64,000 bases of DNA from Klebsormidium nitens (Eukaryota > Plantae > Klebsormidiophyceae): the NCBI GenBank assembly GCA_000708835.1, contig DF237384.1, positions 1 to 64,000 on the forward strand, written 5' to 3'. A model generated the notes under the pieces. That model was given only the letters and a program-made list of their open reading frames with translations, was not told the origin of the DNA and searched no databases. Both the position numbers and the translations under genes were made by a program. Shown piece after piece: positions 1-64,000 of this stretch; the stretch's first letter is position 1, and every line of letters starts with the position of its first letter.

Positions 1-169
1 ACAGGCTGCAGTCTAGCTAGTCGTACACAGACTTACCTACAAAGGCCGGAGGAAGGAGAGGCGAAAAAGTGGGAATATGCAAATAAGGGAGAAAAGATAC
101 ATATCATCTTGGTTGGTCCGAAAGATACCTAGTCCTAGGTACCAATAGGTACAGTTCCTTTTGCTAGAC

Positions 170-207
170 GTACCTATCTGTGTCAGTTGTACCTATCTGT
201 GTCAGTT
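170..207. repeat. 19-bp tandem duplication
   Basis: gtacctatctgtgtcagtt x2. Confidence 0.95.
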
Positions 208-655
208 GAGTCCAAGTACATCCAAAGATCAGATCATATATAGGTGAAATCTTTTCTGCCATGTCTGCATGTGGCTTTCTCAGAAATGGAGATTCGCGTG
301 AAGATATCTAACGTGTACGGAATTTGGCCAGCTCTGTCAAAATCGATTTCCTACTCTAGCACTCTATCCAACCTAGTCCTCAATCCCAGCTAGAATCGTA
401 GCTAGCAGAGTCGTGGAAGCTACGTTTGATAGTGCGCTTGCCGTTACACTGAAATTGGCTGGAGCCAGCTGTCTGTGTCCAGGTCGGCCGCAAATGAAAA
501 AGTGTAAGAAAAGTGCACTAGGTACACTCTTTGACTCTAGTGCTTCAAAATATCTGCATGGCCAGCTAAGTGGTGGTGCATTATTGATCCAGCTTTGACT
601 CCCTGCAACGGGCCTGCAACACCGTGCTTAGTCGCCAAACGATTCTTCTCCTTTC

Positions 656-690
656 CCTCGAGCTATTCTTTTCAAAAGAGTAGCTCGAGG
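656..690. other. 35-bp near-perfect palindrome upstream of the giant gene
   Basis: cctcgagctattctttt-c-aaaagagtagctcgagg: 17-bp arms with one G-T pair. Confidence 0.85.
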
Positions 691-901
691 TCGATTTTCG
701 TGGTCACCAGGTCTAGTCAACAGGTGTGATTACGTGCCCTGGCATGGTACGAGGAGGAAGAGCAGTGGGAGCTCAGATTCAGCACGGAATGTGGTTAAGC
801 AAAGATACAGCTGATATATATGCAGCAACCATAGGAGTGTTCCCTGCAAAGTGAAGGATAAGGAGCACCCCCGCTCAGAGGCCTGGAAGAGATAGGGCCT
901 C

Positions 902-907
902 ATGATG
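902..907 (+). CDS. Possible upstream mini coding exon (ATG ATG) splicing to the acceptor at 1221/1222
   Basis: ATGATG|GTGAGT donor with an in-frame TAG at 893-895. The acceptor gttctcctccccag|TTG TGG ATG at 1222 is in phase 0 with E1. Confidence 0.35.
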
Positions 908-1227
908 GTGAGTGGTGGCGCTGGACACTAATTCATTGCAGCATCCCAACTTGCAGAAGCCTGCTGTGGTGCGGTCCCTTAGCTGCAACAAAAGGGATGG
1001 AAACCTGGATGCTTCCATGCATTACTGGATGTTCATTCTCGATTATGTTCGCGCTTACCAGATTGATCAAAAGGAAAGTGGTTAAAGGCACACTGGCAGA
1101 TGTTACAAGCAAAGAAGCAGCTGATACAATGCATTGCGCCGATGAGCATCAAGCCGAGGGGGCCTTGAAACACAGCCTCACCTTTGAGGTGCTGAGTTTG
1201 GACTGTGGTTCTCCTCCCCAGTTGTGG

Positions 1228-1327
1228 ATGCAGGGGCCTGACCTTGGCAGGTGCTCCGCTTTTCGTCGACGATGTGAATATGTATTGCTTTTTTTCTGCA
1301 TCATCGCGGCCACTGGAGTTGGTCAAG
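1228..1327 (+). CDS. E1, signal peptide
   Basis: MQGPDLGRCSAFRRRCEYVLLFFCIIAATGVGQ has basic n-, hydrophobic h- and small-residue c-regions. Donor CAAG|GTAAGA, phase 1. Confidence 0.75.
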
Positions 1328-4300
1328 GTAAGAATTACACTAGTCTTGAGGCAGTGAAGAACCGGATCATCACACGAGTCCACACAGAGATTCTCATCAC
1401 ATGGAGTTTGTGCTAAAGTCTATCATCAGTTCCAAGACCATCAATATGGAATTAAGCTTGAAGAAGTCAATCAGGAGATGCAGGCAATGAAAGTGCAGAT
1501 GATTGTTCTGGGAGGCTTGCTTCCATTTGAGGCATTGCTCATTTTGGTGCTTTGCACTAGATCCCGAGGGATGTAGAATCAAGTCATCTCAACCACTTGG
1601 TGCAGCTTCGGCAGCAACAGTTGCGGTTAGCGCGTACTGGCCTGGGGCAGGTTCGAATGCAGGTAAGTACTATGCTTGGACCAGTTGGGAACACCAGGTG
1701 GTTCTCCAGGACACCTCAATCTGCATCCTCTATTGACCGCCAAGCGTCGCTCTCTGGCCTTGTTGTGACTCTGGACCTTGGTCCAGTTTCTTCAACTTTG
1801 TATCCAAGCCTTCTTCATATCGGCATCCGATGAGGTTTGCGGATGACAACTCAATCAGCAACAAGCAATTCCTACTTTGATTGAATTCCATCAAGACAAC
1901 AGCCTTTACAAAAGCGAAGCTTTCAAGGATTGAACAGCCTGCCATTGCCAAGGTCGTTCCCCTCATCCCCGCCTCTCACATGTGAGAAGAATGGGACGCA
2001 GTGACTTTGCACATGTAAGAGACTTGCTTGCATCCTTTCTGCATGGTTATTGCAAGCGATCCTGACATTTCCAATTGATACGAGTAACCTCCATCAAGCT
2101 GATAGATATTCCGGGCCTTTTCTCCTTGATAATGCGTGCAAAACTGTAGCCAGCAACAGTCTTTCAGTCACCCCTCAAATAGGTCGGAGCCACAAGAATG
2201 GACACTTTCAAGATGCAAATGGATGTCCCCATTTGCTCAAGCAGATACGAACATATCGTTCTCTCCCACAGGTGGAAGCATCCTTTCAGTTGAGCTGAAC
2301 ACATCACTGCCAGACTCTTATGACACCCTGTACTGCAAGTTTGACAAAACAGTGGTTGCAACTTACGCTTCTGAGGCAAGCAGTACAAGCGGAGGGCCAA
2401 CTGCGTCGTTCATAGTTCCATCCTCTCGCAAGGAGAGGCAAAAGATAGAGCTCGCAGTCAGCTCGGACAACGTCACCTTTGAGGTCTTTGGAAGCTTCGT
2501 CTATTATGGTGGGTTCAACTTCTTTGCTTTCGCTTTTCAATTCTACTACCTTATACCAAGATATGGTGCTGCGGAGAGTTTTGGATTCAGGGGGATGAGC
2601 AGAGGAAAGCGTTTGCAAGCAGACGACTGTCAGCGTAGGAGGCTGAAGATTTCGTTCATGATGAAGCTTTGCCATCGGAAGCATTTTCAATAGTCCAATT
2701 TCTCTGTACTATGAGAAGGGACTCTGCTAATTCGGGAGAAAAGTTCTCACCAGAGGGAAACGAAGCTGTGCAATAGAAGCCTAAAGAATGTTTTTCAGAC
2801 TCCTTTCTCCTTCAAAGCAATCTTGACGACCTTCCTGTCCTTGCTCGCATGCAGAACCTCTACAGATCCACTCCATCGCTCCTGCTGTGGGCCTTGTGAC
2901 TGGAGGCACTCTCGTCCGCATAGAGCTGCAGGCAGACCCGTGGCCAGGCGGTTTCACGCAAGCGCAGGCGGACCTCGTCGCTCAGCCGAGCTGCAGATTT
3001 GACGACATCACAGCCGTTGGATCATACCACGCGCCTGGCTCAGATTCGCTGCCTTCGATCACGTGCAAAAGTCCCCTAGTCAAGGCAGGGCCTGGCCCAG
3101 TCAACCTGACGGTATCGCTCAACGGACAGGAATGGACTTATTCGCGTGCGACGTTTACCTACCTGAATGTTCCGGCCGGGGGGGTTTCACAGCCACTTAT
3201 AATCCAGCAAGTCGCAGAAGCGGAAGCGCTGACCTCCTGGGAAGAATACCTGCTGGCAGCAACCGGAGGGCTGCAAAGCTTTCCCAAGTTCGGGATTGCA
3301 GAAATTGGGCCGTCTAATCCTGGCGTCTACAGAGTTCCCAGTGGTAAGGGGATGTCTTCCGTTACTTTCGACTCAAGCATCTTGACAAGCAGGTTCTGTT
3401 CTTGGCAACTCCTCTGAAAAGTCAAAAAACTCCTTTGCTTCATGACCCCGTCCTGTGTTTCGGTCAAGTCTTCAACTCTCGAAAGGAACGTAGTAATGTT
3501 TCTTTTACATCGCTTGATCCTCTATTGCGTTCAGGGTGCTACTCGGTAGGAGTCAGCTCCCGTGAGTCCCTTCGTACAAGATTCCTTACGCCCGGCCAAA
3601 CGGTCGTTGAGTTCAAAGCAAGGCGTCTTTGCAGGTTGAGCCGAGAAGCTGAATTCAGCTTCAAAGGCGATGTATAGTTGGCATCCTATTTATCCTTGTA
3701 CTCTGCTTTTCAGGGGGCACTTCGTTCTACGGTCCTGGGAGAGACAGCTTTTATGGATCAGGGGATGACGATTTCTACGGTTTGCCATCTGGTAAGGCTG
3801 CCTACCCGTCTTGAAAGGAGAGAGGACTTCTTCTCAATCATCTTGGCAATCATCTTGCTCCGCTCCCTTGCGCTCAAGAACTGCTGATGCTGAGTAAGCC
3901 GATCACAGCTCTTGTTTGTTGAGGATGAATTTCGAAGAAAATATACGCCTTTGACACCTTACTGTATATAAGAGACCCCCTTCTTCCGATATCTTTGGGC
4001 CGCAACTAAGGGGAGCTCCTGGTGTGGAGTGCTTTGCGTACAGAGATGCTTGTTTCCCGTCTCCTTGCACTAACAAGCACGATTGCCCCTCTGGAATCAC
4101 CTTTGCCAGTTGTGGATGCTCAGCAATATGACGTCAGATATCCCTCGGATATAAATTATTGTTGTCAAGTTTTCAACGCTCGACTTTGTTTGTTTGCCCC
4201 TCAGTTCCTGGCTACGTTGCACAGTCCGCCTGTATGTACGCTATGCATCCGCGCGTGGGCCCTGTCACGGGGAGCACGACAGTGTCTATCCTCCTGACTG

Positions 4301-7300
4301 GCCAACTACCCCCTCCCCCGCTCGTGACGCCATTCTGCTCATTTGGCGGTCAGCAAGTTGCGGGAACCTATGGGACTTCTGAGGATAGCCACACCACCAT
4401 ACTCTGCGCCGCACCCGCAACCGATAATGCCACGACTTTGACCGTGCTTTTCAGCCTGGACGGCAGCCACTTCATCTCCGCCGGTGCAAGTTTCACGTAT
4501 TACGGTGAGTCTAGAAATGCGGAAGGGATCAGGTTTGTGTCAACTCCATGCCTGGAAAATGCTTTTGGCTACATGAAGCTGCCGCTTGGTCGTTTGTGTG
4601 TAGTTAAGCTCTGTTGATTGGATCGAACAGGTCAAAGTTTAGAACCATTTTCTACAATCTAAGATCTAGAAGAGACTCTTCGAACTGCCCTGCTTTGCTT
4701 GATAGGAAGCTGATTCCGGCAGAACTAAACTGTCGACAGATGCTTCTAAGGTACCCCGGGGAACTACAGGGGAAGGTCCAACCAATTTATTGCGCTTTGA
4801 CTGTCCAACAGGTGTTGATGTCTGACTGTCCAACAGGTGTTGATGTCCGGCGATCTCGACTTGTACCAAACTTGCCCGCTCTGCTTCCAAAAGCCGAGTC
4901 CTACTCCCCTCTCGAGCAATTCGAATCTCCCCCTCCCTTTCTTGCAGCGCCTTTTGCCGCCAACACCTTCAGGAACGTGCCCCCTGCCCAGGACCAGCAG
5001 TCACCATTCCAGCCCATCATCCCTCTCGACATTTCCATTTTCCCGGTCGAATTCCTTGACTACGACAGCGTTGCACTGACGGCGAGTTGCAGACTAGACG
5101 GCCTGGTCACTCCGGCAGTCTACAACCCCCTGTCAGATGTATACTACTACCCAGACGGGGTGCAAAGCCGGCCGTCGATCAGCTGCTTTACCCGAGGGGC
5201 GGAGGGCGGGGACTTTGTCCTCCAGGTCTCGCTTGACGGCCAGAATTACGTCAACGTGTCGACGCCCCTCAATGCAACAGTAAACTTTAACGGGCCCCAT
5301 GTCGACCTGCCTGCGCTGGACGTCAACGCTACCCTGTCCCTGCGGGCGCGCCCATACTACCCGCTCGCGCCTTCCGTGAGTCTCTGCACGACGTTCAACG
5401 GCGATGCGGCCGCGAGGAAGGCAGCGCTTGCCAGCCTGGCGATCTCAAAGGGGGACCTTGCCCCGGCTTTCAAAGCGCTCGTGCTCGCGTACTCGGCCAA
5501 CCTTCTCTCAAAATCCGCTAGCGGCTTCAGCATCACCGTCGTTCCTGCCGCGGCCGGGTCTCGCGTCCGGGTTGGCACGGTGAAGCTGCAACCCACTTGG
5601 GTTAGCAGCGGGGTTATCGACAACGTATTCTTCCCGACAAACCTGAGCGTGGGTCTGCATAACCTGAGTGTGGAGGTTACTGCTCCCAACGGGCTTAATC
5701 AACTGGTTTACCAAGTTGCACTCTGGGTGCACACTTCGGCGCCCGTCCTCAGCGTCAGCCTGACGGCCGGAAGCCTTAACCCGCCTTTTGATGTCGACGT
5801 TTACGACTACACCGTGGCGCTAGACGCGGGCGTGCGCAGTATCTCGCTCCTGCCAACCCCGACCAACATCTCCTCCACGCGCGCGTACCTCACCAGGCCT
5901 AGTTCCGACCCTGGGTCCGGCCGGACGGTGTATGCGGCTCTCGACTGGTACCGGCGCAGCGGAATCAACCTCTACTCTGACGCGTGGCCGCAGCCCAACT
6001 CGGCGTGCCCCACGTATTCCAGCCTTCACCAAGGGGAGGGCGTTGACGGAATGAACTGGGGCTCACTTATGAGCGGCTGGCCCTGGTGGGCGCCCGGTTC
6101 GTGGCTCCCGGTCTCCCTCGACTGCGTCGAAACCACAGTCGTGCAACTTGTGGTGCAACAAGACGGGCTCCCCACTCGCACCTACACCCTGCGGTTCCGA
6201 AGGGCGGCCGCGGTCTCCACCGCGCCGCTAGGCTTGGCAACGCTGCGGAGCAACTACTGGATGCAAAACGTGGTTCCCCCCTTCGACCCCGCCTTTTTAG
6301 GCCCCTATCAAATCCTCCCAGACCTCCAGCTTCAGTTGGACTACCAGCTCAATCTGGTGGCCACTCCTTCGCAGCCCGGGGCATGCGTGAGGGCGACTCC
6401 CAGTGAGTTTCAGCGCGGGGTTAACAACGTTAACCTAACCGTGACGGCGCTCGACAAGGCGACGGTTACGTACGCGCTGATTCTGGTGGCGCGTTACGAT
6501 GCCCTGGCGGCGACCTCCCTCACAGAGTACAGCCCCACGCGGCCGCCTACCAACGGAAGCGTCCGCGAATATAGCGGGTTCACCGAGACTTATTACGTCA
6601 GGTCGGACGTGGATTACGTCATACTCAGTACATGGACCTGGCTGCCGCAGTCGGTGGTGGCGCTTGACTGCCAAAGTGGCTGTTCGTCTTACGACGCCTG
6701 CACCAAAACGTGCGCCGCTCTCCCAGTGCTGAACGCCAGCCAGTATGCGGAACCGGTGATGACGTCAGTCGACGTCAATTCGCAGGGGCAACTGAGTTTC
6801 GTGGACTGGGCCGCCCGGCGCGCGCAGTGGGCGGTCCCCGTGTCTAGTCTCGGATACACGCGGCTCAACTTGCAGATCGACTGCCAGGGGCTGTGCAACG
6901 ACGAGCGTTTCCCGGGGGCTACCTCGGGGTTATATTCAGTCGTTATTTCCCGCCAGCAGGGGTCGGACACCAGTCTCTCGTCGCTGGGCTTCTCAAACGG
7001 CACTCTTGCGCCCACGTTCAGCGCGGGCGCGAGCGGCTTTTCGGGGACGGTTACAGTGCCAAAGGGTCTGGATGTGGTGCACATCACCGCTGTCGCCACA
7101 GACCCCACGGCTGAAGTCGCTGTGGAAATAGACGGGGCGCCAGCACATCTTCTTCACAGCGGTCACCGGATGGATTTGCCGCCTCCGTTTACTCCGTCGA
7201 TGCTCAAAAACGGCCTGATCGTGCCGCGAAACACGTGGGTTTGGCAGGCTACCCCTCCTAGAGCAAACCAGACCAAGAAGGCGAAATTTGCGGTTACGTT

Positions 7301-10300
7301 CAACAGGGAGTCGAGTCCATGGATGAACTTTTGGGGCTCCACTTACTCCGTTGACCTTGTCACAGCGAGAGGAACGGACTCTTCTCTCGCCGAGCTGTCT
7401 CTAATCCTCCAGAACGGGACAGTGGTTGACGTACTTGATGGGCAATTTGCTGCTCCAGGCGGCACGGTGAGCACGCTTTCATTTCATGAATTACCTCCAT
7501 CTGTAAGGGCTGTGAAGCAGAAACTCCTGAATTCAGATGTGGACCTTTAGACGAATAATTAGCGTTGTTGGCTCAAAGTTATCCTGGATGTGCTTTCTTA
7601 ACGGTGCCGAGTTGCCGAGTCTGAGAAGTTCATAGTTTCTTTGGGAGGGGATCTGAAGCTCCAAGCTTTGAGTTCATCAATCTTAATCAAGCCTGATTGC
7701 TTCGGGGAGTCGTCATTGAAGCTGCCAACACTTCCCGCTCGTACAAGTTGGGGATGTAAAGCTTAAAGGGTCTTCTTGCGTGACAAGAACTTCAGCCAAA
7801 CGTGCCTGCTTGTTATGACGAATTGGCTATCGAAGAGTAAATCTGCACGAAGCCAAACGTCGGAACTGCCGCACGTCATTTGTGTGTTGTCTCAGAACCC
7901 TCTCGAAACACTGGACATCTCCTTCGCAGATAAGCGGTAATTACGTCGTCCCCAAGGAAACGCTGTCGGTTGGGTTGCGCTCCATCACTTCGGACCCGGG
8001 CGCCTCGGTCAACAGCACGACAGTCGCCTCTGTGGATCCCGCTCTAGCCTCCGCCACAACCGTTACAAGCTCCGGGCTGCTCTTTGACGGGTCGAGCTCG
8101 GACACTTCTGTAAACGGCACCAGTATTGCTACCCTGGCGTTGCCCCCCGGCTCCACTACTTCGAACGTAACCCGCTTCTACCAGCTGAGTCAACCTACGG
8201 TAGCGACCAACTTCCTGTTCACGGTAACGGCGGAAGACGGGGTCGCCCAAACCGTGTTTAACCTCTCCGTAACCCGAGAACTCGGCCGCCTGAGCACGCT
8301 CCGCGCCCTGGCCATTACCATCAATGGCACGACCACCAGTTTCGTTGACCAGCAAGACGCGGCGCTCCTCCAAGCGCCCGACGTGCCGGCCGGAACGGAT
8401 TCCGCTGTCCTCAGTTGGACAACGGAGGACCCCGACGCCACGGCAGACTTCTCGGCGGGTCCGGCGTCCGCTGGGCTGCGCAGCCGAACGCAACAGTCAC
8501 GCTGCGGACCTCACCGAACTTGTTCTACCTCAGGGTAACACCCCAGGACGATAGCCAGGCAACGACGTATAACCTTTCCGTCTCCGTTCCGCTCGCCGGA
8601 ACGGNGCGNGGGCCAGCTGCCGCCTTCCCGGCTCGCTTCCGCCCGCTACTTTCCNCCCAGCTAGTTTACGNNNNNNNNNNNNNNNNNNNNNNNNNNNNNN
8701 NNNNNNNNNNNNNNNNNNNNNNNNNNNNNNNNNNNNNNNNNNNNNNNNNNNNNNNNNNNNNNNNNNNNNNNNNNNNNNNNNNNNNNNNNNNNNNNNNNNN
8801 NNNCCGTTCTCCGTTCCGCGTCGCCGGACGGAGCTGGGCCAGCTGACCGCCTTCCCCGGCCTGCTTCGCCCCGCATTTTCTCCCAGCATTTACGCCTACA
8901 CCCTGGTCCTGCCAAGCAACGCTGCCGCCTCCACTATCGCCGTCGCGGCGGCACACGCCAACTCGACCGTCGTTCTTGACGGCTCCACGCCCCGGGCTGC
9001 TAACGCTACTTTTGGTATTGCCGCGGACGGCGCGCCTGTGACCATTTCAGTTGCTTCGGAGGACGAGTCAGCGAGCGCCACGTACACCGTCACACCCCGC
9101 CACCTCCAACCGTTTGAGATGACGCCATACCTAGACTTTTCGGCGAACGCGAGCGAGGCCGTCTCCGGCGACACGCTCAGCTTCTCCATCCGCGCGAACT
9201 GCGCGCGCTACGCGGCCGCGTTTGGCGGCGACGCATACAACTGTGCAGAGCTCAGCGGCCTGGCTTTGGAGCTGGTTCTGGTCGCCGTGGACACGGGGAC
9301 TGTGCTCGAGACGAAAGTGGAGAGCGCGCCGGGCCAGGGCCCGTTCAGTTTCTCCCCGCAAGTGGCCGGAGCTTTCGCTGTCCAGGCGAGGCCGTTAGTG
9401 TGCGTCCGGCAGCCGGACGTCTGCACTGGGAAAACCTACCAGCCCCTGAATCTGCCGCAGGTAAGAGATTCAAAACCTTATTGTTTATCATAGACGTTTA
9501 TCCTACAAAAGTAGGTTTAAGAGGAGGTGAGTAGCTTAATTCCAGGGTGTCATGGCCGCTTGAGTGTTCGATTCCCCTCGTTCCTGTCGAGTCCTCCACA
9601 CTACTCTAAGTGGGGGTGTGTCAAATGCAAGGCGGAACTACCATCAACCGGACCTGGTTAAGGACTGATTGAGTGCCTTCTTATCGAATGAATAAAGTTT
9701 AGAGTTGTTTAAAAGCTCATAATAGGGTACAGGCGAGAACTTACGGTTTAAGTGTTCTTTGCAACGGTTAAGATTGGCGGCGCGAAAGGTTGGGGCACGC
9801 CTCAATCCAGGCGACAATACAACGACCTGGGTGTGATGCGGAAGGTTGGGGCACGCCTCAATCCAGGCGACCATACAACGACCTGGGTGTGATGCGTTTG
9901 ACAACATTTGACAACATTTTTCTGACTTGAGTAATTCAGTATCATCGTTAAGAGCCCGTGTAACTTCCTGATGTCACTTCGCCATCTCTTCGGGGGATCC
10001 CTTTCACAAGTCCTCGCTGTTTCTCCTTCAGAACCTGGTCATCCGACCTGGTGCGATCAGCCCCGCAACCAGCCGCCTGATTCTCGCTGATGGTGTCACA
10101 CTGGACCTGGAGGATGAGAGCCCGGTAACCGTGATTCAGCGCGATGCTGGTGAGGGCCAACCGAAGCATTCAGAATTTCAGTTGCATTTTGCCTACCTAC
10201 CCAAATTCTTTTCGTAAGAATGTTCACTCTGTACAGGTGCCAACATTCTTTGTCTCAGGTTCCATCGCTTTTCTGGGGCATCGACCAATAATTCATTTAA

Positions 10301-13300
10301 CATGGTCATGATCCGAGTCATCCTGGCACCGTAAGTTTCGGATATTCTTGCTTCTAATTCAATAATGTCGACCTGGAGTTACGTCTGACTTTTCCGGTCA
10401 AGCAATCATTTCGAAAGTAGGACTTTACCGGGGATGGTCCCCAATTGGAGAAGTTTCCATCTTAAAGCAGCCAAAATAGCTTTATATCAGCAAGAAATCA
10501 ATCAGGACGAAGATAACTCAATTTGATACCTTGACCGAGCAGAAAAGGCGTCTTATGGTTGAAGAGCTCCCTGTCCGCTTGCAGCTGGCAACTTGATCAC
10601 CACTCCTCCCACCGTGGTGGTGTGTCCAACTGTCGACAACTCGACGGCCACAACAAACGGATCGGCTCCTTTGGCTGTAGACGTCGTTCATCCCCTGTGT
10701 CCGGCGACAAACTTGACGGTTTCCATGACGCAGCTTCACGACGGCACTTTTTCGGTCACGTATGCCGCGAAGCTTGCTGGCAGATACCGCGTAGTTCTGC
10801 AGGATTCGGCGGGAAGCTCCGTCGTCGAAGCGCAGCAGATTGTGCTGCTTCCAAAGGACGCACCGATAGATGCAGGGCGTTCTGTTCTCGTCGTCCCCGG
10901 CAACTTCTCAAGGGCTTCCGCCAACGTCAGGTGAGTTGAAACCAAGAAAAAGCGGTTGTCTTGCAAGGCTTATCAAGACAAAAGAAGGACTAGAAGGATA
11001 GCTACTTCCATGCAACTGCCAGTCAATCTGCTGTTGAGTAACCTTCGGCAGAATTAGCGGACGTTAAAGCTAGCAAGCCGCAGAGAACATGCTGCAACCT
11101 GCGTTGATGAAGAGGTTTACAAGCCTTGGAAGCCATGAGTAGCGGAGGAAACCAACATGCAACTTCGATTTGAAAACATGTTCTGCGGTCTGAATAGAAG
11201 AAGTTTGTCAACGTAGCATGCCTCGATCTGAGAATCGTACATCCTTTTGAATCCAAAACTCGTTACAGGGGACACGAACTGTGTCAAATCATTTGTGAGC
11301 GTGCTTTGGAACCTAGCAAATTACAGAGTGTCGAGGTGCACAGCAAGCTCGCGCACCAAGATAGTCCTCCGCTTCTTTTGCAGCTTCTGGATGGTGCCAA
11401 AGGATCAGTACGGCAACCAGATCTGGGTCGGCGACGACATGAGCGGCATAAGCGCGCAACTATATCCTCAGGGATTCTCGACTCCGTCTCCTTGGGAGGC
11501 GCTTATCAGCTTCGAGCCTTATCAATTTGAAAGCGCCAGTCCGACGGCGCGCTTCAAGCTGGATTTCAGCGGGGTCTCGCAAGCAGGGACCTACACGCTT
11601 CGTGTTTTGATCCACGGCGTGCGCATGAGTAACGTCCCTGCCTTTTACCTACGTAAGTCCTCGATCCCTTTTTCCCTAAATTGGATATTCCTTTCTGGAT
11701 GCAAGTAATCTGCTAAGGACGGCCCGTCTTTCAATGCAAAGTCTTTCGCGAAGTTCTCTGTCAGCCGACAATTCGAATATGAAACGCTCACTGTGAAAGC
11801 GCTCATGACAACACTTCCGTCCTGTCCTTGCAGCTCAACCGGATCTTGTTAACAACAACTGGCCTTGGCTCGCTCGATACGCAGGTAAGCTGGCATGAGT
11901 GCCAAACAGCAGCACACAAACAGTTGCGGGGAAGCTTTGGATCGAAAAGGGTGACGGTTGAATGTTGAGAGGCCGCTGTAAGACGCTAGTGACCAGTCCC
12001 GGCAAAGGGTTGAACAACCTGGTATTCAGATGGCTTCTCCCTCGCGGCTCTGCCAAAAGCGGGTTCGAAACAGCTTGCGAAGTCGTGGAACCACTCAAGC
12101 ACAAGAAAATCCCGCGTCCCAAGAATTTGGCACTTGCAAAGAGGATTTCATCCTGACAAAGCATAGGGCATAGTTTCTTGAGGCCAGGGACTGATCGGAC
12201 TGTTTGAAAAAACTCGGGAACTTCTTTTCAGAACTTCCCTGCTTTGTATTTCCTTTGCAGCGTCTACTGACCTGGTGGACGCATACTATCCGGGGGCCTT
12301 CTCTACCTCGGGTGAGAGTCAGGTCCTTGAAACCCTTGCATTTCGAATAGAAGCGCGGCCATCATCTGACTTGGGTTTCTGTGATGAGCACATTAAGCCT
12401 TTTCTGCGTAGGCGTCTTCCCTCGGCTTCGTTGCGAAAGATCACAGCTTGAATCAGAAACGGCAACCAGACTTGCACATTATCAGCGTAGAAATAAATCA
12501 AAAATGGAAGCCAAAAACTTCGGTTGAGGTATCGAGGGACAAACATTGATGGCTGATATTCCTCCCGTTGGTCCAGGCCCATAGACTTGGAGGTTCTAAT
12601 CTCGTCGAGTCAAAACTTGTTCACTCATGACCTTCTCGAGCAATGGACACTCTAAATCAAAAGGAGCCGTGCCTAAATGCAATTTCCGTTTTCAACTCTC
12701 AGTGTCCACAGATAACTCTTCCTTTCTCTCCTTTAACCCATCAAAAAGTCCAAGTCTTGGCCGTCAACCATTGCAGGCGGGGCTTACCTAACCCTCACCT
12801 TGCTGAATCCAAGCTTGACCCCAAACTATTGGTACACCACCTCGCTCTACTACAACGACTGGCTGGTGTGCCGCTTCGACTCGACCACCGTCGTGCAAGG
12901 CGGCCACATCACCAACTACGACCCGCGGGCCTCCTCCGGACCCACCGTCACGTTCCTTGTGCCGCCGTTCACGGGGGGCAGCAAAGAAGTGGACCTCGAA
13001 CTGAGCGCTGACGGCATCCTCTTCAAAAAGTTCGGCAGCCTGATGTATCATGGTAAGAAAATAATTGATTCAAATGTCGATTCAAGGTGCTGAAGCGTCA
13101 ATGATGCCAAGTCTTCCAGCTTCCGTCAGCAGAATGTTTTGAAGGGCGCCTCTTGAGCCGGAACTCAGACTCAAGCCTGAGACAGTCGTTTAGCTACTGA
13201 AGCTTTCGGCCCGGAATAAGAACATTGCTTTGTTTCATTCTAAGTTGAATGAAACTCAAACCCTCAAACCTCATTGCTGTGTGTTGGGACCAGGAGAAGG

Positions 13301-16300
13301 AAGCCGAAGTCCATGTAAAGCTGTGTATAGAATCAATAACTTAGGCTCCCACGTACCAGCTAACGTCCTCAGAAGGGTATAATCGAGCAGCAGTCCCCAC
13401 CACCCGAACTCCTCACTTGTCTGATGGTCGCTCTACGTTTCGACTCTCTTCCAGAGCCTTTGTCAGTCGACTCCGTCTCGCCCCCGTCCACTCCCCTCGG
13501 GGGCGGCGTCCTGGAGGTGCGGCTGATGAACCGGCAGCCACTGCCGGCCAACTTCACCGACGACGACATCGCCAACTTCCTGGACCCAAGCTGCCTCGTC
13601 AACTCCTCCCGAGTGGCCGGTACATACAACCGGGCAACCCCAGATTACCCCTGGCCTTCAGTCTCGTGCGTGAGCCCCAAGGGTCAGGACGGGGGACTGG
13701 TCAGCGTCACCGCTTCTCTCAACGGCTTGGAGTGGGCAGCGGAGCCGCGCCCGTATCTGTACGTCGGTTCCCACCAATTGACGGACGAGGAGCTGCTCAG
13801 CGAGCTGCAGCACTGGGGGGACCAGGGCCAGCTCGGAGAGTTCTATGACCTGTTTTACGGGACAGGGGTCGACGGCTTCTACGCAACCTCTGGCGGTGAG
13901 TCTCTTCTGGATCTGGAGCAGCCTCATTCAAATTGCAAGAGCATCCAGATTAAGTCGTCCTGACCCCTAAGCGCTTTGAAGACCCTTCTCTGAGGTGGTG
14001 AGCAAAGGGCAAGATTTTTGGGCCCAACTGTGCTTAGCGCTGAAGCTACTCCTTTGATGTTGCAATTCCAGGAAGGAACACAATTCTTCTGACTACCTTT
14101 CATCAAGACACTCTGCTCATTATACGTGTACTCTGGGGACTGTGCTCAACCTGTTTGCTAGATTGAGTATCCCCAAAGGCATTAACACGTCAGAAACTCT
14201 GAGGCAGCGCTGATCCTCTGACGCGAGCCTACAAAAGAAGAAAGGATTGCAAGGAGTAGGAATGGGTCCTCTTCAAAAACAGGTAAAACATGAGCGATAG
14301 ATATGATCGGGTGATCGTTGCAATGATTCGTCAGCAACATGCGATCTCAAAACAGCTCCTCACCGTTCTTACTAATCGCAGGTGGGTCCGTTCGGTACCC
14401 GACCGCGCCCGCCTGCATGGAGGGCATCTTCCCAAGCGTTGGGCCCCTCAGCGGGGGAACAAACGTCTCCATCCTAGTTTCGGGGCAGCTCCCGCATGGG
14501 CGCTCTAAGCCGCCGGTCTGCGCGTTTGGGTCGCTCAAAATCAACGGCTCCTACTCGCCCGAGACGTCAACAATCAGCTGCACCGCGCCCGCGGCCGCGG
14601 CTATCGGCCTGTCACAGCCGGGAACGGTAGCGCTGACGGTCAGCCTCGACGGAAGAACGTTTACGCCCGAGGGGGCGGCTTTTACTTACTACGGTGAGTT
14701 CTCCAACGCCGCTCGCCCACGTTTTGCCGCTCAACAAAGAAGCTATATCTTCACGTCTTTGAGCGAACGTACGGACTGACGACTCACATGACCGTACCCT
14801 GCACCCTTGGGAGAATGATTGCGGACGTTTCTCACGAGCTGCCGTGCTATGATCACCGTCCCAAAAATGTGTCCAAAACCTCCACCCTTGATTCTTTCCG
14901 TGTGGTCATGGATTTGCATCAGCTACTTTGGCTTTGTAACCGTCATATGTTTGACCTAACTGAGATCTGAAAAGCCCTGAATCTGAGCGGATCTCTCTTC
15001 CCAAGTTGCAAGGAACCCGTCGCTTGTGACGTAGATGAAAAAGAATCCTTCCAAAAGAGAGCGTCTACTTTCACTAACCGCCGCAAACTTCCGCTCCTGC
15101 TCAGCGGACTTCTACCCCCACAACTTCCGAAACGTGCCGCCACCGCCTGACCAGCTGACGACGCCCTTCCAACCGACGATCCCCTTAGACTCCGCCCCCT
15201 TCCCGGGCGCCTTCTCGGACTTCGACCTGGTTGCCACGTCAGCGACCTGCAAGCTGAACGGCCTGGTGACGCCAGCAATCTACCAGCCTCTGGCGACCGT
15301 CTACTATTGGTGGGGTTATGTGCGGGAGCAGCCGACCATAAGCTGCGTCACTAGAGGATCTCCTATGGGCGACCGTAACCTGCAAGTCTCGTTGGACGGG
15401 CAGCATTACGTCACCGTGACCCCGGCCCTGGACCAGCAAACGGACCTTTACAGTCCTGGCAATTTCGTCACCCGGCCTGACCCAACTGCCCTTGTGGAGC
15501 GCCATTCCGGTCGGGCCAACTTCACCCGGCTGCCAGCGACGTCCCGATACTGCATCGCTTTCCGAACCGGCGCGGCCGCCGTAGCCGCTCTCGCGGGCCT
15601 CACCATCGNNNNNNNNNNNNNNNNNNNNNNNNNNNNNNNNNNNNNNNNNNNNNNNNNNNNNNNNNNNNNNNNNNNNNNNNNNNNNNNNNNNNNNNNNNNN
15701 NNNNNNNNNNNNNNNNNNNNNNNNNNNNNNNNNNNNNNNNNNNNNNNNNNNNGGGCCAACTTCACCCGGCTGCCAGCGACGTCCCGATACTGCATCGCTT
15801 TCCGAACCGGCGCGGCCGCCGTAGCCGCTCTCGCGGGCCTCACCATCGACACCGGGGATCTGTCCCCGGCATTCGATCCCAAGGTCTTCAACTACTCGAC
15901 GACCGCCCCGCCGGGCACTACTGCGGCGAGCCTTGACTTTATTCCGGGCCCAATGTTGTCCTCGGTTAGCATCCAGGGCGTTCCCGTGGCGCTTGACTGG
16001 TCGCGCGGCGCGGCGCGCAACAACGCGCACACTGTGACCCGGTTGACCCCCGGCTGGAACATTATCGCCGTGGAAGTGACGGCGCCAAACGGCTTCTCGC
16101 TGACGTCATACACGGTGGACGTCTTTGTGGCATCGCCGTGCCCCAAGGGCCACCCAAAAAAGCCGCCCGCGGCCGCGTGCCTGCTGAGCCTTTCCCCCGA
16201 CGTGGGCCCGGTGACCGGGGGGACTAGAGTGGCGCTCCAATTCCCGGCCGGTCAACTGCCAGTCTCTGGGAACTGCTGGTGGTGCTCCCCGAACTACAAC

Positions 16301-19300
16301 CGATTCCAGCCCGCGATCAATGCGAAGAATCCAGTCTGCAACTTCGGCGGGCGCAAGGTGACGGCCGAGTACGAGAACTGGAGCAGCACGAGCATTGTTT
16401 GCTACGCGCCACCCTGGGATGGGGCGGCCGCAGTGGACGTGACCTTCAGTCTCGACGGCACCACGTTCAGCGCTGCCGGCGGACGTTTCTTTTACCACGG
16501 TGAGTCAATCTCACATCCGCTGATCAGTTTGTCCAAAGATCGAAACCTGTGTTGTCTCCTGTCCGTACATCTGCAAACGAACAGGTTTGCCAAGGCAACT
16601 GAAGCCACAAAAGGATTTCAATTGTGTGCTGTTCTTGGGAGCTGCGAAGGTAGAATAGTGATGATCTTGCAATCTGAGCCCGCTGATCAGCAAGCTTCTC
16701 TACAAGTGGCTCTTTAAGCTTCATGCATCTGAATCCTTACACCTCTTGGTAACGTAATCTTGCCTTTCAACCGCCGGTCCTATGCAACGAGTCTAGGTGC
16801 TTCAGTTCCCTTTACATCACACTCACTTACGAGGCTCCGCTGTCTGCACTTCGTGTCCCGATGTTTTAGTCCCCAGTCCTTTAATCTTTCAGCTTCTTCG
16901 ACTTTCTCACGATCCTTTTCCTTCTGCAGCGCCCTACTCCCCCGGGAACTTGACCACGGCGCCGTCTACATTACGGGTGGCCACACAGTTCGACGCAATC
17001 GTTCCCCTTACTGGACCTTCATTCCCCAGCAGCTACAAGAACTTTGCTGCACTGCCAGCGCAGTGCCGGATCTCCTATATGGGGACCACAGCGGCGCTTT
17101 ACATTCCGCCCAGCGGAAACTCAACCACGCCGTCCTTGCGGTGCCGGCCGGTTCTCTGGTCGTACATGTCCCCAGGGACATATAACCTTGACGTCAGCAT
17201 TAACGGGTTCGACTTCGTACCCGTCCCCCAGCCCATCACATTTCTCCCCCGGGACTCCTCGGCCAATGAGATGAGCTACACGTGGTTTCAAAGCCCCGGC
17301 TCCAAGCTGCTGCCGGCAACCGACGCTTACTGCGTCGGTTATGACATCAGCCCGGAAGCGGACAACGCCACGCTCTACAACCTAGGCCTCGGACGTTTGG
17401 ATATGAAACCCGCATACAGCGCCGACGTCCACTTCTACTCCGCGAGCGCGCCCTACGACGCGCGCGTGCTTGAGGTCGCGGCCGCGCCGGCCGCCGCGGG
17501 CGCGACTGTCGTGGTCAACGGGCGCGCCCTGGCTGGCATGTGCGCCAACGGAAAGTTTGGGAACAACGTCATAACGGTACCCGTCTTGTATTCGGGGGTG
17601 CAGACCTTCACTGTGGAGGTCACAGCCCTCAACGAAATCAACCGAGCCGTTTACACGATCAGCGTCGACGTTGCTCCCGAGCCGCCCTCGGTGCCCTGCC
17701 CCCGAGGGTATGCTCCCCAGCCGCCAGGCTTCGCTTGTCTGCAGAGCCTCTCCCGGGGCTTTGGACCGACCGCCGGCGGCACTGGGGTCGTTCTCCGTTT
17801 CCCCTGGGGCCAGGCGCCCCCTGCGCTCGGCAACTGGATGTACGGGCAGCAGTCAGCTGGGCCCACCAAGCCCCCGGTCTGTTCTTTCGGCGACAGCCGG
17901 GTGGTTGGGAGCTATTTTGGAGACGGAATCTTCTGTAACGCCCCCGCTTTGGTTGCGGGGTCGGGTTCGCAGACCGTGCCGGTGACCTTCAGCCTGGACG
18001 GGGTCAAATTCAGTACAAGCGGGGCAAACTTTACATACTACTGTAAGTCGAAATCATCCTCTGTCTTGGGAAAGACCTTTGAAACTTGCTTTTGCCAAAA
18101 TCCAAGAGTTTGGTTCAAGACAGTTTTGTCATTATGGCTTCCAGCAACAAGGTCCTCTCCTCGCGTTTCATCCCGCTGATTTGTCTAGCCTCCAGTCGCT
18201 GGTATTTGCTACTTGACATTAAAAGCTACAGAAGCCAGAACTACAGAAGCCTGGCGGGTTCATCATACTTGAGGATAAGTCTCACCTATTCTGGATGTTT
18301 CGACACTTGACTGTGCAGGATCCGACCTTCCAATGGTCTGAAAAAGCTTCTGCAGAAAAAGGCTGGGCTTCAATTAGATGATGGAAATTTTTCGACATAG
18401 AACGGAACCGACAAGTCTCAAGCATAGAGAAATGATGCGGAGTACGGATGCTCGTCTAGATTTCAACCACGTGCGCAGCTTGATTACGATGATAACTTAC
18501 ATGTGGCCGAGCTTCCATCGGCTCTTCATGAAAGGAAAATTTGAAGTCACTTCATTTGCGTTCAAAGACAAGATGTGCAGCAACTCACTCATCTGCCATT
18601 GGTAACCTGCAGCTCCTTTCTCGGCGACCTCTTTCGATCCTCCCCTTGGGAGCGTCTCCACAGGTTCCATCTTCGAAGCGACCATCCTTTTGGACAAGCT
18701 CGTATATCTGGACAACGCTGTCGATGCGGCCGCTGTTTCTAGCTCCGCCTCGTGTAATTGCGACGGGGTAACCACGCCGGCGACCTACCTGCCCCCCGGT
18801 GGAAACCGCAGCCAGCCCGCGCTGCGCTGCAATACCATGGCAACCTCGGCCGGAAACCTATACCTCAGGGTCTCTCTAAACGGGTTCGACTACGTGACGG
18901 TGCAAACGCCGATCAACGTGCTGCCTTCCGACGGCGCCTGGCAGTCCCCAAACCGCTACGAGCCGACCGCGGCCGCGCGCATGCTCGCGCCCGGCCTCTG
19001 CGTGGGCTACGCGGCGGGCCCGGGGACCGCCGACGCGTCGCTTCGGGGCCTGGAGCTCTCTCCAGGGGCGACCATGCTCCCCAGCTTTGCCGGCTCGGTG
19101 CTGTTTTACACCGCACAAGTTGGCTGGGACGTCCGTCAGGTGAACTTCACCGTCGTACCAAACGTAGTCGGGGCGACGGTGTCCATAAACGGCGCGCCGC
19201 TCGGCGTTTCCTGCGCGGGCGGCGCGATCGCGGGGAACGTCTTCTCGGCGCCGGTTCTCTTCACCGGCCTCAACCGGTTCACAATCGTGGTGACGGCACT

Positions 19301-22300
19301 CAACGGCTTCAGCCAGGCGACGTACCAAGTGGACGTATACGCCGCGGCAGCGCCCGTCGCGGCCGCGTGCCAGCGCCCGTACGCGGCGCAGCCCGTGACC
19401 GCGTGCCTGCGGAGCGTGACCCCGGGGCTGGGCCCCGTTTCGGGGGGCACCCAAGTCCGCCTCCAGTTCCCCCCCAATCAACTGCCTCTGGGGCCCGCCA
19501 CGTGGTACAATCAGTGGACGTTTGGGACGGGTGTCAAGCGGCCTGTATGCCGCTTTGGGGCGCTGACGACCGTCGGAACGTACGGCTCAGACGGCGTTTC
19601 TATCACGTGCGCCGCGCCCGCATGGCCTGACAAGTTCCGGCCAGAGACGGTGCCGGTGTCATTCAGCCTGGACGGATCGACATTCGCGGAGCTGGGGGCG
19701 ACTTACACCTACCACAGTAAGTTTCTTCTTGCACATCAATTTCTTTTTTCGAACATCACTGTCTGGTTGCAAGCTGCGATGGTTTCGATCAACATGGCAA
19801 CTTGAGTACGCACCTCTTTGATGACTGTTCAAATTCAAACGTCAAGCTATGGAAAGCTTTCACATTACTCATTTCGTTCCCTTGATATCGATTTAGCGAC
19901 CGTTGAGCAGCTTGCTTGATCCTGGCTTTCAGCCCTTGTAACCCTTCAAATTTGCGCAAAATGATTCATTGCAAAGACGAGAAGGAAGGAAGACTTTGGC
20001 GCTCCTTTTATGGCTGCGTGTAAACGTTTGTTTGCTATTGAAGTAGGGAGTCGAAACACTCTCAAAATTAAGGAACAAGAGCTGCATCGCAAGAGGTTCA
20101 AAAATTTGCACCTTTCTCTAGACCCAAAACTTCATTCGCTCTCTTGTCGTTGTCCCAGGTGTATTCCAGGCGGGCCCTGTCCTCGGCCTGCCTTCCCCGG
20201 CCTACACTGGGTACCCTCTCCCAGTCGTGGTCCCCCTCACGGGCCTCATCTTCCCGGCCAACTTTTCCACCACCGATCTCCTCACCACCTCTGCTGAGTG
20301 CACTCTCCAAGGAGGCGGAGGACCGGCCGCGACCTACCTCCCCTCACACAACGACTCAACCGGGCCTGCTCTCAGTTGTACCGTCCTGGTGCCTTGGTAT
20401 TACCCTGACTTTTACTGGCAAACGTCCTGGACCCTGGCCGTTGCCTCAACGGCCAAGAATTCGTTTCCGTGCAACAACCAATCAGCTTCGCGCGTCCCAA
20501 CGTCACGAAGTACGACGGATGGAACTATCTGAGGTCGTACGTCAACCCGGGTGTGCGGTTACCTGCCTCGCCGGCTGTGTGCGTCAACTACACCACCGGA
20601 GGCGCTTCCATGAGCGCCTCCCTTGCCAACATATCTCTGAACGCCATTCCGCTACTCCCGCCCTTCGATCCTTCCGTCCAAGTCTATTCCGCCAACGTCT
20701 CGGCGGACGTCTCCCAGGTGAACGTCTCAATCGTCCCCGGCGTTCTGGGCTCGAGTATCAAGGTTAACGGGACGCTTTTGCAGTACGGCTGTGCAAACGG
20801 CACAGACTGCAACAACACCGCAACTCTGCGAATCTCATACGCCGGCCTCAACACTTATGCAATCACCGTTGACTCCCCGAACGGCCTGAATCAGACGGTC
20901 TACCAAATTCTGATCTACTCGGCGCCCGCCACTGACATTTGCCGCCGCCGGCCCTTCCCGCCGCCTGCGCGCACGGCCGCGTGCATTAACGGCGTCGCAA
21001 CGTTCGCTGGCCCGACGACCGGGGGAACTAGAGTGGGAGTTCATTACCCCTACGGTCCGCTGCCGTCAGCCAAAGCCGCTTATTCCTCCGTTGGTATAGC
21101 CCGCTTGAAGCCGCCCACGTGCGCCTTTGGTGAGACACTTACTGTCGGATCGTATGCCTGGGAGGGGGATTATATCACCTGCTACTCACCCCCTCAAGAC
21201 GAGCCTAGGACCGTGGAGCTGCGGATCAGCTTCGATGGGAACACCTTTACCGCCTCCGGGCTGACGTTCTCTTACTACGGTGAGACAAGCTTCCTTACTC
21301 TAGTTGTGCGTAGCTCGCAAATATTGGAGCGTACTCATGTGCTTCCTTCCTTCAACGAATTTACGTTGTTCTAGGAAATTTGGACGTCTAAGAAGGAAGC
21401 TTCTTACTTGAAACTCGTCTCGTCACTCTGACGATGACTTCAATCAGGGTCACAAAACGCGTCGAGCGGACTGGTCTCAAATCGTTCCCGTGCTCCGGAT
21501 CAGCATGCCCATCTGCCTAGAATCAAATATTATGATGGATTTGACCCTACAGGGGTAGGTAGCAAGGTCAAGCTCAGATTTACCCTGGGCCGCAGACAGG
21601 CCCAAACCAGATTCTGGAGTTCTGCCTAAGTTTTATTTTTCAGCAACTTCGCCCCGAACTCAATTCTGCTTAGCCATATTTTGAATTTTGAGTTCTCCGA
21701 GGATATTAAATCACCCGGTAGAACCTTGAAAGGACTTAAGCCGTCCACTTGCAAGAAGGAAGTATTGGACGTTTCGGAATATTGATTCAGCGTAATATGA
21801 CCCTTCTTCAATCCAGTCTTAGGAGGACAGAGTGGCGAGCGAATGTTAGCGGCTCCATCTGGACGAGCTGCTGATTCGGATTCTTGATTCTTTTAATTTC
21901 AAAGAATGGCAAAGAAGCATTTGCTTTCTTACCTTGCTGGTACTAGTCTCTGGTTTCAATCGCTCTGCTCCGTCTTCTTCTCTGTTTTGTAAAATCTCTT
22001 ACGTTTTGTTGAACGAATCGTAGAAGTTTGCGAGAGATTGTCTTCTTCGAGCCGACCAATCTTGGTTCCTTATGGATCTATTGCCCACTCTTAGAAACAC
22101 GCCTTGAAGAGTGCGGCGATTGTTTTGTATGTTGAATCTGTGGCCTCGCACTTTCGACTCGCCGTTCTCATTGCTGTCACGCACAGCTTCAACTCTCACT
22201 TTATTTCAAATTGGCTGAGCTCTGCGTCACGACAGGTCTTCATAGCCTGCAAAGTCTGAAAAAAAGCAACAACACATCAGCTTTAGCTTTGCTCTGCTTC

Positions 22301-25300
22301 ACTTCATGCATAGCTCCCCGGCACGATTGCTTCCAACCGTTCAAACTCTGCGCGCAGCGCCCTTCGAGGCCCTGTCGGTCACCACGGAGCCCGCCGCCCT
22401 CTACGTTGGGGCCATCTTCAAGGCGCGCGTCTCTCTGACGGGGCCCGTCTTTGGTCCGGCCTTCACCGACTTCGCCGGCGCCGACCAAACCGGCCGCTGC
22501 CAGATGCCGGGCAGCATCTCCCGGGCTTCTTACGTTCCCGCCAACGGAACCGGCGGACCGCCGTCCCTTTACTGCGAGGCCCTCGTCCCGTACTACTTCG
22601 GCGCCGGGCAGTACTCTCTCCAAGTGTCGCTCAACGAATGGGACTACGTGCCCGTCCCCCAGCCGCTGTCGTTTGCGCCGTTCAACGCCAGCGGGTCTGG
22701 CTATAACCGGCTCCCTAATGCGGGCGTCCGCTGGCAGTCCAATGTTCCGTACAACGAGAGCCTCTGCTTAAGCTACCCGGTTGGTCCCGACATCGACGAC
22801 GCGACACTTTCGCAGCTCGCTTGCGATCAAGGGGGCCTTTCCCCGGCCTTCGACCCCAGCGTTTTTGCGTACACTGCAAGCGTTCCTTCGAACGTCACCC
22901 AAGTCTTCCTCACCTTAGCGCCAGCTGTCATCGGGGCGACCATCACCATCAACGGCTCACTGTTGGCGGTCGCCTGCGCCGACGGATTCCTCGTCAATAG
23001 CACGATCACGCTCCCTATCGCTTATGCGGGCGCGAATAACTTCGTGATCGAGGTGACGGCCCTCGACGGGATCCACCGCGCGCTCTATTCCGTTTCCGTT
23101 TTCAGCGCGCCGGAACCGGGGCTTGTAGCGTGCCCCAAAGCGTACGCGTCCCAGCCGCGCTCCGCCTGTATGCAGAGCATCGTTCCGGTGGTGGGCCCCA
23201 TTTCCGGCGGAACAACAGTGACCATCCGCTTCCCCTACAACCAGCTCCCTCTCGGCCCTGTAAACTGGTGGGACTGGTGGAGCAACTCGAACTACGGCTC
23301 CGGTGTGAAAAAGCCCGTGTGTCGCTTTGGGAGGTCACTAGTCACTGGGGCTTATGGAACGGACGGGACTAGCATCACGTGCGTGGCACCCCCCTGGGAC
23401 GAGACTGCTCCGTCGAGGACGGTGGCGCTCTCCTTCAGTCTGGATGGCGTTTCGTTTAGCACTGCTGGAGCCAATTTCCACTATCACGGTAAGATTGGCT
23501 TGTTTCAACCAAAAGCGCTGAATCTACTTGCGTCTGCAAACAATGTACTGTCTTTGATACTCGCTCAATCGCTTCAAAAGGCTAGGGCAAATGCAGGATC
23601 TGCTTCCTTTTCCCTTCAATCTCCGACCTGCTTGCCGCCCCAACTCTTGAGAGGTGGAAGCACTGTAGACCCAAGTCCATAAATACCTTGATCACAGGGT
23701 GCGTGCTTTGTTGCTGCCTTCAGGACGATTCAAGCCGCTTCACCTTACCATTTTTAGCCACCTTTCAACTGAGAATTGTTTAACGTTTGTTCCGGATGCA
23801 GAAAGAGATGACGACTCCAGTCGCTTCCCGCTGATTCTTGTGTATCTCTGCCTTCAGTTCCCTTCACAGCCGCGGCTGTTACGGCTCCCCGCGTGCCAGT
23901 CAGCCTCGGCTCCCTCTTCGAGGCCCTTGTTCCGCTGGACAACGCGCCGTTTGCAGCGGACTTCACCGACTACGCCGGAATTTCCGCCACGGCGACCTGC
24001 GACATCCAGGCCTACCCGCGAATGCCCGCCGTCCTCATTCCCCCTGGTCCCAACCAAACCCTCCCAGTCTTCCGCTGCGTGGGCAACTCTCAGTTGGGGA
24101 TTGAAGTCGGAACCTACAACCTGCACATCTCCCTGACCGGCCAGGATTCCGTAACCGTTCGCAAACCGATCGTTTTCTCGGCGCCCGGTGGCCCGCCCGT
24201 CGGCGACACCGGCTTCTATGCAAACGCGCAGCCGCGGCCGCTCCCGCCCTCGCCCGGGTTCTGCGTCAGCTACCTGGTGGGCGCTACGTCAGCCAACGTC
24301 AGCCTGTCCGCTCTCGCATTTTCGGAGGGCCTGTTCCCTGCCTTCGACCCGGGGCTCCGCAGCTACTCTTCCCGAGTCGCCTTTAACGTCACCGAGGTGA
24401 CCATCATCGTGCTTCCGAGTGTGGTCGGGGGAAGCGTGAGCGTCAACGGACGGCCTCTGGGCGTCACTTGCGTCAACAAGACGATTGCCCACAACGTGTT
24501 TACGGCTGCCGTTCCTTACGCAGGGAACAACAGGTTTACGGTTGAGGTCACGGCCCCCGACGGCATCAACCGGGCGGCTTATACCATAGACGTATACGCG
24601 GATCTTGCCCCCGTGCCGGCGGTCTGCCAAAAGCCGTACGCGCCGCAGTTTACCACCGCGTGTTTGCAGAAGATTTACCCAGGGGTTGGGCCCACGACCG
24701 GGGGAACCCTGGTCCAGCTTCAGTTTTCCTCGGGCTCTTTCTCCTACCTGTACTCCGTGCCTACCGTTTACTCGCCCGGGGACTGGCAATGGCGGCAACT
24801 GTGGACGGTGAAGCAACCGGTGTGCGCCTTCGGCAATCAAACGGTCCCGGGGACGCTTAATGGCGACTCTGCGGTGACTTGCACGAGTCCCCCCGCGGCA
24901 AACGGAGCCCCGGAAACGGTAGCGCTGACGTTCAGCCTTGACGGACGGACCTTCTCTTCAACAGGCGCCACGTTCACATACCACAGTAAGTGAAAGCCCC
25001 GTGTTTTCTTGTGCAATTTGAAAACGATACTCTGCCCATTTTTCGTTCCAGCTTCAAAGTGTTTGTGATAAGCGTTTCCAGTTCGACAGTAAATCAAAGA
25101 ATAGACGAGCTAACCTGTCAATATATATTCTTGCTGTCAATTCCGCCAATAATAGCTTCTCAACGTCTAAGTTTTTCTCTGAAAAGTTGCCGGCTGTTGT
25201 TTCGCGAACTGACGTCCCCAAGGTTTTATGTTGCACAAAAAGTGTGAATCAAAATGTCCAACTTTGTTCAACCAGCACTCAATTTGAATCATCTCGTGCA

Positions 25301-28300
25301 GCCCCCTATCAAGCGGTTGGGTTCGACGGGCTACCATCAACCCTCTACCTCGGGAAAGCGTATCAAGTCCACATCCGCCTCCAAGGACTCTTGCTCCCCG
25401 ACGCATTCACCAACTTTGACCTCATCTCCCTGACTACCATGTGCCAATTCGAGGGCATGCGGACCGGCGCCGCGTTCCTCCCAGGCGACGGGAATGGCAG
25501 CGACCCCATGGTGTCCTGCGCTTTTTTGGCGCCCGGTTACTTCCAGCCCGGCCCACACAGCCTGAGCCTCTCCCTCACCGGGCAGGACTTTGCGACGGTG
25601 CTCCAGTCCCTTGTTCTCACCACTCCAAACGACACCTCCTCTTACTACTACTGGTGGTCGTATCTCCCCGGGCCGTATTACAACCAAGGCCTCCAGCTTC
25701 CTTCCTCCGCGGGCTATTGCGTCTCCTATTCCTCAGCGCCGGACGCCCTAAACGCAAGCCTGACTAGTCTGGATCTAGGCGGAGTCGCTCTCTCGCCCCC
25801 GTTCAGCCCCAGCATACTCCAATACACAGCATCAGTGACGTCAGCCCTGGACGCTGTAAACGTCACCCTACTCCCCGCCGCGCTTGGCGCGCGCGTGCGT
25901 GCGAGCGGCGGGGTCCTGGAGCCCGACTGCGCAAGCGGCGCGCCGGGTGGTAACGCCCTCGTCTTTCCGGTGCAGTACGTCGGAAAGAATAACCTGACCA
26001 TCGAAGTGACGTCAGCCAGCGGCCTCTCACAAGCGGTGTACTACGTCAACGTATACGCGGCGCCCGCCGATCGCACGTGCCAGGTCAAACCGTATGCCCC
26101 GAGCGTCCCGCGAAGCGCGTGCCTGCAGAGCATCTTTCCGTCGTCGGGGCCCGCTTCCGGCAGAACGCGCGTCACTTTCAACTTCCCCTGCGGTCAGCTC
26201 CCGAGTAACATGGGCCGGGACGGCTTTTGGGATGTGAAGCTGCCCATATGCTCCTTCGGCGGTCGGCAGGTTACGGGGATGTACGACTGGGGCTGGGGCT
26301 GTTCTCTTTGGTGCTCGTCTCCAGCTTGGGATCAAAACGCTTCGGCGGAGAGCGTGGAGGTGACGTTTAGCTTTAATGGGGGCCGTACGTTTAGCAAAGC
26401 CGGGGCCATCTTCTCATATTACAGTGAGTATCTGCAAATGCATCAAGGATCTAGAGCTGCACCTTCGTCGCCAACACAAAGGTCATGGTTTGCAGCGTTC
26501 ACTGACGATGGTGACGATGTTGTTGCCCGAATCGGACTTCCCCTGTGACTGGTAAACTGGAGCTTCCAAGACTGCCGCTGCGTGCAGACTTGCCTGCATC
26601 TGAGGCCTTTCTTTTCATATCAGCAACCTTATAGAAGGTTATACTTCTTGGATGTTTATAAGATACTCAAGAGGTCTGCTGTTGCAGTTGCCAATGGTAC
26701 ATTCTTCTGATTAACAATCATATCGAGTTGTCTCAAGCTTTCTCCTTCGCTTAAGCCAATGAGATTGCAATTTAATTCTGGCTTGCAGGTTTTTCTCAGA
26801 TGCATGAGTTGTGAACTGCTCTTTAATTCGTCTTATGTCCTCCTTTTTGGGGTTGCAGTGCATTGAGGCCTAACAGACTTTCTGAACTTCCAGACACTTC
26901 CAGACTTCTGAAGATGCTAGCTTGAGCATTCAGGTGTGCCGCCAAACCAACAATCCTTGCTCGTTTCGCTCTTACAACGCTTGACTCGTCTTTGCAGTTC
27001 CCTTCAACCCCACCTTGAGCAGCGTCCCTGACGCGATCGTACTGGGCACGACTTTCTACATCGAGGTCTCCCTGAGCGGGCCCGTCTTTGGCGCCAACTT
27101 CACTGGTTACGACGCCTTCGCCCCCGCCTGCCGCCTGCCAAACTTGTGGGGCCTGGTCGTGCCCGCCACCTTCATCACCAATGGAACCACCCCGGCTCTG
27201 GGCTGCACCCTGGCAACCCAGTATTACATGAACCCCGGCTCATTCATACTGGAGGTTTCTCTAAATGGGTACGACTTTGTGGCCTGCCCAGAGCGGCTAA
27301 ATATAGTTCCCTCTAACAACACCAACTGGAACTACAATTGGGTGCCCGGCTGGCAGTCCCCGCCCGCGCTGCCGAGTGCCCCGGGCCGGTGCGTACCGTT
27401 CGTGGGCGATCCGGAGAATGTGGACGCGAGTCTGCTAAGCATAGTGGTGGGGAACGAGACGGTCCCAAACCCGGTGCGCATTTTCCCCATGTTCTTCCAG
27501 GCGGATTACATGCAGAGCAGCGCGTACTTCGGAACGGTCCCTGCGGCTGCGGATGAGATCATGCTCACGGCAGTGCCGGCCATAGCCGGCGTTAATGTGA
27601 CGCTAGACGGCGTTCCTTTGGCGCTGTCTTGCGAGAATGGAGAGCTCGCGGGCAACTCGATATCGGCGGCCATCCCTCATTCCGGCCTCAACTGGTTCCG
27701 TTTCTATGTCACCGCCCTGGACGGAATCCACGAGCTCGGCTACCGCCTCGACATCTTTGCTGAGCCGCCGCTGGGACCGGGGTCGTGCCCGCGGCCCTAC
27801 AAGCTGACGTCACAAACCAGCTGCCTCCAACGGCTTTCGCCTCTGGTCGGACCTGTGGCGGGGGGCACCCAGGTCTTTGTGGGCTTGTCTGGCGGTCTGC
27901 CCTCGTTCGCAGCCAACTATTACTGGGGCTGGGGCTCCGACTCCGGTTCTCAATTCAAGCCGCCCGTCTGTAGATTTGGCTCCCAAGCAGTGAACGGAAC
28001 GTACACTCAGGGGTGTTCCTCTGGCTGGTGCGGGGGGGGCGTTCTGTGCGACACTCCCGCAGTGAAAGCCCCGATGGGCGGGCAAACTGTGCCGGTCACG
28101 ATCAGCTTCGACGGAGCAACTTTCACCGCAAGGAATGCTACTTTCACGTATTATGGTAAGGAGTCAATCTTTGTCCGGTTCTTTTTCTGCTGTGTTCTGC
28201 TAAGCTCAAGCTTCGACTTTGTTTTATCAACAAGCTTGGATCGGTATGCGAAAAATTTGCAGAAGAACAAATTTTTCGTACGAACCCAACATGCTAAGAA

Positions 28301-31300
28301 GTTCTCTGAAAAACAGGTCATGATGTCACTGCAGCTTTGGTGGACCAGGAACTCTGTTTGTGTCAATTGGATCGTCAAAATCAGACCTTCTGTTTCAAGT
28401 CTCAAGATGAACTCAAAACTAGTTTCTTTCTGCCAAGAGCAAGAGATCCACCCATGTTGTCCTAGCACAAGTCCACGAACCTCATATGGGAGATAAGCAG
28501 ACAAAGAGCAGAGTACCTCCGCCATCTCCACGCCAAAAAGCCTGGCAATACTTGTTATTCAAGTGCTTGTTTCATTTTCTGTCTTGCAGCCCCGTTCACG
28601 GCGCGGGCCGTCACCAATCTTTCAAGCCCGCCCTGTATTGGGGTCCCCTTCGAAGCCGTCGTTCCCTTGGACGGCCTACTTTTCCCGCCCGATTTCACCT
28701 ACTCCGACCTCCTCCGGGGCTCCAGTTCCCCGGCTTCTTGTGACCTGGAAGGCACCCTAAGCGTTGCCGAGTATTGGCCCCCGACCGCACACCAAATCAA
28801 ACCCGAGATTCGGTGCACCACCATGGCACAATCGTGGCTGTCCCCCGGTCCGCACACCCTCCGGGTCTCTCTTAACGGGCGGGACTACGTGGCAGTCCAG
28901 ACGCCGCTGAGTTTCAGCGCGGCAAACGAAAGCGTTAACGGGTGGGTTCCCGGTCCGTCCTGGTACCAGAACGGGCTGCAGCTCGACTCCAGTGATCCGG
29001 GTTACTGTTTAAGCTACCTCTCGGGACCGGGAAGCGCCAACACCACGCTCGCGAGCGTGTCCCTGGCGCCCGCAAACCTGACGTCCGATTTCACCCCGGA
29101 CGTCCGCAACTATGCGGCACGTGTTTCCTGGGACGTGAGCCAGGTGGCGATCCGCGTGGCAGCCAGCGTGGTGGGCGCGGCCGTTCGCATCAACGGGAGC
29201 CCGGTTGACGTCCGCTGTTCAAACCGGACCCTGTCCAACAACACCTTTCCCGCTCCGATCCTGTTCACCGGAACAAACGCTTTCACCATAGAAGTCACGG
29301 CTCCCAACAGAATCAGCCGGAGCCTCTACACTCTTAACATTGAGTCGGACCCGGCGCCAGTCCCCGGGCCCTGCCAGAAGCCGTACGCGCCGCAGATCAC
29401 GACTGCCTGCCTTCAGCAAATCTTCCCGGGCGTCGGCCCCGCGCGCGGCGGCACGCAAGTCCGCCTCCAGTTCCCATACGGTCAGCTTCCTCTGGGCTAT
29501 CCAAACTGGTGGAACTGGGGATCGTACGGAACGGACGCAAAGCTTCCGCTTTGCGCGTTTGGTGACTTGGTTGTCAATGGCTCGTACGGGTATGACGGGA
29601 CCAGTATCGTGTGCCCCTCCCCCGCATGGCCCGCGTCCGAGCCCCCCGAAACGGTGGCCGTGAGCTTCAGCCTGGACGGGGCCGTCTTCTCAACTCTGGG
29701 CGCTACCTTCACTTACTATGGTGAGCGCTTGGATGATGGATCTCAAAACTTAGATTGCCGTTGAAAGCAAAAAAGATGGCCGGACAAATGAATCTGCCTT
29801 CCTCTACCTTCACTGGATTGGAACGGTTTGACCGTCATTCAGTAGACTTTAATGTGAACTCATACCGTCAGTATTGACGGACTCCTCGCTCCAGATTTCG
29901 GAGCAGGTCTTAATCGTGTTGGCAATTGGGGCGTCTTTTCAGTGCAGTCGAGATCATTAGTTTGAAATTCTCGGGACTTGTAGACGTTCTCCCCAGTGAT
30001 GAGTCCCGCTTCCTTCAACTTTTCTGTTTTAGTCAGATTCTTTTTAGAAGCATGTCATGCGTTGAAGTACCGCAATCTCTAAGTTCCAATTCCGCTCTTG
30101 CAATCCTCTGAATATTCTTCTCTGCAGCCCCCTTTGCGCCAGGCACTGTGACCGGTCTCCCTCCCACTCTCTACACCGGAGCAGCCTACCAGGCGTCTAT
30201 TCCCCTCGGCAAAACGGTTTTTCCGACGGACTTCACCGACTATGACTTGGTCGGCCTATCAGCCACTTGCAACCTTGACGGCACAACCTCGGCCGCCCAG
30301 ATCCTCCCGGAAGTTTTCTCCGACGGCAGCCTGGCCCTGAGCTGCACCGTCTTTGCCCCCTGGTACTATCAACCGGGGCCCCACACCCTGCAAGTGTCGC
30401 TCGACGGCATGAACTATTCGCCCTTGCCGGCTCCTATTTTTTTCACCGCCCCCAATGAGACCACTTACGGCTGGCCTTACTACCGAACCCCGAATTGGAA
30501 CCAGGGCAGGCAGCTGTACGGCCCGGGGTATTGTACCGGGTACCGAACCGGGCCCACCGCAGCGGACTCTTCCCTGGGTACGCTTGCCGTCGACCAGGGG
30601 GCCCTTCTCCCGGACTTCAACCCGGCCACCCGGGCATATGCAATCAACGTGACGGCTGACGTCACGGAGATCAATCTTACTCTGCTGCCGGGCGCGCCGC
30701 GCGGCGCGGTCGTGGAGGTGAACGGAGTTCCGGTCAACATCAGCTGCGCCGGGAACGAGACGGCCGGAAACGTCTTCTCAGCAGCGGTCCATTATGTTGG
30801 ACTGAACGCTTTTGTGATCACCGTCACTGCCCCTGACAACATTCATCAAACGGCTTACCGCCTGGACGTATACGCTGCGCGCGCAGGCAACGTGTGCGCA
30901 GAGCGCGCCTACGCCCCCGCCGCGCGTGCGGCCGCGTGCATGCAGGGCGTCGCTCCGAGCCTGGGCCCTGTGACAGGTGGCACACGCGTGGCCGTTCATT
31001 TCCCATACGGGCAGCTTCCGCTGGGCAGCTTCCGCGGTTATTGGGAGCAGTGGGCGAGTTTTGGCGCTAAAGCGCGGCGGCCGGTCTGCACGTTCGGCGA
31101 CCAGAGAGTGGAGGGATCATATGGGACAGAGGGCACGACGATCCTTTGCGTGTCGCCGCCTCTGGAGGACCAGTCCCAGCCGGTCACTGTGGACCTGACG
31201 TTCAGCTTAGACGGGAGGGTCTTCACCCGTACCGGAGCAACGTTCACGTATTACGGTGAGCTGCAGCAGCGAGCCCGCCCTGTGTTGCCAAAGCAACCTC

Positions 31301-34300
31301 TTTGACCGACAGCTTGTACTTTCTGACGACATCAGAACAATCTGCCCTTTACAAAATTGGTTCTGCCTAGCGTAAAGAAGCGATTTCAAACTCTAAGCCT
31401 CCAAAGCGGGTACCTACTAACAACAATTGCCAGTAGGATTGGGCAAGGAACTGACAAAGCGCTGCTTAGAGCTCATCGATCAGTTCCTCAGCTATGTTTG
31501 GTGGAGCTGCCTAGTTGCATCTTATTGTCGCCTTAACATGCTTTTTATTCCTCTTTCTTCCTTCTTTTTCCTCCTCCCTTGCATTACAGAACAAAGTGTC
31601 CGCCTTAATGCCTATCGTCATTGCGAGCCTGTCTTTTTGTGCAGCCAACTTCCAGCCTGCCATGGTGGCCGCCCTTCCCTCCAGCGTCGCCGTGAGTGAT
31701 CTCGTCACGGCGGTCATCCCCTTGCCTTCGCCACTGTTCGACGCCACCTTCAGTGACTTCGCTCGGGTCAACTCCTCCGCGGCCTGCCTCCTCCAGCCGG
31801 GCTCCACTTCCGCCGCGGCGTACTTTTCGCCGGACTCCGCCCACGACACCCCGACCCTCCGCTGCCTCCTCAAGCTCTGGATGGGCCCCCAACCGGGACA
31901 GTGCGCGCTCCAGGTCGCCCTTAACGGTCAGGACTACACACCGGTGCTACAGCCGCTCATGTTCAGCGTCTGGACCGGAAACTCGGAGAACTGGTGGCAG
32001 AGGCCGCCCGCTCCCGGAAATCAGGTCTGGCCCCTTCCTGCGGCGAGCACCGACCCGTGCATTTCGTACGAAATTGGGGCCCCGTTCATTGACGCTACTT
32101 TAGCTAACCTAACCCTGGTGGCCGGAGTCTGGCTCTCTCCAGACTTCCAAGCGGATGTGCTGAGCTACTCCATAAGCGTTCCCTCCACGGTTAACGAAGT
32201 GACCCTCACGGTTACGCCTAACGTGGTCGGTCAGACCGTCCTCATCAACGGTGCGGAGCTCTTTGCGACCTGCGCAAACGGCAGCTTAGTGGGTAACGTC
32301 TTCAAGGCGGCGACCCCTTATATTGCAACCAACAACATAACAATCGAAGTGGTCGCCCAGAACGGCATCCATCGGTATCTATACACCGTTCTAGTGCAAT
32401 CTCAGCCGTCCAACTCCCCGGCACTCTGCCAGAAGGATTCTGCGCCGTCCGTTGGCAGCGCCTGTCTGCAAAGCATATTCCCCAAAGCAGGCCCAGTGGG
32501 CGGAGGGACACGCGTCGTGCTCCGATTCCCCCAGGGGCAGCTGCCATTAGCTGCGGGCAGCTATGGCTATTCCTGGTATACCGCGGCTTCCACCGTTAAG
32601 AATCCGGTATGCGCTTTCGGGGGGCAGAAAGTGCAGGGATACTACGGGGGAGACGGCAGTACAATCTACTGCAACGCGCCGGCGTGGGATCCCACAACAG
32701 GGGCAAGGACCGTGCCTGTGTGGTTCAGCTTTGATGGGTCCAGCTTCACGATCTACGGACCAAAGTACACCTACTATGGTAAGTTTCCGACTTTCTTTCA
32801 AAACTTCAAGTCAGCTTGCCTGAGTTTCCTTCCATCTCATCCAAAAAGACGCCTGACCGAGAGGCTTTAAGCATCTCTTTGTGATCCACGAAGAGTTCTC
32901 GAGCTTCTTCAAAAAGTCCTGGGTTCCCTTACAATCTGGTCAAACCGTATACTCCTTCGCTGCCGGTGTGCTTTCGCAGCGCTCCATCTCCCTATTCTTC
33001 ACACTGTAGGTTCGGAACCAGAGAGACTCCTACCAGGGCACCAACACGTGATCTTTTCATCCCCCGTTATTGATCTCTTGACAACAGAAAAGAAGCGCGC
33101 ACTCAATGTGCTCTGTGACGAGGCGTCAAGTCTGACTGTCTCAGTGCGCTTGATGCTTCATAAGCACTGCCAGTAGTCGCCCCTACCGACCTGCGGAACA
33201 CGCCTCTTTTTTCCTTCTGCAGACGCGGTCACAGTAACCGGGGCAGCCACCGTTCCCGCGTCGCCCACCATCGCTTCGTACTTCACTGCAACAGTGACCT
33301 TGTCGGGCGATCTCTCCCCTGAGGATCCCTCAACGTTGTCACCCGCCTGCCGTTTCCTGGGTTATCAGTACCCGGCTACAGTCTCCCCCGCCGTATTGAA
33401 TGGCAGTGCCCCAACTCTCCGCTGCGTTTGCGTTGCCTGGCCCTATTATCCACCGAGTGAATTTGATCTCGAAGTCTCGTTGAACGGCCAAGACTTCGTC
33501 CTAGCGCCAAGTCCGGTCAGCTTGGGGCCCCAACTGCCCGATTCTTCCTGGTCCGGCTTCAACATGCCCACAGTCTTCCCCCAAGACGTCCCCGGGCACT
33601 ATCCCCCGGGGGTCTGCCTGACGTACCGCTCGGGGTTGGGGGCGGCCAATGCAACCCTGGCATCCCTCTCCCTAGATTCTGGTTACCTGAACCCGGCCTT
33701 CAATCCGGGCCAGACCTACTACTGGACGAGCCTCCCAACCGACGTCGCGGAGGTAACCCTTGCTTTCGAACCGGGCACTAAGGGGGCGACCGTCACGGCT
33801 AACGGGACTCCGATTAGCGCAACCTGTGCGGAGGGAGCAGTCGCCAACAACACGTTCCCTGTCTCCATTTCTCATTCCGCGCCCACGCAAGTGTCTGTTG
33901 TGGTTCTTGCGCCAGACGGGATTTCGGAGAGGGTTTACTACGTCACCATATATTCTGAGGTGTGGAGCACCCCGGGGGGCCAACCCGGGATGGGCCCCTA
34001 CCCCTCTCCAATGGACCCCTTTGCCCCGCCGGCGATGAGTCCCCCAACCCCGTTTTCTGGCCCGGCGAGGGTGTACGTGCGCTCTTATGGGCCGGGGCTA
34101 AGCTCGTATGGAGGTGAGGCCACAATCGACTTGCAAAGAGGGCCTGAAGCCGGGCAAGGGTTTCCATACAGCACTGTCTCAAGTCCTGCTTTTATCAGCT
34201 TCTGTCGCTTTTGGATTCGGCTGCAGCCGAGCTTGCGCCCGGCCGCTTGCAACTTAATTTGGATCCGAATTGGTCAAGTACGGACCGAAAAACATTCGTA

Positions 34301-37300
34301 CAGGTTCCCTCTTTGAAGTAGCTAGAAAGTCTCCTCAAGAAATCCATCGGAAGTTGAAGGGAATTTAAGTTCTCTTGTCCATATTCAATGTGCAAGAATT
34401 CTTGTGTCACCAGAACCCTTCTCTCGGCTCCTATTTTGAGAGAACATGAAGAAATCACGTTCTCTTGAGAGACCTTCTTTGCAATTAGAACCTTTCAGTC
34501 CTTACAGTTTGCGCGCCGTGCTTTGCAGGTGGCATCAAGCTTTCCGTTGTGCTGGAACGCCCGGCTGGAGAGATGGCCCCACACGCCGAGGGCTGGTATT
34601 ACTGCCAGTTCGATTCGGTCGTGGTCTTTGCGGACAGCTTCCAAGACAACCCGTCGGTGCCTAACGTGTGGACAGTGACGTTTGTGGTGCCGCCCTTGCC
34701 GCGGGGGAACATGGTGGCGAAGCTGGCCATCAGCGAGGACGGGTTCAACTTCCAGGATTTCGGAGTGTTCCAGTATCATGGTGAGGGCGTCCCCTAGAGT
34801 CGAGCACTGACCATCTCGTCAAATGATGTTGAAGTGAGTTCCAGAAAGCCAGCGTCGAAGACTCCTCCGGCCTGTGCACTGCCCGGTGCCCCCTGTCTGA
34901 TCTCCTGTTTGCTTTGCCTTCCGAGCCAAGTCGAACGCTTGGTTTGCAAAAGCCGTTTAGAAATTTCAGAGCAACTTGCGTAACCCTCTAGTAGGACCGA
35001 CTGGCACTTGCTTACGGCACGACCCACTCTTATCCCTGAGCGGATCATTCCATCGCTCTGCAGAGCCCCTCCACATCGCCTCTTTTGCGCCGGCTATGGG
35101 TTCGACCGCCGGGAGAAGGGAAGTCCAATTCTCGGTCGCCAGCAGCCTCCTCATCTACTCCTCTGCCACGGCCGAGCGTTTACAACCCGCGTGCAAGTTT
35201 GGCAACATCACAGTGCCCGGGACCTTCCATCAACCGTATGCCTCTGAGGATTCGAGTCCTCACATCAGTTGTGTCGGCCCCGCTTCCCAGCCCGGATTTG
35301 CACGGCTTGCGGTGTCGCTCAATGGCCAGGAGTGGGCACCGGTTACCGGCAGGTATCACTTTGTTCAGATGCTTGAAGACCCGGACATGCCCGGCCGGTG
35401 CTTCTACGGCCACGAGTTTTATGACGACTGCGGTAAGGCTCCTACTGGGGAATCCGTTCTTCCTTCAAAGATTGTCTTTGCTCCGATCTATCTTTATCGG
35501 ATTGCAATCGGCCGCAAGGTTTAAGCTTTTGAAGAAGAGCGTTCTTTACCGTTTGGTTATGCAATGCTTTTTTTGGCACCAGTCAAAATTCGATCCAACA
35601 ACTTAGCTTTCAACCTGCTTCCATCTCAGATGTCACCTGCTAGAGAACGGTGCCGGGTTGCTATGATTGCACTGGGCCATATCTTGTCCTTAATCCCCTG
35701 AACATCAAGATTGAAGCATCCGTTTGAAAATAGACAGGCCGCTTTGTGACCGATTCGTGTAGCATGATGAGAAAGGATAGCTCTCTTGGGGCTCTCAAAC
35801 AACAGCTAAGCAGTGCTTAGGGATTATGCAGGGTACCCGGAAGAGTTCCCACCCGGTCCACCTACCAGCTTCCCTCCGGCACAGGGGCCGAGCCAAAGCC
35901 CTTCTATCTGTCTGGATGAACGGAGTAAGCGAAGTCAATGAACTCTCTCTCTTTTCAGCATTCATACTGACTTGCGTTTGTCAAATTTTTCTTTCGAAGA
36001 AATAGCACGCCAGAGGCAGTAGAGTTGCCTGAAGATGCTCAGGCATCCAATAAGATTCAAAGTGTGGATCTTGTCTCCCAACTGCCCAACCTGTTCGGCG
36101 TGTCTCCTCTCCACTCCCGGTTCTCAGTCACACCGAAAGGTGTATCAAAGAGCATTCACCGTGTTTTGTGTTCGGTCGTCATCAGAGGTTTACAGCGATA
36201 TTATCATAGTATGACTGAGCAATTTTCTCTGTTTTTCCAGACTCTCCCTACCCTTGCTTCGAGGGGGCACCCGCCATGGCTCCGAGACCCCAGGCTTTTG
36301 CCTCCGCGCCAGCCCCCGGGCCACCCTTTACCTTCCTCCCCCCGCCAGGTTTCAATGGAACCCTGAGCGAACCCCTGACTGTCGTGGAGGTTTTGCCGGC
36401 CGCGGCGGGCGCCTATCTCCAGCTCATCTGTACCGCGCCGGATGGGCAGCCAACGGTCGGCGCGCTCTTCGCGGCCGCGTTGACCAGCTTCCCCGAGGGC
36501 GACGCGCCCGCACAGCCGCTCTTCGTGTCGTACCCGGCGGATCTGCCCGGGGACTACGCCATCGACGTATCGGTGCGCTCTGGCGGCGTTTACAGCTTCA
36601 GCGTCTACCGGTGCTTCGCGCCGGCCTGCGAAGATGTGCAAACCGGGGCGCTTAGCTCACCGGTGGCCGTCTTCCAAGGCAGCTTTTCCGTCGTTCCGGG
36701 TCCGCTCAGCCACAACATGACAACGGCATCTCTGGCGTCGGGTGCTTATGCCGGGGCGGCCGTCAACATCACCATAAGGGCCCGGGATGCAAACGGCTTA
36801 TTGCGAACGCAGGGCGGCGACAGCACCCACTTTGCGGCACGCATCGAGCCGGCTGTGGCGTGGCCGCCCAATGTGACGGACCATGGAGACGGGACGTATC
36901 TCGTCAGCTTTGTGCCGGTTCTCGTTGGAGAACACACTGTCACGTTGTTGATTGTGAGTAGCTGCGAACTGGTTTCTCGCGACACACATTCTGAATTGCT
37001 TTGAGAAGCACGTTCCTTAATCTTTGCTGAGCGGATCATTGGGTTGGCTAAGGTCTGCAACTGCCTTTCTTCATTCGATACATGAAGAAAAGTGCTGCAA
37101 GTGAAGTGGACCCCGAACGGGAGAACCGTTATAGCTTTGACTCTCATGAGAGCCATGTCTCGAGATTTTGCACATCAAGAGTTTCCAGGCCTCACTCAAG
37201 CTCAAGCTTGAAGCCTATTGCAATATTCACTTGTTGGTTTGAGTTCTTAGTTCGTGGGGAGCTAGCGGACACTTATCTCTACCTCTGACTGTCAGTCCTT

Positions 37301-40300
37301 CCTTTCATCTGCCAGAGTTCACACTTAAAATCGGAGGCTCGTCTTGAAGAGCCGTCTTAGAGCGGACCGGTCATCGCCCTGATAAAGATACTACTTATGC
37401 GTGTCGGTTTATCCCTGCTTGGAGCGCTTTACTGGACAAGCATCACCTTTTTGCGCTCTCACTTTTCCCCTACCAAATCACATCCAGACTGGGTTGTTAT
37501 ACCGTCTTTTACACTCCATCATGCGACTTCTAAGGAGGCAGAAAGCTTGCTGAGGTGCAATTTCATTGTCCGCAGGACGAGGAGCCTTTCGCGTTTTTCA
37601 AGTTCGACACCCTCCTCGACTCCCGCGACGCTGCCAAGTTCTTCCTGGCGGGCCCCCGCACCGCGGCCGCGGGGCAAAACCTGACCTTCTCGGTCCGCCC
37701 ACTCTTCGACCACTACTTGACCGTCAACTCGTTCTCTATCAACGTCACCAGCACGAATTCACTCAAGGCCGTAGCCTCGTTGGACGACGCCTCATGCCGC
37801 GATGGAACAGCGCGCGCGTCGGTGGACTGCGTCTTCACCTTGAACGCAACGCAGTCGGGGACTTATGCCGTCAGCGTATACTTGAGCTCGGAAGAGGTGA
37901 CCAGCAGCCCGGCTAGCTTCGTGATACTACCGGGGCCCCCCTCGGTTCTGCGCTCGTCAGTGACCGGTTCGGCGCAGGCGGCTGCGGGCGACGCGGCCGC
38001 GTATGCGGTCCGCCTTATGGACTTTTTCGGAAACGCAATCACCGCGGACGTCGTCCTCGAGTTTTCCGGCCCAACTCCGGCGTCCGTTCCGCAGCTGATT
38101 CCGGCGGCATACAACGGAAGCCAAGCGGTGTACACAGCGAAGGCGTTCCTGTCCGCCCGGGGCAGCTACAACATCACTGCAAAAGCTGTGGTTGCTGCCG
38201 ACAACGGTGGCGGCAGCCTAGGCGTTTCCTCGCTTCCCTTCGGTCAGCCGCTGATCGTTAAGCCGGGGCCGCTCAACGCAACGCGCGTCAGGGAGTCGCT
38301 CCAGGGGCCCGCCCTGCAGGACGCGGCCGCGGGCGCGCCGCTCTCCATCATAGCGTATCCCCTTGACGCATACAATAACCCGCTGGGCCCGACGGAAACT
38401 GGCGGCGTGGCAATGCGTGTGATCGTCCGCAACGGAAGTGACGTCACGTTGGTGGATCAGGCACTAAGCTGGGCGGACGGCGATACTGTCCTGAAGGGGG
38501 GCCGGATTTTTTTGACCGCGGCCGGTGCTTATAACGTCTCCGTTGTTCTAAGCATCGGCGACAGCCCCTCGAGTCTGGTGTACAACAAGTCCATTACGGT
38601 CACGGCGGCGGAGTGGGTCTTGGCCCAGACGCGAGTGTTTGGACTCGCGAGCGTGAGGGCCGGAGACCTTGGCACCTTCCAAGTTCAGCTAAGGTGAGTT
38701 GTATTGTTGAAGTGGAAAGTGTACTTTCCTTCAGACTTCCACTGAAATTCATGCCAGTCCATGTTCAATTGAAGTGAGGCAAAAACAAGGTTCATACCCG
38801 ACTTTCCTTGAATCTCGGTTGGCCATGTGAACTTCCATTGGTCCATGTGAGTAGAATCCTCACGAGTAGCATCTGTGTCACAAATGGAGAGCAAAGGTGA
38901 AAGAACAGATTTGAAATCGAAGCATTCCGTCCATCTCAATCGTGAATTCGCAGCACTTCGAACTGGGGTCTCTCACGTTGGAACGTGTTGCCTGAGGATC
39001 TCGATCCAGGGTGCTTGACCTGGACTCCTCCTTGAGAAATTCTCGTTGCAAACGAGGCTGATGACCAGACTCGACATTTCAATTTGATTGACAGTCCGAG
39101 TCTAGTCATTGTCAAATGATCAACTTCCGAGCAGCTTAATCCGGCCATGCTAATTCCCAAAATCTCTGCGCGTGCTCAAATCGTCCGCAAAAAGAATCTT
39201 GTGCTGGGGTCCTTCCGTAAGTTCCTTGAGTTGCCCGCCAATCAAAGGCGTGAGAAGAAAGCTTGGAAAAATTCAAATCAAAGTAGATATCATCACTTAG
39301 CATTCCTCAAATACTTCAACGTGGGCAGTACAAAACCTTAAGCATTAAGCAGCACTCAGCTATGTAAGTGGCCAAAAGTACCTCGTGTTTCCCAGCTTTG
39401 CGGAAGGGAAAATGGATGAGATCCACTTTTCAGGGACGCCTACGGCAACGCCGCACCTGGCGACGCCTCTCTCTTCAACACAAGCTACTTAGGCCTGCTT
39501 CCCGACAACGCCCAGAAACTGGTCCTCGGCTCCGATATGACCGTTAAATCTGGCGCCCAAGCCGGCCTGTTCACATTCTCATACCGGGGGACCGTTGCGG
39601 GTCAATACGGTATCCACCTCGCACTGCGTATGGAAAGCGTGCCAGGGGTGGATGCCCTCGGTAACCTGGTGATAACCCCCGGGTTTGCGGCGTCGGTGAC
39701 GTCGACGGTCAGGGGCACCGGGCTCCAAGACGGCATGGCCCTCAACGCGCGGAGCTTGTACCTGACGGTGTATGACACGTGAGCATCGGCTGAGAATCCG
39801 GTCTTGACTCTGTGTGCACTCGGCTTGATTATGACGCTTGTATCCTTTTTCTTTAACCATGTTCGCTGCAGGGGAAAGCAGGACTCGCAGGGACGGGAAA
39901 GGTGATGTTGCACCGTTTTAAAACGGTGGTCCAATCTGGCTCCTTTGCCGCGACTTAACGTGAAGTTACTTCTATAATTGTCGGATTCCCTCACCTATAG
40001 TGGTTAGGTAGTATTTTGGAAAGGGCTGGCGACGGTGAGATCTGGACAATGTTGAATTTCTTCTAGTCCGAACGTATCCTTCGACCAGGCCTCTTGGTTT
40101 CAAATCCCGTGAGTGATTTGCGTTTTCTGCGCTACCTTTGCAAAGAAGATGTCTCTGAGCCTACAAGTCAAAAATGCACTTTACTCCCTTTTCACTGGAC
40201 TTGTGGGCTGCCACACATCAGACAGAATACAGTGCATGTTTTCTTGGAATTCACTTTTTGAATCCGCTCGTCAGGTACGGAAACCTTCGGTCCAGCGGCC

Positions 40301-43300
40301 TTCCGTCAGACGACCAGCTGTCGGTAGCTCTCTCTCTCACCACCGCCGACCAGCAGATCGAAACGGTCCCCTTTACGGGGCCCGCTTTCAACTACACCGC
40401 CGGCCAGTACGCGATCACCTACTCCGTCTCCAAAGGAGGCACTCTCAGCACAACCGTCACAATCGCCGGCCATCCAGTGACGGGAAGCCCGTTCGCGGCG
40501 ACCATCATGCCCCTTCCTGCCCCATCCCCGTCGCCATCTCCGTCGCCGTCACCGTTACCGTCACCGTCCGTCTCGGCGGCCCCGTCGCCCTCCCCCTCTA
40601 GTTCGCCTGCGCCCTCCGCCTCCCCGTCTCCTTCAAGCTCTGCCGCCCCCTCTAGTTCGCCTGCGCCCTCCGCCTCACCATCCCCTTCAAGCTCTGCCGC
40701 CCCCTCTAGTTCACCGTCTCCGTCGACTTCCGCCGCACCCTCCGCGTCGCCCTCCCCATCTACTTCTGCAGCCCCCTCGAAGTCGCCTTCCCCCTCAAGC
40801 TCTGCCACCCCGTCTGCTTCTCCTTCCCCCTCTAGTTCTCCTGCCCCTTCTTCATCTCCCTCCCCTTCTAGTTCATCCTCCGCCTCCCCCTCTGCTTCCG
40901 CCTCCCCGTCTCCCTCTCTATCCGCTTTCCCATCTTCATCCCCCTCCCCTTCCGCATCTCCTTCGCCCAAGCCTTCGCAATCGACGTCTCCTTTCCCGTC
41001 GACTTCTCCCTCCCCTTTGCTCTCTGCCAAACCGTCAACCAGTCCTTCTCCCAGTCAATCTGCGTCCCCCTCTACTTCAAATTCACCATCGCCGTCGACC
41101 TCCCTGTCTCCCTCACCTTCGATCTCTCTCTCGCCTTCACCCTCCGCATCGCTTTCTCCAAGTTCAAGCCCCTCACTCTCCACGCAGCCCTCGTCCTCTC
41201 CCTCTCCATCCCCTTCCACGTCAGCACAGCCCTCGCCATCCACGTCAGCATCGCCGTCCACGTCAGCACAGCCCTCGCCATCCACGTCAGCATCGCCGTC
41301 CACGTCAGCAAAGCCCTCCCCCTCGCCTTCTCCATCACAGTCGGCGCAAGCCTCCCTCTCTCCGTCCCCCTCTCTTTCTCCGTCCCCCTCCACTTCTGCG
41401 GTGCCTTCCCCGAGCGCGTCTCCTTCCCCCTCCCCCTCGGCGTCGCCTTCCGCCTCGCCCTCCCCGTCCCCTTCCCCGGCCAGAATCCCGGCAAATGCCA
41501 GCCTGTCTCTCCTGGGCGGGCCAGGCATCACCGGGAGCGTGCAGGGGACGAAGAGCAGCATCAAAATCACCGCCGTGTAAGTTTCAAACAGAACTAGTTC
41601 GTTGGTGCGCTCTTTGAACGTTTTGGGGGTGCAAAGAAGGATTCTTGCTTCCTACTTTCCTGAGATAGAGGTTGGAGATTTTGCATCTCCTTCAGGAAGG
41701 TAAAATCTGTCGTTGTTTTAAGTCCCTTCGTATTGCTTGGAGGTAGTCTCGCAGTATACATACCTGTTTTTGAGAAAATTGTTGAAAAGATGGCCTCCAA
41801 TCTGAATCAGTGCGTACCACGCAGCGACTCTCAAGTCTACACTTTCTCCAAGACAAAGGAGCCACGCTCGCACGCTCTGAATCAAGTAGCAGTTTTCCGA
41901 ACTTCCGCAGGCAAAGACCATAATTTGATTTTCGCTCATCAATGAATCTCGATCACCGCCTTGAGAGTCTCAACTTTCCAAAGCTGTTTTTTCCTGAAGT
42001 TCACATTGCGATGTACCATCTTGCGGTTCCCATTCTAAACTTATTTTGGCGCTTTTTGCAGCAACTCGTTCGGCGGCGCAGTCACGAGCGGGGGGGACCC
42101 CTTCACAGTGCGCATCGTCAACGGCACGTGCACCGCCGCCACGTGCAGCGCTTACGTCACCGACCACGCCGACGGCACATACACCGTCACCTACTCGTTT
42201 TCTTCCCCCGGGGTATACCAGCTGAAGATTTCGCTGAACGGGGTGCCAGTCGGAAGCGGGACCGCCGCCCCCAGCCCCCTGTTCCTGACCATTCTAAACA
42301 AGAACGCCCTTCTAGTTCTCGACCCAGCCGCCACTACCGCTTCCGGCAAGGGCCTCGGAGGAAGCATTGCCGGCGTCCCAGGGAGCTTCGTCATCTATGC
42401 AAAGGACAAGAACGGCCTTTCTCTGGTCGTGGGCGGCGCGCAGTTCTCCCTTTCCCTGACGCCCAATTCGTCCGTAACCACCGCGGTCATCGACAACCTC
42501 GACGGAACCTACAGTGCCTCGTATACTGCCACAAAGGCTGGGCCCTACACAGCGCGTCTCTTTTACAACAAAACCATCCCGGTTAGCGCGGTCTCGGGGC
42601 ATGCGCTGAACGTAACCCCCGCCGCGACCGCGGCCGCCAACACGACACTTGCCGTGCCATTCGTGGCGAAGGCGGCCGCGGGGTCTGCCCTCGTGGCGAA
42701 GATCGCCCCAGCTGACGTGTATGGAAACCCGGTGGCTTACGGCTCAGGTTACGACCCCGCAAATGACGTGTTCGTGCTCCTGATTGCTGACGTCACGTCA
42801 GGCCACCGGACGTTTAACCCCGCGGTCTTAACCGACAATGTCTACCAAATATCCACGAACCTGACGACCGCCGGACCGTACGAATTGACCGTTCAACTGG
42901 GGGGGGTGCCTATCGCCACGCCCAAAGCAACGGTAACGATACTCCCCGGGGCGATGAGTGCAACCAAGAGCAGCGTCCAAGGAAGCACTTTCCAGTCCAC
43001 CGCGGGTTCGGAAGCATATCTACAGCTCAGCCTGCTCGACGCCTTCGGGAACGCGGCCGCGGCGGGCGCGTCTTGTACTGCTACGTTCACGGGCGCGACT
43101 GGCGCCGGCGCGGTTTGGCCGTGCGACGCGGCCTCGCGGGTGAAGTATAACCTGACGGTGGCGGATACTTATACAGTGCACGTCGTCGCGGCTCAGGGCG
43201 CGGCCAGCATTTCTGTCGGGGCGGTCTCCGTTTCCGTTCTGCCCGCCGCGCAAAGCGCGCTTGCAAGCAGCGCGAGCGGCCCCGGGCTGACCCAAGCGCG

Positions 43301-46300
43301 CGCGGGCGTGGCCGCAAATTTCACCATTCTGACTTCCGACCTGTATGGCAACCCCGTCGAGGGGCAAGCGAGCGGTTTCATTGTCCAGCTCATAAGCGAT
43401 GCGAAGGGCTTCACGACTGTTGGAAACGTGTCGAGCAACGCTGACGGGACGTTGGTGGGCAGCTATACGGTGACCGCCGCGGGCACGTACAAGTTATGGG
43501 TGAAAGTCGGGGGAGTTGCTATTGGAAGCGGCACGCCATTCGTGCTGACTGTGAAGCCCGCTTATACAAGCGCAGCTAATACGTATGCGCGGCTGGCCGG
43601 CTCTTCCGTCCCGCTGAGCAGCGGAACAGTTGCGAGCGTCACAGCGGGGCAGACAGGGCAGATTGTCATCCGTGCCGTCGATATGTTCGGGTACTCCCAA
43701 GTGGACGGGAGCAGCGGGAAGCAGAAAGTGGTTGATAAGTTTGCGGCCGCGTTTGGACCATCAACGGTGATGGAGAATGACGCCCTGGTTCCGACTGGTG
43801 CCGCGCTGGGGAGCACCGTTGATAATGGGGACGGTGAGCAGCGGTCCAGCTTGTGGACTCTAATGTATTTCTCGTGAAACTAGTACTTGCAGCTAATCCA
43901 TAAAGTGGCGGCCGAGTAAAATTATAAGGATTCTTTGAAGGATCTCAATTGTTAGTTGCCACAAGGAACTTAATTGCCTCTGGTGCCAGTTGAGGTCTTA
44001 GCAGGCGATGGTTCCTCAGGAGTAGGTCTCACTGTATAACGAAACGTGTAAACTATCAGCCTGGATGACACGTTTGATTTTTGCACTTGCTTGTGTGCTT
44101 CCAGTCCTAGTCGTTTTTTATCTCGGCAGTTCAGAAGATGCCAATTTATCTTGCTGGCAAAAGAATGGTTAAAGTACTCGGGGAATAAAAGTTGGCTTCT
44201 AAACAGTGCTTTTAAAAAGTGCTTTCAAAGGATATTTTTCTGCCAAACTCGTCCTTCAAAAAGTACCGTCCTGGCTTTCTTTTCAGTTGCCAAAAGTTTG
44301 CAATTGTAGAGATAAAAAACTTTTCCTGATCCAGAGATATGGCAGGCTGGAATCGGTGGATGAGAAAATGGTCTTGCACAGAACTGCTGCCCAAGAAGGG
44401 CCTGCCCGCTACCAACCGCGAAAAAATTGTTCCTCCAACTCTTGCAGGCACATACAACATCTCGTTCTCGGCGACCAAGTCCATGAACGGCACCGTTCCT
44501 TTGACCTTCTCCCTTTCCGTCACTCTCATGACCGGCGCGGGTGGCGCTGCGCCGATCTCCGGAAGCCCATTCCTCTTCACCGTCACTTCGGGGGCGGTCA
44601 ACCCTTCCTCCTCCGTCTTAACCCAAGTCAGCAACGGCGAGTCCAGCGTGGGGCTGACGTCATCCTTCCTGCTGACCACAAGGGACGCGTACGGAAACAA
44701 CGGGCAGTACGTACCGGGAACCTTTTACGCGGTTACGGCGGACGCGGTGACGACCATGCCGGCCGCGGCCGGCGTTGGGCAAACGGCGGCCGCGAGCATC
44801 ATGGCCATGCTCCGGGACACTTCTACCGGGCAATCGAGGGCCCCTGAGGCAGCGGGGCTGCTTTTCGTTGGCGCCCGGTTCTCCAACGTGACTAACAACT
44901 ACGACGGAACCTACACCCTGGTACTGACAACTCTCCAGGCGGGGCCGTATAACATAACCGCCAGGATCAACAACGTGGTGGTTCAACCGGTCAGCGGGTA
45001 CACGCTTCTTAACCAGGTTGTGCCACCGGGCCAAGACGCCCCGGGCGCCTTCACGGCGACCGGCCCAGGAATCGGCGCGCTTAGCGTGGTCGCTGGCACG
45101 GATGCGCAGTTAACCGTCCAGGCGCGCGATCAGTTCGGCAACCCGACAAGCACCAACGTGAGCGCGCTCGTGCAAACCCTAGTGGCAAGCTTCCAGGTCA
45201 TGTCCGGGACGTCCAGCAGCTTCGTAACGCTGACGGGCGTTTCGGCCGTCACCGTTTCCGCACCCCGGGAGGGAGCGCCGGGCCAAATCGTGGTCCCCTT
45301 CCGGCCGCTCAAATCGGGTAACCTGCTTAGCTCCCTCAAGATTGGTAGCAGCCCGGTTTCAACTCTCAAGGGGAGCCCATACTCGGGCGTCGTTCTCCCG
45401 GGAGAGCCGGCCGCGGCCGCGTGCGTTGCCACCGGCCCCGGTCTGCGCGGCGCGCTCGTGTGCGCGAGTGGAGGGACGTCATCCTGCGCCAACGCGAGCA
45501 TCACGCTCCTGCCCATGGACTCCAACGGCAACCTGGTCATAGATCCGGCACAGGGTACGAGCCCAAAGGCCGCCACGTGTCAGCGCTTCGGAGTTTCATT
45601 CTCGAGCCCGAAGTTGGTCAATATGGGCGACATTCAGGCGGACGTAGGCAGATGCGTGGTCGCCTACAGCGCCACACAGAGCGGCGCGCAGCGGATCACC
45701 GTCACTTTTGACGGCCAGATTGTCGGGGCGTATGACGCGACGATCCGGCAGGGGGTGGGTTCCGCTGACGCCAATGAGAGCATATTGACCGGGGACGGAA
45801 TCAACTCCGTTATAAAGGCGGGACAGCCGGCTGGCCTCAACATCACTTTGATTGACCGGAACGGACTTGCTCTACCCAACGGAGAGGGAACGACGGTCCT
45901 GGCCACAGTAACCCCAAACACCATGACGGGAACAAACCCGGTTATTGCCTTCACCGACAACCGGAACGGACAATATTTGGCTCGGTTCACGCCGCTGGTA
46001 ACCGGGGTCTTCACCGTGGTTATCACCATCAACGGCCAGCCGCTCAGCCAGAACGCTGCCGGGTTCAACATAACCGTGGCGTCCGCGGTAACCGACCCCA
46101 GTTCGACCCGGGTTAACATCCTGCCCAACGCTCCGGTGAAGCGCGTACCCGACTTTGTAACCGTCCAGATCTCCCCCCTGGACACTAACTTCAACCCCCA
46201 GGACTACGTCATCCCGTCAACCGACGCCTTTTCCGTTGCCGGGAGCCGCCCGGACGGATCGACGTTTGCCCTGACGGCGTCCAAAATCGCGTCAGCATCG

Positions 46301-49300
46301 GCGGCGGGTTACGTCTACATGGCCAGCTTCGCCCCGCTGCAGATGGGCGCTTACAGCCTGCAAGTGCTCTGGTCCAACGGGGGTGACGTCAGCAGCTACG
46401 TGGGCGGCGTGAGCAACGTGTATTCGATCAACGTGGTGCAAGGACCTGCTTTCCCGGCCCAGACGGTGCTGCGCGGGCTGGGCGTCACGCAGGCGTCGGC
46501 GGGCGTGAAGGCCTCCTTCTCGGTCATCCTGAGCGATGCAGGTGAGCTCTCTTGGAAGATCACATTGGAGGATCTCGTGTCGTCAACGTTGTAATACTGC
46601 TGTACGCTACTGTATACTGTATACGTCAGAAAAACTACACGTCAATTCAGCCGTTCCTAGACTTTCATTTCGCTCCGGGAACACTGACGCCTGAGCCGCG
46701 GTCTTGCAGGCGGGAATCGCATCACTTCCAAGAACGATCTGGTGGCTGCCAACGTCACAGGCCAGGTGACGTCCAGCTGGACGGCCGCCACCGTTCCCGT
46801 CAACATGACGGTCGTCCTCACGGAGGGCCAAGCAGGCTACGTAGGCGGCTACGTGCCTCTGCAGAGCGGCCCCGCGTATCTGGACGTCTTTGTGGGAGGG
46901 AAGATGCTCAGGTTTCCGAACCTCACAGTCAACGCAGGTAAGATCGCCTCGGTTAGTGCAGTCAGAAAATGGAGGCTTCACGTTGTATTGTCCGCTCTAT
47001 TCAGCGGAGGAATGCACGCACGCATGGTTACGAGATTTTACAGCTGTCCTTTGCGCTGGTTGGATGATCAGCAAGGTATGGATGGAAGCTTCTTGAACGT
47101 GCTCCTTTTATGGGTGAGCGTTTGACTCCTGGTTATACTCTTTCTGCGCTTATTTGAGCTTCTATCTTGACCGAGTTTCAGCTGGAACTTTCTAGACGCC
47201 TGTCCCTCGGTTCTTGCACTGCCGCAGAGCCTTTGTTTCTTGTACACTCGTCCGGCACCCTGTTTCTTCCAGACCCGGCCCTTTGTGATCTCCAGTCCCC
47301 TTCCTCGCAGGCGAGATTGACACCAAGTCTTGCTCTGCCGCTCTCGTGGGCACGGAGCTTCTGGGAGTGTATTCCGTGCCGGCCGGAGTCTCGTCAAAGA
47401 TCTTGGTGTATGCCCGGGACTCGTACGGGAATCCCGTCACTTCCGGCACCGCGACTTTCTCCGTCACATTGCAAAACGCGGCCGCGAACGCGTTCCTCCG
47501 CCCGGACTCCGTCAGCTTTGTGAAGGACCATTACGAGGTCGCTTACACGCCCGCAAAGGCCGGGGTCTACCAGGTAAGCAACACGCGTGCCAGGCTTATC
47601 TATATCTCGTTTTCTTGGTAACTACCAAGTCCTCTTGAAGCGATAGTTGTCAGGTCTGTCAAAGGATCGAGGTCCGAGTTCGTACAAGAGTAGTTTAGCC
47701 GTTTAAGGATTGCTTCATATAGCAGCTTCGTCAAATGGTTCTGGATTTCCTGATTGCCATGAATGCTTTTTACAGATGTAGATGCTTTCCTTCTGTTTGA
47801 TTTCCGACCTGCTGCTCAGAAGAGGCAGCAGCGGGCACCATTGAAGCAGAACAGTTGTCTACAGTCTGGCCTGGACATAATCACCACATCACTAAATTTG
47901 AAACTCAACACAAAGATCCGCGGCTCTGTGCACATGCTACCTCAAACACTCCACCCTTCTTTTTGCAGATTGGAGCTCACGACCCGAATCCCCACTGACT
48001 CTCGACGCCTTCGGTCCCTTCATTCTCCTGTTAACGCACCTGACTTGTGTCGGACTCCCCCCTCGCAGATCACCATTAAGCGTGGCCAGGACCCCATTGG
48101 CGGCGGCCCTTACTCCGTCACCGTCCGTCCGGGCGCCACTTCGAGCGCGGCCTCCAAGCTCCTCCCCTCCTCCGCGGCAAACTGTACCGCGGGCGGCTCG
48201 CACGCTGTAACGGTGCAAGCCTACGACGATCAGGGGAACCCCCAGACCTCTTCCGGCGACAACTTCTACGTGAGCATCACCGGGAGCAACGCCTGCTCGG
48301 GGGCGATGAGCCCAATCGGTTCCGGCCTGTATTCCTTCAGCTGCCCCTGTGTTTCCGCCGGGAAAGCCAAGGGCGGGTTGACCGTGACGCTGAAAACGGC
48401 CGCCGGGATGGACACCGTGGCGGCCAACCTGCCCCTGACCACGGTTCCCGGGCCGGTTAACGTGACCAACTTTCAGGTTAGCGGGGAAGCGCTGGCGGGG
48501 TTGGTCGCCGGGACCCCCGCTTCGTTGCTCCTGACCGCCAGAGACTCGGCCCTGAATCAGCTCTGGGCGGGCGGGCTCAGCGTCTCCGTCACGCTGACGT
48601 CAGTCGCGGCGGGCGCAATCAGGGCCAACGTCACCGACAACCGGGACGGTACTTACACTGCCTCGCCCGTGGTGGTCTCCGCCGGAACGTACCAGCTGAA
48701 CGCCAACCTGGCCGGAACCTCGTTCTACAGTACCAGCGTGTCCGTCCAGGCGGCCGCGCCCGCGCCCGACTTAACGGTGGTGACTCTCCCGGTCGCTTTC
48801 ACCTCCGGCCAACCGGGCACGTTCTCAGTCCAACTCGTCGATCGGTTCCTTAACCCGGTTGGCACTCCCGACCTGGTTAATGTACAAACCGCCCAGGTTT
48901 CCTCCGTCTCCAGCGCATCTGGAGGCGTGATTTCGCTGCCTGTCGCCATAGCCCAGGACCCGGTAAGGTCTGTGTACACAGTTACGCTAACCCCAGTTGC
49001 GGCGGGGGTGGTCAGACTCTCTCTCGTAGTTGGCAAGAAAGCTGTTGTGAATTCCACAACGGGGTTGGCCTACACGGCTGCAGTTAACCCGGGGATCATC
49101 TCGCCGGCAAACTGCCTGGTTGCCGGGTCCGGTTACCTGGCTGGCGCGGCGTCCAACCGGGAGGCCAGCTTTTTCATCACGGCCCGTGACGCAAACAACA
49201 CCGTCGGAGACCTTCTCTCAGGCAAAACTTTCTCCGTCACCTTTTCGGACCCCACGGTTACGTTAACCGGTCCAATCACACGACAGGGCGGGGGAGTCTT

Positions 49301-52300
49301 CCGGGCGGCCTATACCCCCACAGTCGCTCAAGTATTGGCTAACCCGGGGGGGCTCCAAATCGTGGTCACTTACGACGGGACTCAGGTTGGCAACAGTACG
49401 GTTACGCTCCTGGCCGTTCCGGGGAGCCCTTCCGCCGCGCGCAGCGTTGCCATAGACGAGAACGGGGTGCAGCTGACGTCACTCGACGCGATCGTTGGGC
49501 AAACGGTGACGTTTTACATCCAGCCGCGGGATGCCGCGGGTTTGGACATCAAGAGCGTGGGCCCCCGGGACGCGTTCGGTGTGAATGTGCCCAACGCCGG
49601 GATAATCATCCCCACGCCGCTGGCAGACGGGCGCTACCTGGTGTCTTTCACCACTCAGGTCGCGCAGCCGGTAGCGGTAACGCTGACGAACTTCACGGAC
49701 GCGAGCGTTACGCTGCTCAACAGCCCGCTGGCGGTGCGCGTCGCGCCCGGGCCTACCGCGGCCGCGGCTGCGAAGTTGCTCAAACCGGGCGGGGCGGAGG
49801 CGTATTCCGCGCAGACGCCGGTCACAGCAGGGACGGAAATCGTGATCGTTGTGAGGTCTTATGACGCAAGCGGGAATCCGCAGATGTATAACGCGCTGCG
49901 AGGGGGCGACGTATATACGGCCACACTCAAGGGCCCGCTTACAATAACCGCAGCCTCGGTTGATAATCAAGACGGAACGTACGAACTGCGCTGGACGACA
50001 ACAGTGTCCGGAACGTATAACCTGACGGTCTGGTTGCGGGACCCGGTTTCGAGCAACCTGACGGCGACCAGCGCGCGGGACGTGGCCGTTCTGGTCGCTA
50101 ATTCATACTTCGCCATCGGGCAGTGCGCGCTGAAGTCAGGCTCGCTGCCGGCCGCGACGGTCATGGCGGGGGTCGAGCAGTCCTTCGTTGTGGTGGCGAG
50201 GTGAGACCTCGCTTTAATGTTCTTGCTTCGGGCGGCTTTCCTCAACCTTGTAGTACTTTCAGGAGCGAGAGACAACAGTCGTATTGATCGATATGGAGGC
50301 TGGCTCTTTGGTCCATTGCTGAATCACAAAGTTCCCGATCCATTTGCTCTGCAAGAATTTCCGAAGTACAATCAGCTTCTGACGTTGGGCTTGAAAAAGG
50401 TTGACCTTTCTTTGACATGAGAATTTTGAATGGAAAAGCAGCTCTGCACACAGTGCAATATCTACCGACCTTAAAGAGTCGGCGTTGGATGCAACAAGTC
50501 AAACTAGTGTTCTAAAGTTTCGCTCGGATCTGCATTGTGCAGAGACGCTTTCGGAAACCCCTACAACACCGGGGACAAGTCGTTTGCTGTCAACTTTACC
50601 GGCCCGTCTTCCATTCAATACACGGTGACCGGAACGAGCGTGGCGAGCGAGTTCCGCGTCACCTACACAGCGACGCTTGTGGGCGCTTACCAGGCGACGG
50701 TCAGCAGCGCAGATGACGTCACAGCTGTGGTGCCAGGCACTCCAGTCCAGGTGAGGGAGATTCGCGGTTGATAGGGTCTCCTGACTTCATTATTCTGACT
50801 TTCCCTTTCGGTCGGAGGGTTCCATGTGGTTGAGTCACTCGGAGCCTGGAGTTTGCTAAGCGACCCTCACTGATCCACTTCTATCTAGAACTGCTGCGTG
50901 GCTACTCTTGGCCACCGCCATGAGCCTTCTCGGTGACAAATTGAGGTCTGCCTAATCACTTTTTGATCAGATTACCTTTTTCTTACAAATAGCAAAATCA
51001 GCTCCGGTTTTTCCCCCGCTCCAAATTTTCATTATCTACATTGGACGTGTCTTTTCAAACCTTCTTAGAGACTTGAATTCAATCCACCCTCTTTTGCAGA
51101 TCTCCGTGGTCCCCGGGGCCATTTCTGCTCGCTTCAGCTCCGCCGCGGGCACCGGTCTCGCGGCCGGCACCGCGGGCGCGGCCGCGTCCTTCACCGTGAC
51201 CGCGAAGGACGCGGCGGGGAACATCAATAGCACCCTCCCCACTGTTAACTTTTTGCCCGCAAGCGCCGTCCCCAGTGGTTCCGTCCAGCTTCAGCTGACG
51301 TTATGCTCGAGCTTCGGAGTCGGCTGCCAGGCGCTGGTGACGTATACGCCCGCGACCTATGGCACTGTGACGGTCGTCATCACATATGGGCCAACAGGTG
51401 AGTGCGAACTCCAAATGCAAAGACTCATCACGAAGGTCGGTCATGTGTAAACAAAACCTGGAACGAGTTGCTCTTTTGATTTTGAGCTGCGACTTCAACA
51501 CGCATGAGAGGGCAAAGCCTCCGAAGGAATTTTTTGTCCGGCCCAATTTGAAAGCTTTGAGATTTGTGTGGACCACGTTTTATGCCAAAAACGTCTCGTG
51601 CCTGAACCCGTTCCAGCACCTTGTAGAACCAGGCAGAGACAGGTGTACTCATGCTCTGCCCTCTCGTGTTCCGCTTTGCAGCCGTCGGTCCCGCTGGCGG
51701 CTTCGCGGTCGCCGTCGCGCCCGCGGCCGCGCCCCAACTCGTTGCCGCCAAGATGGCCAACAGCCTCGGCGCCATTTTGGTCTCTTTTGACCAAGACACC
51801 AACCTGGGCTCAACGGCAGGCTCCTCCCTAGCCAACTGCCAGACCCTGCTCGATCCGGCGCTCTTGCCCAAGCTTGGTTCCGTCCCTGCCTGCGGATTCC
51901 GTGACCGGAAGACTCTGGTCCTCACGCTCGGCAGCGGCGCCACGGTTTTACCTACCGGGTCCTCTAACCCGGACAGCGTAACTTTGCTACTGAACATCAT
52001 TGGCAACGCCGCCCAGAGCTCGTACAATGCGTCCGGGTCGCTTCCGATCAGCGGCCCGGATTCCGGGCCCGTTCCCGTTTCTGTGCTGGCCGCCCCGACG
52101 TCGGTCGGGGTGTGCGACCCGGTCACTTTGGACGCGTCGGCCTCGAGCGGGAGCGGCGGCCGGGGCCTGCAGTTCAGCTACTTCGTACAGGTGGGCGAAA
52201 CCGGCTTTAACATGGACCATTGTTTGTTGACATGATCTCGCTCTCTGCAATGAACACCTGCGAAGGTTTGAAAGCTGTTCAGCGGTTCCGGCAGCTAATC

Positions 52301-55300
52301 GGTATGGTGACCTAGTTCGTACTTGGTTAGACTGGTTCAACCTGGCCAAGCTTTGTTAAATCTTGACTTAAACCTCTGATGATCTTAACTTAGACCTTGC
52401 GCTGAAAAATTGCAACACGGAGAGGCTTCGCTGCCCCTCACCTGACATCCTCGACTTTATTTCCATTTGTGAAGGGCCCCTCCGACAACGCGACCGCGGC
52501 GCTGGCTGCCAAGCTGGCGGCCTTCACCGCGGCGGGCTCGTTCCCGGCCATCACTCTGTCCGCCACCGACCTCCAGCCCGGCACTGGCTACACCTTCACG
52601 TTCGTGGTTCAGAACTTCATGGGGACCGCCAGTGCCCCCGCCCAAGTCACGACCACCAAGCAGACCAAACCCGTTCCGGTCGTCTCGATCGTCGGCTCCG
52701 GAACGGAAAACCGGCGCACCGCCAGCCGGGGCGACACCATCGAAATTCAGGCCAACGCGGCCGTTCCGTCCAAGCTGGCTTGGGTGAACGGAAACTGCGT
52801 TCCGGCGGATTCCGCCGACCTGCCGATGGTGTTCCAGTGGCAGCAGCTGGCGGGCCCGCTGGTGGACCTGTCTAGTTACCCGCCCAACTACCAGGCGTCG
52901 TTCCAGTCCAAGACGCTGACAGTGCCGGAGAGCGCGCTCGCGCTCGGGAAGGACTACACGTTCCAGGTGCGGCCTGAGAGGCTGACGCTTGCTTGCCCCC
53001 TTTCAACCATCCTCACAGGACGGCAATGGTTTCTGAACTGCCTTGCTTCCGACACCAGTCTGATGATGCTTCGAAGGGCTTTCTTCTGATTTTGGCGTAA
53101 ATTGTAGAGGCCAATTTTCACAGAGAGGTGCTGCCATTGTACTGAACTATTGCAGCTCAAGCCTCGACTCCCCGGCCTGATTGGAACCAAGGTGAAGCCT
53201 GAAGCTTCTCATAACCTTCCCTGGTTCCTGCAGTCGGAGCAGGTTTTTCGTCCGTACTTCGTGTCCGGAGGAATTGCTAATCCCCATTATTAAATCCTTT
53301 GATACTGTGCCCCTCTAGGTATCTTGTGCGATGAAGGACGGCGGCGTGCTTGGCCAGGCTTCCACGGCGCAGGTGGTCCTCAGCCTGGCCCCGTCCCCGC
53401 TCTCCGTCAGCATCGCGGGCGGCAGCCGCCTTCTGGGCACCACCCAGAACCTCACCCTTGCCGCTTCCGCCGCCGATCCGGACGGTTCCGTCGACCAGAA
53501 CGGGACTCCGTTTCCGTTCGCGTACCAGTGGGCCTGCAACGCGAGCCTGCCCGCGCAGGCGGCCGCGGCGCTGTTTCAGAGCGACGCGGGGAACAACTTC
53601 GGGCAGCAGCTGGTCATCCCGGCGGGGGGGCTGCCCGAGGGGGTGTACGGCTTCACCGTCCAGGTAGGGGGATCGGCAGCAGGCTGCGGATAGGATTACT
53701 TCGTGGTGACTTGTTTCACGCACAAGAGGAGAGAATCCTGACTCGTTGGACATTGACCTGTACCCCGTCCTATATGAAAACTCTCAGCAGGTAGGTAGCT
53801 GCACTCATTTACTGCTTGAGGAGTTGTTAAGCGGTGGGACCAGAACCAGTTTGACCGTTGGTCACTGCTTCGAGCGGTGATGGACATCAAGTCTGAGTAG
53901 TTATGAGTACGAGCTGTAGATCGCGAGACAAGCTTCTACCTTGGAGTCCCAGCGGCTCACAAGCAAGCACTGTCTCCTCAATATAGCGGCCTCTTCTACC
54001 CTGTTTCAATACCGCAACCTCAGGAAGTCATGTCTGTATCTCCCGTCGCCAAAGTGTAGGGAAACCTTACGCCTAGGAGCTTTGCCAAACCTGCAGGTTT
54101 CTCGCGAGCCGCTAACGGCTGGCCGGTCTTTGGTGCCTGCGAGCGCCACCATAACGGTCCAGGCCGCGGGAGTGATCAGCCTGGACGTCAAAGTAGTGGG
54201 CAGCGCGAAACTGGACGGCCTGCTGCCATCCACGCAACTCCAGCTGCAGTGCTCTGCCAACGACGACACGAGTGTGAAGAAGAACAGCATCGCGTATTCC
54301 TGGGCCATCAAGTCAGACAGCGACCCCCGGGGCATCGACGATCTGGCCCCGGGGTATGACGACGGCAAGCGGAAGCTGCGTGTCAAGCCCAACAGCTTAC
54401 TGGGCGGGCACGTGTACCAGCTGACGTGCGCGGGCGTCAGCACCGAGGGCGTAGGCGCGGCCGGCTTCGCGACTGTGTCGGTGAAGGTCTTGGGGGTGCC
54501 ATCGGGAGGAAGCGTCAGCCTGCAGCGCTCGCAGGTGGGTGACTTCAGAAGGGTCTCCGGATCCAAGTCTTAATTGCCTTTTGAACGGCTGATTCCTCCA
54601 TTTTAACGTGGCAGAGTGCTGTCGCTCGCCTTTGTATTTGGATTTATTTTAGTCCGGAGCTCACTTTTGTTTTGCTTGATAATCTATAGTACAAATTATG
54701 GAGATGATTCCAACTTGGGAGCACTTAAGGTTTATACAGGTTGAACAGGGCCAACGCGCTGACCTCCTGGTTGTTCTCCCATGCTTGGCTGTTGATGTCC
54801 CTTCTTGTTAGCTGATAGACCGCCAACAGTAAGCAAAACAAGGCAAGGATTAAGGCGCAGGGTCCAGCGCTCCTCTCTTCAGATTAAGAAGAGACTTGAC
54901 TTGCTCTGCAGTACCGATCAAAGTGGGGCAGGCACTCGGAGCACATGAGGCCGCAGATATACCTCTGCGGATGTCCATCCTGTTGGAACCGAGAACAGAT
55001 TCCAGCATACTCGAAACGATCACAGCATCATTCGTCAGCTTAGGCCGCGCTTCGCTTGCGAGTCACATTTGTCCTTTCCTCGCAGGCTGCTGACGTGGCG
55101 GCCAGCACGCAGTACACATTGAAGGCCGTTAATTTTGTGCCCAGCGACGACGCCCTTCCGGGCTACCTGCTGTACCAGTTCCGCTACAGCCTAAATGGCG
55201 GAACGGAACAGATCATCGTGGCCATGTCCACCGAGAACAAGGCCAAGTTTGTGCTACCGGCGGGCCAGATTGTTCTCTTGGCTTACGTCAGCAACCCCGG

Positions 55301-58300
55301 AACGCTGGCGTCAGTGCCTGGCGATCAGCCGCCAGGGTTCCGGTGAGCGAGGAGCCAACCAGGTTCATTGCTCATTATCCAACGGGCAGGGTCGCTTGCT
55401 ATGACCGGCACTTTGCAAAGCAATACTGACAACAATTTTCGTCGAAATATTGACCTTCACTCGCACCCTCGAACGTTTCCAATCTCTCAACGACAATTGT
55501 TTGACCTGCATCCGGTGATCTACTAGCTTATTGGTGCATCTGAATCCCTCTTTTTCTCGCCAAGCCGGTCGCTTTGAAACTTCCTCATTCGTTATTCCGC
55601 GACCTTCAGGTACGCTTTCGAGCCGTTCAATGTCTCGAGCCCCTCGACAACAAGCAAACCCAAGCGGCGGAGCCTGCTCAGCACCGACTCGACATCGAAC
55701 CTCGTCGCCTTGGGACGCGGGCTGCTCTCCTTCGACAGCGTCAACTACACGGCGGCGCAGGAGAGCTACGAGAGCGTTTTTCTGCCGGCGGCTTACCAGA
55801 CCCCGGACTACGCGGCAGTGCTGTCGTGGGCCGCCTCTTGGGGCGCCACTTTCGCGCCCGCGGACGCTCTGACGCTGCCGTGCGGAGAAGGGGACCAGCA
55901 GATGATGCTCAACAAAGCGGACGTCCTCAAGATGATCGGCCACCTGGATCCCCTCAGCCCACCCGCCTTCTCACCGGGTGAGCACCCCGGTCGGCGGACC
56001 TCTGCATCTCGTTCCGGTTTCTCGTTCGAGCAGCGACCCGAGAGTATCGGTGACCAGACGTTTTGCTGCTTCACGCTTCTCTAACTCCGACAAATTGATG
56101 CCGTGGTGCAGCAGGTTCGGTTTTGCATGTTGTCCCAAACTATCTCGGCGCAAGATTCTGCTTTACCATAAGGCAAAGGCGTCTCCATATTGACCAATTG
56201 AGCGGCCCTCGAGATGGGGTAGCCTGTCAAATTAAGTTAACGTGTTTACAACATGACCATCAACTTTCCCCACAAGTCGGGACAGTCACATATTTCCTTC
56301 GCATAAGATAGACATTTAACCATCTTCTGGCCGCTGGTCAAAACCGGTTACGATCTCGCTTTCGTTGTTAGAGACAAGCAGCCCAGAAATGAGCATGCAA
56401 GCAGAAAGAGTCACAAAAGCACGCCGTTTCGATCGTTTACTGGCTGCTCTTCCTCGCCCGGACTTGAAGTCCCTCGCTGACGCCATGTCCTCTTTCCCTG
56501 ACGTCAGGCGTGACGAGCAGCACCGGCGCCACCATTGCCAACCTCCACGCATGCGCGCTGACGTCACTCCTCCAGGTAGCCGACGAGGCCGACCTTTCCC
56601 TGGTCGTCTCCCCGAACCCCAATCCGCTCTCGGCGACCGTCGCCGAAACCGCGCCCGCGGTTCAAACCGCGCTCACCACCTTCCTGAGCAAGCTCCAGCT
56701 AGTCGCGCTCCACGGGCTCGCCACGTCGCCCTGCGCTGGCGCAGGCGCGGCCGCGTGCGACAGCTATGCCTGCTTCCGCGGCGCAGCCGACGTGCTCCTG
56801 CGCGCGCTCGCGCTGCACTGCGGCCGCCCCATGGTGCCGCTGCGCTGGTGGCTTGATGTCGCAGCATATACCCCGCTCGCGCTGGCGCGCGTATACGCCC
56901 AGGACCCCTCGGTGTCAACAACTGGAAACGCTACAACGTTCTCGGCGACCACCTACGCGGGCGCTGCGGTGACGGCGTCGCCCAGTTCCACGCCTAGGGT
57001 GCAAGCAAGCGCCGGGGCGTTTGCGTTTGTTGCGGACGTGTCTGGTGCGGGTGACGTCAGTGCTTACTGTGTGGCGTACGAGGACGGGCTGGACCTCGTC
57101 CCCGGGGCTCCGCCGTCGACGCTGAAGACCGCGGCGCTCTTCTTTGAGCAGGATCTAGGTAAGCACCGCGCAAAATGAGTTCGGCCCTTTTGTTCAACTC
57201 GTCCGAGGCGTTGCAGTTCAGGGAGAAGAGCTTTGGTTCTGAAAGGTTCGGGTATGAGCAGAGCTACAGCCTTCAAACGACTGTTTTTTTGACAAAGAGC
57301 TCAAGAGCATTCACGCAACCTGAATGATCCTTCAAAAGGTTGCAAATTTTGATCCTTACCGAGCACCAACAGAGGGTAAGTCAAATAGAGTGCTTAACTA
57401 AGATATGCTCTTTCCGAGTATTCAAGAACCTCATGCATCTAGGGCGAGGTTTACAAACTGATATACGAGAGCAAATCTTACCGGATGGCTTAGTCCTTTC
57501 CGGTGACGAATCAGGTTTGTCTCGTCGACGCTTGTATATGGATTACTGTAAGAAAGAACTTACCTGAAAGCAAGCAAATGTACTCGCTTCTACTGCGAGC
57601 TGATGCACAAACTCCAAAACTCGGTCCCATGTTTCAAAGCAGATTGAAGGGTCAAATTCAGACAAGATCTTGAGTGAGGCACGTGTAAGAAGATATCACA
57701 AACGACCTCAGCCTCACCGAAAGTTGCAGTGGATGTCGAACCCTCATCAATGCTCATTGACCCTGGCTCTTTCCGTCGCAGCTCCGTACGAGCCCTCGTC
57801 CGGGAGCCTCATCTTCACCGGCCTCAGCGCCCCGCCCCCCCGGCTCATCTACGCCGTTGACGTGTACCAAGCCAACGGCTGCGATATCTGGACGATGCCG
57901 CCTCTGGTTACGACCAGCTACACCACGTGCGTGTGGACGCCTGTCTCCACCAACCTGTCCGCACCGTACGACGCGGCTGCGTCCACCGCGACCGCGGCCG
58001 CCACCGTCTGGAACGCGGTCTACGTCCTACACACCATTCCGGCTCCGCTCCCCGTGACTTCCGTTTCCGTCACAGTTTTCAATCCCAGCTGGGACCAGCA
58101 GCCCACAATCGCTGCCACCACAGGGAGTCTGAGCGTATCGGCGACCACGGCGGGAACAAATGCTGGCGGCGGGTCGCCCCACGACCCTATCACGCTCATG
58201 GCGGTTTCTTACGCGGGCGGCGCTCAGCCCGTTCCGCCGTCCAGCCTTCCGGTGTCCGGCTCCGCCCCGATGGCCGCCGCGGCGGCTTTCTTCACCCAGG

Positions 58301-59502
58301 GTTTGGCTGGGGCATATCAACCGGCCTCTGGGGGGCTCACCTTCAGCGGCGTTCCGCCCCCTTGGAGCGGAACCGTACACGTTGTCGACTTCTACCGGGT
58401 GGCGAACTGTACGATCACTTCACCTCCGCTGACGTCAGAAGCTTACGGGGCATGCACATGGGTGGTTGCCGCGAGGGGGATCCCCGTCGCGCTTGCGGTT
58501 GCTCCGCAGACCGCCACTTTCTCACCCGCCCGCGGGTTATGGAACGGTGTTTACGTCCTGTACCTGGCAAACTCCAGTTCCGTTCCGCTGGTGCCGGATC
58601 CGTTACCCCCCGTGACGAGCACGGCGGTCACCGTGCTCCCTGCGATGAACAGCACGCTCGCTGCGCAGAGCGGCGCCGTCTCATTCTCCTGTGCGGCCTC
58701 CGGTTTGTTGGCGATAACCGGGTACGTGGCAAATTACCCAACGGCTGCCCAGGTGCCAATTCCGGACGGCCTGTTACCTCCCGCCTTGATTTCCGCCGCC
58801 GCTCTTTACCTGACCCAGGGACCTTCCAACAACCCCTATTTCCCGGGCTCAGGAGCGCTGCTGTTCAGCGGCGTTCCCGCACTTCAAGCAAGCTCCCAAA
58901 CCCGGGTTCTCGACATAGCCGCCGGCTACCAAGCGCAGTACGTGGTGGACATCTTCGAGGTCGGCCCCGACTGCTCCCCGCAGATGCCCCCCGCCGGCCC
59001 GTCCGCCTTTGCGGGCTGCACGTGGTCCCTGGTTGCCGCCAACCGGTCGGTCCAGCACGACCCTGCCGCGCGTACCGCTATGGTCGCCCTGTCGAGCGCC
59101 ACCCACCAGAACGGGGTGTATGTACTCCACGTTGCGGACGTTCCGCTGACCGCTGGGCCGACGCCGGACTCCGCCACGCCCACCCCGGCGCCTGGAGCGA
59201 CCGGCTCACCCTCCTCGCCGCCCGCGCCAAGGCCACCCAACGGAACGGCCCCGAACGTCACACTGGCCCCGGGCGGTGCGCTTCCGACGACCGACAACGG
59301 AACCGGAAAGGGAACGGTCAGCGCTAGTGGGAGTACCGGCAAGACGACAATCATCATCGTGGGGGCAGTAATCATTGGGGTTCTCATCTTGGGCTCCGCG
59401 GCTGTTGCCGGTGTCCTCATCCAGAAAGCCGAGGGCCAGGTGCGCTATCGCCGCCGCCGGGCGCCAATCGCCGCTGTGGCAGGACCCTCTCAGCCGCAGT
59501 AG
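1228..59502 (+). CDS. Giant (~12,070 aa) multi-exon type I membrane/cell-surface protein: IPT/TIG + cadherin-like + filamin-type repeats + Ser-Pro shaft + PKD/REJ-like region + single TM (49 exons, listed individually below)
   Basis: 49 segments, each bounded by AG/GT with polypyrimidine tracts. All consecutive intron phases match, and motifs are rebuilt across junctions (RDA|AGN, DNGD|GTY, VYDT|YGN, QLR|DAYGN, VAR|DAFGN). There is one signal peptide at the start and one TM plus stop at the end. The model needs correction of two 1-bp deletions and two false gaps. Confidence 0.8.
1561..1662 (+). CDS. E2, start of IPT type A #1
   Basis: ctttgcactag|AT... DPEGCRIK...VSAYWPGAGSNAG, donor G|GTAAGT, 102 nt, phase 1-1. 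Confidence 0.75.
2272..2508 (+). CDS. E3, IPT type A #1
   Basis: ttctctcccacag|GT GGA; GSILSVEL...YCKFD...ASFIVP...FGSFVYYG|gtgggt. Homologous to E13 and E28. Confidence 0.85.
2855..3343 (+). CDS. E4, IPT type B #1 plus linker
   Basis: EPLQIHSIAPAVGLVTGGT...CRF...C...VSLNGQEW; donor G|GTAAGG; 489 nt, phase 1-1. Confidence 0.88.
4205..4504 (+). CDS. E5, IPT type C
   Basis: SACMYAMHPRVGPVTGSTTV...FCSFGG...FSLDG...FTYYG|gtgagt; 300 nt. Confidence 0.9.
4798..4847. repeat. 25-bp tandem duplication in intron 5
   Basis: tgactgtccaacaggtgttgatgtc x2. Confidence 0.95.
4948..7466 (+). CDS. E6, divergent IPT (X) plus 5-6 cadherin-like beta-sandwich domains
   Basis: ccctttcttgcag|CG; motifs LASL..GDLAPAF, SLNPPFD.DVYDYTV, SLSSL..GTLAPTF, VEVTAPNG..Y; donor ACG|GTGAGC, phase 0. 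Confidence 0.88.
7930..9460 (+). CDS. E7, further cadherin-like domains; contains a 1-bp deletion (~8478) and a false gap
   Basis: ctccttcgcag|ATA AGC; FTVTAEDG, LRVTPQDD, LLRPAFSPSIYAYTL, ISVASED; donor CAG|GTAAGA. True length is about 1305 nt after removing the overlap. Confidence 0.8.
8671..8803. other. Assembly gap (133 N), probably a false gap or overlap
   Basis: The left flank 8578-8670 (which contains n calls) is a noisy copy of the right flank 8804 to ~8893. Confidence 0.85.
9619..9913 (+). mobile_element. LTR remnant (likely the 3' LTR of a copia-like retrotransposon) in intron 7
   Basis: TGTCAAATG...CATTTGACA 9-bp inverted termini, a PPT-like AAGTGGGGGTG at 9608-9618 directly upstream, and AATAAA at 9691. 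No TSD and no coding region seen. Confidence 0.5.
9786..9896. repeat. 56-bp tandem duplication (2 copies, 1 mismatch) inside the LTR remnant
   Basis: aaggttggggcacgcctcaatccaggcgac(a/c)atacaacgacctgggtgtgatgcg x2. Confidence 0.95.
10032..10149 (+). CDS. E8, start of a filamin-type repeat (missed by the ORF track)
   Basis: ttctccttcag|AAC; NLVIRPGAISPATSRLILADGVTLDLEDESPVTVIQRDA; donor G|GTGAGG. Bridges phase 0 to phase 1. Confidence 0.85.
10585..10930 (+). CDS. E9, filamin-type repeat
   Basis: AGNLITT...LHDGTFSVTYAAKLAGRY; donor AG|GTGAGT, phase 2. Confidence 0.88.
11384..11652 (+). CDS. E10, filamin-type repeat
   Basis: cttcttttgcag|C; FWMVPKDQYGN...AGTYTLRVLIHG; donor C|GTAAGT. Confidence 0.88.
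11834..11884 (+). CDS. E11, 51-nt mini-exon
   Basis: cctgtccttgcag|CT; PQPDLVNNNWPWLARYA; donor G|GTAAGC, phase 1-1. Confidence 0.7.
12261..12311 (+). CDS. E12, 51-nt mini-exon (start of IPT type A #2)
   Basis: tttcctttgcag|CG; STDLVDAYYPGAFSTSG; donor G|GTGAGA. Confidence 0.78.
12777..13052 (+). CDS. E13, IPT type A #2
   Basis: GAYLTLTLL...VCRFDSTTVV...VTFLVPP...FGSLMYHG|gtaaga. Confidence 0.88.
13455..13895 (+). CDS. E14, IPT type B #2
   Basis: EPLSVDSVSPPSTPLGGG...ASLNGLEW; donor G|GTGAGT. Confidence 0.88.
14382..14693 (+). CDS. E15, IPT type C
   Basis: cttactaatcgcag|GT; PACMEGIFPSVGPLSGGT...FTYYG|gtgagt. Confidence 0.9.
15105..16499 (+). CDS. E16, array module 1 (X-IPT + cadherin-like + IPT); includes a false gap
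   Basis: Branch point cactaac, ctgctcag|CG ... FYHG|gtgagt. Loop GQLP-VSGNCWWCSPNYNRFQPAINA-KNPVC. True length 1155 nt. Confidence 0.88.
15609..15752. other. Assembly gap (144 N), false gap
   Basis: 15513-15608 is identical to 15753-15848 (96 bp). Confidence 0.9.
16930..18042 (+). CDS. E17, array module 2
   Basis: 1113 nt, phase 1-1. Loop GQAP-PALGNWMYGQQSAGPT-KPPVC; donor T|GTAAGT. Confidence 0.9.
18613..19716 (+). CDS. E18, array module 3
   Basis: 1104 nt, phase 1-1. Loop NQLP-LGPATWYNQWTFGTGV-KRPVC; donor A|GTAAGT. Confidence 0.9.
20159..21279 (+). CDS. E19, array module 4, with a 1-bp deletion at 20442/20443
   Basis: 1121 nt (one short of 1122). The conserved VSLNGQEF motif is split between frames (gtt gc ctc aac ggc caa gaa). 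Confidence 0.85.
22358..23488 (+). CDS. E20, array module 5
   Basis: 1131 nt, phase 1-1. Loop NQLP-LGPVNWWDWWSNSNYGSGV-KKPVC. Confidence 0.9.
23858..24985 (+). CDS. E21, array module 6
   Basis: 1128 nt, phase 1-1. Loop GSF-SYLYSVPTVYSPGDWQWRQLWTV-KQPVC. Confidence 0.9.
25302..26423 (+). CDS. E22, array module 7
   Basis: 1122 nt, phase 1-1. Loop GQLP-SNMGRDGFWDV-KLPIC. Confidence 0.9.
26998..28155 (+). CDS. E23, array module 8
   Basis: 1158 nt, phase 1-1. Loop GGLP-SFAANYYWGWGSDSGSQF-KPPVC. Confidence 0.9.
28590..29720 (+). CDS. E24, array module 9
   Basis: 1131 nt, phase 1-1. Loop GQLP-LGYPNWWNWGSYGTDA-KLPLC. Confidence 0.9.
30128..31255 (+). CDS. E25, array module 10
   Basis: 1128 nt, phase 1-1. 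Loop GQLP-LGSFRGYWEQWASFGAKA-RRPVC. Confidence 0.9.
31645..32778 (+). CDS. E26, array module 11
   Basis: 1134 nt, phase 1-1. Loop GQLP-LAAGSYGYSWYTAASTV-KNPVC. Confidence 0.9.
33223..34113 (+). CDS. E27, X-IPT + cadherin-like + start of IPT type A #3
   Basis: ttttttccttctgcag|AC; VSLNGQDF; ATLASLSLDSGYLNPAF; ends VRSYGPGLSSYGG|gtgagg; 891 nt. Confidence 0.88.
34529..34780 (+). CDS. E28, IPT type A #3
   Basis: GIKLSVVL...YCQFDSVVV...VTFVVPP...FGVFQYHG|gtgagg. Confidence 0.88.
35064..35432 (+). CDS. E29, IPT type B #3
   Basis: EPLHIASFAPAMGSTAG...ACKFG...VSLNGQEW; donor G|GTAAGG. Confidence 0.88.
35832..35924 (+). CDS. E30, Pro-rich linker exon (missed by the ORF track)
   Basis: GYPEEFPPGPPTSFPPAQGPSQSPSICLDER; donor A|GTAAGC; 93 nt, phase 1-1. 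The acceptor is weaker. Confidence 0.65.
36241..36953 (+). CDS. E31, filamin-type repeats
   Basis: ttttctctgtttttccag|AC; ITIRARDANG...DHGDGTYLVSF; donor ATT|GTGAGT, phase 0. Confidence 0.88.
37576..38693 (+). CDS. E32, filamin-type repeats
   Basis: VRLMDFFGN, YPLDAYNN; donor AG|GTGAGT, phase 2. Confidence 0.88.
39434..39778 (+). CDS. E33, filamin-type repeat
   Basis: ccacttttcag|G GAC GCC TAC GGC AAC (RDAYGN); donor AC|GTGAGC. Confidence 0.88.
40275..41576 (+). CDS. E34, filamin-type repeat plus ~320-aa Ser-Pro shaft
   Basis: (T)YGNLRSSG...GSPFAATIMP-(SP-rich)-ARIPANAS; donor GT|GTAAGT, phase 2. Confidence 0.88.
40520..41480 (+). repeat. Low-complexity Ser/Pro/Ala coding repeat with internal 42-bp and ~54-bp duplications
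   Basis: PSPSPS tracts. SAQPSPSTSASPST is exactly duplicated at 41221-41304, and SSSPAPSASPSPSSSAAP occurs twice near 40595-40710. Confidence 0.95.
42062..43833 (+). CDS. E35, filamin-type repeats
   Basis: DHADGTY, DNLDGTY, KDKNG, DVYGN, DAFGN, DLYGN; donor G|GTGAGC. Confidence 0.9.
44448..46541 (+). CDS. E36, filamin-type repeats
   Basis: The junction forms DNGD|GTYNISF; RDAYGN, NNYDGTY, RDQFGN, DNRNGQY; 2094 nt. Confidence 0.9.
46710..46937 (+). CDS. E37, filamin-type repeat
   Basis: The junction forms SDA|GGNRIT; donor G|GTAAGA; 228 nt. Confidence 0.85.
47311..47573 (+). CDS. E38, filamin-type repeat
   Basis: ARDSYGN...YTPAKAGVYQ|gtaagc. Confidence 0.88.
48069..50200 (+). CDS. E39, filamin-type repeats
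   Basis: YDDQGN, DNRDGTY, RDAAG, DNQDGTY; donor AG|GTGAGA. Confidence 0.9.
50543..50750 (+). CDS. E40, filamin-type repeat
   Basis: The junction forms VAR|DAFGN; donor CAG|GTGAGG. Confidence 0.88.
51100..51397 (+). CDS. E41, last filamin-type repeat
   Basis: ISVVPGAISA...VTAKDAAGN; donor G|GTGAGT. Confidence 0.88.
51682..52190 (+). CDS. E42, start of PKD/REJ-like region
   Basis: APTSVGVCDPVTLDASASSGSGGRGLQFSY; donor CAG|GTGGGC. Confidence 0.85.
52475..52966 (+). CDS. E43, REJ-like
   Basis: LQPGTGYTFTFVVQNFMG, FQWQQLAGP, LALGKDYTFQ. Uses an AAG acceptor (ttccatttgtgaag|GGC). Confidence 0.8.
53319..53663 (+). CDS. E44, REJ-like
   Basis: LSVSIAGG...LTLAASAADPDG...YQWAC...LPEGVYGFTVQ|gtaggg. 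Confidence 0.88.
54097..54534 (+). CDS. E45, REJ-like
   Basis: AYSWAI...LRVKPNSLLGGHVYQLTC...PSGGSVSL; donor CAG|GTGGGT. Confidence 0.85.
55086..55342 (+). CDS. E46, end of REJ-like region
   Basis: YTLKAVNF...LYQFRY...FVLPAGQIVLLAYV; donor CG|GTGAGC. Confidence 0.85.
55610..55977 (+). CDS. E47, contains KRRSLL motif
   Basis: gaccttcag|G TAC; ...TSKPKRRSLLSTDS...; donor G|GTGAGC. Confidence 0.8.
56508..57158 (+). CDS. E48, Ala/Leu-rich probably helical region plus start of juxtamembrane repeat 1
   Basis: 651 nt, phase 1-1; ends KTAALFFEQDL; donor G|GTAAGC. Confidence 0.85.
57782..59502 (+). CDS. E49, terminal exon: Cys/Trp repeats, Pro-rich linker, TM helix, short basic tail
   Basis: ctctttccgtcgcag|CT; TM IIIVGAVIIGVLILGSAAVAGVLI at 59350-59421; tail QKAEGQVRYRRRRAPIAAVAGPSQPQ; stop TAG at 59500. 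Confidence 0.88.
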
Positions 59503-60539
59503 ATGTGGCCGCCTGCGAACAATTGTAAGATGGTCTCTTAGCAGACGATTCGATGCAGGCGGCGGCAACGTGACGCTCATTTTGCGACTCTGCTCGTATA
59601 GTTCAGCATGCTCATTGTATTAGCTAAGCAAGTGTGTAACACTGAAGCCCCGAGCCAAGGCTATGGGCGCTAGAGTCCAGTTGGCTTGTGCTAAGCCGAG
59701 GTTGGACGAACAGCCACCATTTAGGATATCACCACCTCAATCAGGAAAGAAGCTCGACTTCATATCACGCTATCCGGCAGGCACGATGCAATTGTCGCTT
59801 GCAGATCCACGTCTTACACCTGGTTCTTTACCGTCAAACCGCATTTTGGCAATTTGCATATCAGCATTTCACTGATGCATCAAGAACAGTGAAGCGCGGC
59901 GGCATAACATGCTACTTTGGAAATCTACTGAATGCATGTATGGTTCCGACAGCTCTACGAGCACACCCGTTCATATGCAGGTCGCAAATTAGACCGTAGT
60001 CGTTTCGTGTAAGCAACACTTGATTATGGACGCATTATGTTCTGACCGGCCCTTGATTTGAGTTAAGGATGCATTGTGCGAGTAAGTGTTCGGGTGCATG
60101 TGGCCATGCGTGCACGCTGGTGCCTTAACCGGATTCTGCAGTGTGTCGACTTGTGAGCGGCACCTTGGCCAGGGTCACGAATTGGGTTCTGAATGCTCGT
60201 GCCCCAGCTACCAAGACAAGTACATGGTGTGCGCCACGCATGCCCTTTTGACGCACATGTCTGGGCGTCCAAGCGAGCGTTCTTCATCATCTCCTACCTG
60301 TACAACGGTTCATCAAGTGAAGCCTTTCTTGGAGTCTTCAAAACGGAAAAACTTGCTCAAACTCTTTGTTGTTGGTTCTATTCTTCCCGAAGAACCGTGG
60401 CTCCTCAAAGGAGCCGCACTAAAAAGCAAGGGCAGATTCCAACAACGCTGACTACAAACAGTGCAGCTTTCTTGCGTGCCCACCCCCGGGGCTTTCCGTG
60501 AGGAGCCTCACTTTGAAAGAGGCGCTGCCGTCCGCGGCC

Positions 60540-63500
60540 CTATATGGAGAACGGCCGGTTGAGGTCGAACATGCGGTCGCTGGAGAGCTGCGGGATCTGC
60601 GTGAGCCCCCCCCCACTGCTCGCCCCGAACACGCTGCCCAGCAGGCTGCCCAGCAGGCCGCCCCCCGTCAAAGCGGGGATACCCCCCCCCGCCCCTAGTG
60701 ACGCATTGGCGTCGCGGATGGCTTGCCGCATCGCCGCCAGAAGGGAGCCGTACGTTTGCGCCTGGTTGCGCTCGATGGCCTGGATGAACGAGTACGTCAT
60801 CGCCCCCGTCGACACTGTGCCGCTGAACGCCTGCGCACGCAAGCACGAGGGGCCGCTCAGGGGGCTGCAGACAACGGCAGGCGACAGCAGGCGTGCGACA
60901 CCCCAGCGGTAACGGAACAATTTGTCGCACTGGAAGCCACAATTCCTGCCAAAGGTGCCCAGTCACTGAGTAGCGTTGCGAGGGCGACTTTACCAGCCGA
61001 ACGGTTCCTGTGGGAACAGAAGCTGCCCAACCTGGTAGCCTGTGACCTTCGTCCGGGGCAGAGGGGCTTGCAATCATACTTCCGGATCTCCAACCATATT
61101 GAACGATCTCGAACCATATTGAACCGGGGCTGACAATCGGCTTTGAAAGGATGAGGTCAAACAGGATCCAGGGTAGCTTCGACTCCTGCTACATTCTACG
61201 AACTCTTCGAGCAAGGTTGGCTGAATTTCGGAACCCCAGGCAATGGAGGCCAGTCGCATTGGGGTACTCAAGAAAATCGTGTACGACAGCCTACTGAACG
61301 GGTTGTCGCCTGCAGCGGCGCTCACCGCGGTGTCGGCGGAGGTCTGCGCGTCCTCGCAGCCGCTGAAGCTGATGGCCTCGCCGCCGGCGGTGCCCTTGTA
61401 CGTGCGCCCCATGCGCTGGTCCTCCCACGCCACCTGGTTGTACTGGTTGATCTGCGCGGCAGGGAGGCTCAGATGTGTAATCTTGCGGGCCTGCCATTCC
61501 TGTCTTACATGCCGTATCAGTCTTGTCCTCGTATGTCACACACTCCACACCGACAGATCGTCAGAGCAAGATACCTCCACCACGGTTTGGTTCTGCACGA
61601 GCTGAACCCGTACGAACGACACCCACATCATTACTACATGGAAAAGGGCACATACGGAAATTCTCCCCTGTGTCAGCGGAGAATTCAGCTCTCAGGACTG
61701 ACCCAGTCACTACCGACCGAGACCGGACCCCGTTCTGGTGCGCACCTGCGCGAGGAAGGGCAGGTCCAGGATGGTCCCCGAGTGGCACGCGTCCACGACC
61801 GCGTGCAGGCGCACCCCCGGCAGCAGCGGGTTCACGAGCGCGCGGTTCAGCTCGTCGTCCACGATCTGGCCGTTGCGCTCGAAGTCCACGGGGCAGATCG
61901 TCTCGTCGAAGCCGTCCACCTGTCAAGCAGGCGCACAGCCACCAGGCGTGAGCGGCAGGCCAGCCAGGCACAGGCGGCGGGGACAATCAAGGCAAGGCAG
62001 TCCGGCAGGCAGGCAGTGAACCTGGAGGTGACTCTGCGCTCGCTTGCACGTCCGGCACAAGGTCTGTGACGCCGTGCTGGGGCACAGCGGCGGAGCAGAG
62101 CGCGGTTGCCTGCGTACCTCCTCCCCCAGGCGGTTCCGTTGTTGACCCCCATGGCCTGCCACAGCAAAGCAGAAGCATGATGAGCACGGATGAGCGGATC
62201 GTTTCCAAGGTCGTACAAAGCTTCGCAGTATTCCGAACACTCAGATTTGGCAAGACCTGGCTTGCGACTGGGTGAGAAATATGCCGGACTTCATTTCCCC
62301 TGACAGAAGCTGGCGGAGCCATCCAAAAGTACGTTGCCAGAAGTGGACAGCCAATGCGGTGGTGGGTACATAAGCTTGCGCTCCTTGCACAACAGATCCC
62401 CTGTACTCTGATCAGGTCGAATGGCTACGCCAGCCTTTCGTGGGTTTTCAGGGTCGACCTCGGCGCCTCACCTGAGTAGTGGAAGACGAGGGAGTCTCCA
62501 GCTTGCTGCCCCTGGATGAGCCAGTAGAGCGCGGACATGATGTTGTAGCGGGTGGGGATGCGCAGCGGGTCGCGGTCCTCCTCTGCACAAGACAGCCGGC
62601 CCCCTCAGTGAGGGCTGCCCGGGCTAACAGGGGGTAGAAAGACCCGCCAAGCAATTGGGCTGTACCTGCCACAGTAATGGAAAAAGCAGTGCCAGCCCAC
62701 TGCCGGTTGACTCTGACTTCAGGAGTCAACAGAAGGAAAAAGATAAGCCATGCTATCCAAACTTGTCTTGTTGCCCAGGGGGAAGACAACTCTGGTGCAT
62801 TGGCGGCCCACCTGTGAGCATGAGGATCTGCTCCTCCTTGAAGCCCAGCTTGTTGGTCAGCAAGTACTTCATGCACTGCGCGTCGTTGATGCACCCTGCA
62901 CTCGCAGCAGCACGCCGTCAGAAGAAGAACCCCGCCTCAACTAAGGACAGCGCAAGGGAGCCAGCACGCGGCAAGGGGACCAGGAACGTGGCGCAAGTGA
63001 GCAGCATGTCAAGACAGCCTGGCGGCCAGCTCGCCACCTCCTGTGACTGCCGTCCGGCTGGCACCACACCGCCGGCAGCGCTGGCGCTTCTTTTCTTAAC
63101 AAAAGGTTGCCCCAGGGCAGCGGGGCGGAGGGGCTCACCTTTGAGATGATAGCGCTGGTTCAAGTACGAGATGCCACAGACCACGGCGCGCTTCTTGCCA
63201 TGGAAGGAGGGCATGGACGGGGTGTACTGGCTGGGGTTTGGGGGGGGGAGGCTGGACGCGGGGATCTCAGGGCGCACAAAGGCACCCCCAGGAGGGCCAG
63301 CGCCGTAGCTCCCAGGCGGGGGCTGAAAGCCACCTGAGAAGGGAGGGGGGCCCTGGTAGCCGCCTTGAGGGGGGAATGGAGGGGGGCCTGGCAAGGAAGA
63401 GAAACCGTCATGAGGGATCACTCCAATCCATGACGGATCACTCCAATCAAAATCTACCCCCGTCCACAGGGCAATGTAACAGCAATGATCATCACCGAAG

Positions 63501-63864
63501 ATGGCCTTCACATTTTGAAAGCGCATTCGAAGATGGGGACTGCAGCAGAGATGTTTGTGTAACTCGTGCGAACACCGTTTAGGAGAGGTGATGTGTACTA
63601 GTTGCAAAAGCGGTGTTCTTGGCTGGAAAGGCATGTCTCAAAGTGATTGCGGGCTGCCTCAATTCATCACCAATTATTTTCAGACAGCTGTGCAACCCAT
63701 GCTTCAGCAGGGCACTGAACATACCTCCCACATATGGCGCAGGCGGACCAAACCCGCCGCTGGGGCCAAACCCGCCACTGGGGCTGGCCCCAGGGTACCC
63801 CCCTGCGGCGGGCTGTGCACTTTTGGCCGGTGCAATGCTGATGACGGTGCTGCAAACCACACAC
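60540..63864 (-). CDS. MCA1: Type I metacaspase (peptidase C14B), 5'-truncated by the window edge; 8 exons: 63864-63725, 63387-63139, 62895-62812, 62582-62472, 62155-62118, 61919-61746, 61451-61326, 60830-60540
   Basis: KKRAVVCGISY...LKGCINDAQCM, DSLVFHYS|GHG (catalytic His), DETICPVD, VVDACHSGTILDLP (catalytic Cys), AISFSGCEDAQTSADT, GAMTYSFIQA, IPQLSSDRMFD. The Pro/Gly-rich prodomain carries CVVC, the second half of an LSD1-type Zn finger. All intron phases are compatible. Confidence 0.93.
61085..61124. repeat. 20-bp tandem duplication in a metacaspase intron
   Basis: gatctc(c/g)aaccatattgaac x2. Confidence 0.9.
63409..63448. repeat. 20-bp tandem duplication in a metacaspase intron
   Basis: catga(g/c)ggatcactccaatc x2. 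Confidence 0.9.
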
Positions 63865-64000
63865 CTGCACACAGGTGGCCAAAACAATGCATAATTCGGG
63901 GGGATTGCAATGCACCACAAGCAGCGGAGGGTTCAAGTGAACATCCTGCCACCAGCTAATGACATGAACTGAGTGCACACCATAGCCTGGATGCTGGGGG

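Follow-up and report, generated by a model that had tools for sequence, protein, structure and literature searches.

The plus strand between about 900 and 59502 of a 64,000-nt stretch of Klebsormidium nitens DNA (hereafter the window; contig DF237384.1 of assembly GCA_000708835.1, 57% G+C with two runs of N) probably constitutes a single gene of some 50 exons, specifying a type I membrane protein of approximately 12,000 aa. That the region is one giant gene had been proposed from the sequence alone. Our support for it is comparative (51 kb of collinearity with a close relative, selection on the coding sequence, and homologues which carry the same exons in phase) and does not come from RNA, which fails to confirm it. 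If made as one protein, the product would rank with the largest known from the Viridiplantae, and would join arrays of filamin/GEX2-type and PF12733 domains to a REJ/GAIN-like juxtamembrane module, which is rarely met other than in animals and their relatives. All features described below lie on the plus strand, and positions are those of the window.

Exon chain and translational start

A splice-aware dynamic program over GT-AG introns, with codon scores and splice matrices trained solely on the window, recovered the expected chain of 49 exons from 1228 to 59502, after correction of the Ser-Pro exon by hand. The trained signals were a donor AAG/GTGAGT and a pyrimidine-rich tract followed by GCAG/ as acceptor, with introns of 89–1078 nt. 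All 48 junctions are GT-AG and phase-compatible. The chain totals 36,678 exon nt, or about 12,070 codons, and closes with a stop codon at 59500–59502. Over the gap-free stretch E21–E49 it scores 2836, against 54 on the minus strand and ~10 in shuffled sequence, and it is therefore far beyond chance. Self-trained HMMs and the REJ profile bear out that domains are completed across predicted splice joints, at least 15 in number (E3/4, E9/10, E10/11, E14/15, E29/30, E31/32 through E36/37, E38/39, E39/40 and E41/42). The 48 phase-matched junctions described in the sequence-only reading are correct. In-frame stops are absent from 47 of the 49 exons; that reading had overlooked that E8 and E20 are frame-broken as assembled.

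Two other solutions were discarded. A first pass of the dynamic program read past the true stop via 59439 and created micro-exons of 3–27 nt, which disappeared once the matrices were retrained and a minimum exon size was set. In the Ser-Pro region a frame-2 reading with small exons (40872–41400, 41525–41576 and 41665–41699) was rejected in favor of a single frame-0 exon, E34 (40275–41576), since filamin domains are then completed at both sides; the E34/E35 splice from 41576 to 42062 is direct and phase-matched and completes a filamin domain. The ORFs flanking the gene (997–1227 and 60.5–63.6 kb) gave no Pfam matches.

The true start probably lies upstream of the ATG at 1228, which is ATA in the close relative. 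Six bases upstream of 1228 there is a conserved acceptor (ccag/TTGTGG, 1221/1222), and further upstream a block nearly identical in both genomes contains a candidate mini-exon, of which the coding end is ATGATG (902–907), followed by the donor gtgagtgg. This donor scores 8.2 in the window and in the close relative, and the mini-exon joins the acceptor at 1221/1222 in phase 0. With this start there would be 50 exons, the gene would measure roughly 58.6 kb, and four residues would be added with the signal-like core unaltered. The first exon of the 49-exon chain (E1, 1228–1327; 1222–1327 with the upstream bases) ends in phase 1 and codes for a hydrophobic core of signal-peptide type, YVLLFFCIIAATGVG. 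By inspection of the sequence the N-terminus consists of a basic stretch and a 15-residue hydrophobic core, which is conserved in the close relative and in a second locus of the latter's sample (Sm). The Sm gene, too, opens with a short signal-like exon that ends in phase 1; the gene upstream of it is PP4R3-like and unrelated.

Domains of the predicted protein

The conceptual protein of 12,071 aa, with X at three breaks, is rich in A, S, V, P, G and T. Self-trained HMMs located 28 filamin-type, 15 Cadherin-like and 14 TIG domains, as well as 15 Ig/IPT-like domains situated at the N-termini of modules. This makes at least 72 Ig-like domains, a count which leaves about 1,100 aa of E7–E8 outside. 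Compared with these figures, the repeats previously counted by hand (about 20 Cadherin-like, 30 IPT-like and 20 filamin-type) were about right for the IPT-like class, too high for the Cadherin-like as detected and too low for the filamin-type. "Cadherin-like" is used here as a Pfam name only. Classical cadherin EC repeats (PF00028) were found in none of the exons scanned, and Cadherin_5 remained sub-threshold at 18.9 bits. Beta-sandwich domains are encoded by nearly all of the long open frames between 2 and 59.5 kb: PF12733 and IPT/TIG matches occur up to 34 kb, and filamin, Ig_GEX2_N and Invasin_D3 matches between 36 and 51 kb.

The N-terminal part begins with five phase 1-1 exons of TIG/IPT type, E2–E6 (1606–1662, 2245–2508, 2855–3343, 3714–3791 and 4205–4504; 1606–4504 overall), with Pfam TIG scores of 22.8 and 21.3 bits. 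Elsewhere PF01833 (gathering threshold 20.9) reached 34.1 and 27.0 bits, and several module copies fell just below the cutoff. E7 (4948–7466; 839 aa, phase 1 to 0) specifies an Ig-like domain and several Cadherin-like beta-sandwiches, with a PF12733 match at 5e-15. It is followed by E8 (7930–9460, phase 0 to 0), which we treat as one exon containing a frameshift and the first of two N gaps. PF12733 (gathering threshold 24.2 bits) scored 35–56 bits in E7, in E8 and in every array module tested. A series of smaller exons, E9–E16 (10032–10149, 10585–10930, 11384–11652, 11834–11884, 12261–12311, 12777–13052, 13455–13895 and 14382–14693), leads to the modular array.

The array consists of twelve modules, one exon each. 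The first is E17 (15105–16499), which contains the second N gap, and the others are E18–E28 (16930–18042, 18613–19716, 20159–21279, 22358–23488, 23858–24985, 25302–26423, 26998–28155, 28590–29720, 30128–31255, 31645–32778 and 33223–34113; 16930–34113 overall), all in phase 1-1, of which E28 is truncated. Within a module an Ig/IPT-like domain is followed by a Cadherin-like and then by a TIG domain. One module, modelled with AF2 (pLDDT 69), comprises three beta-sandwiches, for which Foldseek returned the IPT domains of plexin A and the Met ectodomain at E values of 4e-10 to 1e-7, as well as titin and protocadherins.

Downstream the repeats switch from TIG-type to filamin-type in E29–E33 (34499–34780, 35064–35432, 36241–36953, 37576–38693 and 39434–39778; 34499–39778 overall). 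In E34 the Ser-Pro shaft is flanked by the end of one filamin repeat and the beginning of another. The shaft had been recognized from the letters alone and is real: an SP-rich tract of low complexity, about 323 aa long, at about 40510–41478. The main array of filamin/GEX2-N-type Ig domains occupies E35–E42 (42062–43833, 44448–46541, 46710–46937, 47296–47573, 48069–50200, 50543–50750, 51100–51397 and 51682–52190; 42062–52190 overall), with PF00630 matches at 6e-44, 3e-28 and 3e-32. By exon, the PF00630 scores (gathering threshold 26.9) were 149.3 bits for E35, 98.7 for E36, 111.8 for E39, 37.7 for E31 and 30.2 for E41. Ig_GEX2_N (PF23616, cutoff 27) was found in E36 (48.9 bits), E35 (31.7) and E39 (30.2). 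A sequence search of the PDB with the filamin-type region yielded gelation factor at 1e-12.

E43–E46 (52475–52966, 53319–53663, 54097–54534 and 55086–55342; 52475–55342 overall) specify a REJ domain, in support of the REJ-like region noted from the sequence alone. The sole exon to exceed the PF02010 cutoff of 25 by itself is E44 (26.1 bits, profile positions 70–148), and the profile is continued collinearly by E45 (195–321, 23.4 bits) and E46 (327–384, 17.9 bits), so that the match spans positions 70–384 of 452. E47 and E48 (55610–55977 and 56508–57158; 55610–57158 overall), which lie between the REJ domain and the membrane, showed no significant Pfam match.

The last exon, E49 (57782–59502), contains repeated beta-sandwich units of ~175 aa at about 58048–59142, a transmembrane (TM) segment at about 59344–59421, and the stop codon. 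Its AF2 model is all-beta with a pLDDT of 69, and the TM is not helical there, with a pLDDT of about 30. Foldseek with the whole of E49 gave only weak multi-domain matches, and a wide VIA-align search proved more informative. It matched units 89–266 and 274–453 of E49 to the GAIN-B subdomain of CD97 (Z of 9.5 and 8.6), with further matches to CELSR1, BAI3, GPR126 and latrophilin and to the ZU5 domains of ankyrin, UNC5 and NLRP1/CARD8. The GAIN-B/ZU5 scores range from 7.8 to 9.5, modestly above the stated background of 7–8. They constitute a consistent, moderately strong signal that the modelled units are GAIN-B/ZU5-like. No GPS motif (CxC...HL-T/S) is visible in E49.

The predicted topology, with one N-terminal hydrophobic, signal-like segment and one strong TM (Kyte-Doolittle 2.88) before the stop, agrees with what had been proposed. 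This TM is the sole segment above a Kyte-Doolittle value of 2.0 and is followed by a basic 26-aa tail. Among the exons scanned, Pfam matched neither PLAT nor PKD_channel, nor G8, PbH1, Sema, PSI, kinase or GAP domains.

Conservation, transcription and integrity of the locus

Two Logan contigs from one sample represent a close relative whose protein is 85–89% identical. It is collinear with the window from 731 to 52130, and all twelve modules correspond one-to-one. In all 27 exons tested (E9–E41) dN/dS lies between 0.06 and 0.36 and dS between 0.27 and 0.61; by block, dN/dS is 0.08–0.32 for E9–E16, 0.12–0.36 for E18–E28 and 0.10–0.36 for E29–E33. Every exon tested is thus, on these substitution ratios, under purifying selection. 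Seven of twelve introns gave no alignment with the relative. E12 and E13, two mini-exons of 51 nt, stand out as conserved islands whose splice sites are intact, and the orthologue of E7 is an ORF of 838 aa.

More distant homologues are Sm and a JGI metagenome contig (Jm), both about 46–48% identical at the amino acid level. Their equivalents of E1–E10 agree with the window in phase and almost exactly in length, and equivalents of E31–E42 come next, an intron's distance away. Exons matching E2–E6 in length and phase are present in both; E7 measures 2519 nt against 2501 nt in Jm with the same phases, and E9 and E10 are 118 and 346 nt against 118 and 343 nt in Jm. E11–E30 are absent from both homologues, which possess instead one large exon that resembles E11 at its start and E31 at its end. 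E11 runs from phase 2 to 1 and E12–E30 are all phase 1-1. Judged by this layout the E11–E30 block is a lineage-specific expansion inside one gene, because it is nested between exons that form a single gene in Sm and Jm. The array thereby illustrates the growth of a giant adhesin, its twelve modules being present in the close relative and missing from the two distant homologues.

The 3' end is conserved in a third homologous locus (L008), whose counterparts of E40–E49 measure 208, 298, 512, 489, 345, 414, 251, 377, 672 and 1607 nt, against 208, 298, 509, 492, 345, 438, 257, 368, 651 and 1721 nt in the window, with identical phases. These include counterparts of the domainless E47 and E48 (377 and 672 nt). 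In L008, as in the window, a stop follows the TM.

The phase pattern of the array also permits the view that the twelve module exons are cassettes, individual mRNAs carrying subsets of them in the manner of Dscam, such that the usual protein would be much shorter and variable. Any subset of E12–E30 would remain in frame, the modules are 32–44% identical to one another with variable, low-confidence loops, and the distant homologues function without the array. However, the modules correspond one-to-one to orthologues in the close relative and are under purifying selection, as would be expected just as well of constitutive exons, and we consider regular use of subsets unlikely.

The sequence-only reading had proposed to check the joints of the gene with cDNA; RNA reads bear out that the 3' part is transcribed, and go no further. 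In four RNA runs of one study (X1–X4), 58–65% of the sampled words of 44448–50200 were present, while the twenty other runs of the species contained essentially none. X1 and X4 had 0.00 of the sampled words at 1228–8600. Reads assembled on 33700–39699 gave just five contigs of 190–250 nt at a depth of about 3: three in E32/E33, one intronic (38989–39209), and one unspliced across the acceptor at 39434. No splice joint was recovered from RNA over 33700–39699, and coverage was zero over 33700–37800. Transcription extends in the 5' direction at least to 37.8 kb and fades upstream. Such a pattern is equally compatible with 3'-biased sampling of a rare 36-kb mRNA and with a shorter 3' transcript.

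A shorter transcript would follow if an internal promoter upstream of about 37.8 kb produced an mRNA encoding the filamin, REJ and TM part only, the 5' part and the array being silent, separate or expressed at another life stage. The word shares of 0.58–0.65 at 44448–50200 and 0.00 at 1228–8600 in the same runs, and the traces of reads at 37.8–39.7 kb next to a stretch of zero depth, are what such a promoter predicts. But a steady fall in coverage from 3' to 5' is also expected of a very long, rare mRNA, and no ATG with a signal-peptide exon was found in 34–42 kb. Furthermore, filamin/Ig domains are split at every junction from E29 to E37 except E30/E31, the 5' exons adjoin the filamin part in phase in the homologues, and the 5' and array exons are themselves under in-frame purifying selection. 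We regard an internal promoter of this type as very unlikely, and the reading as one gene is retained.

The assembly shows two N gaps and two frame breaks within the chain. The second N gap (15609–15752, in E17) has a left flank of 96 nt identical to the 96 nt of its right flank. At this place the close relative has a single copy and a continuous ORF of 474 aa, and if the Ns are taken out together with one copy, 240 nt in all, the frame is preserved and a module of normal size results. The left flank (8578–8670) of the first gap (8671–8803, in E8) is an error-rich copy of 8804–8894, with about 13 errors in 93 nt and three Ns; in the close relative a single segment is matched by both flanks, and the single-exon homologues in Sm and Jm align across the join with nothing missing. 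Since the flanks are duplicated and the relatives are continuous with a single copy, both gaps are evidently false gaps between overlapping contig ends, through which the exons run.

Both frameshifts sit within conserved beta-strands. That of E8, near 8456–8459, consists of two extra bases relative to the close relative, in a G+C-rich run; the three frame pieces of this exon map collinearly onto the relative's intact ORF of 441 aa and, in Sm and Jm, onto single exons. E20, with 1121 nt (2 mod 3), has lost one base at about 20441 (20441–20442) compared with its orthologue and paralogues, in a conserved "L-x-V-S-L-N-G" strand, and as assembled it reads into an in-frame stop at 20530–20532. Its orthologue (P0012), at 85% identity, is an intact ORF of 461 aa, and the paralogues too are all in frame. 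Introns which would rescue the frame, one of 191 nt in E8 (8224–8414) and one of 89 nt in E20 (20397–20485), were rejected, as each would delete a conserved beta-strand and the respective orthologues are uninterrupted ORFs. It is more likely that the two frameshifts are errors of the draft assembly than real lesions, given that the break in E8 is near a poor contig end and that ~28 kb of downstream coding sequence is constrained and free of lesions.

That both indels are genuine, making this a recent pseudogene in the strain with no 12,000-aa protein, seems very unlikely. In its favor, the orthologue has neither of the indels that the assembly contains, and expression is negligible in about 20 of the 24 runs. 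Against it, the E8 indel is only 120–215 nt from a contig end with Ns in an assembly that has two false gaps, dN/dS is 0.06–0.36 in the exons that follow the two lesions, with no further stop or frameshift, and E20, being phase 1-1, could be skipped without loss of frame.

Comparison with known proteins and possible roles

Homology searches revealed no protein of comparable length. A phmmer search with E49 against 1.84 billion representative proteins gave six matches, all of 538 aa or less, and a word-index search with E36 against 5.8 billion proteins gave five, with no long or named homologue among them. The ESM Atlas returned scores of 0.75 or less for E49, and sequence searches of the PDB with one module and with E49 produced no matches. 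Neither GEX2 nor FUS1 appeared among the sequence matches of the word-index search or of the PDB. The literature searched held no paper tying Klebsormidium to a GEX2-like giant gene, nor REJ domains to green algae. The earlier suggestion that the gene is undescribed as a unit fits the lack of a long homologue in the two libraries of 5.8 and 1.84 billion proteins.

In architecture the protein recalls polycystin-1, PKREJ and suREJ1-3, in which a large ectodomain of tandem Ig-like domains is followed by REJ and by GAIN-type units close to the membrane. Polycystin-1 family members differ in possessing 11 TM segments, PLAT and channel-like parts and PKD repeats, all absent from the algal protein, whose Ig-like domains are of filamin, TIG and PF12733 types and whose length is 3–8 times that of the polycystin-1/suREJ family. 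A single TM segment is found in suREJ1 (PMC10855541).

A second resemblance is to GEX2 and FUS1, which share the type I topology predicted here and an ectodomain built as a row of Ig-like domains related to those of filamin. FUS1, the GEX2 orthologue, has seven Ig-like domains which resemble those of filamin (PMC13601591). Unlike these proteins, which have about 7 domains in about 1,000 aa, the algal protein of about 12,000 aa has, besides about 28 filamin-type repeats, about 45 domains of other kinds, the SP shaft and a REJ domain.

A green-algal parallel is Mstax, the ~8,000-aa axial protein of Chlamydomonas mastigonemes (bioRxiv 10.1101/2024.12.24.630281). Like the predicted Klebsormidium product it is a giant extracellular filament with a membrane anchor; both have ties to polycystins and a stretch rich in Ser and Hyp, the hydroxylation of the shaft described here being predicted. 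The two proteins showed no relation in sequence. Mstax carries lectin domains, a PKD2-like multi-pass region and 34 Hyp repeats, in contrast to the Ig-like arrays, one short SP shaft and single TM of the Klebsormidium protein.

Tandem IPT/TIG domains in a single-pass receptor are shared with fibrocystin (PKHD1) and with plexin and Met. These differ by their G8, PbH1, Sema, PSI and cytoplasmic kinase or GAP domains, none of which Pfam found here. Dozens of tandem beta-sandwiches forming a long rod are also characteristic of the adhesins SiiE, LapA and MpIBP and of titin-like rods; similarities of bacterial-adhesin type (PF12733, Invasin_D3 and Big_1) occur in our protein, and titin Ig tandems are among its fold matches. 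Bacterial adhesins, however, rely on T1SS or cell-wall anchoring, as opposed to an intron-rich eukaryotic gene and a TM anchor, and titin is sarcomeric whereas the algal protein is extracellular. It lacks some defining features of each of the polycystin, GEX2/FUS1 and Mstax families, and is best filed with the giant Ig-repeat surface adhesins and receptors.

The product would have a mass of about 1.2–1.3 MDa before glycosylation. In order it would consist of a signal peptide, TIG and Cadherin-like domains, the twelve modules, ~28 filamin-type repeats with the Ser-Pro shaft between them, REJ, two to three GAIN-B/ZU5-like units, the TM and the tail. The shaft is probably hydroxyproline-glycosylated and in a polyproline-II conformation. 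We picture the protein as a long rod with its anchor in the plasma membrane. The rod would measure roughly 0.4 um, from about 80 domains at 4 nm each and about 100 nm of shaft. Its variable distal modules would bind a ligand on the wall, the substrate or a partner cell, and the REJ domain together with the GAIN-like stalk may constitute a force- or ligand-sensitive element, as in the ectodomains of polycystin-1, suREJ and adhesion GPCRs. Such a stalk would presumably act on a partner protein, the 26-aa tail being too short to signal alone. Roles in crossing the wall, adhesion, recognition or mechanosensing, all suggested by domain content, are plausible, and the gene is a candidate for mechanosensing or for adhesion across the wall in a streptophyte alga near the stem of the land plants.

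A more far-reaching interpretation, which we offer as quite unlikely in its entirety, would make this larger than any membrane protein so far described from the green lineage, a ~0.4-um rod of ~80 Ig-like domains whose REJ and GAIN-B-like stalk is an algal counterpart of the polycystin-1/suREJ/adhesion-GPCR sensory ectodomain that lacks the channel or GPCR portion. It could then be a stage-specific receptor for cell-cell or gamete/zoospore recognition, with a recently expanded and maybe alternatively spliced array of ligand-binding modules. A stage-specific recognition receptor could follow from the Ig repeats of GEX2/FUS1 type and from expression in the samples of one study only. The sexual cycle of this alga is poorly documented.

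Prokaryote-style gene callers break the homologous loci into many ORFs. With these split loci, two frame breaks and two false gaps in a draft assembly, the gene is also a practical case for annotation.

Origin of the E11–E30 expansion

The region 11384–36953 of the giant surface-protein gene was compared with its two distant homologues, locus Sm (L006/L004/L003), a second locus in the Logan sample of the close relative, and locus Jm (L007/L005/L002), from a JGI metagenome contig. Exons E11–E30 are wholly absent from both. In their place the homologues have a single large exon, running from phase 2 to phase 0 and measuring 3049 nt in Sm and 2194 nt in Jm, which occupies the position of E11, the following 19 phase-1 exons and E31 of the window. 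The best matches to the E3- and E4-like exons of Sm and Jm are E14 and E15 of the window, which suggests that duplication of the 5' part of the gene gave rise to the expansion.

Within the tandem one-exon modules of this expansion (E17–E28), two loops, at residues of about 111–143 and 296–316 of each module, are the only long low-confidence loops (pLDDT below 50) in the AF2 model of one module. They vary in length, are rich in aromatic residues and occupy fixed positions between the domains; an example on the + strand lies in E22 (24190–24288).

Exon edges, introns and RNA signal

In the best gene model of the close relative the acceptors of E29 and E38 lie further downstream, in frame, by 30 nt (34499–34528) and 15 nt (47296–47310), respectively, so it is uncertain precisely where E29 and E38 begin. 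Unlike most other introns, the intron stretches 41577–42061, 50201–50542 and 36954–37203 align continuously to the relative at approximately 80% identity, within blastn blocks 40271–43878, 48065–50755 and 36238–37203. Regulatory elements under conservation, or alternative exons that the gene model misses, may lie within them. Two low-depth contigs assembled from RNA-run reads, one inside a predicted intron (38989–39209) and one crossing the E33 acceptor unspliced (39323–39572), may stem from pre-mRNA, from carry-over of DNA or from a retained intron.

Scaffold gaps and downstream flank

At each of the two scaffold gaps the sequence on one side is duplicated on the other (8578–8670/8804–8894 and 15513–15608/15753–15848), so that overlapping contig ends were left unmerged. 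Other genes of the same assembly may be inflated or broken by the identical artefact.

Downstream of the gene, several ORFs of 150–240 aa on both strands of 60500–63650 gave no Pfam match. TGTAA is the poly(A) signal of green algae, and the motifs at 59525–59529 and 59635–59639, 25 and 135 nt past the stop codon, are thus possible 3' end signals.
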